Origin: Rubrivivax sp.
GTDB taxonomy: Bacteria > Pseudomonadota > Gammaproteobacteria > Burkholderiales > Burkholderiaceae_C
DNA length: 64,000 nucleotides
Assembly (NCBI GenBank): GCA_027491255.1
Contig: JAIXWM010000120.1
Span: 2,884 to 66,883, forward strand
Direction of reading: 5' to 3'
Part shown: positions 1-64,000 of the stretch, piece after piece
How positions within the stretch are numbered: position 1 is the first letter of the stretch
How the letters are laid out: each line of letters opens with the position of its first letter
The notes under the pieces: generated by a model
The model's input: the letters and a program-made list of their open reading frames with translations, nothing else
Databases searched by the model: none
What the model was told of the DNA's origin: nothing
Translations under genes and position numbers: made by a program

Positions 1-980
<980 letters not shown>

Positions 981-1012
981 GCCGGCCCCAGGCTTCGCCG
1001 CGCGCCAACCCC

Positions 1013-1339
1013 ATGCGTCTGAGCCCATACCAGGTCGAGCTGCTGCGCACCCGTGTGCGGCGTCGCTTCGGCGCGTCTGCGCGGGTGTGGGTCTTCGGCT
1101 CCCGCGTCGACGACACGGCGCGCGGGGGCGACTACGACTTCATGGTGCGCTGCGAAGACCTCGACGCGCAAGCGCTGGTGGACGCGCGCCTGCGCCTGCT
1201 GGCCGACCTGCACGACGACCCTGCCTTCGAGGACGAGCGCATCGACATCGTGCTTTATTCCACCCGGCTCGACCCGCAGCCCCGTCCCATCCACCGCGCC
1301 GCGCTCGAACAGGGCGTGGAGATCGGGGCCGGATCATGA
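1013..1339 (+). CDS. Minimal nucleotidyltransferase (MNT), putative antitoxin
   Basis: ATG 1013; 108 aa MRLSPYQVELLR...; FGSRVDDTARGGDYD nucleotidyltransferase motif; later IDIV acidic strand. Confidence 0.88.
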   Translation: MRLSPYQVELLRTRVRRRFGASARVWVFGSRVDDTARGGDYDFMVRCEDLDAQALVDARLRLLADLHDDPAFEDERIDIVLYSTRLDPQPRPIHRAALEQGVEIGAGS

Positions 1340-1842
1340 ACCCGCCGGGCCGCTCCCAGGCGCTCATCCCCTCGGCGTTGGAGGCTGCCCTGGCGCAGTG
1401 CGAACTGCACGCGCGCGTCCTGCGGCAGGACCTGCAGACTCTGCCGCGAGGCTTCGACGTTGCCGCGGCTGCGGCCCTGGACGAGCGCCAGCGCATGCTG
1501 CTCGACCAGGCCGCCTACCGCTACATGAAGCTGCAGGATGCCCTGGGCGAGAAAGTGCTTCCGGCCCTGCTGGCGCTCACGCTCGACCCGCTGCCGCCCG
1601 AAGCGCCGTTCGCGCAGAAGCTGCAGCGGCTCGAACGCCTGGGGGTGGTGTCCTCGGCGGCAGCCTGGAAACTGCTGCGCGAGGCCCGCAATTCACTCGC
1701 CCACGACTACCCCGACTACCCCGAGGTGCAGGCGGCCGTGCTCACGGGTTTCTTGGCCGCCGCGGCGGCCTTGCTGGACGAGTGGGATCGTGCGCGGCGC
1801 TTCGCCGCGCACTGGGTCGCCGAAGGCCCGTCTGCAGCCTGA
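1336..1842 (+). CDS. HEPN-domain protein, putative RNase toxin of an MNT-HEPN pair
   Basis: ATGA overlap with the MNT stop (1336-1339); 168 aa; RNSLAHDY matches the HEPN R-x4-H motif; RYMKLQDALGEK typical of this family. Confidence 0.85.
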   Translation: MNPPGRSQALIPSALEAALAQCELHARVLRQDLQTLPRGFDVAAAAALDERQRMLLDQAAYRYMKLQDALGEKVLPALLALTLDPLPPEAPFAQKLQRLERLGVVSSAAAWKLLREARNSLAHDYPDYPEVQAAVLTGFLAAAAALLDEWDRARRFAAHWVAEGPSAA

Positions 1843-2424
1843 AGGTCGGTTCCCGCCCATCATCAGCCGAGCCGCCTGGCGGACGACCTCACCCGATTCG
1901 ATCACCCCGCCGTGGCCGACGCCGGGCAGCACGATCTGCCGCGCCTCGGTGCCGCGGGCGCGGACGCCGTCGACCCGGTCTTCGTTGAACCTGAATCCGG
2001 CAGATGCCCGCCATCTTCCGACCAGGCACGTACTCGGTCACGGCAGAAAACGGTCATGTGCCGGATCTGGGGTGACCCTGGATTCGGCAGTTGACCGCTT
2101 CCTTGCGCGAGCAAGTACCTGCCGGCTTGGGACATTCCGGCCACGACCGGCTTCACCAGCAGGGTGAAAGCGCTGCACACCCGATCGAGCTGCCCTCGAC
2201 CACGCTGGCGGCGTTGCGAATCCTCGCCATGGCACAGGCCATGGCTGCGGTTCACGCCTTGCCATCGCGGCCGATGACAGCCCGCTCGGGCGCGCCCAAC
2301 GGCCGAATCCAGGGTAACCCGGCCTGTGGCCCGGGTCGATCGATCCCCAAGGCTTCAGAGGGGACGGGCAGGGCGGGCATGGCCTGCAGAAGTGCTTCGA
2401 ACGCACGTGATCCTGCCCGGCTCG

Positions 2425-3252
2425 TCAAGCCGGCCGCATGCTTTCGGTCTCGATGGATGTCGCGCTGTCGGTCACCTTTGGCGCCGGCAGGAACCCGCTG
2501 CGCCCGCTGCCCGCTGCCGACAGCTCGTCGTTGCGCGGGTCGTCCAGGGCCAGGATGCGGCGCAGCTGTGGCGACAGGCGGGCCTGGGTCTGCGGGCGCA
2601 GCAGGCGCTTCTGGTACTGCTGCTGAGGCAGGTCGCCGCGCACGTAGAAGCCGTGCAGCGAGCGCCGCGGCCGGGCGCTGCGGTTGGTGGTGCCGCCGTG
2701 CCAGAGGCTGGCGTTGGTGAGGATCACGTCGCCTGCGCGGCCCAGGGTCACGATCTCGTCGGGGTGGCGTGCCAGCGGGTCGGCCAGCACCTCGTGCGGC
2801 AGCCGCCCCGAGCGGTGCGAGCCGGGCACGAGCCGGGTCGGGCCGTTGTCGGGCGTGAAGTCGTCCAGCAGCCAGATCGAGTTGAAGACCGCGAAACCGC
2901 GCGAGTCGGCCACCTGGCCCATGTCGCAGTGCAGCGGCTGCAGGCCTTCGCCGGGCAGCGCCGCGCGGTAGTTCAGGCTCGAGAGCTTCCAGTCCGGCCC
3001 GAGCACGCGCTCGACGGCCTGCAGCAGCAGCGGGTGCGAGACCAGGCGTTCGAAGCATGCGCCCTTGTCGACGAGGTTGGCGAGTCGGTCCGAGCCTGGC
3101 TCCTGGCGGAACTCGGCGCCGGCCTTGGCGCCTTCGAACTCGAGCAGGCGCTGCGAGGTCTCGCGCAGGTCGGTCAGCCACGCGGCGTCCATCACGGCCG
3201 GCAGCACGAGCCAGCCTTGTTCGTCGAGCTGGCGGGCATCCTGTTCGGTCAT
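2425..3252 (-). CDS. Phytanoyl-CoA dioxygenase (PhyH)-family Fe(II)/2-oxoglutarate dioxygenase
   Basis: ATG at 3252 with AGGAGG RBS upstream; QPLHCD (HxD), distal LWHGG His, GPTRLVPGSH motif. Confidence 0.88.
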   Translation of the reverse strand: MTEQDARQLDEQGWLVLPAVMDAAWLTDLRETSQRLLEFEGAKAGAEFRQEPGSDRLANLVDKGACFERLVSHPLLLQAVERVLGPDWKLSSLNYRAALPGEGLQPLHCDMGQVADSRGFAVFNSIWLLDDFTPDNGPTRLVPGSHRSGRLPHEVLADPLARHPDEIVTLGRAGDVILTNASLWHGGTTNRSARPRRSLHGFYVRGDLPQQQYQKRLLRPQTQARLSPQLRRILALDDPRNDELSAAGSGRSGFLPAPKVTDSATSIETESMRPA

Positions 3253-3531
3253 CGTCGGGGCCTCCTCGGGGGGCGGGTTTGTCGCCCGGTATTGTCGTGC
3301 GCGCGCCAGGGCAGGGCGGGCGCCGACCGCGTGCGCTTGCCCGGCCGGTGGCCCCTTGGCGCGCACGGCTTCTGGTGGCCGGGACCGGCTGCCGTGCTAG
3401 CCTCGGCGGCGATCTTGTGCGGGCGACCTGCGCCCGAGCGGGGTCATCGCAACGATCCCGCCCCGGCCTCCATGACCATCCACACATTCGACCTGACACC
3501 GACCGAGGGGCGCAGCCCGTTCCACTTGCGG

Positions 3532-4533
3532 ATGTCGCAGGCGCTGCGCCGCTTGGGGCGCGTCCGCGCCGCGGCCTGCCACGTCCTCGCGCTGATTGCC
3601 CTGCTGGCCGTCGGCTTGCCGGCCGGCGCCGAGACCTACCCCGCGCGCCCGATCCGTCTCGTCGTGCCGGAGTCGGCGGGCAGCATCGCCGACGCCTGGG
3701 CGCGGCGGCTGGTGCGGCCGATGGAGCAGACGCTGGGCCAGCCCATCGTCGTCGAGCACCGCCCCGGCGCGTCCGGCACCCTGGGTGCGGAGGCGGTGGC
3801 GCGCGCGGCGCCCGACGGCTACACGCTGCTGTACACCGGCCAGAGCCCGGTGGTCACCTACCCGGCCATCGGCGGGGCGGTGCGCTACGACCCGCAACGC
3901 GACTTCACACCGGTGGCGCTGGGCCCCAACGCCTACCCGGTGCTGGTGGCTGGCGCCGGCTCGGGAATGCGCAGCCTCGCCGACCTGAAGGCGCGCGCCG
4001 CGGCGCGCGAGCCGCTGTCCTGCGGCACCGGTGGGCACGGCAGCTACGGCCACTTTGCCTGCGCGATGCTGGCGCGCGCGCTCGGTGTGGAACTGCTGAT
4101 GGTTCCCTACAAGGGCTCCTCGGCTGCGCTGCAGGAAGCCGCCGGTGGGCAGCTGACGCTGACCACCGGCTTCCCGAGCGAGCTCATGGGCCTGATCGCC
4201 GCCGGCCGGATCGTGCCGCTGGCAGCCTTCGCCGAGCGCCGAGCAGTGCCGCTGCCGGCCGTGCCGACCTTCCGCGAACTGGGCGTGGCGGGGATGGAAC
4301 TCTTCGCCTTCGCCGGCTTCTACGCGCCCGCCGGCGTGCCGCCGGCCGTGGTCGACGCCCTCAACGCCGCGGCCGCGCGCGCGATGCAGACCCCGGAGTA
4401 CGTGAAGCTGGTCGAGGACGCGGGCGGCCGCGTGCAGGCGCTGAGCCCGGCCGCCTTCGCGCAGATGAACACCGACGACCGCGAGCGCTGGCGCCGGCGC
4501 GGACAGGAGTTGGGCATCCGGCCGCAGGAGTGA
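3532..4533 (+). CDS. Bug/TctC tripartite tricarboxylate transporter substrate-binding protein
   Basis: Signal-like N-terminus then YPARPIRLVVP, VVEHRPGASGTLG, APDGYTLL, VPYKGS; alternative start at 3472. Confidence 0.9.
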   Translation: MSQALRRLGRVRAAACHVLALIALLAVGLPAGAETYPARPIRLVVPESAGSIADAWARRLVRPMEQTLGQPIVVEHRPGASGTLGAEAVARAAPDGYTLLYTGQSPVVTYPAIGGAVRYDPQRDFTPVALGPNAYPVLVAGAGSGMRSLADLKARAAAREPLSCGTGGHGSYGHFACAMLARALGVELLMVPYKGSSAALQEAAGGQLTLTTGFPSELMGLIAAGRIVPLAAFAERRAVPLPAVPTFRELGVAGMELFAFAGFYAPAGVPPAVVDALNAAAARAMQTPEYVKLVEDAGGRVQALSPAAFAQMNTDDRERWRRRGQELGIRPQE

Positions 4534-4697
4534 TGCAGGGCGAGGCCGCGTCCCGGCAGACTGCTCCGGCCGCTTCGCCGATCCACTTGGTGCACGGGCG
4601 GGGGCGCGCTTGATGCACCGCTGGTGATGAGATCGCTGCGCCGCCTTCCCTCCACCCTCATCCCCGACAAGCGCACCCCGCCCCACTGCCGTTCGCC

Positions 4698-6230
4698 ATG
4701 AAGCCCACCCCCTCGCCGTCCGTCATGAAGCCCCATCCGCTGGCCCAGGAGTCACACGCCGCAGCCTCGGCTTTTGCAGCCTCTGCCCTTGCAGCAGACG
4801 CAGGGCGGGCGGGCGAAAAGTCCGACACCTCGGCGCCTGCATCCCACGCCTCGGGCCCCACAGATGCCGGGGGGCAGGGCCGGGGCGTGCGCGATCCTCG
4901 CCCCACGGCTGAGGGGCACCACCCGGTGGAGCCGGACGCGCTGCATGGATCGGTTCCCGAAGCCTTGCCGCAAGGCATCTCCAGTTCGGCGCGGCGCCTG
5001 CCCGACGTCGATGGCCGGCCTTTCGTCGTCGACAGCGCGGCCGGGGCCTGGATCACCGACGCCGAGGGCCGGCGCTACCTGGATTTCGCGATGGCCATGG
5101 GCGCCACCGTGCTCGGCCACGCCCACCCTGCCGTGGTGGAGGCCTGCACGCGCGCATTGCAGCGCGGCGCGATGCCGGGCTTCACCCACGCCGGCGAGGC
5201 TGCGGCGGCGCAGGCCCTGGTGCGGCACGCCGGGCCACTGGTGCATGCGACCTTCGTCTCCACCGGCAGCGAGGCCGTGCACCTGGCCTGCCGCATCGCC
5301 CGCCGCGCCACCGCACGGCCAGTCGTGGCCAAGATCGCCGCCGGCTACGACGGCTGGTACGACGACGTCGCGCTCGGCTGGACCGGCAGCGCCGAAGCCG
5401 ATCTGAGCGGCGCGCGCCCGCTCGCGCACGGCGTCACGCTGGTGCGCTGGAACGATCTCTCCGACCTCGAGGCCCTGTTCGCCGAGCGCGACGACATCGC
5501 CGCCGTGCTGGTCGAGCCGGTACTGGCCAACGCCGGCTGCCTGATGCCGCAGCCGGGCTATCTGCAAGGTCTTCAGCAACTTTGCCGCCGCCACGGCGCC
5601 CTCGTCATCGCCGACGAGGTGCTGACCGGCATGCGGCTGCACCCGGGGCCGAGCAGCCTGACCATGGGTCTGGAGCCCGACCTCGTGACCCTGGGCAAGG
5701 CCATCGGCAGCGGCGTGCCGGTGGCGGCCGTGCTGGGCACGGCGCAGGCCTTCGCCCCGGTGGTCGACGGCCGGGTCGCGCGCGCCGGCACCTACCACGG
5801 CAACCCGCTCGTCACCGCGGCCGTGCTTGCCACCTGCGAGGTGCTCGAGTCGTCGGACCACGCCGCGCTCCTGCAGCGCGGCGAGCGTCTGGCCGCGGGC
5901 GTGCGCGAGGCCTTCGGGCGCGCCGGCATCGACGTCAGCACCTCGGGCCTGGGCAGTGTGTTCAGCCTGTGGTTCGCGGGCCGCGCGCCCACCCGCTACG
6001 AGGAGGCGAAGGCCCTGCTGCAGCCCGAGCGCTCGCTCGCGCTGCACATGGCGCTGCGGCGCGAAGGCGTGCTGACCATGCCCAGCGGCTGGGGGCGCTT
6101 GTTCCTGTCGTTCGCGCACGACGATGCCGATGTGGATTTCGCGCTCGCCGCGTTCGGGCGGGCGGCGCAGGCGCTGGCGCCGTTGCGGTGCGCGCCGGCG
6201 TTTCCGGGCACGGTCGTACCGGGCCGCTAG
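4698..6230 (+). CDS. Class III PLP aminotransferase (glutamate-1-semialdehyde aminomutase-like paralog)
   Basis: GRRYLDF, STGSEAV, ADEVLTGMR, TLGKAIGSG (PLP Lys), GTYHGNP; the first ~85 aa are low complexity so the true start may be later. Confidence 0.85.
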   Translation: MKPTPSPSVMKPHPLAQESHAAASAFAASALAADAGRAGEKSDTSAPASHASGPTDAGGQGRGVRDPRPTAEGHHPVEPDALHGSVPEALPQGISSSARRLPDVDGRPFVVDSAAGAWITDAEGRRYLDFAMAMGATVLGHAHPAVVEACTRALQRGAMPGFTHAGEAAAAQALVRHAGPLVHATFVSTGSEAVHLACRIARRATARPVVAKIAAGYDGWYDDVALGWTGSAEADLSGARPLAHGVTLVRWNDLSDLEALFAERDDIAAVLVEPVLANAGCLMPQPGYLQGLQQLCRRHGALVIADEVLTGMRLHPGPSSLTMGLEPDLVTLGKAIGSGVPVAAVLGTAQAFAPVVDGRVARAGTYHGNPLVTAAVLATCEVLESSDHAALLQRGERLAAGVREAFGRAGIDVSTSGLGSVFSLWFAGRAPTRYEEAKALLQPERSLALHMALRREGVLTMPSGWGRLFLSFAHDDADVDFALAAFGRAAQALAPLRCAPAFPGTVVPGR

Positions 6231-6676
6231 TCAAGGTGGCGCCCGAGCGCTGCGCCCGGCCCCTGCCCGATCAGCACCTTCGTGAACGCCATGGGGTTGG
6301 CGTCGATCGCGCTCTGCGCGCACCGGCGCCGTTCATGTGCGGGTCCCTGGGTGCATGGGGAATCGCCGGCATCGCCGCCACTGCGCCCTTCGCCGCGTTT
6401 GCCGGCCCCTTGCGCCGCGCGCTTGCATGCTTGCGCATGTCTGCGAGGCGAGGCAATAAACGGACTCCGGGTCGGCCGCCCGACATCGGGCCTGCACCTT
6501 CCGCCTCCATGGCCCCGCCGGCAAGGCGAAAGCTGCGTCTGCGGATTCCAGGGCGAAGGACCGTGTCGCGATCCAGCCATCGGGCGGGGGCGGGCTTCCG
6601 TCCAGCCGCCATCGCCGTTGTCGGGGTGTTGCGGCGTCGAGGCCGCGCCTGCGGTCGCAGCGTCTACGATCGCGGC

Positions 6677-7036
6677 ATGTTCCGTGCCTTGTCCCCGCTT
6701 GCCGCCTTCGTCCGCTTCTTCGCCCGTGTGGTGGTGGGGGCGGTCGGTGCGGTGCTGGCATTGGCCGGCCTGATGCTGATGCTTGGATTCGCGCTCTTCG
6801 GGGTGGCGGTGGCGCTGGTGCTGGTGGCCTGGGCGCGGCTGCGGGGACGGCCGGCGCCGCCGGTACGCTTTCGCTGGCGCCAGAGCTGGGAGCGGCGGGG
6901 GCGGTTCAGCGCCGGCTTCGGTCGGCGCGGCCGGGGCGCTTCGGCGCCACGGCGTGAGGGTGTGGACGAGGTCGTCGATGTCGAGTTCACCGAGCGGCAC
7001 AAGCCTGATGCCGGTGCTCCGAAGCGCCTGGAGTGA
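6677..7036 (+). CDS. Small membrane protein, hypothetical
   Basis: ATG 6677; 119 aa with a long hydrophobic segment, Arg-rich middle and EVVDVEFTE C-terminal motif. Confidence 0.65.
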   Translation: MFRALSPLAAFVRFFARVVVGAVGAVLALAGLMLMLGFALFGVAVALVLVAWARLRGRPAPPVRFRWRQSWERRGRFSAGFGRRGRGASAPRREGVDEVVDVEFTERHKPDAGAPKRLE

Positions 7037-7357
7037 GCCGGGATCCGGCAGTGGGCCGCAGCCGATCGGGCGCGCAGCGCTGTCCCCGTTCAACAGCCTC
7101 TCGCCAGGCCCTGGCGCAGCCTTGAATCGGGCATGGGCGCAGCTGGCGCGGGTGGTGTCGAGACTGTCGTATCCGAGCACACGCGTGGGACGACGTCGAG
7201 GACACGCGTGGGACGGCAGTTCCTGGAGCGTTGGCGACGGCGGGAGTGTTCTGCCACCTCTCGGGTCGAGGCCGCCTGGCGATACAACCGGTGAACACCG
7301 ACGATACTCACCGGACAATCCGTGCCTGGGCATGAAGTTGTCGCGGAGGCTGCGGTG

Positions 7358-8389
7358 ATGAGCGATGCGGGCGGGGCGGTGACTGACGAGGGGCCCTCGG
7401 CGCCACGCCGCGTGCTGCTGCTCGGCGCCACCGGCAGCATCGGCCAGGCCACCGCGCGCGCGCTGGTGCAGCGCGGGCACGAGGTCGTGGCCTTCGTGCG
7501 GCCGCGCAGCGGCGTCGGGGCCCGGCTCGCGCCGGCCGACGTGCAGCGCCTGCTGCCTGGGGTCGAACTGCGCTGCGGCGACGTGCTCGATGCCGACTCG
7601 CTGGCCCGCGACGGTTTTCGTGGCGAGCGCTTCGACGCGCTCGTCACCTGCCTGGCCTCGCGCACCGGCGCGCCACGCGACGCCTGGGCCGTGGACCACC
7701 GGGCGCATGCGCAGGCGCTGCGGGCGGCGCAGGGCGCCGGCGTCGAGCATGTCGTGCTGCTGTCGGCGATCTGCGTGCAGAAGCCGCAGCTGGCCTTCCA
7801 GCAGGCCAAGCTGGCGTTCGAGCGCGAACTCGTCGCCTGCGGTCTTCGCTACTCGATCGTCAGGCCCACCGCCTTCTTCAAGTCGCTGTCGGGCCAGATC
7901 GCGCGCGTGCGCCAGGGCCGGCCCTTCCTGGTCTTCGGCGATGGCGCGCTGACGGCCTGCAAGCCCATCGCCGACGCCGACCTCGGTGACTACCTGGCCG
8001 ACTGCCTGGACGACCCGGGACGGTGGAACCGGGTGCTGCCCATCGGCGGCCCCGGGCCGGCGATCACGCCGCGCGACCAGGCCGAGATGCTCGCCCGCCT
8101 GCTCGGCCGGCCCGTGCCGCTGCGGCGCGTGCCGGTGCGCCTGATGGATGCCATCGTGGCGCTGCTGGCCCTGGGTGGGCGCATGGTCCCGGCGCTGGCC
8201 GACAAGGCCGAGCTCGCGCGCATCGGCCGCTACTACGCCACCGAGTCCATGCTGGTGTGGGATGCTGCCGCCGGCCGCTACGACGCCGACGCCACACCGT
8301 CCACCGGCCATCGGACCCTGGCCGAGCATTACGCGCGCGTGCTGCAGGGGCAGGAGCGGGTCGAGCTCGGCGATCACGCGGTGTTCTGA
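7358..8389 (+). CDS. bciA: NADPH-dependent 3,8-divinyl chlorophyllide 8-vinyl reductase (BciA/DVR family)
   Basis: GATGSIG Rossmann motif; family-diagnostic CLASRTG, LLSAICVQKP, SIVRPTAFFKSLSGQ, FGDG-x3-CKPI, LPIGGPG, IGRYYATESML; GGAGG RBS at 7345-7349. Confidence 0.85.
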   Translation: MSDAGGAVTDEGPSAPRRVLLLGATGSIGQATARALVQRGHEVVAFVRPRSGVGARLAPADVQRLLPGVELRCGDVLDADSLARDGFRGERFDALVTCLASRTGAPRDAWAVDHRAHAQALRAAQGAGVEHVVLLSAICVQKPQLAFQQAKLAFERELVACGLRYSIVRPTAFFKSLSGQIARVRQGRPFLVFGDGALTACKPIADADLGDYLADCLDDPGRWNRVLPIGGPGPAITPRDQAEMLARLLGRPVPLRRVPVRLMDAIVALLALGGRMVPALADKAELARIGRYYATESMLVWDAAAGRYDADATPSTGHRTLAEHYARVLQGQERVELGDHAVF

Positions 8390-8540
8390 GCCGGGGGCGG
8401 CTGAAGGGCTCGCCCGCCGGCGCCCGGACTCCCGGGCTGCCTGACCCCCTGGCCCCCGGGGACAAGCCGATCGACTGTGTCCTGCCCTGATTCGGCTCCC
8501 TCTCGAGGCCAAGCGGGGTGGATCTGCAGTGCTCAGCCTC

Positions 8541-9251
8541 TCAGGGGATCGGGCGGCCCACCCGCGCCACCGCGGCGCCGATCGCCGCGGCCACGCCGTC
8601 GACCACCGGCAGCCCGAGTGCCGCAGACAGCATCGGCCCCAGCCCTGTCAGGCCGCCGGAGGCCAGCAGGATCACCTCTGCGCCGTCTTCGACCACTGCG
8701 GCGCGGGCGCAGGCCAGCAGGCGGCGCACGGCCTCTGCTTCCCCGCTGGCGGCCGCAGCCACGCCGATGCCTGCCGCCCTCACCGTGGCCAGCGGACCGG
8801 CACCGTAGCGCTGCATCAGCACCTGGATGCCAGGCACTGCAGAGTCGAAGGTCGTGACGATGGCAAAGCGTGGCGAGAGCGCCTGCGCGGCGGCCATCGC
8901 CGCTTCGCAGGTACCGACCACCGGCACCTTCACCAGAGCGCGCACCGCCTGCAGGGCCAGGTCGTCGAAGCAGGCCAGCACGTAGGCGTCATGACCCTGC
9001 GGCGCGCGCTGCGTGATCAATGCGATGGCCTCGCGCTCGGCCTGCTCGCGCTCGGCCGCGGTCTCGATCGAGAAGGGGCCGTGCTGCGGGTTGACGACAT
9101 CGACGCGCAATGACGGCGATTCGAAGTCCGCCGCCGCTGCGCGCACGCGCTGCGTCACTGCCGGGTTGGTGTTGGGGTTGACGACCAGCACCCGAAGCAA
9201 GGGCCCCAGCCCCGGCCGATCAGGGGCCTGGCCCGACGGCACGGCGCTCAT
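8541..9251 (-). CDS. Asp/Glu/hydantoin racemase family protein (allantoin racemase-like)
   Basis: VVNPNTN, LACFDD, VPVVG, LPVVDGV motifs; ATGA overlap with the dctM stop. Confidence 0.88.
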   Translation of the reverse strand: MSAVPSGQAPDRPGLGPLLRVLVVNPNTNPAVTQRVRAAAADFESPSLRVDVVNPQHGPFSIETAAEREQAEREAIALITQRAPQGHDAYVLACFDDLALQAVRALVKVPVVGTCEAAMAAAQALSPRFAIVTTFDSAVPGIQVLMQRYGAGPLATVRAAGIGVAAAASGEAEAVRRLLACARAAVVEDGAEVILLASGGLTGLGPMLSAALGLPVVDGVAAAIGAAVARVGRPIP

Positions 9252-10549
9252 CCGCCCGACATCGACTCGGGCAGCCACAGCACGATCTGCGGCCAGGCGA
9301 TCAGCAGGCCCACGAAGCCGATCATGATGAAGACGTAGGGCAAGGAACCGCGAACGACGTCGCCGAAGCTGCCGCCATCGCGCCGCAGGCCCTGCACCAC
9401 GAACAGGTTCATGCCCACGGGCGGCGTGATCAGCGCGATCTCGCACATCACGACGATGAAGATGCCGAACCACACCGGGTCCACGCCCACGGCCACGACC
9501 ATGGGCACCGCGATCGGCACCGTCAGCACCAGCATCGACATCGCGTCCATGAACATGCCCAGCACGACGTAGAAGGCCGTCAGCAGCGCCAGCAGCGTGT
9601 AGGCGCTCAGCCCCAGCGTGCCCACCCACTGCGTGACCGCCTGCGCCGTGCCCAGCATGGACAGCGTGACGTTCAGCAGCAGCGCGCAGACGATGACCAG
9701 CACCACCATGCCGGTGGTGCGCGCCGACTGGCGGAAGCAGTGCTCCATCAGCGCCAGACTCAGGCGGCCCTGGCGCCAGACGAAGAACAGCGCCATCATC
9801 ACCCCCAGCGCCGCCGATTCGGTGGGCGTGGCCAGGCCGCCGTAGATGCTGCCCATGACGACGAGGAAGATTGCCGCCGGCGGCAGGAGGTGGCGCAGCA
9901 GACGCAGCTTCTCGGCCAGTGGCAGGGCGGGCGAGCTGTCGGCGGCGCCCGCGTCGTGGTGCGCGACCAGGATGTACAGCGAGAACAGCGCCGTCAGCAG
10001 CAGGCCCGGCACGACCCCGGCGATGAACAACTGCCCGACCGACACATTGGCCAGCGAACCGTAGACGAGCAGGTTCACGCTGGGTGGGATCAGGATGCCC
10101 AGCGTCCCGCCGGCCGCCAGCGAGCCCAGCGTCGCCTGCAAGGGGTAGCCGCGCTGCCCGAGCGCGGGCAGCGCCACCGTGGCCACGGTGGCGGCGGTGG
10201 CCACCGAGGAGCCCGAGGTGGCCGAGAACAGTGCGCAGGTGCCGATGTTGGTATGCAGCAGGCCACCGGGCAGCCGGCCGAGCCAGACTGCGAGAACGTC
10301 GAACATCTTGTCGGCGATGCCGCTGCGCAGCAGGATCTCGCCCAGCAGCATGAACAGCGGGATGGCGGTCATCACCGAGTTGTTCAGCGTGCCCCAGACC
10401 ACGCCTCCCATCATCTCGACCAGCGGCATGCCGAAGGCGAGATAGCCGCCGAGCGTGCCGACGAAGAGGATGGCGAAGGCCACGGGCAGGCTCAGGAACA
10501 TCAGGGCCAGCATCGCGGCGAAGCCCAGGGTCAGGACAAGGATGTTCAT
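9248..10549 (-). CDS. dctM: TRAP transporter large permease
   Basis: AIPLFMLLGE, ATSGSSVATAA, GGTLGILIPPS, ATPTESAA, ITPPVGMNLFV. Confidence 0.95.
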   Translation of the reverse strand: MNILVLTLGFAAMLALMFLSLPVAFAILFVGTLGGYLAFGMPLVEMMGGVVWGTLNNSVMTAIPLFMLLGEILLRSGIADKMFDVLAVWLGRLPGGLLHTNIGTCALFSATSGSSVATAATVATVALPALGQRGYPLQATLGSLAAGGTLGILIPPSVNLLVYGSLANVSVGQLFIAGVVPGLLLTALFSLYILVAHHDAGAADSSPALPLAEKLRLLRHLLPPAAIFLVVMGSIYGGLATPTESAALGVMMALFFVWRQGRLSLALMEHCFRQSARTTGMVVLVIVCALLLNVTLSMLGTAQAVTQWVGTLGLSAYTLLALLTAFYVVLGMFMDAMSMLVLTVPIAVPMVVAVGVDPVWFGIFIVVMCEIALITPPVGMNLFVVQGLRRDGGSFGDVVRGSLPYVFIMIGFVGLLIAWPQIVLWLPESMSGG

Positions 10550-10565
10550 ATCGGTCAGGGGCCGG

Positions 10566-11120
10566 TCAACGGCGCTCCAGGTCCTCGAGTTCGGCGCGCA
10601 GTTCGTCCTCGACGGTCTCGGGTCCGAGCGTGCGCGTGATGTCGTCCCAGCGGCCTCGCGCCATCAGCGCCACAAGCCGCCACAACAGCACCAGCGCCGG
10701 CACGGTGAAGGCCAGCATCCCGACCAGCCACACCGCCTGCGGGTAGATCAGCGGCGTGGCCCAGGGAGTCTGCGCGATCGACTGGTAGGCCTGCGTCTCG
10801 AGCACGGTGCGCACGCCGAAGATGGCCAGGAACACGGCAAGCGCCGCGAGCCCGACCACGGCGGCCGCATCCAGCACGGCCCGCGCCCGTGCCCCCATGC
10901 CCTGGTACAGCAGGTTGATGCGGATGTGCGAGCGGTCGATCAGCGCCACCGCAAAGGCCAGCGGGGCCCCCACGGCGATCGCATAGCCCGACAGCTCGTC
11001 CACACCACCAAGCGACATCGAGAACAGCTTGCGTACCAGCGTCTCCACCGTGACTGCTGCCGACAGCAGCATCATCATCACGCCGAAGATCAGGCTGGCG
11101 GCTCGGGCGTAGCCTTGCAC
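10566..11120 (-). CDS. dctQ: TRAP transporter small permease
   Basis: GTG start; about 4 TM segments; GVDELSGY and RSHIRINLL motifs; lies between dctP and dctM. Confidence 0.9.
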   Translation of the reverse strand: MQGYARAASLIFGVMMMLLSAAVTVETLVRKLFSMSLGGVDELSGYAIAVGAPLAFAVALIDRSHIRINLLYQGMGARARAVLDAAAVVGLAALAVFLAIFGVRTVLETQAYQSIAQTPWATPLIYPQAVWLVGMLAFTVPALVLLWRLVALMARGRWDDITRTLGPETVEDELRAELEDLERR

Positions 11121-11144
11121 AGGGGGCTCCTTTCGGCGGAGTTG

Positions 11145-12170
11145 TCAGAGCCCGGCGCCGACGGTGGCCTTCCACTCGGCCTCGCAGCTCGGGTTGACGG
11201 CATTGCACTGGCGGGCCCAGACCGGCAGCGAGCGCTCGGTCAGCGCGTTCTTCACCGTGGCCAGGTCCGCCGGCGTGACCGGCACGGTCACCAGCTTGTA
11301 GGGCTTGCCCAGGGTGCAGGGGGTGGCGCCGGTGTTGCAGCGCATCGCGTCGTCATACAGCTCGGCCGAGTAGGCCCAGATGTCCTTGACCAGGCCATCG
11401 ACGGCGGTCTGCAGCTTCGCCTGGTCGGCCGGCGACATCTGGCGCCAGGTGTTCAGGTTGATGGCGTAGCCGTTGACGGCGAGCTGCAGCGCCAGCGGCA
11501 GCACCGTGGTGGCAGCCTCGGGCCAGCCGCCGGAGTTGGCCGAGGCCGGACCGGTGATCGCGCAGTCGACGACGCCGCGGGCCAGGGCCTGCTGCACCTC
11601 GCCGAAGGGCATGGGCACGCCGGTGGCGCCCAGGCCGGCGACGAAGTTGGCGCTGTTCTGGTCGCCCACGCGCACCTTCAGGCCCTTCAGGTCGGCCAGG
11701 CCCTTGATGCGCGGCTTGCAGAAGATCACCTGCGGGCCGGCCGGCCACACGCCCAGCAGCTTGGCGTTGAAGTTCGCCTGCAGGCGCTTGTCCACGGTGG
11801 CGAAGTAGGCGGTGGTGTTCTTGCGCCCGGCCTCGAAGCTGGGGTTCAGGCCGACGAGGTCGAAGCCGAGGATCGTGGGCTCGTCGCGGCTGACCTGCGG
11901 GCCGCGGATCGAGACGATGTTGAACAGGCCGGACTTCAGCACGCGCAGGCCGTCGGTGTCGGGGATGCCGGCCACGTCGACCGGGACATACTGGACGCTG
12001 ATGTTCAGGCCGGAGGACGCGGCCAGCTTCTCGAAGAAGGGCTGCTCCTTGTTCTTCTGGATCAGGCCCGAGCCCACGGGCTGGCCGAGCACCTTGAGCT
12101 GCAGCGGCTGGGCCTGCGTGGCGCCGAAAGCGAGCGCCGCGGCGGCAGCGCAGAGGAGGCGGATGGACAT
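11145..12170 (-). CDS. dctP: TRAP transporter substrate-binding protein
   Basis: ATG 12170 after AGGAA RBS; signal peptide MSIRLLCAAAAALAFGATQA; DLKGLKVRV, PMPFGEVQQALARGVVD. Confidence 0.93.
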   Translation of the reverse strand: MSIRLLCAAAAALAFGATQAQPLQLKVLGQPVGSGLIQKNKEQPFFEKLAASSGLNISVQYVPVDVAGIPDTDGLRVLKSGLFNIVSIRGPQVSRDEPTILGFDLVGLNPSFEAGRKNTTAYFATVDKRLQANFNAKLLGVWPAGPQVIFCKPRIKGLADLKGLKVRVGDQNSANFVAGLGATGVPMPFGEVQQALARGVVDCAITGPASANSGGWPEAATTVLPLALQLAVNGYAINLNTWRQMSPADQAKLQTAVDGLVKDIWAYSAELYDDAMRCNTGATPCTLGKPYKLVTVPVTPADLATVKNALTERSLPVWARQCNAVNPSCEAEWKATVGAGL

Positions 12171-12226
12171 GGCGGTTCCTTTCGTGGCGGGATGTCGCAC
12201 CCCGTGGCTTCGAGGCAGACCGACAG

Positions 12227-12274
12227 TGAAACGCAAGTTTCTTGCCAACTTGCATGAAACTATAGTTTCTTGCC
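12227..12274. promoter_or_regulatory. Tandem palindromic operator-like sites GAAAC-N4-GTTTC
   Basis: TGAAACGCAAGTTTCTTGCC (12227-12246) and TGAAACTATAGTTTCTTGCC (12255-12274), 28-bp period; adjacent RpiR regulator. Confidence 0.6.
12233..12248 (-). promoter_or_regulatory. Putative sigma54 (-24/-12) promoter for the dctPQM-racemase operon
   Basis: Minus strand reads TTGGCAAGAAACTTGC: GG-N10-GC with TGGCA and TTGC flanks, about 60 nt upstream of the dctP ATG. Confidence 0.65.
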
Positions 12275-12429
12275 GTGCGCTCTGCAAGCCGGTTTTTCCG
12301 CAGGCCCGTGGGCCTCGGGATGGTGCATCGATGCGCCGATAACGTGCGCCACGGCACACGGCCGGTGCGCCGTCCCGCCGGGCGCGGCACCCTCCGGCCT
12401 GGGCCCGGCGTCGCCCGCGCGGGTGCCTG

Positions 12430-13272
12430 TCAGAGCTCGTCCAGCGCCTCGTTCAGCGCCTCGATGCCGCGCAAGCGCGCGCGGCCGTCGGCGCCGGCCT
12501 TCTCGATGGCGCGCGTGGCCAGCAGGTGGCACACCGCGGTGACCGCGACATGGTTGAACAGCGGCCCCGGCGCCATCGAATGGCAGCGGAAGTGCCAGTG
12601 CGCGCCAGGCAGCGGCGTGACACCCTCGTCGGTGACGTAGAGCAACCGCGCGCCGCTGCGCAGCACCGCCTTCAGCAGGTTGTCCATCTGCGCGACGCGT
12701 CGGCGCAGGCCGAAGACGACGACCAGGTCGCGCGGCTCGACGCTGACCAGGTGCTCGCCCAGCGTCTGCCCGCCACCGGGGATGGCGACGATCTGCTCGA
12801 CCACTTGCGTGAGTTGCCACTGCAGGTAAGTGGCGAAGGCGTGGCTGCTGCGAAAACCGATGACCCAGACCTTGCGCGCGGCCAGCAGGGCGTCTGCCAC
12901 GGCGTCGATCTGCGCGTCGCTGATGGCCTGGAAGCTGGCCTCCAGGTTGGCCATGCCCTGCAGCACGTGGGCCTGCGCCGAGCGCACGCTCGTGGCGTCG
13001 GACGCGGAGGCCAGGAACAGACGCGAGCCGGTCTGCTTCTCGGCGCGGGCGTGGCGGCGCGCGGCCTCGTAGCTCTCGTAGCCCAGGCGCTTGACGAAGC
13101 GCGACACCGTGGCCTTGGACACCTGCGCCAGTTCGGCCAGTTCCGAGCCCGAGTAGCTCGCGAGCTCGCCAGGGAAGTCGCGCACGAACTCGCCCAGGCG
13201 GCGCTCGGCGGGGTGCAGCGTCGGCAGCGCCTCGCGGACGCGGGCAAGAAAGGGCTTTTCCTTCGGGGGCAT
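12430..13272 (-). CDS. MurR/RpiR family transcriptional regulator (HTH + SIS)
   Basis: LHPAERRLGEF, ELAELAQVSKATVSRFVKRLGYESY, ARKVWVIGFRSS. Confidence 0.93.
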   Translation of the reverse strand: MPPKEKPFLARVREALPTLHPAERRLGEFVRDFPGELASYSGSELAELAQVSKATVSRFVKRLGYESYEAARRHARAEKQTGSRLFLASASDATSVRSAQAHVLQGMANLEASFQAISDAQIDAVADALLAARKVWVIGFRSSHAFATYLQWQLTQVVEQIVAIPGGGQTLGEHLVSVEPRDLVVVFGLRRRVAQMDNLLKAVLRSGARLLYVTDEGVTPLPGAHWHFRCHSMAPGPLFNHVAVTAVCHLLATRAIEKAGADGRARLRGIEALNEALDEL

Positions 13273-13377
13273 CGGTGCGGGCTTGTCCGTGAGCGATGGG
13301 TCTGGGGATGGGCGCGCATGGTATGCCGACGCCGGGCGCGGCGCAGAGCGTCCCCCAGCGGCCTGACAATCCCTTGC

Positions 13378-14427
13378 ATGAGCATTGCTGCCCTGTTCGC
13401 CCCGCTCGACCTCGGGCACGGTCTGGTCCTGCCCAATCGGGTGCTGCTTGCGCCGTGCACGCGCAACCGCGCCAGCGCGGACCTGGGGCCGTCGGCGGGC
13501 GCTGCCGCCTACTACGCCGCGCGCGCCGACGCCGGCCTGCTCGTGACCGAGGCCGTGCTCGTCACCGCCCAGGCGCAGGGCTACCTCGACACGCCCGGCC
13601 TCTTCCTCGACGCCCATGTGCCGGCGTGGCGCCGTGTCTGCGACGCCGTGCACGCGCGTGGCGGGCGCATCTTCGCGCAGCTCTGGCACACCGGCCGGCT
13701 GGCCCACAGCCACTGGGCGCGCGCTCAGCCGGTGGCGCCCTCGGCGGTGCTGGACCCCATCCTGCGCCGGCAGGCTGGCGGCGTGGAGCTGTACAACGAG
13801 ATGCCGCGCGCTCTCGCCACCGAGGAGGTGCCGCAGGTCGTCGAGCTCTTCCGCGCCGCCGCGCGGCGGGCGCGTGAAGCCGGCTTCGACGGGGTCGAGG
13901 TCCACGGCGCGAACGGCTATCTGGTCGAGCAGTTCCTGCGCGCGCACACGAACCGACGTACCGACGCCTGGGGCGGCTCGGTCGAGGGCCGGCTGCGCTT
14001 CGCGCTCGAGGTCGTGCGGGCCTGCGTCGGGGTCTGGGGCCCCGGACGCGTGGGTCTTCGCCTGTCGCCGGCGGCCTACTTCGGCGAGATGCGCTGGACC
14101 CCGGGCGACAACGAGGTCTACGTCGAGCTGCTGCGCCGCGTGCGCGACCTCGCGCTGGCCTATGTGCACACCGGCGTCGTCGAAGACCGCGTCTACGAAG
14201 AGCTCGGCTGCACGTCGACGCAGTTCCTGCGCCGCCACTGGGGCGGCGTGCTCGTGGCCAACGGCGCCTACGTGCCCGCACGCGCGCAGCAGGCCGTGGC
14301 CTCCGGCGCCTGTGACCTCGTGTCCTTCGGCCGCAGCTTCATCGCCAACCCGGACCTCGTCGAGCGGCTGCGCCAGGGGCAGCCGCTGGTGGAATACCGG
14401 CCCGAGATGACGAAGGCGCTGCAGTGA
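13378..14427 (+). CDS. Old Yellow Enzyme family flavin oxidoreductase (NemA-like alkene reductase)
   Basis: NRVLLAPCTR, AQLWHTGR, GFDGVEVHGANGYL, NRRTDAWGGS, VSFGRSFIANPDL. Confidence 0.93.
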   Translation: MSIAALFAPLDLGHGLVLPNRVLLAPCTRNRASADLGPSAGAAAYYAARADAGLLVTEAVLVTAQAQGYLDTPGLFLDAHVPAWRRVCDAVHARGGRIFAQLWHTGRLAHSHWARAQPVAPSAVLDPILRRQAGGVELYNEMPRALATEEVPQVVELFRAAARRAREAGFDGVEVHGANGYLVEQFLRAHTNRRTDAWGGSVEGRLRFALEVVRACVGVWGPGRVGLRLSPAAYFGEMRWTPGDNEVYVELLRRVRDLALAYVHTGVVEDRVYEELGCTSTQFLRRHWGGVLVANGAYVPARAQQAVASGACDLVSFGRSFIANPDLVERLRQGQPLVEYRPEMTKALQ

Positions 14428-16100
14428 GCGAGCCGAGCACGCTGCCCGCCGCCGCGGGCCCCATCACGCGCCATGGCTGCCGTGTGAACGGGCGCTGGCT
14501 GCATTACCGGCGCCTGGGCGCAGGGCCGCCGGTGCTGCTGCTGCACCAGACCCCCCAGTCCTCGCAGACGCTGGAGCCGCTGATGCGCTTGCTGGCGCCG
14601 CACGCCACGGCCCTGGCGGTGGACACGCCGGGCTTCGGCCTGTCCGACCCGCTGCCCGGTGACGACTGGAGCATGGCCGAGCTGGCCGACACGATGGCGG
14701 GTTTCCTCGATGCGCTGGGCATCGACCAGGCGGCAGTGTGTGGCCAGCACACCGGCGCCTCGATCGGTGCCGAGCTTGCGCTGCGCCACCCGGGCCGCGT
14801 CAGCGCGCTCGCGCTCGACGGGCTGCCGCTGTTCACGCCCGAGGAGGCGGCGAGCATCCTGCCGCACCAGCTCTACCGCTTCCAGCCCCAGCCCGAGGGC
14901 ACGCACCTGATGTGGGCCTGGTCGCGTTTTCGCGATGGCTGGCTGTTCTTCCCCTGGTCGCAGCGCGACCGCGCGCACCGGCGTGCGCTCGACCTGCCGG
15001 GGCCGGCGCTGATCCATCGCATGCAGGTGATGGAACTGCTGCGCTCGCGCGAGAGCCACCTGCGCGTCTACCCCGGGGTCTTCGCCTGGCCGGGCGCGCA
15101 GGTCCTCGCCGCCTTGCCGCTGCCGCTGTGGACGGGCACGACGGCAGACGACCAGCTCTTCCCCCACCTGCAGCGCCTGCCGGCGCTGCCGGCGGGCTCG
15201 CGCGTGGAGCCGCTGCCGCTGGGTGCGCGCGCCCAGGTGCTGCAGGCGCAGGCGCGCTGGACGCTCGAGCGCCTGCCGGCAGGCAGCGCGCCGCCAGCCC
15301 CGCCGCCGCTGGCGCACTGGCGCGGCTGCGGCGGCCACGGCCGCGCCGTTGCCCAGGGCCTGTCGGTGCGCGGCCTGGGGCTGGACCGGACCGGGCCGGC
15401 ACGCGTCCTGTTGCACGGCGCGGGTGGCTCGGCGCGCTGCGAGATGGGGCGTTGGCAGGACGCCGTGAGCCCCGCCGACCCTGGTGGCCCGGTGTTTGCC
15501 GTCGATCTCCCCGGGCACGGGGATTCCGATGGCCCGGTGCTCGAGCCGGCCGCCGCAGCGCGCCAGCTTGCCGCGACTTTGGCCGCGCTGGGCGGGCATG
15601 AATTCGAGGTGCATGCGCGGGGGTACGGGGCGGCGGTGGCGGTCGAGTGGGCCTTGCAGGCGGCAGCGGCGGCCGGCCCCACACCCGCCCTGCCGTGCCG
15701 GCCACGGGCGCTGCACCTGTCGGAGCTGGTGGTGCGCAGCGCGGCCGAGCGCGCCGGCTGGCAAGCGCGCTACGCCACGCCCATCGAGCCGGCCTGGGAC
15801 GGCACCCACCTCGTGCGCCTGTGGCACGAGGTGCGCGACCGCGAACTCTTCCACCCCTGGTTCGAGCGCGGGCGCGCCCACATCCGCCCCGTGGAGCCGC
15901 GTCTGGATGCCGAGAGCCTGACCCAGGCCGTCTTTGCGGCCCTGTGCTGCGAAGACTGGGTGCTGGCGCACACGCTGTGGCTGGAATGGGACCCTGCAGG
16001 CCCGCGCGGCGTGGCCGCAGTCCGCGCCGCCGGCCTGCCCGTGCACCTGCACGCGGCACCGGACGATGGCTGGGCGCAGGGCCTGGAGCAGCTGCGGTAG
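14424..16100 (+). CDS. Protein with two alpha/beta-hydrolase-like domains
   Basis: GTGA overlap with the OYE stop; domain 1 PVLLLHQTP...DTPGFGLSD; domain 2 RVLLHGAGG...DLPGHGDSD. Confidence 0.8.
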   Translation: MSEPSTLPAAAGPITRHGCRVNGRWLHYRRLGAGPPVLLLHQTPQSSQTLEPLMRLLAPHATALAVDTPGFGLSDPLPGDDWSMAELADTMAGFLDALGIDQAAVCGQHTGASIGAELALRHPGRVSALALDGLPLFTPEEAASILPHQLYRFQPQPEGTHLMWAWSRFRDGWLFFPWSQRDRAHRRALDLPGPALIHRMQVMELLRSRESHLRVYPGVFAWPGAQVLAALPLPLWTGTTADDQLFPHLQRLPALPAGSRVEPLPLGARAQVLQAQARWTLERLPAGSAPPAPPPLAHWRGCGGHGRAVAQGLSVRGLGLDRTGPARVLLHGAGGSARCEMGRWQDAVSPADPGGPVFAVDLPGHGDSDGPVLEPAAAARQLAATLAALGGHEFEVHARGYGAAVAVEWALQAAAAAGPTPALPCRPRALHLSELVVRSAAERAGWQARYATPIEPAWDGTHLVRLWHEVRDRELFHPWFERGRAHIRPVEPRLDAESLTQAVFAALCCEDWVLAHTLWLEWDPAGPRGVAAVRAAGLPVHLHAAPDDGWAQGLEQLR

Positions 16101-16157
16101 GCGCCGGGGGCCGCAGGCGCCGGGCTGCAGGCCCGTGGACCGCCAGGCTGCACCCGC

Positions 16158-16931
16158 CTACAACTCCGGCGGCAGCGCAGCCAGCAGCTCGGCCGTGTAA
16201 GGGTGCTGCGGTGCCGACCAGACGGCGTCGGTGTCGCCGAGTTCGACGATGCGGCCGTGCTGCATCACGGCGATCCGGTCGGTCATGCAGCGCACCACCC
16301 GCAGGTCGTGCGAGATGAACAGCAGCGCAAGCCCGAGATCGCGCTGCAGGTCGCGCAGCAGGTTCAGGATCTGCGCCTGGATCGACACGTCGAGCGCCGA
16401 CACGGGCTCGTCGCACACCAGCAGCGCCGGTTCGACCGCGATCGCGCGCGCGATCGCCACGCGCTGCCGCTGCCCGCCCGAGAGCTCGTGCGGGTGGCGC
16501 TGCGCCACCTCCGCGGGCAGGCCGACGCGTTCGAGCAGCGCCGCCACGCGCGTCCCTGTCGCGGGCGCCGACGGCGGCGCATGCAGGCGCAGCGGCTCGG
16601 TCAGCTGAGCGCCGATGCGCTGGCGCGGGTGCAGCGAGCCGTAGGGATCCTGGAAGACCATCTGCACGGCACGCGCCAGTGTCCGCCGCGTGCGCGCGTC
16701 GCGCTGCGCCGGGTCCATGCCGCTGACGCGCACGGCGCCCTCGCGCGGGGCCAGCAAGCCGCAGGCCAGACGTGCCAGCGTGGACTTGCCGCATCCTGAC
16801 TCGCCCACCAGGCCGAGCGCGCCACCGCGCTCGAGATGCAGCGACACGCCGTCGACGGCCAGGCCGACGGCCGCGCCGCCGTAGGCATGGCGGACATCGC
16901 GTATCGACAGCGCGGGCGCCTGTTCAGCCAT
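16158..16931 (-). CDS. Peptide/opine ABC transporter ATP-binding subunit (OppF-like)
   Basis: GESGCGKST, LSGGQRQR, CDEPVSALD, ISHDL. Confidence 0.93.
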   Translation of the reverse strand: MAEQAPALSIRDVRHAYGGAAVGLAVDGVSLHLERGGALGLVGESGCGKSTLARLACGLLAPREGAVRVSGMDPAQRDARTRRTLARAVQMVFQDPYGSLHPRQRIGAQLTEPLRLHAPPSAPATGTRVAALLERVGLPAEVAQRHPHELSGGQRQRVAIARAIAVEPALLVCDEPVSALDVSIQAQILNLLRDLQRDLGLALLFISHDLRVVRCMTDRIAVMQHGRIVELGDTDAVWSAPQHPYTAELLAALPPEL

Positions 16932-17973
16932 CGGCGCCCTCGGTGGTCCTTCGCCGCAGGGTCGCGTCCTCCTTGTCCTGCAGCCAGCAGGCGCTCGCGC
17001 GGTCGGGGCCGGTGGGCGCGAGCGGCGGCAGTTCGGTGGTGCAGCGGGCTTCGGCATCGGCGCAGCGCGGCGCAAAGGGGCAGCCGCAGCGTCCCGGCGC
17101 CGGCGCCGCCACCGTGCCCGGGATCTCCTGCAGCCGCTGCGTGCGCGGCAGTCGTCCGCTCGGCCGGGCGCGCAGCAGGCCACGCGTGTAGGGGTGGCGC
17201 GGCGCGCGCAGCACCTCGGTGGCCTGGCCTTGCTCCATCAGGCGGCCGCCGTACATCACGAGCGCGTGGTCGGCGACCTGCTGCACCACGCCGAGGTCGT
17301 GCGTGATCAGCAGCAGTGCCAGCCCGCGCTCGCGCTGCAACTGCTGCAGCAGGCGCAGGATGCCGGCCTGGACGGTCACGTCCAGTGCCGTCGTGGGCTC
17401 GTCGGCGATCAGCAGCGCCGGATCGCAGGCCAGGGCCATCGCGATCATGACGCGCTGGCGCTGCCCGCCCGAGAGCTGGTGCGGGTGCTGGTCGACGCGG
17501 CGCTCGGGTTCGGGTATCTGCACCAGGCGCAGCAGTTCGACGGCGCGCTCGCGCGCCGCGGCGGGCGTCAGCGCCAGGTGGGTGCGCAGCGTCTCGACGA
17601 TCTGTGCGCCCACGCGCATCACCGGGTTCAGCGAGCTCATGGGCTCCTGGAAGATCATGCCGATGTGGCGGCCCTGCAGGCGGCGCCATGCCGCGGGTGC
17701 GAGCCCCCGCAGGTTCTGACTGTCGAAGCGCGCTTCGCCGGCCACCCAGCGCACGCCCAAGGGCAACAGCCCGGCGAGCGCGAGCGCCGTCAGCGACTTG
17801 CCGCTGCCGGACTCGCCCACCACAGCCAGCGTCTGGCCGCGCCGCAGGTCGAAGTCAAGGCCGTCGACGAGCGCGGCGCCATCGCCACGCTCCAGGCGCA
17901 GCCCGCGCACCTGCAGCAGCGGGGGCTCCTCGGTGCGGGGCAGGCGGGTGCCTGCAGCTGGGCTCGGGTTCAT
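16924..17973 (-). CDS. Peptide/opine ABC transporter ATP-binding subunit (OppD-like)
   Basis: GESGSGKS, LSGGQRQR, ADEPTTALD, HPYT, C-terminal CPFAPRC motif. Confidence 0.95.
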   Translation of the reverse strand: MNPSPAAGTRLPRTEEPPLLQVRGLRLERGDGAALVDGLDFDLRRGQTLAVVGESGSGKSLTALALAGLLPLGVRWVAGEARFDSQNLRGLAPAAWRRLQGRHIGMIFQEPMSSLNPVMRVGAQIVETLRTHLALTPAAARERAVELLRLVQIPEPERRVDQHPHQLSGGQRQRVMIAMALACDPALLIADEPTTALDVTVQAGILRLLQQLQRERGLALLLITHDLGVVQQVADHALVMYGGRLMEQGQATEVLRAPRHPYTRGLLRARPSGRLPRTQRLQEIPGTVAAPAPGRCGCPFAPRCADAEARCTTELPPLAPTGPDRASACWLQDKEDATLRRRTTEGADG

Positions 17974-18800
17974 CCTGGCAGGCGGGTGTTGAGCGCGTCG
18001 TTCAGCCCGTCGCCGACCAGGTTCAGCGCCAGCACGCTCAGCATGATGGCCAGGCCGGGGACGACGACCAGGTACCAGCCGGCGCGGAAGTCGGACCGCC
18101 CCATGCCGACCATCGTGCCCCAGGAAACGACGTTCGGGTCTCCCAGGCCGAGGAAGGCGAGACCTGACTCGATCAGGATGGCGCTCGCCACCATGATGGA
18201 CGCGCTGACGATCACCGGCGGCAGCGCGTTGGGCAGCATCTGCGTGAGGACGATCCGTGCCGGCGGCATGCCCATCAAACGCGCGGCGCTGACGAAATCG
18301 GCCTCGCGCAGGCGCAGGAACTCGGCGCGCACGAGCCGGGCCACGGTCGGCCAGGAGATGAGCGCGATCGCGCCGACGATCGAGCCCACCGAGGGCTTGA
18401 CGATGAGCACCACGACGATGGCCAGCAGGAAGGGGGGCACGGTCTGCACGGCGTCGGTCAGACGCATCAGCACGTCGTCGACCCAGCCGCCGCGGTAGCC
18501 GGCGACGGCGCCCACAAGGAGGCCTGCGCTCAGTGCCGCCGCCGTGGCCGCCGCACCGATCAGCAGCGACACGTACGCGCCGTGCAGCAGGCCGGCCAGC
18601 ATGTCGCGGCCGAGCGCGTCCGTGCCCAACGGGCGCTGCGGGTCGGTGCCGGGCCAGGTCATCGGCGCACCCACCGTCACCCAGGGGCCCTCGGGGTAGA
18701 GCAAAGGCCCGAGCAGCGCCATCGCGGCCACCAGCAAGAGCAACGCCGCTCCGGCCACGAACGAGGTCGAGCGGGCGAGGCGACGGCGCAGCGGCTGCAT
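17970..18800 (-). CDS. Peptide ABC transporter permease (OppC/DppC-like)
   Basis: PLGTDALGRD, EADFVSAARLMG, ESGLAFLGLG. Confidence 0.95.
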   Translation of the reverse strand: MQPLRRRLARSTSFVAGAALLLLVAAMALLGPLLYPEGPWVTVGAPMTWPGTDPQRPLGTDALGRDMLAGLLHGAYVSLLIGAAATAAALSAGLLVGAVAGYRGGWVDDVLMRLTDAVQTVPPFLLAIVVVLIVKPSVGSIVGAIALISWPTVARLVRAEFLRLREADFVSAARLMGMPPARIVLTQMLPNALPPVIVSASIMVASAILIESGLAFLGLGDPNVVSWGTMVGMGRSDFRAGWYLVVVPGLAIMLSVLALNLVGDGLNDALNTRLPG

Positions 18801-18811
18801 CTCGCGGAGCC

Positions 18812-19786
18812 TCAGCGCAGGCGTATGCGCGGGTCCAGCCGCGTGTACAGCAGGTCCACGGCGAGGCTGACGGCGAGCACCAGCACCGAGCTCAGCAGCA
18901 GCACGCCCATGACCAGCGGCACGTCGCGCCTGAAGACGGCCTCGAAGGCGAGGCGGCCGATGCCCGGCCAGCCGAAGATCGTCTCGACGATGACCGAGCC
19001 GCCGAGCAGAGAGCTCACCTGCAGCCCGGCCATCGTCACGATGGGCAGCAGCGCGTTGCGCCCCGCGTGGTGCCAGACCACGCGCCAGGGCGCCAGGCCC
19101 TTGCTGCGCGCCGTGCGCACGTGTTCCATGGGGAGCACCTCCAGCATGGCCGCGCGCATCAAGCGGGTGTAGATGGCCACGTAGAACAAGCCGAGCGTGG
19201 CCGTGGGCAGAACCAGGTGGCGTGCCAGGTCAGTTACCCGCAGCCAGGTCGGGCTGTCGTCGTACAGCGAGCTCATGCCCGACATCGGCAGCCACTGCAA
19301 CTGCACCGAGAACACCAGGATCAGCACGATGCCCACCAGGAAGCCGGGCGTCGCATAGAACAGCAGCGCCAGCACCGAGATCACGCCGTCGAGCCAGCGC
19401 CGAGCCTGCAGCGCCGCGGCCATGCCCAGGCCCACACCGAGCACCACCGCAAGGCCGATGGCGCTGAGCATCAGCAGCGCCGTGGCCGGCAGGCGCTCGG
19501 CGATGAGCTGCCACACGGGCGCGTCCATCGAGTGCGCGTGGCCCCAGTCCAGCGTGACCACGCGCTCCAGGTGCAGCAGCAGCTGCACCGGCAGGGGCTG
19601 GTCCAGACCGAGCTCGCGCCGCAACTGCGCGACGAAGGCCGGGTCCGAGGCTTGCGATTCGCCGGCGATGACATCGGCCACGTCACCCGGCGCCAGGTGC
19701 AGCAGCAGGAACTGCAGCACGATGACGATCCCCAGGACCGCAAGGGCCTGGGTGAGACGGCGCAGCACGTAGCGCAGGAGCGCCAT
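18812..19786 (-). CDS. Peptide ABC transporter permease (OppB/DppB-like)
   Basis: LGLDQPL, RLPAT, VRTARSKGL, VIVETIFGWPGIG. Confidence 0.95.
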   Translation of the reverse strand: MALLRYVLRRLTQALAVLGIVIVLQFLLLHLAPGDVADVIAGESQASDPAFVAQLRRELGLDQPLPVQLLLHLERVVTLDWGHAHSMDAPVWQLIAERLPATALLMLSAIGLAVVLGVGLGMAAALQARRWLDGVISVLALLFYATPGFLVGIVLILVFSVQLQWLPMSGMSSLYDDSPTWLRVTDLARHLVLPTATLGLFYVAIYTRLMRAAMLEVLPMEHVRTARSKGLAPWRVVWHHAGRNALLPIVTMAGLQVSSLLGGSVIVETIFGWPGIGRLAFEAVFRRDVPLVMGVLLLSSVLVLAVSLAVDLLYTRLDPRIRLR

Positions 19787-19847
19787 CAGGGCAGAAGAAA
19801 GGGCAGGGCGGCCGGGGCGTCAAGCCCTGAAAGCCAGGCTCAAGGGC

Positions 19848-21431
19848 TCAGTTCGGTGCGAGCCAGACGTCGGCGAAGCCCCCGTAGACCCCGTCGGCCA
19901 GCGTCGCGTGGTTGCGCACGCGCTTGTTGAAGACCGTGAACTGGTCGATCGCCACCAGCGGGATCACCGGCAGCTCGGTAGCGAGGATGCGCTGGATCGC
20001 GGCGAAGTGGCGCTTGCGCACCAGCGGATCCTGGTTCACCGAGGCCTGCTCGAAGTACTGGTCCAGGCTGGCGTTGCGGAAGTGCGTGCCGTTGGTGAAG
20101 GGGGTGCCGGGCACGATGTTCTTCGACGAGTAGGCGCGCTCGATGCCGATGGACGGGTCGGAGGCGTTGGTCAGTGCCGAGAGGTTGATCGCCCAGTCGC
20201 GTCCGGTCCAGATGCGGCGCACCCAGGTGGCGAAGTCGGTGGAGCGAACGTCGGCGTCGATGCCGATCTGCGTGAACTGCTGGCGCACGTACTGCGCCAC
20301 CTTCGGGTACTGGTCGCCGAAGGGCACGAAATCGATCGTCAGCTTGAAGCGCTTGCCGTCGGCGCCGCGCTTCAGCCCGGCTTCGTCGAGTAGTTGCTCG
20401 GCCCGGGCCGGGTCGTAGGGGTACTGTGGCACGCCGTCGGTGTGGGCCTGGCGCAGCCCGTAGTGCACCGGCGAGCTTGCCACGCGGCCGAATCCCATCC
20501 AGACGTTGTCGAGGATGAACTTGCGGTCGATCGCATGCGCGAGGGCGCGCCGCACCTCGGCCCGGCCGACGATGGGGTGCTGGGTGTTGAACTCGGCAAA
20601 CGACACCGTGGAGTCGAAGTGGTAGCCGTCGGTCGTCAAGGCCAGGTGCGGCAGGCCGCCCAGGCGGCGTGCGTCGGAGGCGGCCACGGTGCTGTGGAAG
20701 ACCATGTCGACCGCGCGCGACTCCACGGCCGCGCCGCGCGCCTGCGTGTCGGGGATGACGCGGAAGACGATGCGGTCCAGATGGGGCTTGCCCGGCTCGA
20801 AGTAGTTGGGATTGCGCACGAGCACGATGCTGTCGCCGCGCCGCCACTCGCTGAACATGAAGGGGCCGGTGCCCACCGGGCGGCTGTTGGCCGGGTTGCG
20901 GCGGATGTCGGTGTTGTCGTACAGGTGGGCCGGCAGGATGGTGGCCGTGGCCACCGGCAGCGCCGACATCAGCGCCGCGGCAGGCTGGCGCATCACCAGC
21001 ACCGCCGTGTGCGCGTCGGGCGTCTGCACCGACTCGACATTGGCGAAGGTCGTGCGCACGAGGCCGTTGTTCGGCCCGAAGCCCTTCGTGATCGAAAACG
21101 CGACGTCGGCCGAGGTGAAGTCCCGGCCGTCGTGCCACTTGACGCCCTTGCGCAGCCGGAAGGTGATCGTGCGGCCGTCGGGCGCGACCGACCAGGACTC
21201 GGCCAGGTCGGGCTGCATGTTCATGTTCAGGTCGTACTTGACCAGACCGCTGTAGATCTTGCCGGCGACGATCTTGACCTGCTGCGTGGTGTCGATCGCC
21301 GAGTTCAGGTGCGCGGGCTCGGTGGGCAGCGCGATCGTCAGCGTGCCACCGCGCACGGGGGCCTGGGCGTGGCCGGGCAGCAGGTGCAGTGCCGTCAGCG
21401 CGGCCAGCAGCAGCTTCATCGTCGTGCGCAT
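19848..21431 (-). CDS. Peptide ABC transporter substrate-binding protein (family 5)
   Basis: Signal peptide; PDLAESW, FRLRKGVKWHDG, PVGTGPF, VRRALAHAIDR. Confidence 0.95.
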   Translation of the reverse strand: MRTTMKLLLAALTALHLLPGHAQAPVRGGTLTIALPTEPAHLNSAIDTTQQVKIVAGKIYSGLVKYDLNMNMQPDLAESWSVAPDGRTITFRLRKGVKWHDGRDFTSADVAFSITKGFGPNNGLVRTTFANVESVQTPDAHTAVLVMRQPAAALMSALPVATATILPAHLYDNTDIRRNPANSRPVGTGPFMFSEWRRGDSIVLVRNPNYFEPGKPHLDRIVFRVIPDTQARGAAVESRAVDMVFHSTVAASDARRLGGLPHLALTTDGYHFDSTVSFAEFNTQHPIVGRAEVRRALAHAIDRKFILDNVWMGFGRVASSPVHYGLRQAHTDGVPQYPYDPARAEQLLDEAGLKRGADGKRFKLTIDFVPFGDQYPKVAQYVRQQFTQIGIDADVRSTDFATWVRRIWTGRDWAINLSALTNASDPSIGIERAYSSKNIVPGTPFTNGTHFRNASLDQYFEQASVNQDPLVRKRHFAAIQRILATELPVIPLVAIDQFTVFNKRVRNHATLADGVYGGFADVWLAPN

Positions 21432-21492
21432 CGAGGGGGTTCCTTTGCTTCGGGGATGGTCTTGGAAATCCTAGCACGCAGGGGGGGCTTGC

Positions 21493-21505
21493 GTACAATT
21501 TGTAC
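21493..21505. promoter_or_regulatory. Palindromic operator-like site in the oppA/VOC divergent promoter
   Basis: GTACA-ATT-TGTAC, an AT-rich inverted repeat in a 127-bp divergent intergenic region. Confidence 0.45.
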
Positions 21506-21558
21506 TCCTTCTGGGAAACCCTTCCTTCATGTGGGCCCTGTCCCGACCGGGGAATCGT

Positions 21559-22440
21559 ATGCAAAGTGCACCACCCGCCCCCGATCCCGTCGATCTGGAC
21601 CATGTCGGCTTCATCGTCCCCGAACTGCAGGCCGCACAAGCCCTGTTCGACGGCCTGGGCTTCACGCTGACGGCACGGGCGGCCCATACCAAGCGCGACG
21701 CGCAGGGCCGTGTGGTGTCGGCCGGCAGCGCTCAGCACTCGGTGATGTTCGACACCGGCTACATCGAGCTGATGCAGATCACCGACCCGCAGGCCGGCCA
21801 CCAGCTCACGCCGGCGATGCGCGAGCGCTTCGGCCTGCACGTGCTCGCGCTGGGCACGCCCGACGCCACCGCCTGCCACGCGGCGCGGCAGCGCGCGGGG
21901 CTGGAGGTGGGCGCCGTGATGGACTGGTCGCGCGCGGTCAGCACGCCCGAGCGCTCGGGCCTGGCGCGCTTCCTGTACTTCGACACGCGCTGGAGCCCTG
22001 GCGACCCGTCCTACCTGTGCTGGGTCCACCACGCCACACCCGAGCTCGTGCGCTCGCCCTCGCTGCTGCGGCACGCCAACGGCGCGCTTTCTCTGCGCGG
22101 CCTGCACTACGCGGGCCCGCGTGCGGCGCTGCACGCCTGGGGCGGACGGTTGCGGCAGGCGGGCGCGCAGGCGCCCGCGGGCTTCGACGGCGAAAGGCGC
22201 CTGACGCTTGGCGCGAGCTGGATCGAGCTGCGCGCCGACGAGGCGATGACGCGCGTGTTGCCGGTCGGGATGACGCTGGGTTTCTCCACGCTCGGGCCGT
22301 TGCGCGCCGCGGCGGCGCGGCTGGGCCTGCCGATGGCGACCCGCCCGGAGGGCGCGGTCGACATCGATCTCGGTGCCGCCTGCGGTCTGGTGCTGCACGC
22401 GGTGCAGGAAAGCGCGCCGAACGCGGCCGCACCGAGCTGA
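21559..22440 (+). CDS. VOC / glyoxalase-like domain protein
   Basis: DLDHVGF, LGFTLT, GYIELM, ELVRSPSLLRHANGA pattern of Glyoxalase_3-type proteins. Confidence 0.8.
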   Translation: MQSAPPAPDPVDLDHVGFIVPELQAAQALFDGLGFTLTARAAHTKRDAQGRVVSAGSAQHSVMFDTGYIELMQITDPQAGHQLTPAMRERFGLHVLALGTPDATACHAARQRAGLEVGAVMDWSRAVSTPERSGLARFLYFDTRWSPGDPSYLCWVHHATPELVRSPSLLRHANGALSLRGLHYAGPRAALHAWGGRLRQAGAQAPAGFDGERRLTLGASWIELRADEAMTRVLPVGMTLGFSTLGPLRAAAARLGLPMATRPEGAVDIDLGAACGLVLHAVQESAPNAAAPS

Positions 22441-22510
22441 CGGCCCGGGCTTGCCCGTTCTTCGCCGGGCGGTCCGCAGCGACGCCCCGGGCGGTCAGCG
22501 GCGGCGGCGG

Positions 22511-24505
22511 TCAGCCCGGCTGCTGCGCCCACCAGGCGTCGACCACCTCGCCCAGCGTCGGCGTCCAGGCCTGTGGCTGGGCGCAGGCGTGCGCGAGCAC
22601 GCGCTCGAACATGGCGATGCGCAGCGGCGCGCCCAGCACCCAGGGGCGCACGCAGAAGTGCAGCAGCCGGGCCGAGCGCCCGGCGTCGACGGCGAGGTGG
22701 TCCAACGCCTTGATGAAGTGGTCCTCCATCATGTCCAGGTTGCACATGCGGTTGATCAGCACCGTCTGGTCGTCGAAGTCGGCCCACAGCGGCGTGGCCA
22801 CCAGGCGCCCCGGCGCCGTCATGCGGTAGGGCTGCTCGTCGTTGGCCCAGTCGCTGAGGTATTCCACGCCGGCCTCCCCGAGCAGCTGCGGGGTTCGCGT
22901 GGACTCGCTGTAGTCGGCGCCGAACCAGCCGCGCGTGGCGATGCCGCAACCCTGCAGCCGTTGCAGGGTCTGCGCGATGTAGGCCCGTTCCTCCTGCAGG
23001 GTCATGGCACTGGTCTGCGGGCGTGTCACGCTCAGGCCGTGGGCCACGAACTCCGCGCCGTCGGCGCGCAGCACGTCGACGAGGTCGGGGTAGTCCTCGG
23101 CCGTCAGCGCGTCGATCGCCACCGTCGGGCGGATGCCGTGGCGGCGCAGCGCGTCCAGCAGGCGGAAGATGCCGACGCGGTGGCCGTATTCGCGCGTGGA
23201 CACGCGCGAGATGTTGGGGAACTCGCGCGCCAGCCCGCCGCCCACGGTGCGCACCTGCGGCCAGCCCGGCGGCAGCGGGTCCTCGTAGGACTCGAGCACG
23301 ATCAGCGGCACGACGGCCAGGTTGCGCCCGCCGGGCCATTGCAGCGATGGGCGGGCGGGCCAGGGCTGCCAGGGCAGGTGCGGGTGGTCGTAGCCGGGCC
23401 GGCGCTGCGCGGGCCAGGGGCCGCCGTCCACCGGCGTGGTGGCCAGCGCCGATGGCGCGGCGCTGGCCGAGGGTGCAATCGAAGGCACAGGCGACGGCGC
23501 GGGCGCCGGTGTCAGGGCAGTTCCCTGCGCACCCCCCGGCACGGGCGCCGGCACGGACGTGCGCCGCGCCGCCTGACGCGCGTGGTAGTCCTCGGCGAAG
23601 CTCAGTTGCGTATCGTGGTGATGGTCGAGGAAGTGCTGCGCGATCTCGTCGCCGGTGGCAAACCACACGCCGTCGTGCGCGCAGAGGTGGTCCAGGACCT
23701 GGCGCAGGTGGCCCACGTGGTGCGGCTGGCCGATCTGGTAGGGGTGCAGCGCGATGCAGTACACCCGCCCGCCGTCGGCGCTCTCGGCGTACAGGCGGTC
23801 GAAGGCGTCGATGCAGGCCTGCACGAAATAGCGTCCGCCGTAGGGCCGACCGTCCCACAGCGGGGCGTCGTTGAGCTCGTAGGAATAGGGCATCGAGATC
23901 AGGCGCTGCCCGGGCACGATGATGGGCACCGGCACGTCGTCGTGCACCCAGTCCGCGTGGTAGCTCAGGCCGGCTTCGGCGATCAGGCGCGGCGTCAGTG
24001 CGGTATTCGTGATCGCCGGCGTCAGGATGCCCTTCAGCGCCTGGCCGGTGTGGCGGGCGAGCGTCTGGACGTTGTCGCGGTAGAAGGCGCGCTCCTGTTC
24101 CTCGTCCATGCCATAGAGGAAGCGCGTGTTGTACAGGCCGTGGCTCATCACGCCCCAGCCGCGGTCGCGGATCAGCTGCGCGATCTCCGGGAAGTGGTCC
24201 AGCAGCGCCAGGTTCAGCGAGGCCGTGGCGCGTACCGGGTACTCGCGCAGCACCTCGTCCATGCGCCAGATGCCCACGCGGTTGCCGTAGTCGCGAAAGC
24301 CGTACTCGCGCACGTCCGGGTGCGAGGGCACGCGGTCCCAGGTCTCGCGGCCCACGGCCGGCGGCGGGGTGTACTCGTAGAACTCGACGTTGGGGACGAT
24401 CCACACCGCCAGCCGCTTGCCGCCCGGCCAGCTGACGGGCGGGCGCCTGGTGACGGGGACATAACGGACGAAGTCCTTGATGGAGCGGGGCGCGGGCGTG
24501 GGCAT
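22511..24505 (-). CDS. Tandem CE4/polysaccharide-deacetylase (PuuE-like) double-domain protein
   Basis: Two copies of the WPGG-x2-LAV / YG-x-RVGI-x-R / HG / SxPY / xHP scaffold joined by a Pro/Ala linker; 664 aa from ATG 24505. Confidence 0.85.
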   Translation of the reverse strand: MPTPAPRSIKDFVRYVPVTRRPPVSWPGGKRLAVWIVPNVEFYEYTPPPAVGRETWDRVPSHPDVREYGFRDYGNRVGIWRMDEVLREYPVRATASLNLALLDHFPEIAQLIRDRGWGVMSHGLYNTRFLYGMDEEQERAFYRDNVQTLARHTGQALKGILTPAITNTALTPRLIAEAGLSYHADWVHDDVPVPIIVPGQRLISMPYSYELNDAPLWDGRPYGGRYFVQACIDAFDRLYAESADGGRVYCIALHPYQIGQPHHVGHLRQVLDHLCAHDGVWFATGDEIAQHFLDHHHDTQLSFAEDYHARQAARRTSVPAPVPGGAQGTALTPAPAPSPVPSIAPSASAAPSALATTPVDGGPWPAQRRPGYDHPHLPWQPWPARPSLQWPGGRNLAVVPLIVLESYEDPLPPGWPQVRTVGGGLAREFPNISRVSTREYGHRVGIFRLLDALRRHGIRPTVAIDALTAEDYPDLVDVLRADGAEFVAHGLSVTRPQTSAMTLQEERAYIAQTLQRLQGCGIATRGWFGADYSESTRTPQLLGEAGVEYLSDWANDEQPYRMTAPGRLVATPLWADFDDQTVLINRMCNLDMMEDHFIKALDHLAVDAGRSARLLHFCVRPWVLGAPLRIAMFERVLAHACAQPQAWTPTLGEVVDAWWAQQPG

Positions 24506-24552
24506 GGGCGTGGGCTTGGGCGGGAAGGGGGCAGGGCCGGGCGGCGCGCCGC

Positions 24553-25923
24553 TCAGCCGGCCAGCAACCAGGGCAGGGCGCGCACGTCGGGCAGGGTGCC
24601 GAGCGTCCACAAGGAGCCTTGCAGTTCGCGCGCCTGGTTCCTGTCGATGCCGGCGTATCCGGTGCAGCCCATGAACTTGTCCCCGACCAGCGCTGCATCC
24701 AGCGGCCGGTCGGCGTGGCCCAGTGGCCGGCGCACCTGCGGCGAGGCAAGGACGCTGCCGTCGTCCAGGTGCACGAAGACCTGGTCGAAGGGCGCGGCGT
24801 CGCGCCAGCCGGGCTCGAAGTCTTCGGTCGTCTCCACGCGCACCGCCGCCATCAGGCGCTGCATCAGGGGCTCGCGCACGACCTCGTCGCGCAGCTCTGC
24901 AAAGCCCACCCGCCCGTGCACCAGGGCGCAGCACAGCGCGAACTGGAGGCTGAACTTGGCCTGCAGCGCGTCCTGCGGCAGGGCGTAGGGCATGACGGCG
25001 TAGTGGCGGCGGCTGACGTGGGCCACGAGCGCGCGCACGCGCCGCGGGTCCACCGCCTGCAGCTCGCGCAAGCCCAGCATCGCGTCGATGCCGCGCTGCG
25101 CCGCGCCGACCACAGGGTAGCGCTTCAGGTTCAGCCGGTACTGGCGGATGCGCCAGGGCGCGCCGCCCTCGAAGGGGGTGTCGAGATCGACCCGGCCCTG
25201 CGGCGAGAAGGCGCGCAGCATGCCGCGGCCGCCCTCGATGGCGGTCGGGCTGGCCTGCAGGCCGTGCGCGGCGAGCGTGGCGGCCTGCACGCCGACCTCG
25301 GCCGCGCGCCCGCCGTGGTAGGGCTTGGCCATGGTGCCGAAGTTCTCGAACACGCCGCCAGCGCTGGAGGCCGCGAGCGCGAGCGCATGGCGCGTGCGCT
25401 GCGCATCCAGACCCCAGACCACCGCGGTCGCGACCGTGGCCCCCAGCGTGCCCAGCACCGCCGTGGGATGCCAGCCACGGTCGTAGTAGAGGTCCTTCTC
25501 GCGGCCGAAGGCGTCGCCCCAGACCTCGTAGCCGGCGATGTAGGCGCGCAGCGCCAGCGCGCCCGATACCGGCTGCGTGCCCGCCTGTGCCGCGGCGAGG
25601 ATGGTGGGCACCAGCACCGCGCTCGGATGGTTGGAGAAGGCGAAGTCGTCGTAGTCCATCGCGTGCGCTGCGGTGGCGTTGACGCAGGCGGCCAGCGCCG
25701 CGGGCACCCGCTGCGCGCGCCCGGCCAGGCCCGCCTGCGCCGCGCCGCCCTGGGCGCAGGCCCAGCGGGCGAGCACGTCGACGACCGGCTCGCGCGCGCC
25801 GGCCAGCATCACACCGGTGGCGTCGACGAAGCCGGTGGTGGCCGTGTGCAGCGCCTCGTCGGGCGGGGTCAGTGCCGCGGCAGCGGCGGCGAAGTCGGCG
25901 TAGGCCTGGGTCAGTGCGGTCAT
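24553..25923 (-). CDS. MmgE/PrpD family protein
   Basis: NATAAHAMDYDD, HPSAVLVP, GWHPTAVLG, KPYHGG, QAKFS; alternative start at 25935. Confidence 0.92.
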   Translation of the reverse strand: MTALTQAYADFAAAAAALTPPDEALHTATTGFVDATGVMLAGAREPVVDVLARWACAQGGAAQAGLAGRAQRVPAALAACVNATAAHAMDYDDFAFSNHPSAVLVPTILAAAQAGTQPVSGALALRAYIAGYEVWGDAFGREKDLYYDRGWHPTAVLGTLGATVATAVVWGLDAQRTRHALALAASSAGGVFENFGTMAKPYHGGRAAEVGVQAATLAAHGLQASPTAIEGGRGMLRAFSPQGRVDLDTPFEGGAPWRIRQYRLNLKRYPVVGAAQRGIDAMLGLRELQAVDPRRVRALVAHVSRRHYAVMPYALPQDALQAKFSLQFALCCALVHGRVGFAELRDEVVREPLMQRLMAAVRVETTEDFEPGWRDAAPFDQVFVHLDDGSVLASPQVRRPLGHADRPLDAALVGDKFMGCTGYAGIDRNQARELQGSLWTLGTLPDVRALPWLLAG

Positions 25924-26391
25924 CCCCGTAACCATAAACCATCACCGGCGCGGCCGGGCAATCCGCGCGCACTCGCGCTCCGGGCTTTCTGCGTTGCGGG
26001 GCGTTGGCGCCTGCTCGGGAACCCTGCGTCGGGGTCGACCCTGCAGCGCTTGCCCTCGCGTCGCCGCTCAGCCCGGGTGGAAGGAGCCAGGACTCGTCAC
26101 GCCGGCCCTTCCGCCCTGGCGGTGAGCCGCCGCAGGGGCCGCGACCCTGTGGCTCGCCGCGCGCTCGCTCGCGCTGGCAAGCGCTTCAACGCGGGGTCTC
26201 GGTTCGATGTGGCGCGAGGCGCCGCGATCGTGGCGCTCACCGCCGTCGAAACACGGATCGAACGGCGTCCGCAGAGGGAGCCCGTGGGCCTGTTGCTGAA
26301 GAGATCCGAAGGACCGCTGCTTAAAATCCAACGCCAACAACGAGATCCGGCCCGCGTCGATGGGCCGACCGGACCAAGGAGACCTCCCGTC

Positions 26392-27723
26392 TTGGATGCA
26401 TGGCAGTGGTCGGCCGCCGAGGCCAGCGCGCGCATGGCGCAGGGCGTGCTCAGCAGCGAGGTTTATGTACGGTCCTGCCTCGAGCGGATCGCCCACCGGG
26501 AGGGCGACGTGCAGGCCTGGGCTCACCTCGATGCCGAGGCCGCCATCGCCCAGGCGCGGGCACGCGACCGCGAGCCGCGCCGCAGTCCGCTGCATGGCAT
26601 ACCGGTCGGCTTGAAGGACGTCATCCGTACCCGCGACCTGCCGACGACCTTCAACTCGCCGGTCTACGAAAACGGCGACGCGGCGTCGCCGCTGGTCTTT
26701 CCCCCCAACGAAGACGCGCACTGCGCGGCCGTGTTGCGGGCGCTGGGCGCCGTGATCCTGGGCAAGACGCAGACCCTGGAGTTCGCCTGCGGCGGGCGCT
26801 TCCCGCCCACGCGCAATCCCTGGGATCTCGGGCGCACGCCGGGGGGCTCCTCGTCGGGCTCGGGCGCGGCGGTGGCTGACGGCATGGTGCCGCTGGCGCT
26901 GGGCACCCAGACCGGCGGCTCGACGATACGCCCGGCTGCCTTCTGCGGCGCCTTCGGCATGAAGCCCACCTGGGGCCGCCTGCCCTTCGACGGGATCAAG
27001 AGCTTTGCCCCCCACCTCGACACCGTGGGTCTGTACGGCCGCAGCGTCGAAGACCTGCGGCTGCTGTGGCAGGCCTGGGGCCTGTCCGAGCCCGACGAGG
27101 ACGCGCGCCCGGTCGGGCCGGCGCGGGCGCTGCGCCTGGGCGTGTGCCGCACGCCGTTCTGGGACCAGGCCGAGGCGGCGGCCCAGCAGGCCTTCGAGGG
27201 CGCGCTGTCGCGCCTGTCGGCCGCGGGCGTGGTGCTCGTGCCCTGCGAACTCGGACAGGAACACGCCGCTGTCAACACCTGGCAGGACGAGATCATGCAG
27301 GATGGCGGGCGCAGCGCCTTTCGTCCCGAGATGCTGGCCGCGCCCGCGCTGCTGCACGAGGAATTCCAGCGCAAGCTCGGCAACCACCTCGGCCTGACGC
27401 CGGCGCGCATGCGCGCGGCGCTGGACGCCGTGGCGCGCTGCCGCATGGGCTTCGAGCACCGGCTCGAAGGCCTGGACGGCGTGCTCACCCCCAGCGCCCC
27501 GGGCGTGGCACCTTTGGGATTGCACACCCAGGGCCTGGCCGTGTTCAACCGTCTGTGGACGGCGCTGCAGGTGCCCTGCGTCAGCCTGCCGGTGCTTTGG
27601 AGTCCCGAGGGTCTGCCGCTGGGCCTGCAGCTCGTCGGCGCGCGCTACGAGGACGGGCGCCTGCTCGATGTGGCCGCCCGCGTCGCCACCCTTTTCGACC
27701 CTCCCCGCCACCCATGGAACTGA
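26392..27723 (+). CDS. Amidase signature family enzyme
   Basis: TTG start 26392 after AAGGAG; GLKD (Lys), PGGSSSGS, GTQTGGSTIRPAAFCG (Ser-cisSer-Lys triad). Confidence 0.93.
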   Translation: MDAWQWSAAEASARMAQGVLSSEVYVRSCLERIAHREGDVQAWAHLDAEAAIAQARARDREPRRSPLHGIPVGLKDVIRTRDLPTTFNSPVYENGDAASPLVFPPNEDAHCAAVLRALGAVILGKTQTLEFACGGRFPPTRNPWDLGRTPGGSSSGSGAAVADGMVPLALGTQTGGSTIRPAAFCGAFGMKPTWGRLPFDGIKSFAPHLDTVGLYGRSVEDLRLLWQAWGLSEPDEDARPVGPARALRLGVCRTPFWDQAEAAAQQAFEGALSRLSAAGVVLVPCELGQEHAAVNTWQDEIMQDGGRSAFRPEMLAAPALLHEEFQRKLGNHLGLTPARMRAALDAVARCRMGFEHRLEGLDGVLTPSAPGVAPLGLHTQGLAVFNRLWTALQVPCVSLPVLWSPEGLPLGLQLVGARYEDGRLLDVAARVATLFDPPRHPWN

Positions 27724-28445
27724 CCGACCGCCAGACCGAGCCTGACCTCGCCACGCAGCGCGCCGACGCGCGCCACGCCTTCCGCATCATGAGCGCCGGT
27801 GGCGTGGCCATCCTGCCGCTGTCGGTGTCCTACGCGATCTTCGCCCATACCGCACTCGCGGTGGAGCGCATCTACGCGCTCAAGCAGCGTCCGCAGACCA
27901 AGCCCAACGGTGTGATCGGCAACTGGGACATCTTCACCGAGGTCTTCGATTGCAGCGAGCGCGACCGCAGCCTGGTGAAGTGCCTGACGCTGGACCACGA
28001 CCTGCCGTTGTCGGTGGTGGCGCCTTTCCGCGCCGACCACGACTGGCTGCGCACGGTGGAGTTCGGTGCGCTGCGCCGTTCGTCCAAGAACGGCACGATG
28101 GACCTGCTGATGAACGCGGGCCCGCTGCACAACGAGCTGGCGCGCCTGAGCCTGGATTCATGCCGCCCGCTGATGGGCTCGTCGGCCAACCGCTCGGGCA
28201 CGGGCAGCAAGTTCAGGCTGGAGGACCTCGAGGCACCGCTGCGCGAGGGCTGCGACCTCGTGCTCGGCTACGGCACCTCGCCCCACATCAACGACTTCGG
28301 CATGGGCAGCACCATCATCGAGCTGCCCTCCTGGCGCGTGCTGCGCTGGGGCGGGCTGTTCGAGCGGCAGGCGTCCATCGTCGAGCGTGAGTTCGGCCAC
28401 ACCTTCCCGCCGCGGCCCACCAGCGGGCCGTGGAGTCTGGTCTGA
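27714..28445 (+). CDS. YrdC/Sua5/TsaC-like protein (divergent paralog)
   Basis: GGVAILP-x3-YAI, VERIYALKQRP-x2-KP (KxR), SSANRSG (SxN), GMGSTII; overlaps the amidase by 10 nt. Confidence 0.75.
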   Translation: MELTDRQTEPDLATQRADARHAFRIMSAGGVAILPLSVSYAIFAHTALAVERIYALKQRPQTKPNGVIGNWDIFTEVFDCSERDRSLVKCLTLDHDLPLSVVAPFRADHDWLRTVEFGALRRSSKNGTMDLLMNAGPLHNELARLSLDSCRPLMGSSANRSGTGSKFRLEDLEAPLREGCDLVLGYGTSPHINDFGMGSTIIELPSWRVLRWGGLFERQASIVEREFGHTFPPRPTSGPWSLV

Positions 28446-28513
28446 ACTTCCCCGGGTTTTCCTTCTTCCAGGTGCGCCATTGAGCCCGCCTTCGGACACG
28501 GCGGAAAAATCGC

Positions 28514-30562
28514 TCAGTCTCCGATCCGGCCACTTTCCGGCGCGCCGCGGGCGGTATGGTCGATTCCAGCGATGGCTTCGTGCACGCCATCCCGCTGGTG
28601 TTGAACGGCTGCCGCTGCCGCTGCGCCGCCGGCCTGACCTGCCCGGGCCCAGCGTACCGTCCCCCGGCCGTCCTGCTTGACCTGCAGCAGCGCCCCGTCG
28701 GCGCGGATCAGCAACTCCTGCATCGTCCGCCCGTCCTGCGGGAAGCGCGCCACGCCGGCACTTACCGACACCGCGAAGGTGCCGCGCGGCGTCTGCGCGT
28801 CGAAGTGGAAGAAACCGGGGTCCATGCGCTTGCGCAAGGCCAGGTCGTCGACGTCATCCCCATCGGCATCGCCATCGACGATGGCAACGAACTCGTCACC
28901 CGAGCGCCGGCACAGCAGGGTCCCGGGGGGCAGGCGGGCCTGCAGGTGGGCCGCCAGGGCCTGGATCACCGCGTCGCCCGTGTCGTGGCCATGCGTGTCG
29001 TTGACGGTCTTCAGGTGGTCCATGTCCAGGAACATCACCAGGAAGGGGCGGGCCCCGGCGTCGGCCGCGGCCAGGCGTGCGTGCAGCGTCTGCGTCAGCG
29101 CTCGGAAATTGGGCAGCCCGGTCAGGCTGTCGCGATAGGCCAGGTCGTGCAGCTGCGCCTGTGCTGCTTTCAGGGCGCTGATGTCGGAGATGACCGCGAC
29201 CATGCCGCCCTGCTGGCTGGCGCCGGCCCCGCCCAGGCGCGAGATGGCGACAGTCGAGGGCACGAGGTGTCCGTCCAGGTGCCTGAAGGCGGTCTCGCCG
29301 CGCCACAGGCCGTCGCGCTGCAGGGCCTCGCGGATGCTGCCCGAGATCGTGGGGTTCTCGGCCTCGCGGTACAGCAGGCCGGCGTGCTGGCCGATCAGTT
29401 CCACCCGCGCGTACCCGGTCATGCGTGAGAGCGCGGGATTGACCTCGACGATGCGACCTTCCGCATCGGTCACCATGATCGCCTCGCCCGAGGTCTCGAA
29501 GACGCGGGCCGCTGTTCGCAGCTCGCTCGTGATCTGCTGCTGCACCTCGAGCATCTGGTGCAGCGTGGCGAGGACAGCCGAGATCTCGTCGCCGCGCGGC
29601 TCGGTGTCGGCAGCGACCGGACGTCCGTCGAGGACGTCGCGGCAGGTCTCGACCAGCCGCTCGAGCCGGCGTGTCGTGCCGCTGGCGAACTCGGCCGTCC
29701 AGCGCTGGATCCGGCGCGACAACATCAGGCCGAGCAGGCCGATCAGCGCCGCGACCACGAGGCCGCGCAGCACCGGACCGGCGGGGCTGCGCGCCACACG
29801 CACGTCCAGTGCCAGCGGCAGCGGATGCGGCCCCACCTGCAGGCGTGACTGCGACACCAGCCTGAGCCAGGCTTCGCGCTCGCCGGTCGTGTCGCCGTCG
29901 GCAAGACGCAGGCCGATGCGCAGCCCCGCTGCCAGCGGCAGCTCGGCCACGGCCTGCCGCGGATCGTACTCGGCGACGATGTAGCCCACGGGGGCGGGCG
30001 TCTGCTGCGGCGACTGCACCGGCAGCACCAGGACCACCGCTGCCGGCAGATCTCCGTTGGCGGGATCGGCGCCTGCGTCTGGCGGCAGCGCCAGCATGCC
30101 GTAGGCGCCACGTCCCTCGGCCACCGCGCGGCGGACCGGCTCGCTGTCGATGATGCGCTGCGCGCGCGCTCCCTCGGGCGCCAGGAAGCGGCGCCCGCGG
30201 TAGTCGAGCACGAGTACGCGGCTGCCGCTGCCCGCATTCACGCGCGCCAGCAGCGGTGCGAGGTAGGCCTCGCGGCCGAAGCTGTCGGTCAGGCCGGTCC
30301 ACAGCAGCGAGGACGTGGCCAGCGAGCCGAGCTGGCGTGTCACGCCCTGCAGGTCTGCCGTGAGGCGCGTCACGACGAGCTCGCGGTCCTGCGACAAGCG
30401 GGTCACCGCGTCATAGTGGCTGATGCCGATGGCCAGCAGGCCCAGCAGGGCCAAGGACAGGCCCACGTACAGGCGCACGATACCGGCCAGCGCGGACTCG
30501 ATCGTCTCGCGAAGCGAGGCGCCGCTGAGAGCGGCGCCCCCCGGGCCCACAGCCTGGCCCAT
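28514..30562 (-). CDS. Membrane-bound PAS-GGDEF diguanylate cyclase
   Basis: Two TM segments flanking a periplasmic region, HAMP-like linker, PAS (EAIMVTDAEGRIVEVNPA), DSLTGLPN, DMDHLKTVNDTHGH, RSGDEF. Confidence 0.9.
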   Translation of the reverse strand: MGQAVGPGGAALSGASLRETIESALAGIVRLYVGLSLALLGLLAIGISHYDAVTRLSQDRELVVTRLTADLQGVTRQLGSLATSSLLWTGLTDSFGREAYLAPLLARVNAGSGSRVLVLDYRGRRFLAPEGARAQRIIDSEPVRRAVAEGRGAYGMLALPPDAGADPANGDLPAAVVLVLPVQSPQQTPAPVGYIVAEYDPRQAVAELPLAAGLRIGLRLADGDTTGEREAWLRLVSQSRLQVGPHPLPLALDVRVARSPAGPVLRGLVVAALIGLLGLMLSRRIQRWTAEFASGTTRRLERLVETCRDVLDGRPVAADTEPRGDEISAVLATLHQMLEVQQQITSELRTAARVFETSGEAIMVTDAEGRIVEVNPALSRMTGYARVELIGQHAGLLYREAENPTISGSIREALQRDGLWRGETAFRHLDGHLVPSTVAISRLGGAGASQQGGMVAVISDISALKAAQAQLHDLAYRDSLTGLPNFRALTQTLHARLAAADAGARPFLVMFLDMDHLKTVNDTHGHDTGDAVIQALAAHLQARLPPGTLLCRRSGDEFVAIVDGDADGDDVDDLALRKRMDPGFFHFDAQTPRGTFAVSVSAGVARFPQDGRTMQELLIRADGALLQVKQDGRGTVRWARAGQAGGAAAAAAVQHQRDGVHEAIAGIDHTARGAPESGRIGD

Positions 30563-31776
30563 CAGCGCAGCGGCACCAGGGCGCCCGTGCGCTCGACGCG
30601 CACGAACAGCACCTGCTGCGGGCCCAGCGCGTCGTGCCGCTCGGGCGTGAAGGCGGGCGCGTAACGGCGCACCGCGCCGTCGAAGGGCGCCAGCCGCTCG
30701 AGCGCCTGCCGCACGGCCTCGCCGCGCGTGCTGCGCGCCTGGTCCACGGCGCGTGCCACGAGGTGCGTCATGTCGTAGCCATGGGCCGAACCGACCGGAC
30801 TGGCGATGTCCTTCGGGCTCGCGTGGCCGCCCTCCCGCAGCAGCCACTGGGCGAGCTGGCGCGCGCGCGGTCGCTCGTTGCCGACGAAGGTGAAGGTCTG
30901 GATGACCTGGAGATCCACCTTTTCGAGCGCCTCGCCGGCGAGCTCGTGGATCACGCCGCCCGTCACCCCCCAGTGCGAGACCACCGGCAGGCGTTCGGCG
31001 GCCGGGCGCTGCGCGATCTCCTTCAGGATCAGGGCCGCCTCGACCTCGTTGGCCACGAGCACCATGGCCTGCGCAGCCGCGGCGTAGCAGGCGTCGACGA
31101 CCTCGGCGAAGGCCTTTTCGCCCCAGTTGTACCAGCGCGTGGCCACGACGCTCAGCCCGAGGGGGGCGGCGCGCGCGTTGATCACCGCGTGACCGGAACG
31201 GCCCCAGGCCGTGTTGGGCAGCACAACGCACAGCCGCTGCGCCTTGTGGGCCTGCCGGGTGCGCTGCAGCAGGGCGTCGACACCCCAGCTGTCCTTCAAC
31301 GACAGCCGGAACGTGTAGGAAGGCCGCAGCCCGTGCTCGGTGATCTGGTCCGCCGAGCCCCAGACGCTCACCAGCGGCACCTGCGCCTTCTGCGCCGCCG
31401 GCACGGTCTCGACGATGACCGGGCTGAACTTGCCGCCGAAGACGGCGACGACGTCCGGCCGCGCCGCGTGCTCGAGGTAGTTGTCGCGCGCGCGCGCCGA
31501 AACGCCCTGGTTGTCCGAAGTCAGCAGCCGCAGCGGGCGGCCTGCGAGCACGCCGCCGCGGGCGTTGATCTCCTCCATGGCGGCGCGGATGCCGCGCTCG
31601 ATGGCCAGCGGTGCCGTGTTCGTGCGAATGCTGTAGGCGTCATCGAAGGCGATGTACACCGGGTCGCCCGTGGGGGCTGCCGATGCGCTGTGCCACGCCG
31701 CGGGCAGCACGCCGGCCGCCCAGACCCCGACCCATGGGGCGATGCGCCGCAGCCAGACACGCGCTTTGTGGCCCAT
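30562..31776 (-). CDS. Periplasmic binding protein, LivJ/branched-chain amino acid type
   Basis: IERGIRAAMEEINARGGVLAGRPLRL, VFGGKFSP, YTFRLS, AHGYD; its stop overlaps the cyclase ATG. Confidence 0.88.
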   Translation of the reverse strand: MGHKARVWLRRIAPWVGVWAAGVLPAAWHSASAAPTGDPVYIAFDDAYSIRTNTAPLAIERGIRAAMEEINARGGVLAGRPLRLLTSDNQGVSARARDNYLEHAARPDVVAVFGGKFSPVIVETVPAAQKAQVPLVSVWGSADQITEHGLRPSYTFRLSLKDSWGVDALLQRTRQAHKAQRLCVVLPNTAWGRSGHAVINARAAPLGLSVVATRWYNWGEKAFAEVVDACYAAAAQAMVLVANEVEAALILKEIAQRPAAERLPVVSHWGVTGGVIHELAGEALEKVDLQVIQTFTFVGNERPRARQLAQWLLREGGHASPKDIASPVGSAHGYDMTHLVARAVDQARSTRGEAVRQALERLAPFDGAVRRYAPAFTPERHDALGPQQVLFVRVERTGALVPLR

Positions 31777-31922
31777 CCCGCCCTCCTCTGCCTGCTGGTG
31801 ACGTTTCTATGAACCGGGTATGTTAAGTTGACTTCAGGGTCAGTCCCGACAAGCTCCAGTGGCCCGGTCGGGTCTGTCGGATGCCTCGTGGGGGGCGGGC
31901 CGCTGAGCCGCGGCGTCGCGGT

Positions 31923-32987
31923 TCAGCGGGGCCCGGGCAGCGGCGTCGTGCGGCGCAGGCGACCGACTTCGACGCCGCGCCAGTTCAGCAGCGGCGCGTC
32001 CGTCAGGGCATCGAGGAAGGTGGCGTCGGTGTCGGCCAGCGGCAGCAGGGCCCGCAGCATCGCCGCCAGCGCGACCTCGCTGGCGCGGCCGTTGTTGCCG
32101 TCGTCCATCTTGACCGCGATACCCAGGCCGAGCTCGGGCAGCGCGGCGCAGTGCACGCCCTCCGCCCCTGCCTTGCAGAACACGCGCGCGCCCAGGCGCT
32201 CCATCACGCGCACGTCGAAGCGGCCGCTGGCGCCCACCATCTGCGGCGCGCGGGCGACCGCCTGACGAAGCCGCTGTGCCGCTCGGGCGTGCCCCGGCCG
32301 CAGCCCGACGCCGGTGGCCACGCGTGCGAAGGCGTGCGCCAGGTGGCGCAGCGGGATCGCGTAGGTGGGGATCGAGCAGCCGTCGGTGCCGCGCGCGGTG
32401 CGGTCGAGATCCCAGCCGGTGGCCGCCTGCTGCGCCGCGGCGACCTCCTGCATCACCGGATGGTCCGCCTGCACATAGCCGCGCAGGAAGGCGCGCGCGT
32501 CGCCGGCGCGCTCGGTCTGGGCTGCCATCATGCAGCCCAGGCAGACGAAGCCGGCGTGCTTGCCCGAGCAGTTGTTGTGCAGTGGCCCGGGTTCGCGGCC
32601 GGCGGCAGCCAGGCTTCTTTGTGCGCCCTCGTGGTAAGGCCAGTGCGCGCCGCACTCCAGCGCCGCGTCGTCCAGCCCGGCCTTGGCCAGCATCGAGGCC
32701 GCCGCCGCAACGTGCGGCGCTTCTCCGCCGTGGGAGGCGCAGGCCAGCGCCAGTTCCTCGTCGCTCAGGCCGTAGCGCTCGGCCGCGCCGGACTCCACCA
32801 GCGGCAGCGCCTGCAGCACCTTGACGGCGGAGCGCGGAAAGACCGGACGCTCGATGTCGCCGAAGGCGGTGTGCACGGCGCCGTCGGCGTCGACGACGGC
32901 GACCGCGCCGCGGTGGAAGGACTCGACGATGCCGCCGCGCGTGACTTCGACAAGCACCGGATCGTGGGGCAGGGGGGGCGTGTTCAT
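31923..32987 (-). CDS. L-asparaginase II (class 3, Rhizobium-type)
   Basis: VTRGGIVESFHRG, FPRSAVKVLQA, CASHGGE, HNNCSGKHAG, DGCSIP, KAGAEGV. Confidence 0.9.
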   Translation of the reverse strand: MNTPPLPHDPVLVEVTRGGIVESFHRGAVAVVDADGAVHTAFGDIERPVFPRSAVKVLQALPLVESGAAERYGLSDEELALACASHGGEAPHVAAAASMLAKAGLDDAALECGAHWPYHEGAQRSLAAAGREPGPLHNNCSGKHAGFVCLGCMMAAQTERAGDARAFLRGYVQADHPVMQEVAAAQQAATGWDLDRTARGTDGCSIPTYAIPLRHLAHAFARVATGVGLRPGHARAAQRLRQAVARAPQMVGASGRFDVRVMERLGARVFCKAGAEGVHCAALPELGLGIAVKMDDGNNGRASEVALAAMLRALLPLADTDATFLDALTDAPLLNWRGVEVGRLRRTTPLPGPR

Positions 32988-33016
32988 GCGCCCACTGTAG
33001 CCAGAACCTCCACTGC

Positions 33017-33802
33017 TCAGGGCCCCGGCCACATGCCCAGCCCGGGCAGGCGCAGACGCGCATCCTGCACGTCGACCCCCAAGCCCAGGCCGAGCAGTTG
33101 CAGTTCCACGCCCTCGTTGCGCGCCAGCGTGACGCCGGCCAGGCCCCAGAGCGACACCTGCCAGCCCGTGCCGCTGGGGGCGCGGGCGAAGAAGGTCGAC
33201 GGCCCGAGCCAGTCCTTGCCGATGGCATGCGCGGGCAGGTCGAGGCCGAGTTCGGGCACCTCTCGTGCGACCCAGGCGACAAAGGTGTTGCTGTTCGGTC
33301 CCGGCCAGGCGCGGTAGGTGCGGGGCCACGGGTAGCGCTGGACGGCGGCCTCGATGCGCTCGACCAGCGCCTGTGCCTGCGGGCCGCGGTGCTCGACCAG
33401 CAACTGCGGCGTCGCGCCGTACCAGTGCCTGTCGGGCACCGCGCCCGCGGTGGTGACGAGCGCGTCGCCGCCGCGCATCGCGCGCCAGCCGATGACCTGG
33501 TAGGTGGTGTAGCTGTCGGCGCCAGCGCGCTTGACGGCGATCCAGGGGTGGATGGCGAAGGCGCCGCGCCAACGCACGGCGCGCGCGCCGTACACCTGGA
33601 CGACCGCCTCGCGCATGGCTGCAGGGTCGGGCGCCTGGCCCGTGCTCCGGCTGGGCGTGGCGTACCAGGGGGTGTCGAGGTCGACCGTGCCCGAAGCGAG
33701 CACGCCCAAGGGCCCGAGCAGCAGCAGGCCGATGAGCGCGGCCAGGCCCAGCAGGGCGCGCGGCCAGCGCCGGCGTCGACGGCCGGCAGCGGCGGCGCTC
33801 AT
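33017..33802 (-). CDS. DUF3750-like protein
   Basis: AVVQVYGAR-x2-RWRGAFAIHPWI, WYG, YRAWPGPNSNTFVA, LPAHAIGKD. Confidence 0.8.
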   Translation of the reverse strand: MSAAAAGRRRRRWPRALLGLAALIGLLLLGPLGVLASGTVDLDTPWYATPSRSTGQAPDPAAMREAVVQVYGARAVRWRGAFAIHPWIAVKRAGADSYTTYQVIGWRAMRGGDALVTTAGAVPDRHWYGATPQLLVEHRGPQAQALVERIEAAVQRYPWPRTYRAWPGPNSNTFVAWVAREVPELGLDLPAHAIGKDWLGPSTFFARAPSGTGWQVSLWGLAGVTLARNEGVELQLLGLGLGVDVQDARLRLPGLGMWPGP

Positions 33803-34368
33803 CGCGCCGCGAGCGCTTTCTCGACCGCCGCCTTCAGCGTCGCGCTCGTCGGGCCGGTCGTGCTGCCGAAGTGCGCGAGCGGCGTGCCGTCGCGGCCCAC
33901 CAGGTACTTGTTGAAGTTCCACGACGGCGCGTTGCCGGTGGCGCGCGCCAGCGCCGCGAACAGGGGATGCGCTTCGGCGCCGCGCACGCGCACGGTGCTG
34001 AACATCGGGAATTTCACGCCGTAGGTGTCGAAGCACACCGCGGCGGTCTTGCGCGCATCCGCGTCTTCCTGGCGGAAGTCGTTCGAAGGGAAGCCGAGCA
34101 CGACCAGCCCGCGCGCGCCGTAGGCTGCATTCAGCGCCTCCAGGCCTTCGAACTGCGGTGTGAAGCCGCAGTAGCTGGCGGTGTTGACGACGAGCAGCAC
34201 CTTGCCCGCGTACTGGCACAGTGACTGCGGCTTCTCGTCCTGCAGCCGCGGCAGGGTGTGGTTGAGCAGGGCCGGGCAGCGCGTGGAGGCCGACGCAGCG
34301 CGCGCGGGGAGCGCCGGTGCAGGCAAGGCCAACAGCAGCAGGATGTCGCGGCGGGTCAGGGTCTTCAT
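33799..34368 (-). CDS. Glutathione peroxidase family protein with Tat-like leader
   Basis: MKTLTRRDILL leader; VVNTASYCGFTPQFEGL, LGFPSNDF, WNFNKYLV. Confidence 0.92.
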   Translation of the reverse strand: MKTLTRRDILLLLALPAPALPARAASASTRCPALLNHTLPRLQDEKPQSLCQYAGKVLLVVNTASYCGFTPQFEGLEALNAAYGARGLVVLGFPSNDFRQEDADARKTAAVCFDTYGVKFPMFSTVRVRGAEAHPLFAALARATGNAPSWNFNKYLVGRDGTPLAHFGSTTGPTSATLKAAVEKALAAR

Positions 34369-34480
34369 CGTGGGCTCCGTCGAACCATCGTCAAGGGATG
34401 CATCTTCCCGCCTGCGGGCAGCCCCTTGCTGGTGCTGCGTCATTCATGGCCGCCTCGCTGGCGCGGTGCGGACGGAAAGG

Positions 34481-35407
34481 TCAGTCGAGCTCCACCACCT
34501 CGTCCCCGTCTTCGGGCACGCAGCCCTCGGGCAGCGGGGCCCAGCCGCGCCGCAGCACGATGCGGCGGCCCACGTGGCACAGCTCCACACGCGTGGCAGC
34601 GGGGTCGCGCGCGCGCACGAATTCCTCCAGCGCCGCGGGCATGCTGACCTCGAAGACGCCGGCGCGCCTTGCCTCCTCGGGGTGGTCGTCCACCTGCACC
34701 CAGGGCACGAAGGGGGCGGCGAACACGAGCGCCTGCGGGCGCACGGTCATCGGGCTCGGGCGGTAGGCGGCCCGGCCCAGCCACGCCTGCGCGCGCTCGC
34801 GCAAGTTTTCCGGCCCCTGCAGGCCACCCCAGGCGGCTGCCATCAGCTCGGCCACCCACTGGTTGCAGTTCTGGTAGCGCGTCGACCAGGGGTAGGCGTT
34901 GGCGCTGTAGCGCGCCCCGAGCAGTGCCAGCGCCAGGCCGTCGTCCAGCGCGGCTGCGGCCAGCGGCCGGGCCGTCTGCTGCGGCAGCAGCACCAGCGAC
35001 ACAAAGCCTGCGCCCGGCGCCTGTTGCGCGAGCACGAAACCCGCGATGCCCTGGTCGAACAGGCGCGAGCGCTTCTCGTCGCAGTCGAAGAAGAGCTGCC
35101 GCACCGACCAAGGCGCCGCCGGGCCGGCTGCCAGACTGATGCCGGCGTGCGAATAGCGCGCGCCGAAGCGCTTCAAGTCCAGCCCGGAGCGGGCGATGAG
35201 CGCGGCACCCGTCCCCGCGCGCTGCAACTCCTGGCGCACCAGCGCGGCCATGCGCAGCAGCGTGTCATGGCGCGCCGCGTCCGCTTCGGGCTGCGGGTCG
35301 CAGTAGCGCAGCACCCCGGCCGTCCCCGGCATCGCGGCGCAGGCCAGCGCCAGCGCCAGCCAGGCCCTGCGCAGGCGACCCGCCCCGCGCCCGTGCGGTG
35401 CTCTCAC
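34481..35407 (-). CDS. DUF2145-like exported protein
   Basis: GTGA overlap with upstream stop; ARSGLDL-x2-FG-x-RYSHAG, WSVRQL, YSANAYPWSTRYQNCNQW. Confidence 0.78.
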   Translation of the reverse strand: MRAPHGRGAGRLRRAWLALALACAAMPGTAGVLRYCDPQPEADAARHDTLLRMAALVRQELQRAGTGAALIARSGLDLKRFGARYSHAGISLAAGPAAPWSVRQLFFDCDEKRSRLFDQGIAGFVLAQQAPGAGFVSLVLLPQQTARPLAAAALDDGLALALLGARYSANAYPWSTRYQNCNQWVAELMAAAWGGLQGPENLRERAQAWLGRAAYRPSPMTVRPQALVFAAPFVPWVQVDDHPEEARRAGVFEVSMPAALEEFVRARDPAATRVELCHVGRRIVLRRGWAPLPEGCVPEDGDEVVELD

Positions 35408-35877
35408 ACGCCGCCTGGGACACCCACCGGGCGTGCCGGGATTTCGCGCTGCCAGTCCTCGGCCAGGACGAGGAAGAAGGGTTTCGGCTGGTCGGCGCGG
35501 GCGAAGGCGATGCCATAGGGCTGGTGTGCCGCGCGGACCAGCCGACCGCTCGCCAGGCCCTCGCGTTCGGCCACGGCACGCGGCAGCCGCAGGTGCCAAG
35601 CGGCCTCGGCGCGGTCGTCGGCCGACGCCTGCAGCGTCAGGCGCAGCTGTCCCGGCCGCTCGGCGTCCTCGGCCATCTCGGTGATCCGGTACTCGCCCTG
35701 CGCCATCTTGCGCGGCCCTGCCGAACTTTGGCCGGAGGAGCGCAGCGAGTCGGACGCGCTGCCCAGTGACGCCGATCCCGCGCTCGAGGCCGACGAGGCC
35801 GTCGACGACGCCAGGTCGAGCGCGAAGGCGGGGACCGCGGCAACGCCGGTGGCGAGCAGAAAGGCCAGGTGCTTCAT
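35404..35877 (-). CDS. Exported hypothetical protein
   Basis: Signal peptide MKHLAFLLATGVAAVPAFA, Ser-rich tract, PYGIAF, FFLVLAEDW; first gene of an overlapping run. Confidence 0.75.
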   Translation of the reverse strand: MKHLAFLLATGVAAVPAFALDLASSTASSASSAGSASLGSASDSLRSSGQSSAGPRKMAQGEYRITEMAEDAERPGQLRLTLQASADDRAEAAWHLRLPRAVAEREGLASGRLVRAAHQPYGIAFARADQPKPFFLVLAEDWQREIPARPVGVPGGV

Positions 35878-36241
35878 CGGTCGCTCACTTAAGAGGTGGG
35901 GCTGTCGGGGCGGCGCGATTTGACGCGGCGGGATCTCGCAAGAAATCGCCGGGCCTTTGCATGTCTTCTCGACGACGGAAGGATACCCGCAGCGGGCCGG
36001 GGGCTGGCGGCTTTCTTGCCGGGTGCTCCGCTTCCGAAGCCGCCTCGTCCCGCGCTCCGCTGGGCACGGCGGCGTCCCGGGGGGCAGGGCGTCGGGTGGA
36101 AGGCCCGCCATCCCCGCCGGCGTCTGGGCCGCAGCGCGCTCGCGTGGTCCGATTCGGTCTCGCGGGCGGCGGTCGAGCACGCCTGCACCCGTCTGTGTCC
36201 CGGCGCGCCGCCGCGGCCACGGGCGAGGCGATGCGCCGACA

Positions 36242-37075
36242 ATGCCGAGGATGGAGACCCTGCCCGCCTCGCGCCTGATCGGCGTCGATTTCACCGTCGC
36301 GCCGTCGCGGCGCAAACCGGTGACGGTGGCGCGCGGGCGCATGCTCGGTGGCGTGCTCCGCCTGGACGGCGTGGATGCCCTGCACGACCTGGCCGCATTC
36401 GAGACCGTGGTCGCCGAGCCCGGACCCTGGGTCGGCGCCTTCGACTTCCCCTTCGGCCTGCCCCGCGTCTTCGTCGACGACCAGGGCCTGGGTTCCGACG
36501 CCGATGCCGTGATCGCCGCGCTGCGCCAGCGCTGCCCCGATCGCATGGCCTGGCGTGCGCTCGTCGATGCCTGGGGCAACGGCCGGCCGGCCGGGCAGCG
36601 CCTGCCGCACCGCCGCGTCGACCGGTCGATGGCCGGCGTCACGTCGACCAGCCCGCTGCAGACGCGCTACGTCCCCGTGGGCTTCATGTACTTCGAGGGT
36701 TGGGCGCGGCTGGTGGCCGCCGGCGTCAGCGCGCCCGGCTTGCGCCGTGGTGACCCTTCCCGGGTGGCGCTCGAGGGCTACCCGGGGCTGCTCGCGCACG
36801 AGCTCGTCGGGGCGCGCTCGTACAAGAACCACGACGGCCCGGACCGCCTCATCGCGCGCAAGGACATCGTCGACGCCCTGGAGCAGGGCCGCACACGGCT
36901 CGGGCTGCGCCTGAAGCTCACGCACGCGCAGCGCGAAGCCCTGGTCGACGACGCCACGGGCGACCGGCTCGACGCCGTGCTCTGCCTTGCGCAGGCCGCC
37001 TGGGCCGCGGCACGGCCGGGTCACGGGATGCCGGCGGATGTGGACCCCGTCGAGGGATGGATCGTCACGGCTTGA
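36242..37075 (+). CDS. DUF429-like protein (predicted RNase H-like fold)
   Basis: LIGVDFTVAPSRRKP, GAFDFPFGLP, ALEGYPG, DRLDAVLC; alternative start at 36251. Confidence 0.78.
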   Translation: MPRMETLPASRLIGVDFTVAPSRRKPVTVARGRMLGGVLRLDGVDALHDLAAFETVVAEPGPWVGAFDFPFGLPRVFVDDQGLGSDADAVIAALRQRCPDRMAWRALVDAWGNGRPAGQRLPHRRVDRSMAGVTSTSPLQTRYVPVGFMYFEGWARLVAAGVSAPGLRRGDPSRVALEGYPGLLAHELVGARSYKNHDGPDRLIARKDIVDALEQGRTRLGLRLKLTHAQREALVDDATGDRLDAVLCLAQAAWAAARPGHGMPADVDPVEGWIVTA

Positions 37076-37203
37076 AGGACGTCGGCTCCCGGCTTGCCGG
37101 TCTGCGGTGCGCGTCGAAGGGCTTCAGGCCCGCGAGTCTGCAATCCCAGGCGGCTGGCCGTCTTGGCGTGCCAGGCGGGCACGCAGGAGGGGCTCTCAGC
37201 CTC

Positions 37204-37896
37204 TCAGGCCGGCTCCATCCCGTGCCGCCGCTTGGCCCCGGCCATGGCCTCGCAGGCCATGAAGTCGAGCCAGGCGCGGGCCGCCCCCGGCTGCGCTGCG
37301 GCCGCGCAGACGGCGCCCGAGAAGACGGTCAGGATCTGCACCTCGCCGGGCAGCGGACCGACGACGTCGATGCCGGGCAGGTTCATCAGCTCGCTGAGCT
37401 GCTGGAAGCCGAGCGCGACGCGCCCGTCGGCCACCATCGTGCCCACCGGCACGCCGGGCGGTGCCTGCACGGTGCGCGCCTGCAGCGTCTGCGCGACGCC
37501 CCAGCGCTCGAAGGTCCGCAGCAGGTGGGTGCCGCTCGGGCCGGTCGAATAGCCTATCGTCGGCGCGGCCAGCACCGCCGCCTTCAGCGTCTCCTCGGTG
37601 CCGATGTCTGGCCGTGCCGTGCCGGCGCGCACCGCCACGGACACGCCCGATCGCGCCAGATCGGTGCGGCTGCCGGCCGTTGCGCGGCCGCTGCGCAGCA
37701 GTTCGTAGATCGCACCCGACGCGAGCACGACGGCGTCGAAGGCCTCGCCTGCCTGCACCCGCCGCGCTGCGTCGACGCCACCGACGGCTTCCAGAGTCAC
37801 CTGCACCCCGTGGGCTTGGCCGAAGGCTGCTGCGCCCTCGGCCAGAAGCAGCCGCGTGGCCATGGAGGAGATGACGCGCACCGTCGTTTCCGACAT
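37204..37896 (-). CDS. ModA-like substrate-binding-domain protein without signal peptide
   Basis: GGVDAARRVQAGEAFD, DLARSGVSVAV, YSTGPSG, GFQQLSEL; begins directly with the mature-type VRVISSMAT. Confidence 0.8.
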   Translation of the reverse strand: MSETTVRVISSMATRLLLAEGAAAFGQAHGVQVTLEAVGGVDAARRVQAGEAFDAVVLASGAIYELLRSGRATAGSRTDLARSGVSVAVRAGTARPDIGTEETLKAAVLAAPTIGYSTGPSGTHLLRTFERWGVAQTLQARTVQAPPGVPVGTMVADGRVALGFQQLSELMNLPGIDVVGPLPGEVQILTVFSGAVCAAAAQPGAARAWLDFMACEAMAGAKRRHGMEPA

Positions 37897-38105
37897 CGTG
37901 GAGTTCCTTGCGTTTCGTGGGTCCGGGCGGGGCGCCGCCGCTGCGCGCCCCTCATGCTGCGGCCGGGGTCGTCGTCGCGACGGCGCTGTGCGCTGTGCGC
38001 TGTGAATTGTGCGGTCTGGCGTGCGGCGCACGACAATGTCATGTTGCGTGCGTTGCGGTGGGATGCTGGAACCCTTGTGCGCGCGCCCGCCTTCAAGGAC
38101 TTTTC

Positions 38106-38900
38106 ATGAACGAGCCGCAAACCCTGTCGATCACCCGCCGCGCGTCCGGCGTGGCCCAGGTGACCATGTCGCGCCCGGCCGTCTTCAACGCCTTCGACGA
38201 GACCATGATCGCCGAACTGGACGAAGCCTTCACCCGCCTTGCGGCGGATGACGATGTGCGCGTGATCGTGCTGGCCGGCGAGGGCCGGCACTTCAGCGCC
38301 GGGGCCGACCTGCAGTGGATGCAGCGCGCCAGCCGCGCCGACGAGGCCTGGAACCTGCAGGATGCGCGGCGCTTCGCCGCGATGCTGGCGCGCATCGCCG
38401 CCTGCCCCCGGCCGACGGTGGCGCGGGTGCAGGGGGCGGCGCTCGGCGGCGGCGTGGGCCTGACCTGCGCCTGCGACATCGCGATCGCTGCCGAGGGCGC
38501 GAGCTTCTCGGTCAGCGAGGCGAAGTTCGGCATCCTCCCCTCGGTGATCGGTCCGCACCTGGTCAACGCGGTCGGGCGGCGGCAGGCACTGCGCCTGGCG
38601 CTCACCACCGAGCGTATCGGCGCGGCCCAGGCCGAGGCCATCGGCCTTGTCCATCGTGTCGTGCCGCTCGACGGTCTGGACGCTGCGGTCGACAGCGTCG
38701 TGCAGGATCTCCTGGCCGGCGGGCCGAACGCGCAGCGCGAGATCAAGCGCCTGTTCGGCCGGCTCGAGGTCGGGCCGGTGACGCCCGAGGTGCTCGAACT
38801 GACCGCGCGCACGATCAGCCGCGTGCGCGGTACCGACGAGGCCCGAGAGGGCTTCGACGCCTTCCTCTCCAAGCGTCCCGCACCCTGGATTTCCCGATGA
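38106..38900 (+). CDS. Enoyl-CoA hydratase/isomerase (methylglutaconyl-CoA hydratase-like)
   Basis: FSAGADL, GAALGGGVGL, SEAKFGILPSVI, EAREG. Confidence 0.92.
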   Translation: MNEPQTLSITRRASGVAQVTMSRPAVFNAFDETMIAELDEAFTRLAADDDVRVIVLAGEGRHFSAGADLQWMQRASRADEAWNLQDARRFAAMLARIAACPRPTVARVQGAALGGGVGLTCACDIAIAAEGASFSVSEAKFGILPSVIGPHLVNAVGRRQALRLALTTERIGAAQAEAIGLVHRVVPLDGLDAAVDSVVQDLLAGGPNAQREIKRLFGRLEVGPVTPEVLELTARTISRVRGTDEAREGFDAFLSKRPAPWISR

Positions 38901-40453
38901 CGACATCTTCTCTGCCTCGTCTTCAAGGCGCGCCGGTCCTCGTGGTCGGCGCAGGCATCATGGGCGCGGGCATCGCGCAGGTCGCGGCCCAGGCGGGCCA
39001 TCCCGTGTGGCTGTTCGACATGCGCGAAGGCGCCGCCGCCGCAGCCTGTGAGCAGATCGGCAAGACCCTGGCTGGCCTCGAGGCCAAGGGCCGGATCGCT
39101 GCCGGGCAGGCGCAGGCCGCGCAGGCGCGTCTGCAACCCTTGGCAGCGCTGGAGCAGGCGCGCGGCGCTGCGCTGGCCATCGAGGCCATCGTCGAGAACC
39201 TCGACGCCAAGCGCGCGCTGTTTCGCCAACTCGAGGGCCTGCTCGACCCGCAGGCCGTGCTCGCCACCAACACGTCGTCGATCAGCGTCACCGCCATCGC
39301 CCGTGGCCTGCAGGCGCCGCAGCGCCTGGTGGGCATGCACTTCTTCAATCCGGTGCCGCTGATGAAGCTGGTCGAGGTCGTCTCGGGCCTGCAGACCGAC
39401 GTGGCCGTGGCCGAGGCCATCTTCGATCTGTCCAGGACCTGGGGCAAGGTGCCGGTGCATGCGAAGTCCACGCCAGGCTTCATCGTCAACCGCATCGCCC
39501 GTCCCTACTACGCCGAGACCCTCGCGCTGCTGCTGGAGCAGGCCGCGCCGCCGCAGGTGCTGGACGCCTGCCTGCGCGCAGCGGGCTTTCGCATGGGGCC
39601 GTGCGAGCTGATGGACCTGATCGGCCACGACACGAACTACGCGGTCACGAACTCGGTCTACGAGGCCAACTTCTTCGACAAGCGCTTCGTGCCCTCACTG
39701 GTGCAGCGCGAGATGGTCGACGGCGGGATGCTCGGGCGCAAGAGCGGACAGGGCTTCTTCCGCTACCCGCAGGGCGCGCCGGCCGTGGTGGCGTCGCCGA
39801 CAGCGAGCATCGCGGGCGCTCGCGCCGTGGCGGTGTACGGCGACGGACCGGTTGCCGAGGCGCTGGCCGCCGCGGCAGCGGCGGCGTGCGCGGGGCAAGG
39901 CGCTGCGTTCCAGCGCGTGGTGGACAGCGCCTGGACGGGCCTGGACGTGGACGGCGCCCGGCTCGTGCTGAGCGACGGCCGCTGCGCCGCGCAACTGGCC
40001 GCCGCGCAGGGGGTTGCCGACCTGGCCGTGTTCGACCGGCCGGTCGTGCAGCCCATGCCGCCCGGCATGGCACTGGCCTGGGCACCCGCGCCGCAGGCCT
40101 CGCCGCGCTGGCGCGAGCAGGCCGCGGCCTGGCTTGCGGCATTGGGGTTCCTGCCGCTGGAGGTGGCGGACACGCCCGGCCTGGTCGTCGCGCGCACGCT
40201 TGCGATGCTGGTCAACGAAGCCGCCGATGCGGTGCTGCAGGGCGTGTGCACCGTCGAGGGTGCGGACGCGGCGATGAAGCTCGGCGTCAACTACCCCGCC
40301 GGCCCGTTCGAGTGGTTGCAGGCCTGGGGCGTGGAGCGGGTCGTTGCCGTGCTCGAGGCGCTGGATGCGTACTGCTGCGGCGAGCGCTACCGTGTGAGCC
40401 CCTGGCTGCGGCGCCACGCGGCGGCCACGACATCGGGCATCGCGCCGAAATGA
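38897..40453 (+). CDS. paaH: 3-hydroxyacyl-CoA dehydrogenase (PaaH-like)
   Basis: VGAGIMGAGIAQVAAQAGH, ATNTSSIS, GMHFFNP, PGFIVNR, MKLGVNYPAGP. Confidence 0.88.
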   Translation: MTTSSLPRLQGAPVLVVGAGIMGAGIAQVAAQAGHPVWLFDMREGAAAAACEQIGKTLAGLEAKGRIAAGQAQAAQARLQPLAALEQARGAALAIEAIVENLDAKRALFRQLEGLLDPQAVLATNTSSISVTAIARGLQAPQRLVGMHFFNPVPLMKLVEVVSGLQTDVAVAEAIFDLSRTWGKVPVHAKSTPGFIVNRIARPYYAETLALLLEQAAPPQVLDACLRAAGFRMGPCELMDLIGHDTNYAVTNSVYEANFFDKRFVPSLVQREMVDGGMLGRKSGQGFFRYPQGAPAVVASPTASIAGARAVAVYGDGPVAEALAAAAAAACAGQGAAFQRVVDSAWTGLDVDGARLVLSDGRCAAQLAAAQGVADLAVFDRPVVQPMPPGMALAWAPAPQASPRWREQAAAWLAALGFLPLEVADTPGLVVARTLAMLVNEAADAVLQGVCTVEGADAAMKLGVNYPAGPFEWLQAWGVERVVAVLEALDAYCCGERYRVSPWLRRHAAATTSGIAPK

Positions 40454-40914
40454 AGTTCGCAGACTTCCACGCTGGCCAGGTGATCGAGGCCGGGCCCTAT
40501 GCCGTCACCGAGGACGAGGTGCTGGCCTTCGCGCGCCAGTACGACCCGCAGTGGTTCCACACCGACCCGCAGGCGGCGGCGCAGGGTCGCTTCGCGGGCC
40601 TGATCGCCAGCGGTTGGCACACCTGCGCCATCGGCATGCGGCTGATGACCGACGCCGTGCTGCAGGGTTCGGAGTCCTTCGCCTCGCCGGGGCTGGGCTA
40701 CGTGAAGTGGCTGCATCCGGTTCGCCCGGGCGACGCGCTGACCGTGCGTGCCACCGTGCTCGAGGTGCGCTGCGCCGCGAGCAAGCCCACGCTGGGCATC
40801 GTGCGCTGGCGCTGGCGCATGCACAACCAGGCCGGCGTCGAGGTGCTGGACCTCGAGGCCACGAGCCTGTTCGACCTCTCCCGTCCCGCCCCCTCCCAGG
40901 AGCCCCGCCCATGA
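40450..40914 (+). CDS. MaoC family dehydratase
   Basis: FARQYDPQWFHTD, GLIASGWHT, PVRPGD. Confidence 0.92.
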   Translation: MKFADFHAGQVIEAGPYAVTEDEVLAFARQYDPQWFHTDPQAAAQGRFAGLIASGWHTCAIGMRLMTDAVLQGSESFASPGLGYVKWLHPVRPGDALTVRATVLEVRCAASKPTLGIVRWRWRMHNQAGVEVLDLEATSLFDLSRPAPSQEPRP

Positions 40915-42113
40915 CCCACGCCTACATCTGCGACGCCCAGCGCACCCCGTTCGGCCGCTACGGTGGCGCGCTTTCCTCCGTCCGCACCGATGATCTCGCG
41001 GCGATTCCGCTGAAGGCGCTGATGGCGCGCAACCCGCAGGTCGACTGGTCCGCGGTGACCGACGTCATCTTCGGCTGCGCCAACCAGGCCGGTGAGGACA
41101 ACCGCAACGTGGCCCACATGGCCACGCTGCTGGCCGGCCTGCCGGTGGACGTGCCCGGGGCGACGATCAACCGCCTGTGCGGCTCGGGCCTGGACGCGGT
41201 GGGCACGGCCGCGCGCGCCATCAGGGCCGGCGAGGCGCAGCTGATGATCGCCGGCGGCGTCGAGAGCATGAGCCGCGCGCCCTTCGTCATGCCCAAGGCC
41301 GACAGCGCCTTCAGCCGCGCCAACGCCGTCTACGACACCACCATCGGCTGGCGCTTCGTCAACGCCTTGATGAAGGCGAAGTACGGCGTGGACTCGATGC
41401 CGGAGACGGCCGAGAACGTCGCCGTCGACTTCGGGATCGGGCGCGAGGCCCAGGACCGCATGGCGCTGGCCTCGCAGCTGAAGGCGGTGGCGGCGCAGAA
41501 GGCGGGCTTCTTCGATGCCGAGATCACGCCGGTGACGATTGCGCAGAAGAAGGGCGAAGCCGTCGTCGTGACCCGGGACGAGCACCCGCGCGAGACCTCG
41601 CTCGAGGCCCTGGCGAAGCTGAAGGGAGTGGTGCGCCCCGACGGCACGGTGACGGCCGGCAACGCCAGCGGCGTCAACGACGGCGCCTGCGCCCTGCTGC
41701 TGGCTGGCGAGGCGGCAGCCGCGCGTCATGGACTCACGCCACGGGCCCGCGTGGTCGGCATGGCCACGGCCGGCGTGCCGCCGCGCATCATGGGCATCGG
41801 CCCCGCACCGGCCACGCGCAAGGTGCTCGAGCTCACCGGTCTGACGCTCGCGCAGATGGACGTGATCGAGCTCAACGAGGCCTTCGCGGCCCAGGGGCTG
41901 GCGGTGCTGCGCGACCTCGGCCTGGCCGACGACGACGCGCGCGTCAACCCCAACGGCGGCGCGATCGCGCTCGGCCACCCGCTGGGCGCCAGCGGCGCCC
42001 GTCTTGCCACCACCGCGGTCAATCAGCTGCACCGCAGCGGCGGGCGCTACGCGCTGTGCACCATGTGCATCGGGGTGGGGCAGGGCATCGCGCTGGTGCT
42101 CGAGCGGGTCTGA
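40911..42113 (+). CDS. pcaF: 3-oxoadipyl-CoA thiolase (PcaF/PaaJ-type)
   Basis: [44 protein letters not shown]. Confidence 0.92.
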
Positions 42114-42167
42114 AGAGCCCAGGGGCGGCCTCGCCCCCGCCTGGCCCGGGCGTGGGGCTGGGCGGGG

Positions 42168-43439
42168 CTACAGGCCGAACCGCGCCGGCGCGTAGTGCGT
42201 GGGCTCGATCTTCGGTTCGTTGCCGGTCATCAGGTCTGCGAGCAGGCAGCCCGAGCCGGTGGCCTGGGTCCAGCCGAGGTGTCCGTGGCCCGTGTTCAGG
42301 TACAAGCCGGGCACGCGGGTCGGCCCGATCAGCGGCACACCGTCAGGCACCATCGGGCGCAGCCCCGTCCAGGGCGTCATCGCCGACTCGGGCGTGTTGC
42401 GCAGCACCTCGGGGTAGATGCGCGCGAGCAGGCGCTTCAGGTTGGCGATGCGTGCCGGGTTCAGGCTCAGGTCGTGGCCGGTGAATTCCGCCGTGCCGGC
42501 GATGCGCAGCCGGTCCTCGCCCACCGGCACCACGGCCACGTGCAGCGTGGCGTCGCCGAGCGCGATGCGCGGCAGCGGCGTGGCCGGTGGCGGCTTCAGC
42601 GTCAGCGAGTAGCCCTTGGCCGGGCGCACCGGCAGGCGCAGCCCGAGCGGCTGCGCCAGCGCGGGGCTGTGACTGGCGGCCGCCAGGACGAGGGCGTCGC
42701 AGTCATGGGAGCGGCCCTGGCCATCGACGAGCCCCGTCACGCAACCCTTGCGCCAGCGCAGCTCACGCACGTCACAGCCGAAGTGCAGCGCCACGCCAGC
42801 TTGCTCGAGCAGTTCAGCCAGACCGAGGCAGAAGCGGTAGGCGTCGCCGCGCTCGTCTTCGGGGTTGAACAGGGCGCCGGCCAGGTCTCCCGCCACCGGG
42901 GCGAGCGCCGGTTCGAGCGCGACTGCCTGCTCGACCGACCAGCGCTCGAAGCGCCGCCCCGCGGGCGCGAGCGCCCGGGCCCAAGCTTCCGCAGTCTGCA
43001 GCGACGCAGGGTCGCGCAGCAGCATGAGCGAGCCGGTGGCGTGGTGGCTGTAGTCGATGCCCGCCGCGCGCAGCGCCGGCATCTGCGCCACGCTGTAGCG
43101 CGCGAGCGCGAGATTGGCCAGGGTGTTGGCGAGGTAGCGCGCGCGCGCCGACTCGCGCACGAAGCGAAGGCCCCAGCCCAGCAGCGAGGGCAGCGCGCGC
43201 GGGCGCAGCAGCGCCGTTGCGTCTTCGTTGCCCAGGTTGCGCAGCAACTCCCCGAACACGCCCGGGGAATTCCAGGGCTCGACCATGCTCGGGTGCAGCA
43301 GGGCGCCGTTGGCATGGCTGGTCTCGAGCCCCGGTCCCTCGCGCCGCTCGAAGACGCTGATCTCCGACACGCCGCGCTCGCGCAGCGCGTAAGCAGCCGA
43401 CAGGCCCGCCAGGCCGGCGCCAACGATGGCGACTTTCAT
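42168..43439 (-). CDS. D-amino acid dehydrogenase-like FAD oxidoreductase (DadA family)
   Basis: VGAGLAG, ETSHANG, PAKGYS, GTAEF, WTGLRP, NTGHGHLGWT. Confidence 0.9.
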   Translation of the reverse strand: MKVAIVGAGLAGLSAAYALRERGVSEISVFERREGPGLETSHANGALLHPSMVEPWNSPGVFGELLRNLGNEDATALLRPRALPSLLGWGLRFVRESARARYLANTLANLALARYSVAQMPALRAAGIDYSHHATGSLMLLRDPASLQTAEAWARALAPAGRRFERWSVEQAVALEPALAPVAGDLAGALFNPEDERGDAYRFCLGLAELLEQAGVALHFGCDVRELRWRKGCVTGLVDGQGRSHDCDALVLAAASHSPALAQPLGLRLPVRPAKGYSLTLKPPPATPLPRIALGDATLHVAVVPVGEDRLRIAGTAEFTGHDLSLNPARIANLKRLLARIYPEVLRNTPESAMTPWTGLRPMVPDGVPLIGPTRVPGLYLNTGHGHLGWTQATGSGCLLADLMTGNEPKIEPTHYAPARFGL

Positions 43440-43570
43440 CGTTCGGATTCCTTTGCGCGGATTCCCCGCTCCGGGGCCGGATGCTACAGACCCTGGAGGC
43501 CTGCGCCCTTGCATCCCGGCAGAATGTAAAGGTCCGCGCGCACCCGTGGCGGCGCCTTCCGACCCTGGCG

Positions 43571-44134
43571 ATGAGCAAGGCCTTCACCCGCGAGAACGAT
43601 GCCGCACCGGCCGACGACGACGAGGATCCGTCGCTGCCGCCGCTGCCGGCCGGCACGCGCAACTACATGACCCCGTCCGGCTGGCGGCGCTTGCGCGAGG
43701 AACTGGGCACGCTGCTCGACGTCGAGCGCCCCAAGGTTGTCGAGACCGTGTCCTGGGCGGCGAAGAACGGCGACCGTTCGGAGAACGGCGACTACCTCTA
43801 CGGCAAGAAGCGCCTGCGCGAGATCGACCGCCGCATCCGCTTCCTCACGCGCCGCCTCGAGCAGGCCGAGGTGGCAGACCCCTCGGCGCACCACGGCAGC
43901 GACCAGATCTTTTTCGGCGCGACGGTGACCTACGCCAACGCCCGTGGCGAGGAGCGCACGGTCACGATCAAGGGCATCGACGAGGCCGACAGCCTGGCCG
44001 GCGACGTGAGCTGGATCTCGCCGATCGCCCGCGCGCTGCTCAAGGCGCGCGAGGGAGACGAGGTGCGGCTGCTGACCCCAGGGGGCATGGAGACGATCGA
44101 AGTTCTGCAGGTCCGCTACCCGGCTCCCGGGTGA
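43571..44134 (+). CDS. greB: Transcription elongation factor GreB
   Basis: MSKAFTRE, NYMTP, WAAKNGDRSENGDY, RLREIDRRIRFL, ISPIARALLK. Confidence 0.97.
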   Translation: MSKAFTRENDAAPADDDEDPSLPPLPAGTRNYMTPSGWRRLREELGTLLDVERPKVVETVSWAAKNGDRSENGDYLYGKKRLREIDRRIRFLTRRLEQAEVADPSAHHGSDQIFFGATVTYANARGEERTVTIKGIDEADSLAGDVSWISPIARALLKAREGDEVRLLTPGGMETIEVLQVRYPAPG

Positions 44135-44208
44135 ACCGCTCCAGGGCCGTGGTCTGCGCGGGCGGGGTCCCGGGCAGTCCGAGCGGCCGTCGCGGCGGGA
44201 AGTTTCGA

Positions 44209-46482
44209 TCAGGGCTTGACGCGCCAGACCTTCACCACCGGCTGGGCGCGGCGCAGCGCGCGCATCACTTCGGCCAGGTGCACGCGGTCGCGCACGGCCA
44301 CCAGCAGACGCAGCTCGGCGACCTCGTTGCCGCCTTCATGCCCCATGTCGATGCGCGTGATGTCGGCCTCGGCATTGCTGATGGCCGAGGCCACCTGCGC
44401 GAGGGCCCCCTTGGCGTTGTCGACCTCGATGACGAGCGCGGTCTCGAAGGCGCGCACAGGCTCCTCGGCCCACTCGACGTGCATCCAGCGCTCGCTGTCG
44501 CGCTCGTACAGGCGGCGCCCGGTGCGGCAGTCGGCGGTGTGGACGAGCAAGCCTTCTCCCTTGCCGAGGTAGCCGGTGATCGCGTCGCCCGGGATCGGCC
44601 GGCAGCAACTCGCCAGGCGCACCGTGCTGTCCTGGCTGCCGTCGATGAAGACCACGCCCTGCTTGTGCGCCGCGTCGTCGGCGGCGTAGTGACCGAGCGT
44701 CAGCGTCACGGCATCGGGGCGGGCGCCGCGCTCGGCCATCATCTGCGCCAGGCGCTTGGCCACGATGACGGCGATCTTGCGCCCCAGGCCGATATCCACC
44801 AGCAACTCGTCGCGATGGCGCACGCCGGCCCACCGTGACAGCTGTTGCCACAGCGTCGCAGCCTCCTCGTCGTGCGGGTCGTCGGAGGGCGGCCGCAGGC
44901 CCTCGGCCCGCAGCGCCTGCGCGAGCATCTTTTCGCCCAGCGCAAGAGACTCCTCCTGCTCCATCGTCTTCAGGTAATGCCGGATCTTGGCCCGGGCGCG
45001 ACCGGTGCGCACGTGGTTCAGCCACGCCGGGTTGGGGCGCGCGCCCGGCGCGGTGATGATCTCCACCACGTCGCCGCTGCGCAACTCGGCGCGCAGCAGC
45101 ACCGCCTCGCCGTTGACCTTGGCGGCCACGCAGTGGTCGCCGATGTCGGAGTGGATGGCGTAGGCAAAGTCCACCGGTGTCGCCCCGCGCGGCAGCGCCA
45201 GGATCTTGCTGCGGGGAGTGAAGACGTAGACCGCGTCGGGGAACAGGTCGACCTTGACGTGTTCCAGGAACTCTGCCGAGTCGCGCGTGTCGTCCTGGAT
45301 GTCGACCAGCGACTGCAGCCAGGTCGCGCCCAGGGTCTGCGCATCCCGGCCCGGCGCTTGACCCCCGGGCGCGAGCTTGTACATCCAGTGCGCGGCGATG
45401 CCGTTCTCGGCCACCGCGTGCATGGCCTCGGTGCGGATCTGGATCTCCACCGGCGTTCCCAGCGGACTCACCAGCGTGGTGTGCAGGCTCTGGTAGCCGT
45501 TGGCCTTGGGAATGGCGATGTAGTCCTTGAAGCGGCCCGGCACCGGCTTGTACATCTGGTGCAGCACGCCCAAGGCCAGGTAGCAGTCCGGCAGCGTGGG
45601 CACCGTGATGCGGAATCCGAAGATGTCGTTGACCTGGGTGAAGCCCAGGTGCTTCTCGCGCATCTTGCGGTAGATGGAATAGACCGTCTTCTCGCGCCCG
45701 GCGATCGAGATGCGCATCCGCGCGGTCCCGAAGGCGTGCTCGACGTCGACGCGCACGCGCTCGACGATGTCCCGGCGGTGGCCGCGCGCGCGCTGCAGCG
45801 CGCGCTCCAGCGCTGCGTGGCGCCACGGGTGCAGGAGCTTGAACGACAGTGCCTGCAGTTCCCGGAAGGTCTGGTTCAGGCCGAGGCGGTGCGCGATCGG
45901 GGCGTAGATGTCGAGCGTCTCCGCGGCGATGCGCTGGCGTCTGGCGGGCGCCATGGCCTCCATCGTGCGCATGTTGTGCAGGCGGTCGGCCAGCTTGATC
46001 AGGATGACGCGCACGTCGCGCGACATCGCCATCAGCATCTTGCGGAAGGACTCTGCCTGGCTCTCCTCGCGCGTGTTGAAGTGCAGCCGGTCGAGCTTGG
46101 TCAGCCCGTCCACCAGTTCGGCTGCGGGCGCGCCGAAGCGCTGGATCAGCTCCGGCTTGGTGACGCCGCAGTCCTCCATCGCGTCGTGCATCAGCGCGGC
46201 CATGATGGCCTGCGCGTCCAGCCGCCATTGCGCGCACAGCCCGGCCACGGCCACCGGGTGCGTGATGTAGGGCTCGCCGCTGGCGCGGTATTGGCCCAGG
46301 TGCGCCTCGTCAGCGAACTTGTAGGCCTCGCGGACCTGCTTCAGGTCGGCCTTGGAGAGGTAGTGCAGGCGCTCGGTGAGCGCAGCGAAGGTGGCTGGAG
46401 CCTCAGCGTGCTCGTCCGCGCGCGTCGGCGCGGCGCGCATGGCCTGAGGCAGCAGATCGGCGGCGAAGGAGCGCAATCCCAT
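44209..46482 (-). CDS. spoT: Bifunctional (p)ppGpp synthetase/hydrolase
   Basis: HD hydrolase motifs (YITHP, HDAMED, KLADRLHN), synthetase RFKDY/NGYQSLHT/EIQIRT, TGS (VFTP, TPVDFAY), C-terminal ACT. Confidence 0.97.
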   Translation of the reverse strand: MGLRSFAADLLPQAMRAAPTRADEHAEAPATFAALTERLHYLSKADLKQVREAYKFADEAHLGQYRASGEPYITHPVAVAGLCAQWRLDAQAIMAALMHDAMEDCGVTKPELIQRFGAPAAELVDGLTKLDRLHFNTREESQAESFRKMLMAMSRDVRVILIKLADRLHNMRTMEAMAPARRQRIAAETLDIYAPIAHRLGLNQTFRELQALSFKLLHPWRHAALERALQRARGHRRDIVERVRVDVEHAFGTARMRISIAGREKTVYSIYRKMREKHLGFTQVNDIFGFRITVPTLPDCYLALGVLHQMYKPVPGRFKDYIAIPKANGYQSLHTTLVSPLGTPVEIQIRTEAMHAVAENGIAAHWMYKLAPGGQAPGRDAQTLGATWLQSLVDIQDDTRDSAEFLEHVKVDLFPDAVYVFTPRSKILALPRGATPVDFAYAIHSDIGDHCVAAKVNGEAVLLRAELRSGDVVEIITAPGARPNPAWLNHVRTGRARAKIRHYLKTMEQEESLALGEKMLAQALRAEGLRPPSDDPHDEEAATLWQQLSRWAGVRHRDELLVDIGLGRKIAVIVAKRLAQMMAERGARPDAVTLTLGHYAADDAAHKQGVVFIDGSQDSTVRLASCCRPIPGDAITGYLGKGEGLLVHTADCRTGRRLYERDSERWMHVEWAEEPVRAFETALVIEVDNAKGALAQVASAISNAEADITRIDMGHEGGNEVAELRLLVAVRDRVHLAEVMRALRRAQPVVKVWRVKP

Positions 46483-46563
46483 GCCCCGAATCTACCGCAC
46501 GGGCCGGCAAAGCAAACGGGCTCCACCAGGGAGCCCGTCGTGCTGGGGGCATTGCCCGCTCGG

Positions 46564-46767
46564 TCAGACCGGTACCTTGCGCAGCATCTCCACGCCGATC
46601 TCTCCGGCGGCGATCTCACGCAGCGCGGTCACGCTGGGCTTGTTCTTGGACTCGATCTTGGGCGTGTGCCCCTGGCTCAGCATGCGCGCGCGGTACGTGG
46701 CGGCCAGCACGAGCTGGAAGCGGTTGGGGATCTTCTCGAGGCAATCTTCGACGGTGATGCGGGCCAT
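46564..46767 (-). CDS. rpoZ: RNA polymerase omega subunit
   Basis: [30 protein letters not shown]. Confidence 0.98.
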
Positions 46768-46792
46768 GGTCAGGGGATCCTCGAGGCGGTGG

Positions 46793-47422
46793 TCAGAGAA
46801 GGTCGAGTGCCGCGAACACCTGCGATCGATTCCGGATCTGGGTGACGTAGCGCAGACGCTGCGAATGGACGACGGCTTTGAGATCGAAAAGCGCCGTGTC
46901 GAATAAGCTGTTGATTATAACGAAGTCGAAGTGGCGGGCTTGCGCGACTTCGATGCGCGCGTTGGACATGCGCGTCTCGATCACCTCGGGCCCGTCCTCG
47001 CCGCGGCGCATCAGGCGCTGGCGCAATTCCTGCCAGCTTGGCGGCAGGATGAAGATGAGCACGGCGTGCGGGAACAGGCGCTTGATCTGCAGCGCGCCCT
47101 GCCAGTCGATCTCGAGCACCACGTCCTCGCCGCGCTGCAGGCGCGCCTCGATTGCGCGGCGGGAGGTGCCATAGAGGTTGCCGTGCACCTGCGCCCATTC
47201 GAAGAACTCGCCGCGCTCGATCATGGCTCGGAAGGTGGGCTCGTCGGTGAACCAGTACTCGCGCCCGTCCTGTTCCTGACCGCGGGGCTTGCGCGTGGTG
47301 TGGGACACCGAGACCGCCAGACGCGCATCAAGTTCGAGCAGCGCCTTGACCAGGCTGGACTTGCCGGCCCCGCTCGGGGCGGCGACGCAGAACAGGTTAC
47401 CGGGGGTTTCCGTGCCGTTCAT
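46793..47422 (-). CDS. gmk: Guanylate kinase
   Basis: [40 protein letters not shown]. Confidence 0.98.
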
Positions 47423-47564
47423 GGCCCTTTTCCGAGGCTTGCGACCCGGGCGTGTGATGCAGAGTGCAGTCTAGCTGCGTCAGGCCCGCCAGCGTTTGGT
47501 CCGCGGGCCGGATCGGTGTCGGCAGGACGGCGCTACAGATTGGCGCGCTCGTGCCGAAAAACGA

Positions 47565-49112
47565 ATGCCCGTGCTGCCTGCGGCACTCCGACTGTCTTTG
47601 CTTCCCAGAACTGCCTTGCCACGCGATCTCTGCACGTCCGTGACCGATGCCTGCCGCCGGTGGCCGCTTGGCGCTGCGCCGGCTTGCCTGCGCTCGCTTG
47701 CAAGCTTCGTGGCCACTGGGTCGGCGGCGGTTCTTGCCCTGTCTTCGGCGCTGGTGTGCGGGCTTGCCCATGCGCAGACGGCGGCGGATCCTGCGAACGG
47801 CGCCACTGCGGTGACGACCGTGGCCGCGCCACGCCGCGCCGAGGCCAGGGCGTTGATACGCGAGGCCCTGGACACCCACCCGGCCGTCCTGGCCGCGCGC
47901 CAGGCCCAGGACTCGGCGCGCTTCGACGTCGAAGGCGCGCGCTGGCAGTTCTATCCCACCCCGTCGATCGCCTATGAGGCCACCAGCCGACAGACCAGCG
48001 CTGCGGCCAATCAGCGCTCCGGCGTCCTGCGCCTGCAGCAGCCCTTGTGGACAGGCGGGCGTCTGACTTTTCAGCTCGACCGCGCGCGGGCCAATGAGCA
48101 GGTCAGCGGCAGCGCGGTCGATGTCGAGCGGCGTGACGTCGCGCTGCGCATCATCCAGGCATTGGGCGAGCTGCGCACGGCCGCACTGAAGCGCTTGGCT
48201 TATCGGCGCAGCGGGGCGCTGCACGTCGAATACCAGGCGCTGGTCCAGCGCCGGGTGGCCGAAGGTCTGTCGCCCCAGGGCGATGTCGTGCTCGCGCGCT
48301 CCCGCCTCGTGTCGGTGCGTGCCGACCTGGAGGCAGCCCAGGTCCAGCAGGCGCAGGCCCTGAACCGGCTCGAGCTGCTGCTGGGCCGCAGCCTCGAGCT
48401 CGAGGAGCTTGCAGAGATCCTGGCCGATGCCCGGGACGACGCAGGCGCCGACTGGGCCAACCCCGGTCTCGAAGCCTTGCTGACCCGCGCCGCCCAAGCC
48501 AGCCCGGCGCTGCAGCGCGCGCTGTTCGAGATCGATGTCCGCCGTACGGAGGTCGACCTCGCGCGCAGCAGTCTCGCGCCCCAGGTCTCGGTGCGCGCCG
48601 AGCACGCTCGCGGCAGCACGACCTCCAGCGCCTCGACACTGCACCTGAGCGTGGCGAGCAACTTCGGTCCTGGTTTGTCGGACCGCTCGGGCATCAGCGC
48701 GGCGCTGCGCCGGGTCGATTCGAAGCAGGCAGAGCTGGAGGCGCGTCGGCGTGACGTCGCCGACCAGGTGCGCGCCGACTACCTGACGGCGGAATCCAGT
48801 GAGCGTCGCCTGCAGGTGCTGTCGGACGCCGCGGCACTGGCAGCCGACGTCCTCGTGACCTGGCGCCGCCAGTTCCTGGCGGGTCGCAAGACATGGCAGG
48901 ACCTGATGAACGCAGCCCGCGAGAAGGCCCAGGCCGACGTTCAGCTCGCCGAGACGCGTTCGGTGTATTGGGCCGCGGTGCAGCGCCTGCGCATCGCTGC
49001 GGACGGCCTGGACGCCTACCTCGACGGCCTGCCGGCCGCCGAACGGCCCGCAACGCTGCCGCCGACGGACGTCCGGCCTTCCACTCCATCTTCGACCGAG
49101 GGCGCGCGATGA
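47565..49112 (+). CDS. TolC-family outer membrane channel of a T1SS (start uncertain, 47565 or GTG 47640)
   Basis: Signal ending in LAHA/QT; ALDTHPAV, QFYPTP, LQQPLWTGG, QFLAGRKTWQDLMNAARE. Confidence 0.9.
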   Translation: MPVLPAALRLSLLPRTALPRDLCTSVTDACRRWPLGAAPACLRSLASFVATGSAAVLALSSALVCGLAHAQTAADPANGATAVTTVAAPRRAEARALIREALDTHPAVLAARQAQDSARFDVEGARWQFYPTPSIAYEATSRQTSAAANQRSGVLRLQQPLWTGGRLTFQLDRARANEQVSGSAVDVERRDVALRIIQALGELRTAALKRLAYRRSGALHVEYQALVQRRVAEGLSPQGDVVLARSRLVSVRADLEAAQVQQAQALNRLELLLGRSLELEELAEILADARDDAGADWANPGLEALLTRAAQASPALQRALFEIDVRRTEVDLARSSLAPQVSVRAEHARGSTTSSASTLHLSVASNFGPGLSDRSGISAALRRVDSKQAELEARRRDVADQVRADYLTAESSERRLQVLSDAAALAADVLVTWRRQFLAGRKTWQDLMNAAREKAQADVQLAETRSVYWAAVQRLRIAADGLDAYLDGLPAAERPATLPPTDVRPSTPSSTEGAR

Positions 49113-51319
49113 ACGTGGACACTGCCGCAGCACCGGCACCGCGCCCCAATCTGCGCGCCCAGGCCGCCTTCGCGGCCGTCATGCGACTGGCGCAGCTGCG
49201 TCGCGAGCCGGTGGACGGCCTGGAGATCCGGGGTGTGCTCGAGGGCTTCGGCGCCGAATGGGCCGAGATCGAGATGATCGAGGAACTCTCGCGCCAGCTC
49301 AACCTGCCGATGCCGGTGTGGAGCAAGGCGCCAGACGACGGCAGGCTGCCCATGTTGGCCCTGTCCCCCCAGGGCGACTGGGGGGTGGTCACGGCGCGCA
49401 ATGGCGAGGGCCATTGGGTCTCGAGCTGGTGGGACTCTGGCGAGCGCAAATTCCGGGAGGAGACCGTACCGGACTTCGCCAAGGGCCACCGGTTCGCACG
49501 CTGGAGCGTCGCGCCGCGCTTCATCGCCAGCAAGAGCCCGACGCTGCGCCTGATCGTCAGCGAGATCCTGAACCAGAAGCGCGGCCTGCTCGACGTTGCC
49601 GCCGGCACGCTGGCCATCAGCGTGCTGGCCATGGGTGCGTCGTTCTATTCGATGCAGGTCTACGACCGGGTCGTCCCGACGCAGGCCGAATCCACGCTGC
49701 TGGTGCTGACCATCGGCGTCACGATGGCCATCCTGTTCGAGATGCTGGGCAAGTGGATGCGCTCGCACATGCTCAACCGCATGACCGATGCGATCGACCA
49801 GCGCCTGGCGCGGGCGATCTACACCCGCTTCCTGTCCTTGCGGCTGGACCAGCTGCCGCCCAGCGTCGGCTCGACCTCCGCACGCATGCGCAGCTACGAA
49901 AGCGTGCGCGGCTTCCTCGTCGGCATCGCCACGCAGGTGATCGTCGACATCCCGTTGGCCCTGCTGGCGCTGCTGGTGCTGGCCATCATTGGCGGGAAGG
50001 TCGCGCTGATTCCCGGCTTGTTTCTCTTGCTGGGATTCGGGATCGGGATGGTGTTCCGCGGGCGTACCGAGCGGCTGGCCAAGCTTGGAACCCCCACGCA
50101 ACATTTCAAGACCGGCCTGTTGGTGGAAAGCATCGAAGGCGCCGAGACCATCAAGTCAGGGCAGGGTGGCTGGCGGATGTTGTCGCGCTGGCTCGACCTC
50201 ACCGACCAGGCGCGCCAGCACGACATGGCCATGCGCGACATCGCCGACCGCTCGCAGCATGCGGTCGCCACCCTGAATCAGCTGGCCTATGTCCTGATCG
50301 TCGCCCTCGGCGCGATGGCGGTCGGGCAGGACAGCTTCACGATGGGGGGGCTGATCGCGTGCTCGATCCTGGCCGGCCGCATCCTCGGCCCGGTGACGAT
50401 GCTGCCGAGCCAGTTGACGCAGTGGGCGACCACCAAGGTATCGCTCCAGGACCTGGACCGGCTCTGGGCGCTGCGGCAGGACCACCCGGAGGACGTGCGG
50501 CCGCTGCAGATCGACAACCTGCAGGGTCGCTTCGAACTGGCCGACGTTCGCTTCAGCTATGGCGGCAGTCTCGGCCTGCTCGCGCCGCGGCTGCAGATCC
50601 AGCCTGCCGAGCGCGTGGCCGTGCTCGGAGGTGTGGGCAGCGGCAAGACAACGTTGCTGCGCGTGCTTTCCGGGATGTACAAGCCCCAGGAGGGCCGTGT
50701 CACGCTGGATGGCCTGGACATCGACCTGATCGCCAAGAGCTCGCTGGCTCACCGCACGGGCTACGTGCCGCAGGACGGTCGGCTGTTCGCGGGCACGCTG
50801 CGCGAAAACCTGGTGCTCGGCCTGACCGACCCGGGCGATGACGTGATCATGCAGGCCGCCGCCCGCACGGGTCTGCTCGATGCGGTCATCGCCCCCGACT
50901 CGCGCGGCCTGGAGCGCCCCATCTCCGAGGGCGGTATCGGCCTGTCGGGTGGACAGCGGCAGCTCGTGCACGTGACGCGCGCGCTGCTGCGCATGCCGAC
51001 GATCTGGCTGCTGGACGAGCCCACGGCGTCGATGGACCAGGGACTGGAGGTCAAGGTCATCCAGATGCTGCAGGACGAACTCAATGCGCGGCCGTCGAGC
51101 ACTCTCGTGCTCGTGACCCACAAGCCGCAGATGCTCGTGCTCGTCGATCGGGTCATCGTCTTCGCGCAGCAGCGCATCGTGATGGACGGGCCGCGCGACC
51201 AGGTGCTGCAGAAGCTGATGGAAAAGCCCGCCGCGCCCGAGCCCGCCGCGCAGTCCCGAGCCCCTTCTCCGGCGCCGGTCTTCGGCGGTCTGTCGGTCGG
51301 CCAGAGGAGGGTCGCATGA
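49109..51319 (+). CDS. T1SS ABC transporter with N-terminal C39-like domain (LapB/SiiF-like)
   Basis: SMQVYDRVVP, Walker A GGVGSGKTT, LSGGQRQ, LLDEPT, VTHK; ATGA overlap with tolC; no catalytic Cys seen in the N-terminal domain. Confidence 0.95.
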   Translation: MNVDTAAAPAPRPNLRAQAAFAAVMRLAQLRREPVDGLEIRGVLEGFGAEWAEIEMIEELSRQLNLPMPVWSKAPDDGRLPMLALSPQGDWGVVTARNGEGHWVSSWWDSGERKFREETVPDFAKGHRFARWSVAPRFIASKSPTLRLIVSEILNQKRGLLDVAAGTLAISVLAMGASFYSMQVYDRVVPTQAESTLLVLTIGVTMAILFEMLGKWMRSHMLNRMTDAIDQRLARAIYTRFLSLRLDQLPPSVGSTSARMRSYESVRGFLVGIATQVIVDIPLALLALLVLAIIGGKVALIPGLFLLLGFGIGMVFRGRTERLAKLGTPTQHFKTGLLVESIEGAETIKSGQGGWRMLSRWLDLTDQARQHDMAMRDIADRSQHAVATLNQLAYVLIVALGAMAVGQDSFTMGGLIACSILAGRILGPVTMLPSQLTQWATTKVSLQDLDRLWALRQDHPEDVRPLQIDNLQGRFELADVRFSYGGSLGLLAPRLQIQPAERVAVLGGVGSGKTTLLRVLSGMYKPQEGRVTLDGLDIDLIAKSSLAHRTGYVPQDGRLFAGTLRENLVLGLTDPGDDVIMQAAARTGLLDAVIAPDSRGLERPISEGGIGLSGGQRQLVHVTRALLRMPTIWLLDEPTASMDQGLEVKVIQMLQDELNARPSSTLVLVTHKPQMLVLVDRVIVFAQQRIVMDGPRDQVLQKLMEKPAAPEPAAQSRAPSPAPVFGGLSVGQRRVA

Positions 51320-51371
51320 GCGCTGCCGTCCGGGTTGGGGGATGGTCATGCCTTGACCGGAGGCCAGTGCG

Positions 51372-52517
51372 ATGAGGCGCCTGAACTTCGGGGCCTGGAC
51401 CGGGGGGCTGCTGCTGCTGATCGTCAGTGCCTTCATGCTCTGGGCGGCGTTGTTCGAGCTCGACCAGAGCGTGCGTGCCCAGGGCCAGGTCATCCCGGAA
51501 GACCGCACGCAGGTGATCCAGGCCGCCGACGGTGGCGTGCTGCAGTCCCTGCTCGTCAGCGAGGGGCAGCGCGTTCGCAAGGGGCAGCTGCTGGCCAGCC
51601 TGGAGAAGGAACGCGCCTCCGCTGCGGTCGACGAGGTCGAGAGCCGGATCGCAGGCCTGTCGATCAACCGCATCCGCGCCCTGGGCGAGGCCAGCGAGAC
51701 CACACCCGACTACGGACGCTTCGCGCGCACCCACGCCGATGTGGTCGCGGTCCAGCAGGCCTTGTACCTTCAGAACCTGTCGGCCCTGCGCACCGAGCTC
51801 GAGGCCCTCGGCGGGGCCCTGCACCTGGCCACCGAGGAGTACGAGCTGACGCAGCGGCTGTTCGAGAACGGCGACGTCAGCCGTGTCGAGCTCATGCGTG
51901 CCGAACGCCAGGTGGTGGAGTTGCGCCAACGACGCGACGGCGTGCGGCAGAAATTCCGCACCGATGCGCGCAAGGAGATCGCCCGCATCGACGAGGAGAT
52001 GAACAGCCAACTCAGCAAGCGTCGCGAGCGGCAGAGCATCCTCGGTCACACGAACATCGTGGCGCCGCTGGACGGCGTGGTGAAGTACCTGCGCATCAAC
52101 ACGCTGGGCGGTGTGTTGCGTGCTGGTGACGAATTGATGCAGATATCGCCCACCGAAGGCGGCTATGTCATCGAGGCCAAGATCAACCCCGTGGACATCG
52201 GCAAGCTCAGGATAGGCCTGCCGGTGGCGGCGCGCTTCGATGCGTTCGACTACACCGTCCACGGCACGCTCACCGGACGTCTGACGTACTTGAGTTCAGA
52301 CACTCTGGTTGAGCAGGGGTCGGGTGGACAAAGTAACATTTACTACCGTTCTCACATCCTCATGGAACCGCAGCAAGCCAACCCGAAGCTGACGCTGGGA
52401 CAACTCAAGCCCGGCATGACGGCGACGCTGGATTTCCAGACGGGCAAGAGCACGGTGCTGGCCTTCATCGCCAAGCCCATTCTGCGCGCCTTCAGCGGTG
52501 CGCTGACCCAGCAATGA
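51372..52517 (+). CDS. T1SS membrane fusion protein (HlyD family)
   Basis: N-terminal TM, VRAQGQVIP, GGVLQSLLVSEGQRV, IVAPLDGVV, LKPGMTA, KPI. Confidence 0.95.
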   Translation: MRRLNFGAWTGGLLLLIVSAFMLWAALFELDQSVRAQGQVIPEDRTQVIQAADGGVLQSLLVSEGQRVRKGQLLASLEKERASAAVDEVESRIAGLSINRIRALGEASETTPDYGRFARTHADVVAVQQALYLQNLSALRTELEALGGALHLATEEYELTQRLFENGDVSRVELMRAERQVVELRQRRDGVRQKFRTDARKEIARIDEEMNSQLSKRRERQSILGHTNIVAPLDGVVKYLRINTLGGVLRAGDELMQISPTEGGYVIEAKINPVDIGKLRIGLPVAARFDAFDYTVHGTLTGRLTYLSSDTLVEQGSGGQSNIYYRSHILMEPQQANPKLTLGQLKPGMTATLDFQTGKSTVLAFIAKPILRAFSGALTQQ

Positions 52518-52560
52518 GTTCGCCGATGGCGTCCTGCCGGGCGGTTCGGTCGCACGGGCA

Positions 52561-53259
52561 ATGAAGTCCGAGACCGGCTTCCAGTTCTGGCCCGGCTACG
52601 TGGCGGCGATCAGCTGCCTCGTGCTGGGGCTGCTGCTCGTGGCTTCTGTGGTTGCGTCCTTGACCACGCAGCTCGGCCTGATCGCCGCCGATGTCAACTC
52701 CGCCTTGCTGGCGCAAGCCTTCAGGCGCGCGGCGGCGCGTGCCGAGGCGCAGGCGCAGGGCGACGCCGCCGCGGTTGCACGCCCCGCGGCTGCTGCGACT
52801 GCGGTCGCCGTGGCGCCGCCCTCCGTGGCGCCGCCGCTGCCGCTGCCGGCCGAGCCCCCCGTCGTCCCGCTGCCTGCGGCGACGGCGCCGGCAGCCCTGC
52901 CGCAGGCAGCGGTCGACAACCACCTGACCTTGATCTTCGGCGAACAGGTGTCGGGCATTCCGCCAGAACGGCGCCCCGAGATCGCAGCTTCGCTGCGCGA
53001 ACTCACGGTCGCGCCAGGCTCGTCCTGGCGGGTCTGGGCGACAGCGCCGGACGGCGAACTCGCCCGGCGGCGCAGCACTTTCAGATTGATGGTCGCGGTG
53101 CGCACGTTTCTGGCGGAGCAGGGCATTCCCGAGCGGGCCGTGGAACTGCGCCTGCTCGAGGGCCCGGTCACCGGCAATCCGGGCGACATCGTCGTGCGGG
53201 TCGGGCCGGCGCAGGCCGGTGTCACAACGCCTGCGGCTGCCGCGGCGGCTCGCCCCTGA
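52561..53259 (+). CDS. MotB/SiiA-like membrane protein, paralog 1 (no channel Asp)
   Basis: FWPGYVAAIS then a single TM, Ala/Pro linker, C-terminal OmpA-like segment (MVAVRTFLAEQGIPERAVELR). Confidence 0.65.
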   Translation: MKSETGFQFWPGYVAAISCLVLGLLLVASVVASLTTQLGLIAADVNSALLAQAFRRAAARAEAQAQGDAAAVARPAAAATAVAVAPPSVAPPLPLPAEPPVVPLPAATAPAALPQAAVDNHLTLIFGEQVSGIPPERRPEIAASLRELTVAPGSSWRVWATAPDGELARRRSTFRLMVAVRTFLAEQGIPERAVELRLLEGPVTGNPGDIVVRVGPAQAGVTTPAAAAAARP

Positions 53260-53273
53260 GGACCGAACACGCC

Positions 53274-54338
53274 ATGGACAGCAGCGCATTGCCGCACCGG
53301 GTGGTCAGTCGCGAGGAGGTCGATGCCTTGCTCGGTTTCGCGCCGGCGCAGGGCGCGGCGCCTGATGCGGCGCGGGACGGCGCGGTCCTGACGCCGGGGC
53401 AGCGCTTGGACCTCGAACTCGAACTGCCGGCACCGCCGTCGCGCGCACGTGCGGGCTGGCGCACCGCCGCGCGCCCCATCGATGCGTGGCCGGAAGCGAA
53501 ATTGCGACCTGCCGCCGTCGCCGTCTGGCTGCGGCGGCCCACCCAAGGCAGGGCGGTCGAGTGGTCCGGGATCGATTTCTGGCCGGCCTACGCCGACGTG
53601 CTGTCCAACGTCGTGCTCAACCTGCTGTTCCTTGTCGGCACGTTGACGCTGGGCCTGGTCGTGCTGAACCAGGAAGTGGTCGGATTCCAGAAGCGTCTGG
53701 CGGCGTTGATGTCCCAGGAAGTGCCGGCGCCACGGCGGACTGTGCAGGCCGCGCCGGCGCCCGCGCCGACCACCGCAGCGGCGCCCAAGGCTGCGCTGCC
53801 TCCTGCTGAGGCTGCGTCCTCTGCCGCGTCTGTCAGGCTGGTGCCTTCCACGGCTGCTGCGCCCGCTGCGGCCGCACCTGCAGCGGCGCAGGAGGCGTCC
53901 CCGCGGCCCCTGCGCGAGTTTGCAATGCGCAACGAGTCGGTGGCGCCGTCCGGGGGGCCTGCGGGCGGCGGCGGCGTGGCGACCGCCGAGCAGCGACGGA
54001 TCGCCGAGTCTGCCGCCCAGACCTTGGTCGGAGGGCGCCACGCTGCCACGCTCGTCTTCGACCTTCGCGAGACACGCTGGCCGCGGTCGCGACCCATCGT
54101 CGGGGCCGAGCACCTCGGCCCGGACGATCGACGCGCGCTCGTGGCCTTCGCTCCGGTGGGCAACCGGCGACTGATGGCCGATGCCTTCAGCCGCTTGACC
54201 TCGGTGCGCGAGGCCATGGTCGCCTCCGGCGTGCCCGCCAGCCGCATCGACTTGAGGATCGCTCCAGTGCCGCCCGAACTGGAGAACGACGACAGCGTGT
54301 CGGGCAGTGTCTTCGTCATCAACCTGGGAGGGTCCTGA
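53274..54338 (+). CDS. MotB/SiiA-like membrane protein, paralog 2 (Asp retained, ~100-aa N-terminal extension)
   Basis: FWPAYADVLS then a TM, Ala/Pro linker, OmpA-like C-terminus (RLTSVREAMVASGVPASRIDLR). Confidence 0.72.
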   Translation: MDSSALPHRVVSREEVDALLGFAPAQGAAPDAARDGAVLTPGQRLDLELELPAPPSRARAGWRTAARPIDAWPEAKLRPAAVAVWLRRPTQGRAVEWSGIDFWPAYADVLSNVVLNLLFLVGTLTLGLVVLNQEVVGFQKRLAALMSQEVPAPRRTVQAAPAPAPTTAAAPKAALPPAEAASSAASVRLVPSTAAAPAAAAPAAAQEASPRPLREFAMRNESVAPSGGPAGGGGVATAEQRRIAESAAQTLVGGRHAATLVFDLRETRWPRSRPIVGAEHLGPDDRRALVAFAPVGNRRLMADAFSRLTSVREAMVASGVPASRIDLRIAPVPPELENDDSVSGSVFVINLGGS

Positions 54339-54368
54339 CCGTCTGCCGAGTCAGACGCGCCAGGATCC

Positions 54369-55751
54369 GTGAATGCCATGGCTGCAGTGCTGGAAAACCT
54401 TTCGACCGTGCCCGACCAAGACCTGGAAGAGGCCGCCACTTCGCGCCCTGCCGGCCGCGTGCGGGCCGTCGCGCCGCCTGCGGGCCCTGGACGGGCCGTC
54501 GTCCGCGACTGGGTGTGGGTGCTCGCGCCGACGCTGATGCTCGGGCTGGTCATTTTGTTGCTTTTTCGCAATCCCTTCCTGTATGCACTCACCTCGATGC
54601 CTGGCAGCCAGATCGTGCAGGCGATCGTGGTGGCCTTCGCCGGCGGCTTGGGCTTGGTGTGCGCCGCGCTGCATCGTTTCGGCACCGAGAGCGCGCTGCT
54701 GGCGCAATGGCGTCATGCAGCTTCCGTCGAGGCGCGCGAGCGGTTGCTGGACGGCTGGGGCCGCCCGTCCTGGGTGCTGTCGTTGCTGCGGGCGCTTGGC
54801 GCTCGCGAGACGTCCGTCTTCGAGCGGCAGGTTCGGCTCGATGCCGAACTTTCCGCGCTGCGCGAGCGCCTTGCCGGGCGCCTGACGGCGCCGAATTACC
54901 TGGCAGGTTCCTTGATCGGGCTGGGCCTGGTGGGCACCTTCCTCGGCTTGATCGCGACGCTGGGTGACCTGGGGCGGCTGTTCGACTCCCTGCTGGGGGC
55001 CGACCGGGCCGGCATGAACCCCACCGACATGTTCGCCGACATGGTGCGCCGGTTGCAGGAGCCGATGCAGGGCATGGGGACGGCATTCGTCTCCTCGCTG
55101 TTCGGGCTGGTGGCTTCATTGCTGCTGGGATTGAATGCCCTGACGGTGGCGCGCGCCGGCAGCCGGGTGGCCGACGACGCCGCCGAGCTGGTGCGGCAGT
55201 TCGAGGCCGAGCGGTCGACGGCTCAGGCGGCGGAACTGGAGTCGGTGGCGGCGCAACAGCGGGAGACCTTGGCCTTGGAGATGAAGCTTCGGGCCGAGGA
55301 ATGGCGGCGCTTCCTGGACGACCTGGTCGAATTGCAGGCGCGTCAGGAACACCAGGCCTCGCTCTGGCGTGAGCAGATCGCGGAGATGTCCGAGAACACG
55401 CGCACGCTGGCCAACGCCTTGCGCGATCGCCTGCGGGTGGACCGCGCGCCGGCCCGGCTGAGATTGCGCGAGGACAAGAGCGCACCCCGCCGCCGGGCCA
55501 CCCACGGCCTGGAGTCGGCGTCCGGTACCGGACTGGACGGCACGGCTCTTTGGAAGAACATCGGTGAGTTGACCGCCGCCCAGGGTGAAAAGCTGGCGGC
55601 GGAGCTGGGTCGCATTTCGCAGGAGCAGACCGGGCTGATGTGGAACATGTCCCAGAACCTGGAACATCTTTCCGATCTGCTGCACTCCACCTTGAGCCGC
55701 CAACTGTCGCTGACCTTGACCGTGGATCCGTCCCGCAAGCCCTCCTCCTGA
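54369..55751 (+). CDS. MotA/TolQ/ExbB-family (SiiB/ZorA-like) channel subunit with cytoplasmic helical tail
   Basis: About 4 TM segments; GLGLVGTFLGL and GMGTAFVSSLFGL motifs; predicted coiled-coil C-terminus; GTG 54369 or ATG 54378. Confidence 0.78.
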   Translation: MNAMAAVLENLSTVPDQDLEEAATSRPAGRVRAVAPPAGPGRAVVRDWVWVLAPTLMLGLVILLLFRNPFLYALTSMPGSQIVQAIVVAFAGGLGLVCAALHRFGTESALLAQWRHAASVEARERLLDGWGRPSWVLSLLRALGARETSVFERQVRLDAELSALRERLAGRLTAPNYLAGSLIGLGLVGTFLGLIATLGDLGRLFDSLLGADRAGMNPTDMFADMVRRLQEPMQGMGTAFVSSLFGLVASLLLGLNALTVARAGSRVADDAAELVRQFEAERSTAQAAELESVAAQQRETLALEMKLRAEEWRRFLDDLVELQARQEHQASLWREQIAEMSENTRTLANALRDRLRVDRAPARLRLREDKSAPRRRATHGLESASGTGLDGTALWKNIGELTAAQGEKLAAELGRISQEQTGLMWNMSQNLEHLSDLLHSTLSRQLSLTLTVDPSRKPSS

Positions 55752-55789
55752 GCGGGCCCGGGGTGTGCCTGGATGTCCGGATCGCAGGG

Positions 55790-55890
55790 CTGTGTTGAAA
55801 TATTAGTTTGAAAACATTTGTACGTGAGAAAATCTGAGAAGCACTGAACCTTTTGCGCAAGGGTGCTGCAAGATAATGTGACTTGAATGA
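55790..55890 (+). promoter_or_regulatory. AT-rich putative promoter region of the adhesin gene
   Basis: GTTGAAATATTAGTTTGAAAACATTTGTAC...AAGATAATGTGACTTGAATGAA is far more AT-rich than its flanks; exact elements not assigned. Confidence 0.45.
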
Positions 55891-55982
55891 ACCGAATGGG
55901 GAGACTGCGTGCGTTCGTTGTGGGGGTTCTGCCGTGGCTCGCCTGAGTCCGCGACACGGAGACGGGGCCTCGAGGAGGGTGG

Positions 55983-58900
55983 ATGACTGACACCCCCCGC
56001 CCGGCTCCTTCCGAAGGACAGGCGATCAGCCCCGAGGCAGCTGCAGCGCAGGCTGCGGCTGCCGCACGTGCTGCTGCGGCTGCGGCAGCACGCGCGGCAT
56101 CCGTGCCGCGCTACAACCGCGTCGTCATCAACGTACCGCGCACCGAGGTCGTCGGCGTCGCGATCGTCGACACCGATTTCGTCTTCACACTGAAATCCGG
56201 TGTCCGCTTGCTGGTGCGCGACGGCGCGATGCGCTCCGCGGCCGAGCCCGATTTCGCCATCATCTTCGCCGGTGAGGCGGTCGAGGGGCAATCGCTGATC
56301 GCGGTGGCCGACGCGAACTCCGGCATTTCCGTCACGCAGGATCCCTGGGGCGAGGCGCTGGCGCGTCCGGGCGAGGCGACACCGGGTCTGGTGCCGGAGA
56401 CGACGTCCACGGCCATGGCTGCGCCAGCCAGCACCGTGCCGCCGGCGCCCCCTGCGCAGCCCGACATGCTGGAGGGTGTCCGTCGTTTCTTCCAGCAGCC
56501 GCTCGTGTCCCTCGGGTCTGCGGCGCTGGGCGTGGCCGGCTTGTCCGGTCTCGGCGCGGCGACGGCAGCAGTCGCGGGAGGCTCCGCGACCACGCTCGCC
56601 ACCATCGTCGAGGTCGTGGCCGTCGGCGGCCCCTTCATCGCCGACGTGCTGGTCACCCTTTATGACGCGGACGGTCGCGTCGTTGCCGTGTCGGTCAGCA
56701 ACGATCCGGGTTCGCACACCTTCAATCTCCCGGCAGACCTGCCCTCGGGGGATTACCTCCTTGTAGTTGGCGACCTCAACAGCAGCCAGCCTGACTACAT
56801 GGACGAGCGTCTCGGCACGCCGGTGGACCTGCCCGACGGCGGCTTGCGGGCCATCTTCAGCCTCAGTTCCAGCGCGACGAACCGTGTCAGCGTCACGCCC
56901 CTGACGGAGATGGCGGTGCGCCGCGCCTTCCTGCAGGCGGGCATGCCCATCGACAGCGTCGACGCGCCGGCTGCCAGCATCGTGGCAGCCGCGAACCAGC
57001 AGATTGGCGCCCTGTTCGGCGTGACCAACATCCTGGGCGACGTCGTCCCGGTGATCGGGATCGACGGCCGCGTGAACCCGACCTTTTCGGAAGACGAGGT
57101 CACCGCGGCCGAGCATTACGGTCGCGTGCTTGCCGCTCTGTCCGGGCTCGATGCGGTCACCGCCAGCACCCTGAACACATTGCAGGCCTTCACCCAGGAA
57201 GTGCTGCGCTCGGCAGATCTGTCGTCGTCAGCGACGCAGACGCTGGTGCGCGAGATGCTCAGCCAAGGCGCCAACAGCTTTGAGAACTCGCCCACCGGCA
57301 CCCAGACCTTCGCAGACCTGACCGGCTTCATACGCGAGACCCTGCGCGAGCTGGTTGCGCCGCCGCCGGTCAACCGCATGGCGGCCGAACGCGCCACGGG
57401 TGCATCCCTGCTCAGCGGCGGCTTGTCGAACTCCGACGCCGATGCCGCCAAACCGCTGGCCGATGGCTTCGTCAACGAGGCGGACCTGGCCGCAGCCGGC
57501 ACTGCCGCGGGGGCCATCCGCCTGCCCGTGGCGATCCCTGGTTCCTCGCTGGTCGGTGACCGCCTGACGCTCACCATCCCGGCGGCCGACGGCGGAACCC
57601 CCCTGGTCGCGAGCCGGCTCCTTGCCAGCGAGGATCTCTACCGCGGTTACGCGCTGATCGACCTGGGCGCCGACGACCTGCGCGCCATGCGCGACGGCGT
57701 GAAGTCCCCGGTCGTGCGCGTGGAGGCGCCGGCAGGGTCGGGCGTCCAGCCTGTGGAGTACCCCGCGCTGACGCTGTGGGGCGGCAAGCTCACGCTCGAC
57801 ACCCAGGCGCCCGCGGTCACGCAGCTGTCCATCAGCGCCACCAGCGGCGGCACGCTCGACTCCGCAGAACCGGGCGTCGTCTACCTGAACGCCGGCGACG
57901 TCGTGCGTGTGGCGGTGCGGTTCGATTCCGATGTCGTCGTCAGCGGGCGTCCGAAGCTGATGCTCGAGATCGGCGACGGCGACACGCCCGTCCAGGCCGA
58001 CTACCTCTCCGGCAGCGGCGGCAACGTGCTGACTTTCAGCTACGTCGTCGCCGCTGGGCAGAACGACGCCACCGGCATACGCATCCCCGCCAACGCGCTG
58101 ACGCTGCCCACGACGTCAGACCGCATCACCGACGCGGCCGGCAACCCGGCGGTGCTCACGAGCGCGCTTGTCTCGGGCGCTGAAGCACCGCGCGTGGACA
58201 CCGTCGCACCAGCGGTCTCGCTGACCAGCGCCGAGCTCTCCGGCAACTCGGACGCCGTGGTGTCCGTCAGCGAACCGGGCACGGTGTATCTCGTGCGGGA
58301 CACGGTCGCTGTCGGTGTCGATCCGCAAGCGATACGGCTGTCGCCCGGCAACCTCTGGAACGAGGCCCAGGCGATTGCGACCACGGGCGGCCCGATCGAG
58401 GTCCGGGTCAGCACCCAGGGTCTGCTGCCGGGCACCTACAAGGCCTACGCGGTCGACCGTGCAGGCAACCTGTCTCCGGTGTCCTCGGGCTCGGTGGTCA
58501 TCGACACATCCGAGCCTTTCATCCTTCCCGACGGGGGCGTCCGGTTCACGGCGTCCACAGGCGCGCGCGACGGCCTGTTGAATGCGGGCGACACCGTCAC
58601 CGTTACATTCAATTTCAGCGAGCCGGTTTCGGTGACCGGTCAGCCCAGCGTCGCGCTGAGAGTGGGCAACGTGACCGTCGAGGCCCGTCACGTCCCGTCG
58701 GGCAGCGGGCCGTCGGCCCTGCAGAATTTCGTCTACACCGTCGAGCCGGGCCGCACCGATCTTGACGGCATCTCCATCGGCGCCAACAGCCTCATCCTCA
58801 ACGGCGCCACGATCCGCGACGTCTCGGGCAACGACGCCAGCCTGGAGCACGCTCAGGTCTCGGCCGATCCGGCCTACCGCGTCGACACGACGGCACCGTC

Positions 58901-61900
58901 GGTCGCGGTCGGCGGCGTGCAGCTCAGTGCCTCGCCCGACCAGTTGTCCCTGCCGCCTTCCAGCCGGCTGGAACCGGGCGCCAAGGTCTACGCCCGGGTC
59001 GTCTTCGACGAGGCGGTCACCGTCACCGGCAGCCCGCAGCTGGCCCTGAAGGTGGGCGACACCATCGTCCAGGCCAGCTACGAGGGGGGCTCGGGCTCGA
59101 CGACGCTGAACTTCTCCTACACGGTCCAGTCGGGGCAGAAGGACGCCGACGGCATCAGCGTGCCTGCCAACGCCCTCACGCTGGGGTCGGACGCCACCAT
59201 CGTCGACGCCGCCGGCAACGCCGCGCGGCTGGGCCTGGCTGCGGTTGGCGACAACCCGGGCTTCCTGGTCGGTGAGCGTGCCCGGATCGCGCTCGAGAAG
59301 ATCCGCGACTACGACGGCGTGACCGCGGCGCCGTCGGTGCAGGACTACGCCGACGCCGGTGTCACCGGGGTCGACGCGGCCAACCTCGGGTCCGTCAACA
59401 GCGCATTCGCCAAGATAGGCCCGGACGCCTCGGACACCGTGGCCGAGGTGCAGGCTGTTGTCGACATCTACCGGCGCCTGCTGGCTGCGGCCGATGGCGG
59501 CGCCGCGCCCGAGCCCGAGCCGCTGCCTACGCGCGCCGAGTACGCCCAGCTGGGTGTGGCGGGCGTCGACAACGTGGCTCAGGAGCGGCTGCTCGGGGCC
59601 GTGATCGACGGCAAGCCAGGCATCGCCGTCGACACCCTGGCGGAACTGCAGGCGCTGGCTGACGCGGTCAAGGCCGTGACCACGGGCGCTGCGGGTGGAA
59701 CGTCGCCGACGAAGGAACAGCTCGAACTGCTGGGCATCACCCGCGTCACTGCCGACAACGAGCCCGCGGTCAGCGACGCGATCGCGCGCACGGCCGATGA
59801 CGGCTCTGGCGTCGACACCCCCGCCGGGCTGCAGCAGGTGGTTGACGCCGCCATCGCCGCCGCCGACGCCGCATTGGCCCTGATCAAGGCCTACGACGGC
59901 AGCAACACCGCACCCGTCATTGGCACCTATGTCGATGCTGGCGTCAAGGGGGTGACGACCGAGAACCTGGGCGCGGTGAACAGCGCCGTTGCCTTCCTGC
60001 CGCCCGAGAAGACGGACTCGAGGCTGGAGGTGCAGGCGGTGGTCGACGCCTATGTCTCCATTCTGGCCGCTGCAGACGGACTGCCTGGCAATGCAGCCGA
60101 TCCCACCGGCGCTCAGTACGAGGCCGTCGGCGTGTCAGGCGTGGACACGCCCGCGGAGCTGAGTCTGCTGGGCGACGTCATCGACGGCAAGCTCAGCGGT
60201 GCGGTCGACACTCGCGAAGAACTCAACGCGTTGGCGGGGCATGTCGATGCCGTGATCCGGGGGGCGGCCGGTGCGGCGCAGCCCTCCGCGTCGCAGTTGC
60301 TGGCTCTGGGTGTCACCGGCGTCACGGAGGAGAACCTCGCCGCCGTCCAGCGCGCGATCGCCCGCACGGCAGACGACGGCACCGGAGTCGATACGCTTCC
60401 TAAGTTACAGGCGGTGGTCGACGAGGGCCTGCGCAGGCTGTCCGATGCCCTGAAGGTCCTGCGCGAGTACAACGGCAGCAACACCGTTCCTACGCTCGAC
60501 ACCTATTTCGACGCCAGCGTCATCGGCGTTGACGGGTCCAATCTGGGCGCAGTCAACAGCGCGGTCGCTCTCCTGCCCCCTGAGAAAACCGACACCATCA
60601 CCGAGGTCCAGGCCGTCGTCAACGCCTACCAGGCCATCCTCGACGCCGCGAACGGCATCGATGACAACGGCTCGAAGCCGAGTATCCGTCAGTACGAGCT
60701 CGTAGGCGTCACCGGTGTCGACCAGCAACTCGAGCAGCGGCTGCTCGGCGATGTGATCGACGTCAAGCGCACCGCCGATGTCGACACGGTGTCCAAGGTG
60801 CAGGCGTTGGCCGATGCGGTGTCACGCGTGCTCGGCCCGGCCGCCGGGGACCCGCCTGCGGGGCCGCTGCAGAAGGCCGACCTGGCCTCGCTCGGTGTGG
60901 ATGTCGCCCGTTTGCGCGACATCTACATGCCCAAGGTCCGTGCCGTCATCGAGCGACAGGCCGAGAGCAATCCTGACGACCTGGGCACGCTCGATGGCTT
61001 GAGAGCCTATGTCAGCGCGGGCGTGGGCGAGGCCGCGCTCGACATCATCCAATCCTTCGACGGGAGCACGTCCGCGGTCATGCCTGACCTGCAGGTCTAT
61101 GCCGACGCGGGCGTGCGCGGTGTGGACGCCGCCAACGTCGCGGCCGTCAACAGCGCCGTGGAACTGCTGGGCACGGGCAACAAGTCGAGCGCGGTGCAGG
61201 TGCAAGGCATCGTCGACACCTACGCCCGCATCCTCGCCGCTGCCGATGGCAGCAGGGATGACGACGTCCGCGTGAGTGCGGCCGACTACCGCGACAAGCT
61301 GGGTGTGGGCGGCCTGGCCGCGCTGGCCGACGCCAGCCCCGGGGCTGTGACCGCCGGCGAGACCTTGATGGCCGATGCGGTGGACATCGCTTCCCGCTCC
61401 CAGGTCGACAACGTCACTGAATTGAGGGAGCTGGCAGACATCGTCGCCCGGGTCGTCAGGCAGGCCACCCCGGGCCAGCCCCTGCAGCAGATCGGGGAGC
61501 TGGACTTCGAGCGTCTGGGGCTGGATCCGGTCGTGCTTACGCCGGCCCGCGCGGCGGCGCTGCTGGCCGACATCAGAGGCCGCGGTGCCGACCAGGTGGA
61601 CACCCTGTCCGAGCTTTCCGCCCTGATCGATGTCGTCGCCCCGACGGTGGGCTTGCGGCTGTCCTCGGCCGGACCGGTGATCAATGCCGCCGAATCGACT
61701 CAGCAGACCGACGGCGTGGTTCAGATCCACGCCGAGCCAGACAGCACCTGGACCGTCACGCTCACCGGCGCAGCCGGAGGCGTGGTCGTGCGACAAGGCT
61801 CGGGCACCGGTGAATGGCAGCCGTTCACGCTGTCATCCACCGATGTCCTCACGCTCGGCCAGGGCGCGGTCGGCGTTTCGGGCACGGTGACCGACCGCGC

Positions 61901-64000
61901 CGGCAACCAGAGCGCGCGCACCGAAGCGGCCTTCTTCGTCGTCGACACCGTGGCGGCGCTCTTCATCGACGATCCGCTCGTGGGCGACAACCGGGTCACC
62001 TCGCTCGAGGACAACGACCTCGTCATCTCCGGCACCGCGCTCGGTATCGAGCCGGGCCGTGCCGTCAAGGTCACCCTGACCGACAAGAACAACGCAGCGC
62101 AGAAGACCGAACTCACCGCGACCGTCGACGCCGGCGGGCGTTGGGCCACGGCTGCGGCCGACGTCAGCCACTGGGTCAGCTTCGGCCGCACCGGGATACA
62201 GGTTCAGGTCGAGGCCAGCGATGCGGCGGGCAACCCTGCGCAGGCGGCACGCGAACTCGAACTCGACAACAGCGCGCCGCAGGTCATCAGCCGCTGGGGA
62301 GAGATCGACGGAGGGGTCGTGCCCACGGTACGGCACTACGAGGACTTCGGCGTCGTCGGCGTCATCGGGGGCGTAGGCGGCAACCTGGACGCGGTCAACA
62401 GTGCCGTGGCCTTCCAGCCCGCGAGTGCGACCGACACCACGGCGAAGGTCCAGGCCATCGTCGACGCCTACACGCGGGTGCTGGCAGCGGCAAACGGCGT
62501 GGCCGGCGACACCGGCACTCCGCAGCGGCCGACGGCCGGAGACTTCGCCACCCTGGGGGTGGCCCGGGTCGACAGCGAGGCCAAGGCCGCTTTGTTGGCC
62601 GACGTGGTTGACGCCAAGCCGAGGGTGGCCATCGACACCGTGGCCGAGTTGCAGGGCCTGGCCGACATCGTCGACAAGCTCGTGCGTCACGCCACCCCTG
62701 GCGAGCCCGCGCAGGACATCACCGAAGCCGAGCTCGAGCGCCTGGGAATCGACCCCGTCGTGCTCACGTCCGGCCGCGCGGCGGCGCTGCTGGCTGACAT
62801 CCGCGACGTTGGCGCGGCGCAGGTCGATACCTTGGCCAAGTTGTCGGCGCTGGTCGATACCGTCGCCCCGGAAGCGGTCCTGCAGTTGTCCACGGCCGGC
62901 TCCGTGATCAACGCCACCGAGGCCGTGGCTTCCGCCGGCGTGGCCGTCGTCAGCCCCGAGGCGGGTTCGGCCTGGACGGTGACGATGACCGGGGCATCCG
63001 GCAGCGTGGTCTCGCGCCAGGGAGCAGGCACGGGCGCCCCACAGGCGCTGACGCTCAGCGCCGCCGATGTCGCCACGCTTGGCCAGGGGCCCGTGGCCTT
63101 CGTGCTCACGGTCACCGACCGCGCCGGCAACGTCACGACGCGTCCCGAGCCGGGCTTCGTCTTTCTTGACACCCAAGCCGGTCTCACCATCGACGACCCG
63201 CTCGAAGGCGACAACCGCGTCACCTCATTCGAGGACGATGACGTCGTTGTCTCCGGTCGCACGACAGGCGTCGAGCCGGGCCGCACGGTCAGGGTCACGC
63301 TCACCGACAGCTCGAATCCGTCGCGGCAGCTCGTGGCCGAGGCGACGATCGCTGCAGATGGCAGCTGGGCCGCCGCGCCACAGGACCTGAGCGCCTGGGT
63401 CGTCTTCGGGCGCACAGGCGTCCTCGTCCAGGCCGAGGTCGTCGACGCCGCTGGCAATGTCGCGCGCTCGCAGCGAGAACTGGAGCTTGACAACAGTGCG
63501 CCGCAGGTCATCAGCCGCTGGGGGGATGCCGGCAGCGTGGTCGAACCCACCCTGCAGCACTACCTGGATTTCGGTGTCACCGGCGTCACCGACGGGCCTG
63601 CGGGCAATCTGGCAGCGGTCAACAGCGCCGTCGCCCTTCAACCTGAGCAGGCCACCGATACCCCGGCCAAGGTCCAGGCCATCGTCGACGCCTACAACAA
63701 GGTGCTGGCCTCGGCCGACGGCGCGGCAGGCAACACCCCGGCAAGCGGGCGCCCGACAGCGCAGGACTACGCGGTGCTGGGCATCGTCGGGGTGGATACC
63801 CTTGCAAATCTGGCGCTGCTCAATGAGGTGATCGACGGGCGTCCGCGCGACGCCGTGGACACCGTGCAGGAGTTGCAGGCGCTGGCAACCGTCGTCGGCA
63901 AGCTGCAGCGCCACGCGACCCCGGGCGAGCCCGCCCAGCAGGTGAGCGAGGCGGAGTTCGAGAGCCTGGGCATCGATCCAGCGCTGCTGACGGCCGATCG
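55983..64000 (+). CDS. Giant repetitive T1SS-secreted adhesin (BapA/SiiE-like), 3' truncated
   Basis: GAGGAGG RBS then ATG 55983; same frame confirmed at many checkpoints (56751, 58011, 59271, 60411, 61611, 62871, 63960); at least 2672 codons; Ig-like (AVDRAGN, VTDRAGN) and GVTGV repeats. Confidence 0.9.
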   Translation, partial: MTDTPRPAPSEGQAISPEAAAAQAAAAARAAAAAAARAASVPRYNRVVINVPRTEVVGVAIVDTDFVFTLKSGVRLLVRDGAMRSAAEPDFAIIFAGEAVEGQSLIAVADANSGISVTQDPWGEALARPGEATPGLVPETTSTAMAAPASTVPPAPPAQPDMLEGVRRFFQQPLVSLGSAALGVAGLSGLGAATAAVAGGSATTLATIVEVVAVGGPFIADVLVTLYDADGRVVAVSVSNDPGSHTFNLPADLPSGDYLLVVGDLNSSQPDYMDERLGTPVDLPDGGLRAIFSLSSSATNRVSVTPLTEMAVRRAFLQAGMPIDSVDAPAASIVAAANQQIGALFGVTNILGDVVPVIGIDGRVNPTFSEDEVTAAEHYGRVLAALSGLDAVTASTLNTLQAFTQEVLRSADLSSSATQTLVREMLSQGANSFENSPTGTQTFADLTGFIRETLRELVAPPPVNRMAAERATGASLLSGGLSNSDADAAKPLADGFVNEADLAAAGTAAGAIRLPVAIPGSSLVGDRLTLTIPAADGGTPLVASRLLASEDLYRGYALIDLGADDLRAMRDGVKSPVVRVEAPAGSGVQPVEYPALTLWGGKLTLDTQAPAVTQLSISATSGGTLDSAEPGVVYLNAGDVVRVAVRFDSDVVVSGRPKLMLEIGDGDTPVQADYLSGSGGNVLTFSYVVAAGQNDATGIRIPANALTLPTTSDRITDAAGNPAVLTSALVSGAEAPRVDTVAPAVSLTSAELSGNSDAVVSVSEPGTVYLVRDTVAVGVDPQAIRLSPGNLWNEAQAIATTGGPIEVRVSTQGLLPGTYKAYAVDRAGNLSPVSSGSVVIDTSEPFILPDGGVRFTASTGARDGLLNAGDTVTVTFNFSEPVSVTGQPSVALRVGNVTVEARHVPSGSGPSALQNFVYTVEPGRTDLDGISIGANSLILNGATIRDVSGNDASLEHAQVSADPAYRVDTTAPSVAVGGVQLSASPDQLSLPPSSRLEPGAKVYARVVFDEAVTVTGSPQLALKVGDTIVQASYEGGSGSTTLNFSYTVQSGQKDADGISVPANALTLGSDATIVDAAGNAARLGLAAVGDNPGFLVGERARIALEKIRDYDGVTAAPSVQDYADAGVTGVDAANLGSVNSAFAKIGPDASDTVAEVQAVVDIYRRLLAAADGGAAPEPEPLPTRAEYAQLGVAGVDNVAQERLLGAVIDGKPGIAVDTLAELQALADAVKAVTTGAAGGTSPTKEQLELLGITRVTADNEPAVSDAIARTADDGSGVDTPAGLQQVVDAAIAAADAALALIKAYDGSNTAPVIGTYVDAGVKGVTTENLGAVNSAVAFLPPEKTDSRLEVQAVVDAYVSILAAADGLPGNAADPTGAQYEAVGVSGVDTPAELSLLGDVIDGKLSGAVDTREELNALAGHVDAVIRGAAGAAQPSASQLLALGVTGVTEENLAAVQRAIARTADDGTGVDTLPKLQAVVDEGLRRLSDALKVLREYNGSNTVPTLDTYFDASVIGVDGSNLGAVNSAVALLPPEKTDTITEVQAVVNAYQAILDAANGIDDNGSKPSIRQYELVGVTGVDQQLEQRLLGDVIDVKRTADVDTVSKVQALADAVSRVLGPAAGDPPAGPLQKADLASLGVDVARLRDIYMPKVRAVIERQAESNPDDLGTLDGLRAYVSAGVGEAALDIIQSFDGSTSAVMPDLQVYADAGVRGVDAANVAAVNSAVELLGTGNKSSAVQVQGIVDTYARILAAADGSRDDDVRVSAADYRDKLGVGGLAALADASPGAVTAGETLMADAVDIASRSQVDNVTELRELADIVARVVRQATPGQPLQQIGELDFERLGLDPVVLTPARAAALLADIRGRGADQVDTLSELSALIDVVAPTVGLRLSSAGPVINAAESTQQTDGVVQIHAEPDSTWTVTLTGAAGGVVVRQGSGTGEWQPFTLSSTDVLTLGQGAVGVSGTVTDRAGNQSARTEAAFFVVDTVAALFIDDPLVGDNRVTSLEDNDLVISGTALGIEPGRAVKVTLTDKNNAAQKTELTATVDAGGRWATAAADVSHWVSFGRTGIQVQVEASDAAGNPAQAARELELDNSAPQVISRWGEIDGGVVPTVRHYEDFGVVGVIGGVGGNLDAVNSAVAFQPASATDTTAKVQAIVDAYTRVLAAANGVAGDTGTPQRPTAGDFATLGVARVDSEAKAALLADVVDAKPRVAIDTVAELQGLADIVDKLVRHATPGEPAQDITEAELERLGIDPVVLTSGRAAALLADIRDVGAAQVDTLAKLSALVDTVAPEAVLQLSTAGSVINATEAVASAGVAVVSPEAGSAWTVTMTGASGSVVSRQGAGTGAPQALTLSAADVATLGQGPVAFVLTVTDRAGNVTTRPEPGFVFLDTQAGLTIDDPLEGDNRVTSFEDDDVVVSGRTTGVEPGRTVRVTLTDSSNPSRQLVAEATIAADGSWAAAPQDLSAWVVFGRTGVLVQAEVVDAAGNVARSQRELELDNSAPQVISRWGDAGSVVEPTLQHYLDFGVTGVTDGPAGNLAAVNSAVALQPEQATDTPAKVQAIVDAYNKVLASADGAAGNTPASGRPTAQDYAVLGIVGVDTLANLALLNEVIDGRPRDAVDTVQELQALATVVGKLQRHATPGEPAQQVSEAEFESLGIDPALLTAD
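57880..59260 (+). repeat. Three Ig-like modules with Y-x-(S/G)GSG...F-x-Y-x-V-x2-G-x2-D-x2-GI motif
   Basis: YVVAAGQNDATGI (~58040), YTVEPGRTDLDGI (~58735), YTVQSGQKDADGI (~59120). Confidence 0.7.
59280..61620 (+). repeat. About four tandem ~190-200 aa helical repeats, each with paired GV-x-GV motifs
   Basis: Units begin near 59280, 59875, 60450, 61040; recurrent Y-x-DAGV-x-GV-x3-NLG-x-VNSA and EVQAVVD-x-Y. Confidence 0.75.
61629..64000 (+). repeat. ~408-aa tandem repeat (two Ig-like domains plus a helical GVTGV block), about two copies visible
   Basis: SAPQVISRWG encoded at 62271 and 63495 (1224 nt apart); D-x-VAP at 61629 and 62856 (1227 nt apart). Confidence 0.8.

What the first reader, a model, noticed from the sequence alone, without database searches (positions are those of the whole stretch)
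47565..64000. SPI-4-like locus: T1SS, MotAB-type ion-motor module and giant adhesin in a non-enteric, Burkholderiales-like genome
Seen: tolC-ABC-hlyD is followed on the same strand by two single-TM genes with WP-x-Y-x-(D/A) motifs and OmpA-like C-termini, then a 457-460 aa MotA/ExbB-family gene, then an ORF of at least 2672 codons of Ig-like and helical repeats. Known: the well-studied case of a T1SS with its own MotAB/ExbBD-like channel is Salmonella SPI-4, where SiiA (MotB-like, essential TM Asp, peptidoglycan-binding domain) and SiiB (MotA-like) control function of the giant adhesin SiiE. Inference: this is a distant three-gene version of a proton-driven accessory motor that controls retention, release or presentation of an adhesin. 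No LapD/LapG genes are in the window, so it may be an alternative to c-di-GMP/LapG-controlled release.
Basis: partly seen in the sequence, partly recalled or inferred. Interest (0 to 1): 0.9.

Follow-up and report, generated by a model that had tools for sequence, protein, structure and literature searches.

The report
SiiAB-type proton motor on adhesin secretion system
A freshwater-type betaproteobacterium carries true relatives of the Salmonella SiiA/SiiB proton channel next to a secretion system for a giant adhesin. Here the channel's axle protein is duplicated, and one copy always lacks the proton-binding aspartate.

Summary
On the + strand lie TolC, an LssB/LapB-type ABC exporter, HlyD, two single-TM proteins (B1 with FWPGYVA, B2 with FWPAYAD), a 457-460 aa MotA/ExbB-fold protein (A) and a giant Ig-repeat ORF that runs off the contig.

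The SPI-4 reading holds as homology:
- A matches Salmonella SiiB: BLASTP 2e-19, 29% identity over 296 aa, 460 vs 462 aa.
- B2 shares SiiA's WPxFVD transmembrane motif and has a predicted OmpA-like domain.
- The adhesin's N-terminal module matches SiiE residues 36-84.

In 40 related loci, the A gene has B1 and B2 nearby in 35. A protein carrying the same N-terminal module lies nearby in 27, and a T1SS is adjacent or close in about 15. No Zorya partner genes were seen.

B1 and B2 are old paralogs. B2 always keeps the Asp. B1 lacks it in all but one locus (Chlorobi). Enterobacterial SiiAB-like pairs have a single Asp-bearing SiiA-like gene, apart from one Cedecea locus of the three-gene type. The genome has neither LapG nor LapD.

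Most likely this is a proton-driven A5:B1:B2 unit that controls surface retention of the adhesin. That function is inferred from Salmonella, not shown here. I rate it a new variant of a known kind.

The parts
47496..49112 (+). TolC-family outer-membrane factor of the T1SS. The start is uncertain: TTG 47496, ATG 47565 or later. The close relative L055 has a 461-aa call.
   Evidence: PF02321 3.4e-37 and TIGR01844 1.3e-38; same position in L001, L002, L009, L010, L012, L019, L034, L039 and L055.
49109..51319 (+). LssB/LapB-type T1SS ABC exporter; the model match includes the N-terminal region ahead of the membrane domain. ATG 49109 overlaps the TolC stop.
   Evidence: TIGR03375 2.3e-176 over model positions 6-695; PF00664 and PF00005.
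51372..52517 (+). HlyD-family membrane fusion protein
   Evidence: TIGR01843 2.8e-77; 22% identity to SiiD, BLASTP 8e-19.
52561..53259 (+). B1: SiiA/MotB-like single-TM protein without the channel Asp (FWPGYVA; Ala codon 52603-52605). It has an Ala/Pro-rich linker and an OmpA-like C-terminal domain.
   Evidence: In family alignment A3, 25 of 26 rows lack the Asp. Full-length paralog of B2, hhalign E 1e-30. The B1 sequences form one clade, SH-aLRT 99.
53274..54338 (+). B2: SiiA/MotB-like single-TM protein with an invariant Asp (FWPAYAD; Asp108, codon 53595-53597). It has a disordered linker, an OmpA-like C-terminal domain and a ~95-aa N-terminal cytoplasmic extension.
   Evidence: The Asp is invariant in 27 of 27 rows. 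AF2 plus Foldseek match Pal, OmpA and MotB. hhalign to the SiiA TM motif gives 90%, E 1.7e-6. Pal hit by profile, E 0.018.
54369..55751 (+). A: SiiB-like MotA/ExbB-fold protein. It has four predicted TM helices and a ~190-aa helical cytoplasmic tail. GTG 54369 gives 460 aa; ATG 54378 gives 457 aa.
   Evidence: BLASTP to SiiB 2e-19. AF2 pLDDT 75; the Foldseek hits at E <= 0.001 are all ExbB, with TolQ, MotA and ZorA below them. PF01618 1.5e-5. PADLOC ZorA only 1.6e-6.
55752..55982 (.). AT-rich intergenic region ahead of the adhesin gene; probably its own promoter or regulatory region
   Evidence: Sequence read; no sigma-70 consensus match. This is inference only.
55983..64000 (+). Giant Ig-like and helical-repeat adhesin, cut by the window and by the contig end (at least 3674 aa)
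   Evidence: Big_13 3e-10, Ca_tandemer 3e-17, tandem large repeat 1e-18; still open at the contig end.
56109..56312 (+). Conserved N-terminal module of the adhesin (about residues 43-110, ...VDTDFVFTLKSG..L.RDGAMR..PDFAIIF...). It is a candidate handle for retention.
   Evidence: Present at the start of a neighbouring ORF in 27 of 40 loci. Its HMM hits SiiE residues 36-84 at 18.7 bits, against a maximum of 10.8 in 2000 shuffles.

Best explanation
The locus encodes an LssB/LapB-type type I secretion system for a giant adhesin, plus an accessory inner-membrane unit of the SiiAB family.

The A protein is a SiiB homolog with a MotA/ExbB fold. It probably forms a pentameric ring around two single-TM B subunits. 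Here the two B positions are probably filled by one B1 (no Asp) and one B2 (Asp108). Both would be tethered to peptidoglycan through OmpA-like domains.

Proton flow through the single Asp site would drive rotation or a conformational step of A. Its helical cytoplasmic tail could pass that movement to the ABC exporter/HlyD complex. The complex would then hold or release the conserved N-terminal module of the adhesin in the secretion channel. Membrane energy, rather than LapG proteolysis, would then decide whether the adhesin stays on the surface or is shed.

Shown here: homology to SiiA, SiiB and the SiiE N-terminus; the predicted folds; the conserved gene set; Asp conservation in B2 and its loss in B1; absence of LapD/LapG.

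Inferred: 5:2 stoichiometry, the B1:B2 heterodimer, proton conduction, coupling to the T1SS, and the effect on retention.
For: 1. A vs SiiB: BLASTP 2e-19, 29% identity over 296 aa, lengths 460 vs 462 aa. The match includes the family-specific loop MV..L.EP..GM.TAFVSS. Profile vs SiiB 97.9%.
2. The A model matches ExbB, TolQ, MotA and ZorA.
3. B2 has a WPxYxD TM motif aligned to SiiA's WPSFVD. Its modelled C-terminal domain matches Pal, OmpA and MotB. The Asp is invariant in 27 of 27 rows.
4. B1 is a paralog at E 1e-30 and lacks the Asp in 25 of 26 rows. It forms one clade whose inner groupings mirror those of B2. B1 and B2 overlap by 4 nt in 19 loci.
5. Synteny: 35 of 40 loci have A, B1 and B2. 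A T1SS is adjacent in 12, and close by in 3 more genomes. A protein carrying the N-terminal module is a neighbour in 27 of 40.
6. The adhesin's N-terminal module matches SiiE residues 36-84. Deletions in the first beta-sheet domain of the SiiE N-terminus cause over-retention (PMC6272769).
7. In Salmonella, SiiAB conducts protons through SiiA Asp13 and binds peptidoglycan (10.1101/641415). SiiB binds the ABC protein SiiF (PMC12607715). The uncoupler CCCP lowers SiiE retention (PMC6272769).
8. The genome has no LapG and no LapD.
Against: There are no functional data for this organism. No multimer model could be run, so the stoichiometry and the B1:B2 pairing are untested.

Similarity of B1 and B2 to SiiA is limited to about 30 TM residues (BLASTP 0.001). 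The periplasmic domains match only at fold level, and SiiA's own periplasmic-domain structure did not appear in the Foldseek top 50.

The SiiE N-terminal match is short (49 residues, 18.7 bits). In Roseateles the nearest LssB-type ABC gene lies more than 450 kb away.

The mechanism by which SiiAB controls retention is unresolved even in Salmonella (PMC12607715).
Confidence: 0.6

Rival explanations
1. The A/B1/B2 unit helps drive or start export of the very long substrate, for example by opening or engaging TolC or supplying PMF-dependent pulling. It would not control retention after secretion.
For: The unit is fixed next to the T1SS core genes, directly after hlyD. Related ExbBD and TolQR motors transmit force to the outer membrane (PMC12204202). 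The substrates are extremely long: at least 3674 aa here, with further fully open repeat contigs in the assembly.
Against: In Salmonella, deleting siiA and siiB leaves SiiE secretion into the supernatant intact and affects only adhesion and invasion (PMC12607715). No TonB/TolA-like transducer gene was seen in the locus.
Confidence: 0.15
2. B1 is not a partner of B2 in one complex. It would form separate, non-conducting A5:B1-2 complexes, or act as an inhibitor or anchor that sets how many active units exist.
For: B1 lacks the Asp in 25 of 26 rows yet is conserved, including its OmpA-like domain. Enterobacterial SiiAB-like pairs work with a single SiiA-like gene. Bordetella genomosp. 5 places B1 apart from B2, after the cargo gene.
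Against: B1 and B2 overlap by 4 nt in 19 loci, and their trees mirror each other. Both patterns are usual for subunits made in fixed ratio. A complex with no Asp has no known activity.
Confidence: 0.2
3. The three genes form a Zorya-like anti-phage module that merely sits beside a T1SS.
For: PADLOC ZorA models hit A at 1.6e-6 to 1e-5. A has a helical cytoplasmic tail, as ZorA does. ZorA structures appear among the Foldseek hits.
Against: The ZorA hits are far weaker than the SiiB match, and they overlap the MotA/ExbB-type membrane core that both families share. No ZorC/D/E/F/G-like genes were seen in any of the 40 loci; the neighbours are T1SS genes and cargo proteins carrying the N-terminal module. 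B1 and B2 gave no PADLOC hit.
Confidence: 0.02
4. It is an extra flagellar-stator, Tol or Ton paralog with a housekeeping role unrelated to the adhesin.
For: MotA/ExbB fold; weak TIGR03818 MotA hit, 1.8e-3.
Against: Only about 2-3% of genomes sampled in two groups carry it, and in the loci examined it lies beside adhesin or T1SS genes. No flagellar, TonB or TolA/TolB/Pal genes are adjacent. B1 and B2 have OmpA-like domains, not ExbD/TolR-type ones.
Confidence: 0.02

Closest known systems
Salmonella enterica SPI-4 SiiA/SiiB with the SiiCDF T1SS and the adhesin SiiE
   Same: A is a sequence homolog of SiiB at the same length. B2 shares SiiA's layout: a short N-terminus, a WPxFVD TM helix with an Asp, a disordered linker and an OmpA-like domain (10.1101/641415). 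Both sit in one cluster with TolC, HlyD, an ABC exporter and a giant Ig-repeat adhesin. The cargo's N-terminal module is shared with SiiE. Neither system has LapG.
   Different: There are three genes instead of two: the SiiA-like subunit is duplicated into an Asp-less B1 and an Asp-bearing B2. Gene order is TolC-ABC-HlyD-B1-B2-A-cargo, against siiA-B-C-D-E-F. The hosts are mostly freshwater-type Betaproteobacteria and Sphingomonadales rather than enteric bacteria. B2 here has an extra 95-aa cytoplasmic N-terminus.
Flagellar stator MotAB/PomAB
   Same: MotA-type fold with four TM helices and a GxxGT TM motif. The B subunit has a TM Asp and an OmpA-like peptidoglycan-binding domain.
   Different: There is no flagellar context. 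A carries a long C-terminal helical tail. The B subunits are a heterologous pair, one without the Asp. Sequence similarity to MotA is marginal (TIGR03818 1.8e-3).
Zorya ZorAB
   Same: A MotA-like protein with a helical cytoplasmic tail, and a B subunit with a peptidoglycan-binding domain. Weak PADLOC and PDB hits.
   Different: The tail is about 190 aa, far shorter than in ZorA. No ZorC/D/E partners are present. The context is T1SS and adhesin genes.
Myxococcus AglRQS (gliding motor with two MotB/TolR-like subunits)
   Same: One A-type subunit with two paralogous B-type subunits encoded together. Whether these pair as a heterodimer is also unknown there (PMC9389320).
   Different: AglQ and AglS both keep the TM aspartate (PMC9389320); here one paralog has lost it in nearly every locus examined. 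The periplasmic domains and cellular roles also differ.
LapA/LapBCE with LapD/LapG (Pseudomonas fluorescens)
   Same: The ABC exporter is of the same LssB/LapB class. Both export a giant adhesin whose N-terminal part is thought to plug the channel.
   Different: LapG and LapD are absent from the genome. Release there is by c-di-GMP-controlled proteolysis; here a proton-channel unit takes the accessory position.

Membership tests
SiiAB-type T1SS accessory unit (SPI-4 type) | SiiB-like A subunit with detectable sequence homology | tested here: met
   BLASTP 2e-19, 29% identity over 296 aa, 460 vs 462 aa; hhalign 97.9%; profile hit in the SPI-4 region at E 1e-19.
SiiAB-type T1SS accessory unit (SPI-4 type) | SiiA-like B subunit: N-terminal TM helix with an essential Asp, a disordered linker and an OmpA-like peptidoglycan-binding domain | tested here: met
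   B2 Asp invariant. TM motif aligns to SiiA at 90%, E 1.7e-6. AF2 shows a disordered linker and an OmpA-like domain. Peptidoglycan binding itself was not tested.
SiiAB-type T1SS accessory unit (SPI-4 type) | Encoded in one cluster with TolC, HlyD, an ABC exporter and a giant Ig-repeat adhesin | tested here: met
   Window gene order; recurs in related loci.
SiiAB-type T1SS accessory unit (SPI-4 type) | Two-gene unit with a single SiiA | tested here: not met
   Two paralogs, B1 and B2, here and in 35 of 40 loci. The enterobacterial SiiAB-like pairs where a B gene was detected have one SiiA-like gene. I therefore file this as a variant.
SiiAB-type T1SS accessory unit (SPI-4 type) | Asp-dependent proton conduction and PMF-dependent adhesin retention | not testable with these tools
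   Known for Salmonella only (10.1101/641415; PMC6272769).
5:2 ion-driven motors (MotAB/ExbBD/TolQR/ZorAB) | MotA/ExbB fold of the A subunit | tested here: met
   Foldseek hits at E <= 0.001 are all ExbB, with TolQ, MotA and ZorA below them; TM-score to target 0.5-0.6; PF01618.
5:2 ion-driven motors (MotAB/ExbBD/TolQR/ZorAB) | A5:B2 stoichiometry | not testable with these tools
   No multimer prediction was available.
Zorya (ZorAB plus ZorC/D, ZorE or ZorF/G) | Adjacent ZorC/D, ZorE or ZorF/G effector genes | tested here: not met
   The neighbours identified in the 40 loci are T1SS genes, cargo proteins, and in Cedecea LuxR and EAL genes. B1 and B2 gave no PADLOC hit.
Flagellar stator MotAB | Flagellar gene context and a match to the MotA equivalog model | tested here: not met
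   TIGR03818 scores 17.5 bits against a cut-off of 303.8; no flagellar genes are nearby.
ExbBD/TolQR | ExbD/TolR-type B subunit and a TonB or TolA partner | tested here: not met
   The B2 C-terminal domain is OmpA-like; no TonB/TolA-like gene was seen in the locus.
LapDG-controlled LapA-type adhesin system | LapG protease (PF06035) and a LapD receptor | tested here: not met
   No PF06035 hit in the 98%-complete genome. The only LapD_MoxY_N hit is a histidine kinase.

The most novel reading that the evidence does not exclude
The unit is a naturally asymmetric 5:2 machine whose axle is an obligate B1:B2 heterodimer with only one proton-binding aspartate. Such a device might work as a PMF-gated latch with discrete steps rather than as a free rotor. 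It would act, through the tail of A and the ABC/HlyD complex, on a dedicated N-terminal handle shared by SiiE and many environmental giant adhesins. That would define a LapG-independent class of adhesin retention control found across several groups of Proteobacteria.
Probability: 0.35. Interest if true: 0.8.

Novelty: new variant of a known kind. Interest (0 to 1): 0.62.

Why it matters
How SiiAB uses the proton gradient to hold or release SiiE is still unknown (PMC12607715). SiiAB is also the only T1SS-linked motor named in a 2025 overview of such motors (PMC12204202).

This locus shows that the system belongs to a wider family. A profile search found 301 protein clusters at E <= 1e-30. Members occur in freshwater Betaproteobacteria, Sphingomonadales and some Enterobacteriaceae, so the mechanism can be studied in harmless, cultured strains.

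Two features give concrete handles. The first is a cargo N-terminal module inherited together with the motor genes. The second is an old duplication that leaves one Asp-less and one Asp-bearing axle subunit. That pair is a natural test of whether a 5:2 motor needs both proton sites.

Tried and rejected
- Sequence searches of PDB with A, B1 and B2, singly and as profiles, gave only marginal hits: ZorA E 1.3, Pal 0.018, ZorB 1.1. Fold comparison was needed.
- The N-terminal cargo module has no solved relative by sequence and no Pfam or NCBIfam family.
- I rejected the Zorya reading because the hits are weak and no partner genes are present.
- I considered that Legionella LssX/Y/Z (lssXYZABD) might be the same triad. 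The paper I read does not describe those proteins and I could not fetch them, so this is untested.
- The LapD_MoxY_N hit in the genome is a histidine kinase.
- A literature search on whether AglQ and AglS keep the Asp gave nothing useful. A review answered it: both keep the Asp.
- The 'of' option of the genome search needed a genome handle (one search failed).
- No sigma-70 promoter-like site or convincing terminator was found inside the cluster.
Full report
**What is there**

The region sits in a genome of about 70% G+C. On the + strand it carries, in order:
- a TolC-family gene (47496/47565-49112);
- an LssB/LapB-type ABC exporter (49109-51319; the ATG overlaps the TolC stop);
- a HlyD-family adaptor (51372-52517);
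- two single-TM genes, B1 (52561-53259) and B2 (53274-54338);
- a MotA/ExbB-family gene, A (54369/54378-55751);
- a 231-nt AT-rich spacer;
- a giant ORF from 55983 that is still open at the window end and at the contig end, at least 3674 aa.

Family assignments are firm for the T1SS genes: TIGR03375 2e-176, TIGR01843 3e-77, PF02321 3e-37. For A they are weak by library models: PF01618 1.5e-5, PADLOC ZorA 1.6e-6. B1 and B2 hit no domain family. Their TM segments match only the N-terminus of an NCBIfam model named 'peptidoglycan-binding protein' (PRK09039). Upstream, on the other strand, lie spoT, rpoZ and gmk, as in the closest relative L055.

**Folds**

An AlphaFold2 model of A was built on a 24-sequence alignment (mean pLDDT 75). 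It shows a helical membrane core followed by one very long helix (218-370) and a second helix (391-451). The Foldseek hits at E <= 0.001 against PDB are all ExbB. TolQ, MotA and ZorA follow, with TM-scores to the target of 0.5-0.6.

The B2 model has a TM helix (103-149), about 90 disordered residues and a confident C-terminal alpha/beta domain (pLDDT 86-97). That domain matches Pal, the OmpA C-terminal domain, OprF and MotB. B1 aligns with B2 over its full length, including this domain (hhalign 99.85%, E 1e-30).

**Is it really SiiAB-like?**

I searched 401 genomes of the family that holds Cedecea with the A profile, and 13 had a hit. One genome has a 4,857,450-bp chromosome with the hit at 4.478 Mb. 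There, a 210-aa gene and a 462-aa gene are followed by TolC-like (439 aa) and HlyD-like (425 aa) genes and a giant ORF. These sizes match published SiiA (210 residues) and SiiB (10.1101/641415), so I take this locus to be SPI-4.
- A vs this SiiB: BLASTP 2e-19, 29% identity over 296 aa. The match runs through TM2, the cytoplasmic domain, TM3, a family-specific periplasmic loop (MV..L.EP..GM.TAFVSS.YG), TM4 and the start of the tail. The profile comparison gives 97.9%.
- The B2 profile aligns its WPGYVDAL.NV motif to SiiA's NPWPSFVDTFSTV. This places the invariant B2 Asp on SiiA Asp13 (90%, E 1.7e-6). B1 gives a weaker match.

SiiB is much the closest characterised relative of A. MotA, ExbB and ZorA are far more distant.

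**Conserved gene set**

A pattern scan of species-representative genomes returned 39 loci, and an identity look-up added one more. Most hosts are Burkholderiales (Rubrivivax, Limnohabitans, Polaromonas, Polynucleobacter, Hydrogenophaga, Roseateles/Mitsuaria, Bordetella genomosp. 5). Others are Sphingomonadales, a Cedecea and a Chlorobi bin. I searched these loci with profiles of A, B1, B2, the T1SS proteins and the cargo's N-terminal block.
- 35 of 40 loci hold A, B1 and B2. Two more are cut by contig ends.
- B1 and B2 overlap by 4 nt in 19 loci.
- TolC, ABC or HlyD genes lie directly upstream in 12 loci. In Sphingorhabdus, Limnohabitans DCL3 and Cedecea the LssB-type ABC gene lies within roughly 7-20 kb.
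- In Roseateles chitinivorans the nearest such ABC gene is more than 450 kb away.
- Alternative gene orders exist. Roseateles, Mitsuaria and Cedecea have A-cargo-B1-B2. Bordetella genomosp. 5 has HlyD-B2-A-cargo-B1.
- The Cedecea locus is flanked by further RTX/Big_13 proteins and followed by LuxR and EAL genes.
- No Zorya partner genes were seen anywhere.

**The duplicated B subunit**

The B2 Asp is invariant in 27 of 27 sequences. At the same position B1 has Ala, Ser or Gly in 25 of 26 rows of the alignment. The same holds in the additional Roseateles, Mitsuaria and Cedecea loci. Only the Chlorobi locus has Asp in both genes.

In a maximum-likelihood tree the B1 sequences form one clade (SH-aLRT 99). 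Its inner groupings mirror those of B2, and the enterobacterial SiiA-like proteins form a separate long-branched clade. The tree is a quick search on 223 columns and carries a long-branch warning, so only the B1 clade and the mirrored groupings should be relied on.

Enterobacterial SiiAB-like pairs, where a B gene was detected, have a single WPSFVD or WPTFVD gene. The duplication is therefore old, both copies are maintained, and they are inherited together. I infer a B1:B2 heterodimer in the centre of the A ring, with a single proton-binding site. The alternative is that B1 forms separate inactive or regulatory complexes. This cannot be excluded.

For comparison, Myxococcus AglQ and AglS are also two B-type paralogs, but both keep the Asp. 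Their pairing is unknown (PMC9389320).

**The cargo**

The adhesin has Big_13 and Ca-tandemer repeats. Three other contigs of the assembly (C183, C104 and the start of C110) are fully open reading frames of similar repeats. The C110 piece ends without GGxGxD repeats. Whether they belong to the same gene is unknown.

The first ~110 residues include a module (...VDTDF....KSG....(K/R)DGA.R....PDF...F.D..V.G...) that is conserved at the start of a neighbouring ORF in 27 of 40 loci. The rest of these proteins differs. An HMM of this block hits SiiE residues 36-84 at 18.7 bits; the best of 2000 shuffles of the same 110 residues scored 10.8. In the joint alignment two positions are invariant, SiiE included.

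In SiiE, deletions in the first N-terminal beta-sheet domain cause over-retention (PMC6272769). I therefore read this module as the handle held by the secretion apparatus. That reading is inference.

**How it probably works**

For Salmonella the literature reports the following.
- SiiAB forms an inner-membrane complex that conducts protons through Asp13.
- SiiA binds peptidoglycan (10.1101/641415).
- SiiB interacts with the ABC protein SiiF.
- Deleting siiAB leaves secretion intact but reduces adhesion and invasion (PMC12607715).
- Acidification raises SiiE retention and CCCP lowers it (PMC6272769).

By homology, the unit here most likely uses proton flow through B2 Asp108 to move A. Through the ~190-aa helical tail of A it would act on the ABC/HlyD complex, so that the N-terminal handle stays lodged or is let go.

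The genome lacks LapG. Its only LapD_MoxY_N hit is a histidine kinase. This supports the idea that the unit replaces LapDG-type control in an LssB/LapB-class T1SS.

**How common, and how new**

The A profile finds 1871 clusters at E <= 1e-3 among 1.84 billion representatives, of which 1165 are at E <= 1e-10 and 301 at E <= 1e-30. It hits 7 of 401 genomes of the window's own order and 13 of 401 of the family that holds Cedecea.

In the paper library, SiiAB is the only T1SS-linked member listed among such motors (PMC12204202). I found no description of relatives outside Salmonella or of a duplicated SiiA. That library is incomplete, so this is not proof of absence.

Earlier AI notes of this scan report SiiAB-like modules on T1SS loci in at least 13 other genomes. 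Some carry other third genes, such as PilZ, a Cache-like protein or a small membrane protein. These notes agree with the general picture but are not independent evidence.

**Verdict**

The locus is a real SPI-4-type system in a non-enteric bacterium. Its distinguishing feature is the conserved Asp-less/Asp-bearing B pair. I rate it a new variant of a known kind, with interest 0.62.

Noticed in passing
window 53274-53560 (B2 residues 1-95): B2 has a ~95-aa cytoplasmic N-terminal extension that most family members lack. It is kept in the 87%-identical relative L055, where the B2 call is 351 aa. The AF2 model shows one short helix at residues 13-19 (EEVDALL; the pLDDT block for residues 11-20 is 79) in an otherwise disordered stretch.
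   Followed up: partly
window 55752-55982: The spacer between A and the adhesin gene is strikingly AT-rich for a genome of about 70% G+C (for example ttgaaatattagtttgaaaacatttgtacg). It is probably a separate promoter or regulatory region for the adhesin. No sigma-70 consensus was found.
   Followed up: partly
own genome contigs C183 (1-9003), C104 (1-16029), C110 (3-5066): Three further contigs are entirely or largely one open frame of related Ig-like repeats (3001, 5343 and 1688 aa). C104 ends and C110 begins in the same repeat. The assembly has probably broken one or more giant adhesin genes. The C110 piece ends without RTX nonapeptides.
   Followed up: partly
L029 15869-17246 (Cedecea sp. 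S5-13): In the Cedecea version (A, 998-aa RTX/Big_13 cargo, B1, B2) the unit is followed by a LuxR-type regulator and an EAL-domain protein. This hints at c-di-GMP input in that lineage.
   Followed up: no
L034 8754-14679 (Bordetella genomosp. 5 AU14646): The gene order is HlyD-B2-A-cargo (about 800 aa with the N-terminal module)-B1. B1 is separated from B2 by two genes.
   Followed up: no
L017 4041-5350 (Chlorobi bin): Both B genes carry WPGYVDA, so the Asp is kept in both. This is the only such case among the loci examined.
   Followed up: no
window 48893-49108: The longest ORF for the ABC gene extends 72 codons upstream into the TolC gene. The likely true start is ATG 49109, giving an ATGA overlap with the TolC stop.
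   Followed up: yes
own genome C65:7366-7623 (L057): A PAS-HisKA-HATPase sensor kinase has a LapD/MoxY-type periplasmic domain and lies next to a phosphonate-type binding protein. It is unrelated to the adhesin locus.
   Followed up: partly

What the first reader, a model, noticed from the sequence alone, without database searches (positions are those of the whole stretch)
53301..53336. FliM-N/CheZ-like CheY~P-binding peptide at the cytoplasmic N-terminus of the Asp-bearing B subunit
Seen: the ~100-aa pre-TM extension starts with VVSREEVDALLG. Known: the CheY~P-binding peptide of FliM has consensus LSQxEIDALL, and the CheZ C-terminus is similar. Inference: a CheY-like response regulator may dock on this motor, linking chemosensory or surface-sensing signalling to adhesin control. 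Caveats: the match is short, and its GAG GAG G codons also look like a Shine-Dalgarno before an out-of-frame 22-codon ORF, so the annotated start needs confirmation.
Basis: inference. Interest (0 to 1): 0.62.

Follow-up and report, generated by a model that had tools for sequence, protein, structure and literature searches.

The report
FliM-like docking peptide on adhesin-secretion motor
A membrane motor protein that sits in a giant-adhesin secretion operon begins with a conserved copy of the short peptide flagellar motors use to capture the chemotaxis signal protein CheY, so swimming signals may act directly on adhesin display, although no binding has been tested.

Summary
Bases 53301-53336 encode VVSREEVDALLG, residues 10-21 of a 354-aa MotB-like protein with an invariant Asp108, a transmembrane helix from about residue 103 and an OmpA-like C-terminal domain. 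Its gene lies in a conserved operon: TolC-ABC-HlyD, an Asp-less B paralog, this Asp-bearing B, a MotA/ExbB-like A subunit, then a giant adhesin.

The motif is translated and under purifying selection. Twelve full-length orthologs (41-78% identity) keep V-[VI]-[ST]-x-E-E-[VI]-D-A-L-[LM] with synonymous codon changes. dN/dS is 0.22 for the motif, 1.15 just upstream and 0.62 in the linker. The out-of-frame 22-codon ORF is not conserved.

The ~100-aa N-terminal extension occurs only in this narrow, unannotated clade.

The motif matches the FliM N-terminal EIDAL(L) peptide:
- 11/11 positives against the genome's own FliM1 (ILSQDEVDALL).
- hhalign probability 86% over 23 columns, N-terminus to N-terminus.
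- About rank 7 of 10 million six-frame windows under a FliM-N scoring matrix.

The genome has two CheY-like proteins in one che cluster and an FlhF-FlhG pair. Both CheY~P and FlhG are published readers of this motif.

No response-regulator gene is linked to the locus.

The parts
53301..53336 (+). FliM-N-like EIDAL(L) motif VVSREEVDALLG (residues 10-21 of B2)
   Evidence: Searches give the sequence; conserved in all full-length orthologs; dN/dS 0.22; predicted helix 13-19 between low-confidence flanks; match to FliM N-terminus.
53274..53573 (+). Clade-specific cytoplasmic N-terminal extension of B2 (residues 1-100). It holds the motif, a variable linker and small conserved patches (P41-G42, P52, R67-P68-I69).
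   Evidence: remoter homologs start about 8-25 residues before the WP-Y-x-D segment; invariant columns; mostly pLDDT below 50.
53274..54338 (+). B2: Asp-bearing MotB/SiiA-like subunit (354 aa)
   Evidence: weak NCBIfam PRK09039 'peptidoglycan-binding protein' match at the TM region. C-terminal domain gives OmpA-like Foldseek hits. D108 invariant.
53580..53660 (+). Transmembrane segment of B2 with channel Asp108 (codon 53595-53597)
   Evidence: invariant D101 W103 P104 Y106 A107 D108; helix 103-148.
53258..53262 (+). GAGGA Shine-Dalgarno-like site 11 nt upstream of ATG 53274, overlapping the B1 stop codon
   Evidence: read from the sequence.
53323..53391 (+).
   Evidence: its ATG is absent in 5 of 8 distinct orthologous loci (GAC instead of GAT); selection acts on the B2 frame.
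52561..53259 (+). B1: MotB-like paralog without the channel Asp (FWPGYVAAIS) and with a short N-terminus
   Evidence: conserved upstream of B2 in all loci.
54369..55751 (+). A subunit: MotA/ExbB/TolQ-family protein (460 aa; databases aa) with a long C-terminal coiled-coil-like tail
   Evidence: PF01618, 25.1 bits against a cut-off of 22.9; orthologs 56-88% identical.
47496..49112 (+). TolC-like outer-membrane factor
   Evidence: PF02321, E 3.4e-37.
49109..51319 (+). T1SS ABC transporter (ATG 49109 overlaps the TolC-like stop as ATGA)
   Evidence: PF00005 and PF00664; start codon.
51372..52517 (+). HlyD-family membrane fusion protein
   Evidence: PF13437, E 5.4e-17.
55983..63998 (+). Giant repetitive adhesin-like T1SS substrate; the ORF runs off the window
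   Evidence: more than 2672 aa, open at the 3' end; a large ORF follows the A subunit in every orthologous contig.

Best explanation
The 12 residues are a real, translated short linear motif at the free cytoplasmic N-terminus of the Asp-bearing B subunit. This subunit belongs to a MotAB/ExbBD-type proton motor (two B paralogs and one A subunit) encoded inside a type I secretion / giant adhesin operon. One freshwater betaproteobacterial clade added a ~100-residue, largely disordered tether to this subunit. The tip of the tether copies the FliM N-terminal EIDAL(L) helix.

The most likely function is the one this helix has in FliM. It would dock a soluble protein that reads EIDAL motifs, most probably phosphorylated CheY from the single che cluster, onto the motor. 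Two tethered copies per complex would be expected if B forms a dimer. Docking would then modulate proton-driven work of the motor on the secretion system, such as retention versus release of the adhesin. That would couple attachment to the chemotaxis state.

Shown: the motif is translated, conserved, N-terminal, restricted to one clade and FliM-N-like, and CheY and FlhG are both encoded in the genome. Inferred: cytoplasmic location and stoichiometry (from MotB-family topology), partner identity, and the effect on adhesin handling.
For: Translation and selection:
- Synonymous codon variation occurs inside the motif (Ser AGT/AGC/TCC, Glu GAG/GAA, Asp GAT/GAC, Leu TTG/CTG/CTC).
- dN/dS is 0.22, as low as the TM segment (0.28) and lower than the flanks (1.15 and 0.62).
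- V10 is GTC in 5 of 8 distinct loci, so it is not a start codon. Every locus has an in-frame start 4-17 codons upstream, and in several it overlaps the B1 stop.

Resemblance to FliM-N:
- BLASTP gives 11/11 positives against own FliM1, ILSQDEVDALL.
- A clade-2 ortholog gives 13/13 positives including the trailing x-G.
- hhalign of the N-extension profile against a FliM profile gives probability 86%, E 4.7e-6, over 23 columns, with N-extension residues 6-28 aligned to FliM 1-24.
- A scoring matrix built only from FliMs of other genomes scores the motif at 22.0 bits, about rank 7 of 9.98 million windows. That is above the genome's own FliM2 (20.2) and the E. coli CheZ C-terminus (20.3).
- The most distant ortholog reads MVEKVVTAEEIDALM, the same register as E. 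coli FliM MGDSILSQAEIDALL (the E. coli sequence is from memory).

Structural and genomic context:
- AlphaFold shows a short helix at 13-19 with higher confidence than its disordered flanks, as expected for a docking motif.
- Possible partners exist: two stand-alone CheY-like proteins in the CheA-CheW-CheR-CheD-CheB cluster on C103.
- FliM1 with an intact EVDALL motif shows that an EVDALL-reading partner, presumably CheY~P, operates in this cell.

Against: No receiver-domain gene was detected on the 69.9-kb contig C68, and none is called in the eight distinct orthologous contigs with the extension. There is therefore no genomic linkage to a dedicated CheY.

The motif is short. Six or so unrelated windows in the genome reach the same matrix score. 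A local HMM search ranked the motif only 15th.

The same motif is a published FlhG-binding site. S-x-x-E followed by a hydrophobic-acidic helix is also a generic helix-capping pattern that could serve any partner.

Only two genomes carrying the locus are available (G000 and G061). Both are flagellated, so co-occurrence with chemotaxis could not really be tested.

In Salmonella the chemosensory input to SiiAB was reported to be independent of CheA and CheY.
Confidence: 0.4

Rival explanations
1. The motif docks the MinD-like ATPase FlhG rather than CheY. It would tie placement, number or assembly of the adhesin secretion machine to the flagellated pole, or report its presence to the FlhF/FlhG counting system.
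For: The FliM/FliY EIDAL motif is described as necessary and sufficient for FlhG binding in Shewanella putrefaciens (bioRxiv 10.1101/2022.04.21.489128). The genome encodes FlhA-FlhF-FlhG-FliA on C146, plus a second orphan MinD-like ATPase on C162. Polar placement of a holdfast-like adhesin is biologically sensible (inference).
Against: There is no linkage of flhG to the locus. FlhG binding to FliM was not reproduced by size-exclusion chromatography with purified Vibrio proteins in the same preprint. Nothing in the sequence separates an FlhG site from a CheY site.
Confidence: 0.15
2. The helix is an internal part of the machine and its likeness to FliM-N is convergent. It would bind the cytoplasmic face of the A pentamer, the ABC transporter's nucleotide-binding domain, the HlyD N-terminus or the adhesin's retention module. 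There it would act as an autoinhibitory plug or an assembly tether.
For: Strong conservation shows function but not which partner. The extension holds further conserved patches (PG at 41-42, P52, RPI at 67-69) that FliM lacks, and hhalign finds no similarity beyond the first 23 columns. No receiver-domain gene is called in the orthologous contigs. SiiAB-type motors are thought to act on their T1SS by direct contact.
Against: Relatives without the extension have the same B1-B2-A arrangement and an A subunit of the same length (462 aa against 457-462). No new partner domain therefore appeared together with the motif. The match to FliM-N covers every consensus position, the trailing Gly and the N-terminal register, which is more than a generic amphipathic helix needs.
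Confidence: 0.3
3. The resemblance has no function. The stretch is either untranslated leader, with the GAGGAGG acting as a ribosome-binding site for a downstream or out-of-frame start, or it is neutral sequence.
For: GAGGAGG lies 3 nt upstream of an out-of-frame ATG. Start codons in a 70% GC genome are hard to call.
Against: Amino-acid conservation persists with synonymous change, and dN/dS is 0.22. The out-of-frame ATG is missing in 5 of 8 distinct loci, and the GAG GAG codons vary to GAA. The GC1/GC2/GC3 pattern of the extension (0.79/0.62/0.82) matches that of the whole gene. Six separately listed 354-aa sequences sit in the same 90%-identity cluster, from several source collections.
Confidence: 0.03

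Closest known systems
FliM N-terminal peptide (FliM_N, 'EIDAL/EIDALL' motif; also the FliY N-terminus and, more loosely, the CheZ C-terminus)
   Same: It has the same consensus, [LV]-[ST]-x-x-E-[IV]-D-A-L-[LM]-(x)-G. It has the same position a few residues from the N-terminus, the same short helix followed by a flexible acidic/Pro-rich linker, and the same cytoplasmic side of a membrane-anchored ion-driven machine.
   Different: The carrier is not a C-ring switch protein. It has no FliM (PF02154/TIGR01397) or FliN/SpoA domain. It is a stator-type B subunit, so the peptide hangs from the ion channel unit rather than from a rotor. Gln at motif position 3 is Arg in the window's sub-clade. Binding to CheY~P or FlhG has not been shown.
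SiiA/SiiB of the Salmonella SPI-4 type I secretion system (MotB-like and MotA-like proton channel serving the giant adhesin SiiE)
   Same: It has the same operon logic: TolC-like, ABC, HlyD-like, a MotAB-like pair and a giant adhesin. The B subunit has an essential-type Asp in its TM and a periplasmic OmpA-like domain. A chemosensory input is documented for SiiAB, through CheM.
   Different: This locus has two B paralogs, one without the Asp. The A subunit has a long coiled-coil-like tail. The 100-residue N-extension with the EIDAL motif has no counterpart, as far as I recall, in SiiA, whose N-terminus is short with Asp13; that detail is from memory and was not checked here. No sequence-level match to any solved structure was found, so homology to SiiA itself was not demonstrated. 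The reported Salmonella input is an MCP contact independent of CheY.
MotB / PomB / ExbD / TolR B subunits of 5:2 ion-driven motors
   Same: It has a single N-in TM helix with a conserved Asp, a neighbouring MotA/ExbB-family partner (PF01618 above cut-off) and a C-terminal OmpA-like fold.
   Different: No Pfam MotB_plug or OmpA model matches. It serves a secretion system, not a flagellum or TonB/TolA. No known member of these families carries a FliM-type docking peptide; that statement rests on my own knowledge and on the literature searches, which found none.

Membership tests
FliM_N / EIDAL(L) CheY~P-docking motif | Sequence consensus L-S-Q-x-E-I-D-A-L-L | tested here: met
   11/11 positives against own FliM1. 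13/13 for a clade-2 ortholog. hhalign probability 86%, E 4.7e-6. Matrix score 22-24 bits, against 27.9-35 for the FliM motifs used to build the matrix, 30.7 for own FliM1, 28.6 for E. coli FliM and 20.2 for own FliM2.
FliM_N / EIDAL(L) CheY~P-docking motif | Located at a free terminus on a flexible cytoplasmic tether | tested here: met
   The motif starts 4-17 residues after the start codon in all loci. Helix 13-19 lies between segments with pLDDT below 50. The cytoplasmic side is inferred from MotB-family topology and Arg-rich residues before the TM.
FliM_N / EIDAL(L) CheY~P-docking motif | Phosphorylation-dependent binding of CheY | not testable with these tools
   No complex prediction or binding assay is available. 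CheY-like proteins are encoded.
FliM switch protein family (TIGR01397 / PF02154 + PF01052) | FliM middle domain and FliN-like C-terminal domain | tested here: not met
   No Pfam or NCBIfam FliM hit for B2. The hhalign match ends after 23 columns. A weak BLAST segment to the FliM C-terminal PGD-L-LD region was not confirmed by hhalign.
MotB/ExbD/TolR-type B subunit of ion-driven 5:2 motors | Conserved Asp in the single TM helix | tested here: met
   D108 is invariant in 13 orthologs. An Asp stands at the equivalent spot in every remoter homolog read.
MotB/ExbD/TolR-type B subunit of ion-driven 5:2 motors | Adjacent MotA/ExbB/TolQ-family A subunit | tested here: met
   PF01618 at 25.1 bits against a cut-off of 22.9 for ORF 54369-55751. 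The A gene is conserved downstream in all loci.
MotB/ExbD/TolR-type B subunit of ion-driven 5:2 motors | Periplasmic peptidoglycan-binding OmpA-like domain recognised by family models | tested here: inconclusive
   No Pfam OmpA or MotB_plug hit. Foldseek gives OmpA-like hits at E 4.5e-4 to 1e-2, with TM-score normalised by target length about 0.45, on a model of moderate confidence.
SPI-4 (SiiABCDEF)-type T1SS with accessory proton channel | One operon with TolC-like, ABC, HlyD-like, MotAB-like pair and giant adhesin | tested here: met
SPI-4 (SiiABCDEF)-type T1SS with accessory proton channel | Sequence homology of the B subunit to SiiA | tested here: inconclusive
   A profile search of all PDB chain sequences gave only chance hits. 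SiiA itself was not compared directly.

The most novel reading that the evidence does not exclude
CheY~P docks directly on the stator-type B subunit of a secretion-associated proton motor and switches a giant adhesin between release and surface retention. That would be a second kind of CheY-controlled ion-driven motor. It would also be the first in which the chemotaxis signal acts on the channel unit rather than on a rotor switch, giving an instantaneous, post-translational swim-or-stick decision.
Probability: 0.35. Interest if true: 0.8.

Novelty: new variant of a known kind. Interest (0 to 1): 0.6.

Why it matters
How bacteria coordinate swimming with attachment is mostly explained by slow second-messenger (c-di-GMP) and transcriptional circuits. 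A FliM-type docking peptide grafted onto the proton motor of an adhesin secretion system would give a direct, fast protein-level link from the chemotaxis phosphorelay, or from the flagellar placement ATPase FlhG, to adhesin display.

It would also offer a handle on the still unclear job of SiiAB-like motors in type I secretion, because a 12-residue motif with an obvious candidate ligand is easy to mutate and assay.

The case also adds to the view that the EIDAL helix is a portable module that evolution attaches to different machines.

Tried and rejected
- A short HMM built from 30 very uniform FliM N-termini and run with hmmsearch --max ranked B2 only 15th with 4.0 bits. It ranked the genuine FliM2 12th with 4.3 bits. 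Local alignment of a 15-column, over-sharp profile does not discriminate, so I replaced it with a fixed-window scoring matrix built from a more diverse FliM set.
- Sequence searches of the PDB with the ortholog profile and with the first 40 residues found nothing meaningful. FliM peptides in CheY complexes are shorter than the 20-residue limit of that library.
- A literature search for 'EIDALL' inside words returned only noise.
- A second BLAST segment linking B2 residues 27-50 to the PGD-L-LD start of FliM's FliN-like domain raised the idea that the whole extension derives from FliM. hhalign did not support it, so I dropped the idea.
- B2 and the A gene are in the same frame, so I translated a read-through B2-A chain (table 4, P0188). 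The aim was to ask AlphaFold whether the motif docks on the A subunit. The MAFFT alignment with unpaired orthologs misaligned the B2 rows at about 20% identity. Only 2 other loci are in frame, so I did not run the job.
- Phylogenetic profiling of CheY paralogs against the locus was considered. It was not done because only two genomes carry the locus.
- tblastn with E. coli CheZ found no CheZ. The 154-aa ORF after the first CheY may be a CheX/CheC-type phosphatase, but this was not checked.

Full report
**What is there**

Bases 53301-53336 read GTG GTC AGT CGC GAG GAG GTC GAT GCC TTG CTC GGT, which is VVSREEVDALLG. These are residues 10-21 of a 354-aa ORF at 53274-54338 on the + strand. I call this protein B2.

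B2 continues with about 80 poorly conserved residues. Then comes the segment DFWPAYADVLSNVVLNLLFLVG, which holds Asp108, followed by an Ala/Pro-rich linker and a C-terminal alpha/beta domain.

AlphaFold, run with a 14-sequence alignment, gave mean pLDDT 57. It predicts:
- a short helix at 13-19, with local confidence about 63 and flanks below 50;
- a long TM helix at 103-148;
- a disordered stretch at 150-235;
- a folded domain at 238-351.

Foldseek matches that C-terminal domain to OmpA-like peptidoglycan-binding domains. The best hit is 6jfw at E 4.5e-4.

**Gene context**

All genes lie on the + strand:

| Gene | Coordinates | Evidence |
|---|---|---|
| TolC-like | 47496-49112 | PF02321 |
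| ABC transporter | 49109-51319 | start overlaps the TolC-like stop as ATGA |
| HlyD-like | 51372-52517 | PF13437 |
| B1, a MotB-like paralog with Ala in place of the channel Asp | 52561-53259 | |
| B2 | 53274-54338 | |
| A subunit, MotA/ExbB family | 54369-55751 | PF01618, 25.1 bits against a cut-off of 22.9 |
| Giant repetitive protein | 55983 to past the window end | |

This is the layout known from the Salmonella SPI-4 system, where the MotAB-like SiiAB proton channel assists secretion and retention of the giant adhesin SiiE. The same order, TolC-ABC-HlyD-B1-B2-A-large ORF, is found in the eight distinct metagenomic contigs that carry a B2 ortholog with the extension (a ninth contig, L005, repeats the P0008 gene). 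The B1-B2-A core recurs in a remoter locus without the extension. In one contig (L004) the locus sits beside the same guanylate-kinase and rpoZ-like genes that flank it upstream in the window.

**Is the motif translated?**

Four lines of evidence address this.

1. A codon alignment of eight distinct loci (nine fetched; L010 repeats L009) shows amino-acid conservation with synonymous change inside the motif. Ser is AGT, AGC or TCC. Thr is ACC or ACT. Glu is GAG or GAA. Asp is GAT or GAC. Leu is TTG, CTG or CTC.
2. The out-of-frame ATG exists only where the Asp codon is GAT, which is 3 of 8 loci.
3. Val10 is GTC in 5 of 8 loci, so it is not a start codon.
4. Every locus has an in-frame ATG or GTG 4-17 codons upstream. 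In several loci it overlaps the B1 stop codon.

Nei-Gojobori estimates of dN/dS by region:

| Region | dN/dS |
|---|---|
| Residues 1-9 | 1.15 |
| Motif (10-21) | 0.22 |
| Linker (22-98) | 0.62 |
| TM region | 0.28 |
| C-terminal domain | 0.33 |

The GC1/GC2/GC3 pattern of the extension equals that of the whole gene. Across 13 sequences at 41-78% identity, V10, E14, E15, D17, A18, L19 and G21 are invariant.

The motif is therefore part of the protein and under purifying selection. Whether translation begins at ATG 53274 (GAGGA 11 nt upstream) or at TTG 53289 is open. The TTG aligns with the start codons of the shortest orthologs. Either way the motif lies within 10 residues of the N-terminus.

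**Distribution**

- An exhaustive HMMER scan of 1.8 billion representative proteins found 86 relatives. Only three representatives align from the query's N-terminus. All others are 200-330 aa and begin 8-25 residues before the WP-x-Y-x-D segment.
- The extension is therefore a late addition in one clade.
- Among 37 species of the same genus, only the window's genome has the gene.
- Among the species representatives of the genome collection, one further MAG has it. Its record title is 'uncultured beta proteobacterium ... Loclat'.
- Databases call the protein 'hypothetical protein' at best.

**How FliM-like is it?**

- In the six-frame translation of the whole 6.5-Mb genome (13.0 million residues), S..E[IVL]D.L[LM] occurs three times. 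The sites are B2, one internal site on C42, and MIQPILSQDEVDALLQG. The last is the N-terminus of FliM1, which scores 302 bits on TIGR01397.
- A second FliM paralog, FliM2 on C150, has a degenerate LLSQDELTALS.
- BLASTP of the extension against FliM1 aligns VVSREEVDALL with ILSQDEVDALL, with 7 identities and 11/11 positives.
- A clade-2 ortholog aligns VVTQEEVDALMRG with ILSQDEVDALLQG, 13/13 positives.
- A profile-profile comparison of the extension (13 sequences) with 54 FliMs gives probability 86% and E 4.7e-6. It aligns residues 6-28 of B2 with residues 1-24 of FliM, and nothing beyond.
- I built a scoring matrix from 15 distinct FliM N-motifs taken only from other genomes. It gives B2 22.0 bits and the orthologs 22.8-24.3. 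Own FliM1 scores 30.7, own FliM2 20.2 and the E. coli CheZ C-terminus 20.3. B2 is about 7th of 9.98 million windows.
- About six unrelated windows score as well, so the score alone would not be convincing. The combination of score, N-terminal register, conservation and flexible flanks is.

**Who could read the motif?**

- The genome has one canonical che cluster on C103: CheY-like (120 aa), two small ORFs, an MCP, CheY-like (121 aa), CheA, CheW, CheR, CheD and CheB.
- It has two weaker CheW-domain hits elsewhere.
- tblastn detected no CheZ.
- An FlhA-FlhF-FlhG-FliA cluster lies on C146.
- The sister MAG has the same two FliMs and CheW set.
- No receiver-domain hit was found on the window's contig, and none is called in the orthologous contigs.

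Published work names two ligands of the FliM/FliY EIDAL(L) helix. One is CheY~P (PMC9126983). The other is the MinD-like ATPase FlhG (bioRxiv 10.1101/2022.04.21.489128).

For the machine itself there is a chemosensory precedent. [quoted passage not shown] The authors reported this as independent of the phosphorelay, although cheA and cheY mutants were hyper-invasive with attractant (bioRxiv 10.1101/2021.05.14.443827).

**Most likely mechanism**

B2 carries a tethered docking helix that recruits an EIDAL-reading protein to the cytoplasmic face of the proton motor. The motor works on the T1SS and its adhesin.

| Reading | My estimate |
|---|---|
| CheY~P is the ligand | about 0.4 |
| Internal partner within the machine, with convergent likeness | about 0.3 |
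| FlhG is the ligand | about 0.15 |
| No function, or not translated | about 0.03 |

The internal-partner reading is weakened by one observation. Relatives without the extension have the same subunit set and an A subunit of the same length.

None of these readings can be settled without a binding test. I could not model a complex with the tools at hand. An attempted read-through B2-A model was abandoned because the alignment failed.

**Comparison with what is known, and novelty**

The carrier protein works like a MotB/SiiA-type B subunit. It meets the Asp, topology and partner criteria, but it is not recognised by the Pfam MotB or OmpA models. The motif meets the sequence and position criteria of FliM_N, but the protein is not a FliM-family member.

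I found no paper describing a FliM-type peptide on a stator-like or T1SS-associated protein.

Earlier notes of this scan report EIDALL-like peptides grafted on other scaffolds: zinc-ribbon adaptors, FliL paralogs and multi-copy membrane proteins. I did not check those notes. If they are right, portability of this helix is a wider theme and this locus is a new instance on a new kind of machine.

I rate it a new variant of a known kind, with interest 0.6.

Noticed in passing
window 52561-53259 (+) and 53274-54338 (+): Two adjacent MotB-like paralogs are conserved in all related loci. B1 has Ala where the channel Asp should be and has a short N-terminus. B2 has the Asp and the extension. This suggests a heteromeric B pair in the motor.
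   Followed up: partly
window 54369-55751 (+): After the PF01618 region, the MotA/ExbB-like A subunit has a C-terminal tail of about 200 residues that is rich in heptad-like Glu/Arg/Leu repeats. Relatives without the B2 extension have an A subunit of similar length (462 aa in L016).
   Followed up: partly
genome contigs C102:20259-21260 (-) and C150:38708-39676 (-); also G061: There are two FliM paralogs. FliM1 has an intact LSQDEVDALL. FliM2 has LSQDELTALS, with the Asp replaced by Thr. This resembles dual-flagellar-system bacteria whose secondary FliM lacks a good CheY site.
   Followed up: partly
genome contig C103:85415-85777 (+): The first CheY-like protein of the che cluster appears to have Leu rather than an aromatic residue at the position of E. 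coli Tyr106 (AAFLIGKPF against ASGYVVKPF, aligned by eye). The second has Trp. A 154-aa ORF that follows may be a CheX/CheC-type phosphatase. No CheZ was found.
   Followed up: no
genome contig C162:21235-22026 (-): An orphan MinD/FlhG-like ATPase (263 aa) lies next to a HemN-like radical SAM gene, rdgB and RNase PH genes, away from any flagellar or division cluster.
   Followed up: no
L009:7015-7140 and L010:4371-4496: A 41-codon ORF is called between the A subunit gene and the giant adhesin gene in the most distant orthologous locus. I did not examine whether the 230-nt gap at window 55752-55982 holds a counterpart.
   Followed up: no
window 44209-47422 (-) and L004:1-2618: The locus sits beside the same upstream genes in a relative at about 50% B2 identity: guanylate kinase and an RpoZ-like gene, then a long ORF that in the window is RelA/SpoT-like by its sequence. 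Yet it is absent from the 36 other species of the genus that were searched. This pattern suggests repeated loss, or a narrow sub-lineage.
   Followed up: partly
window 53274-55751 (+): B2 and the A gene are in the same reading frame, separated by one TGA and 10 sense codons. The same holds in L006 and L008 but not in five other loci, so it is probably coincidental.
   Followed up: partly
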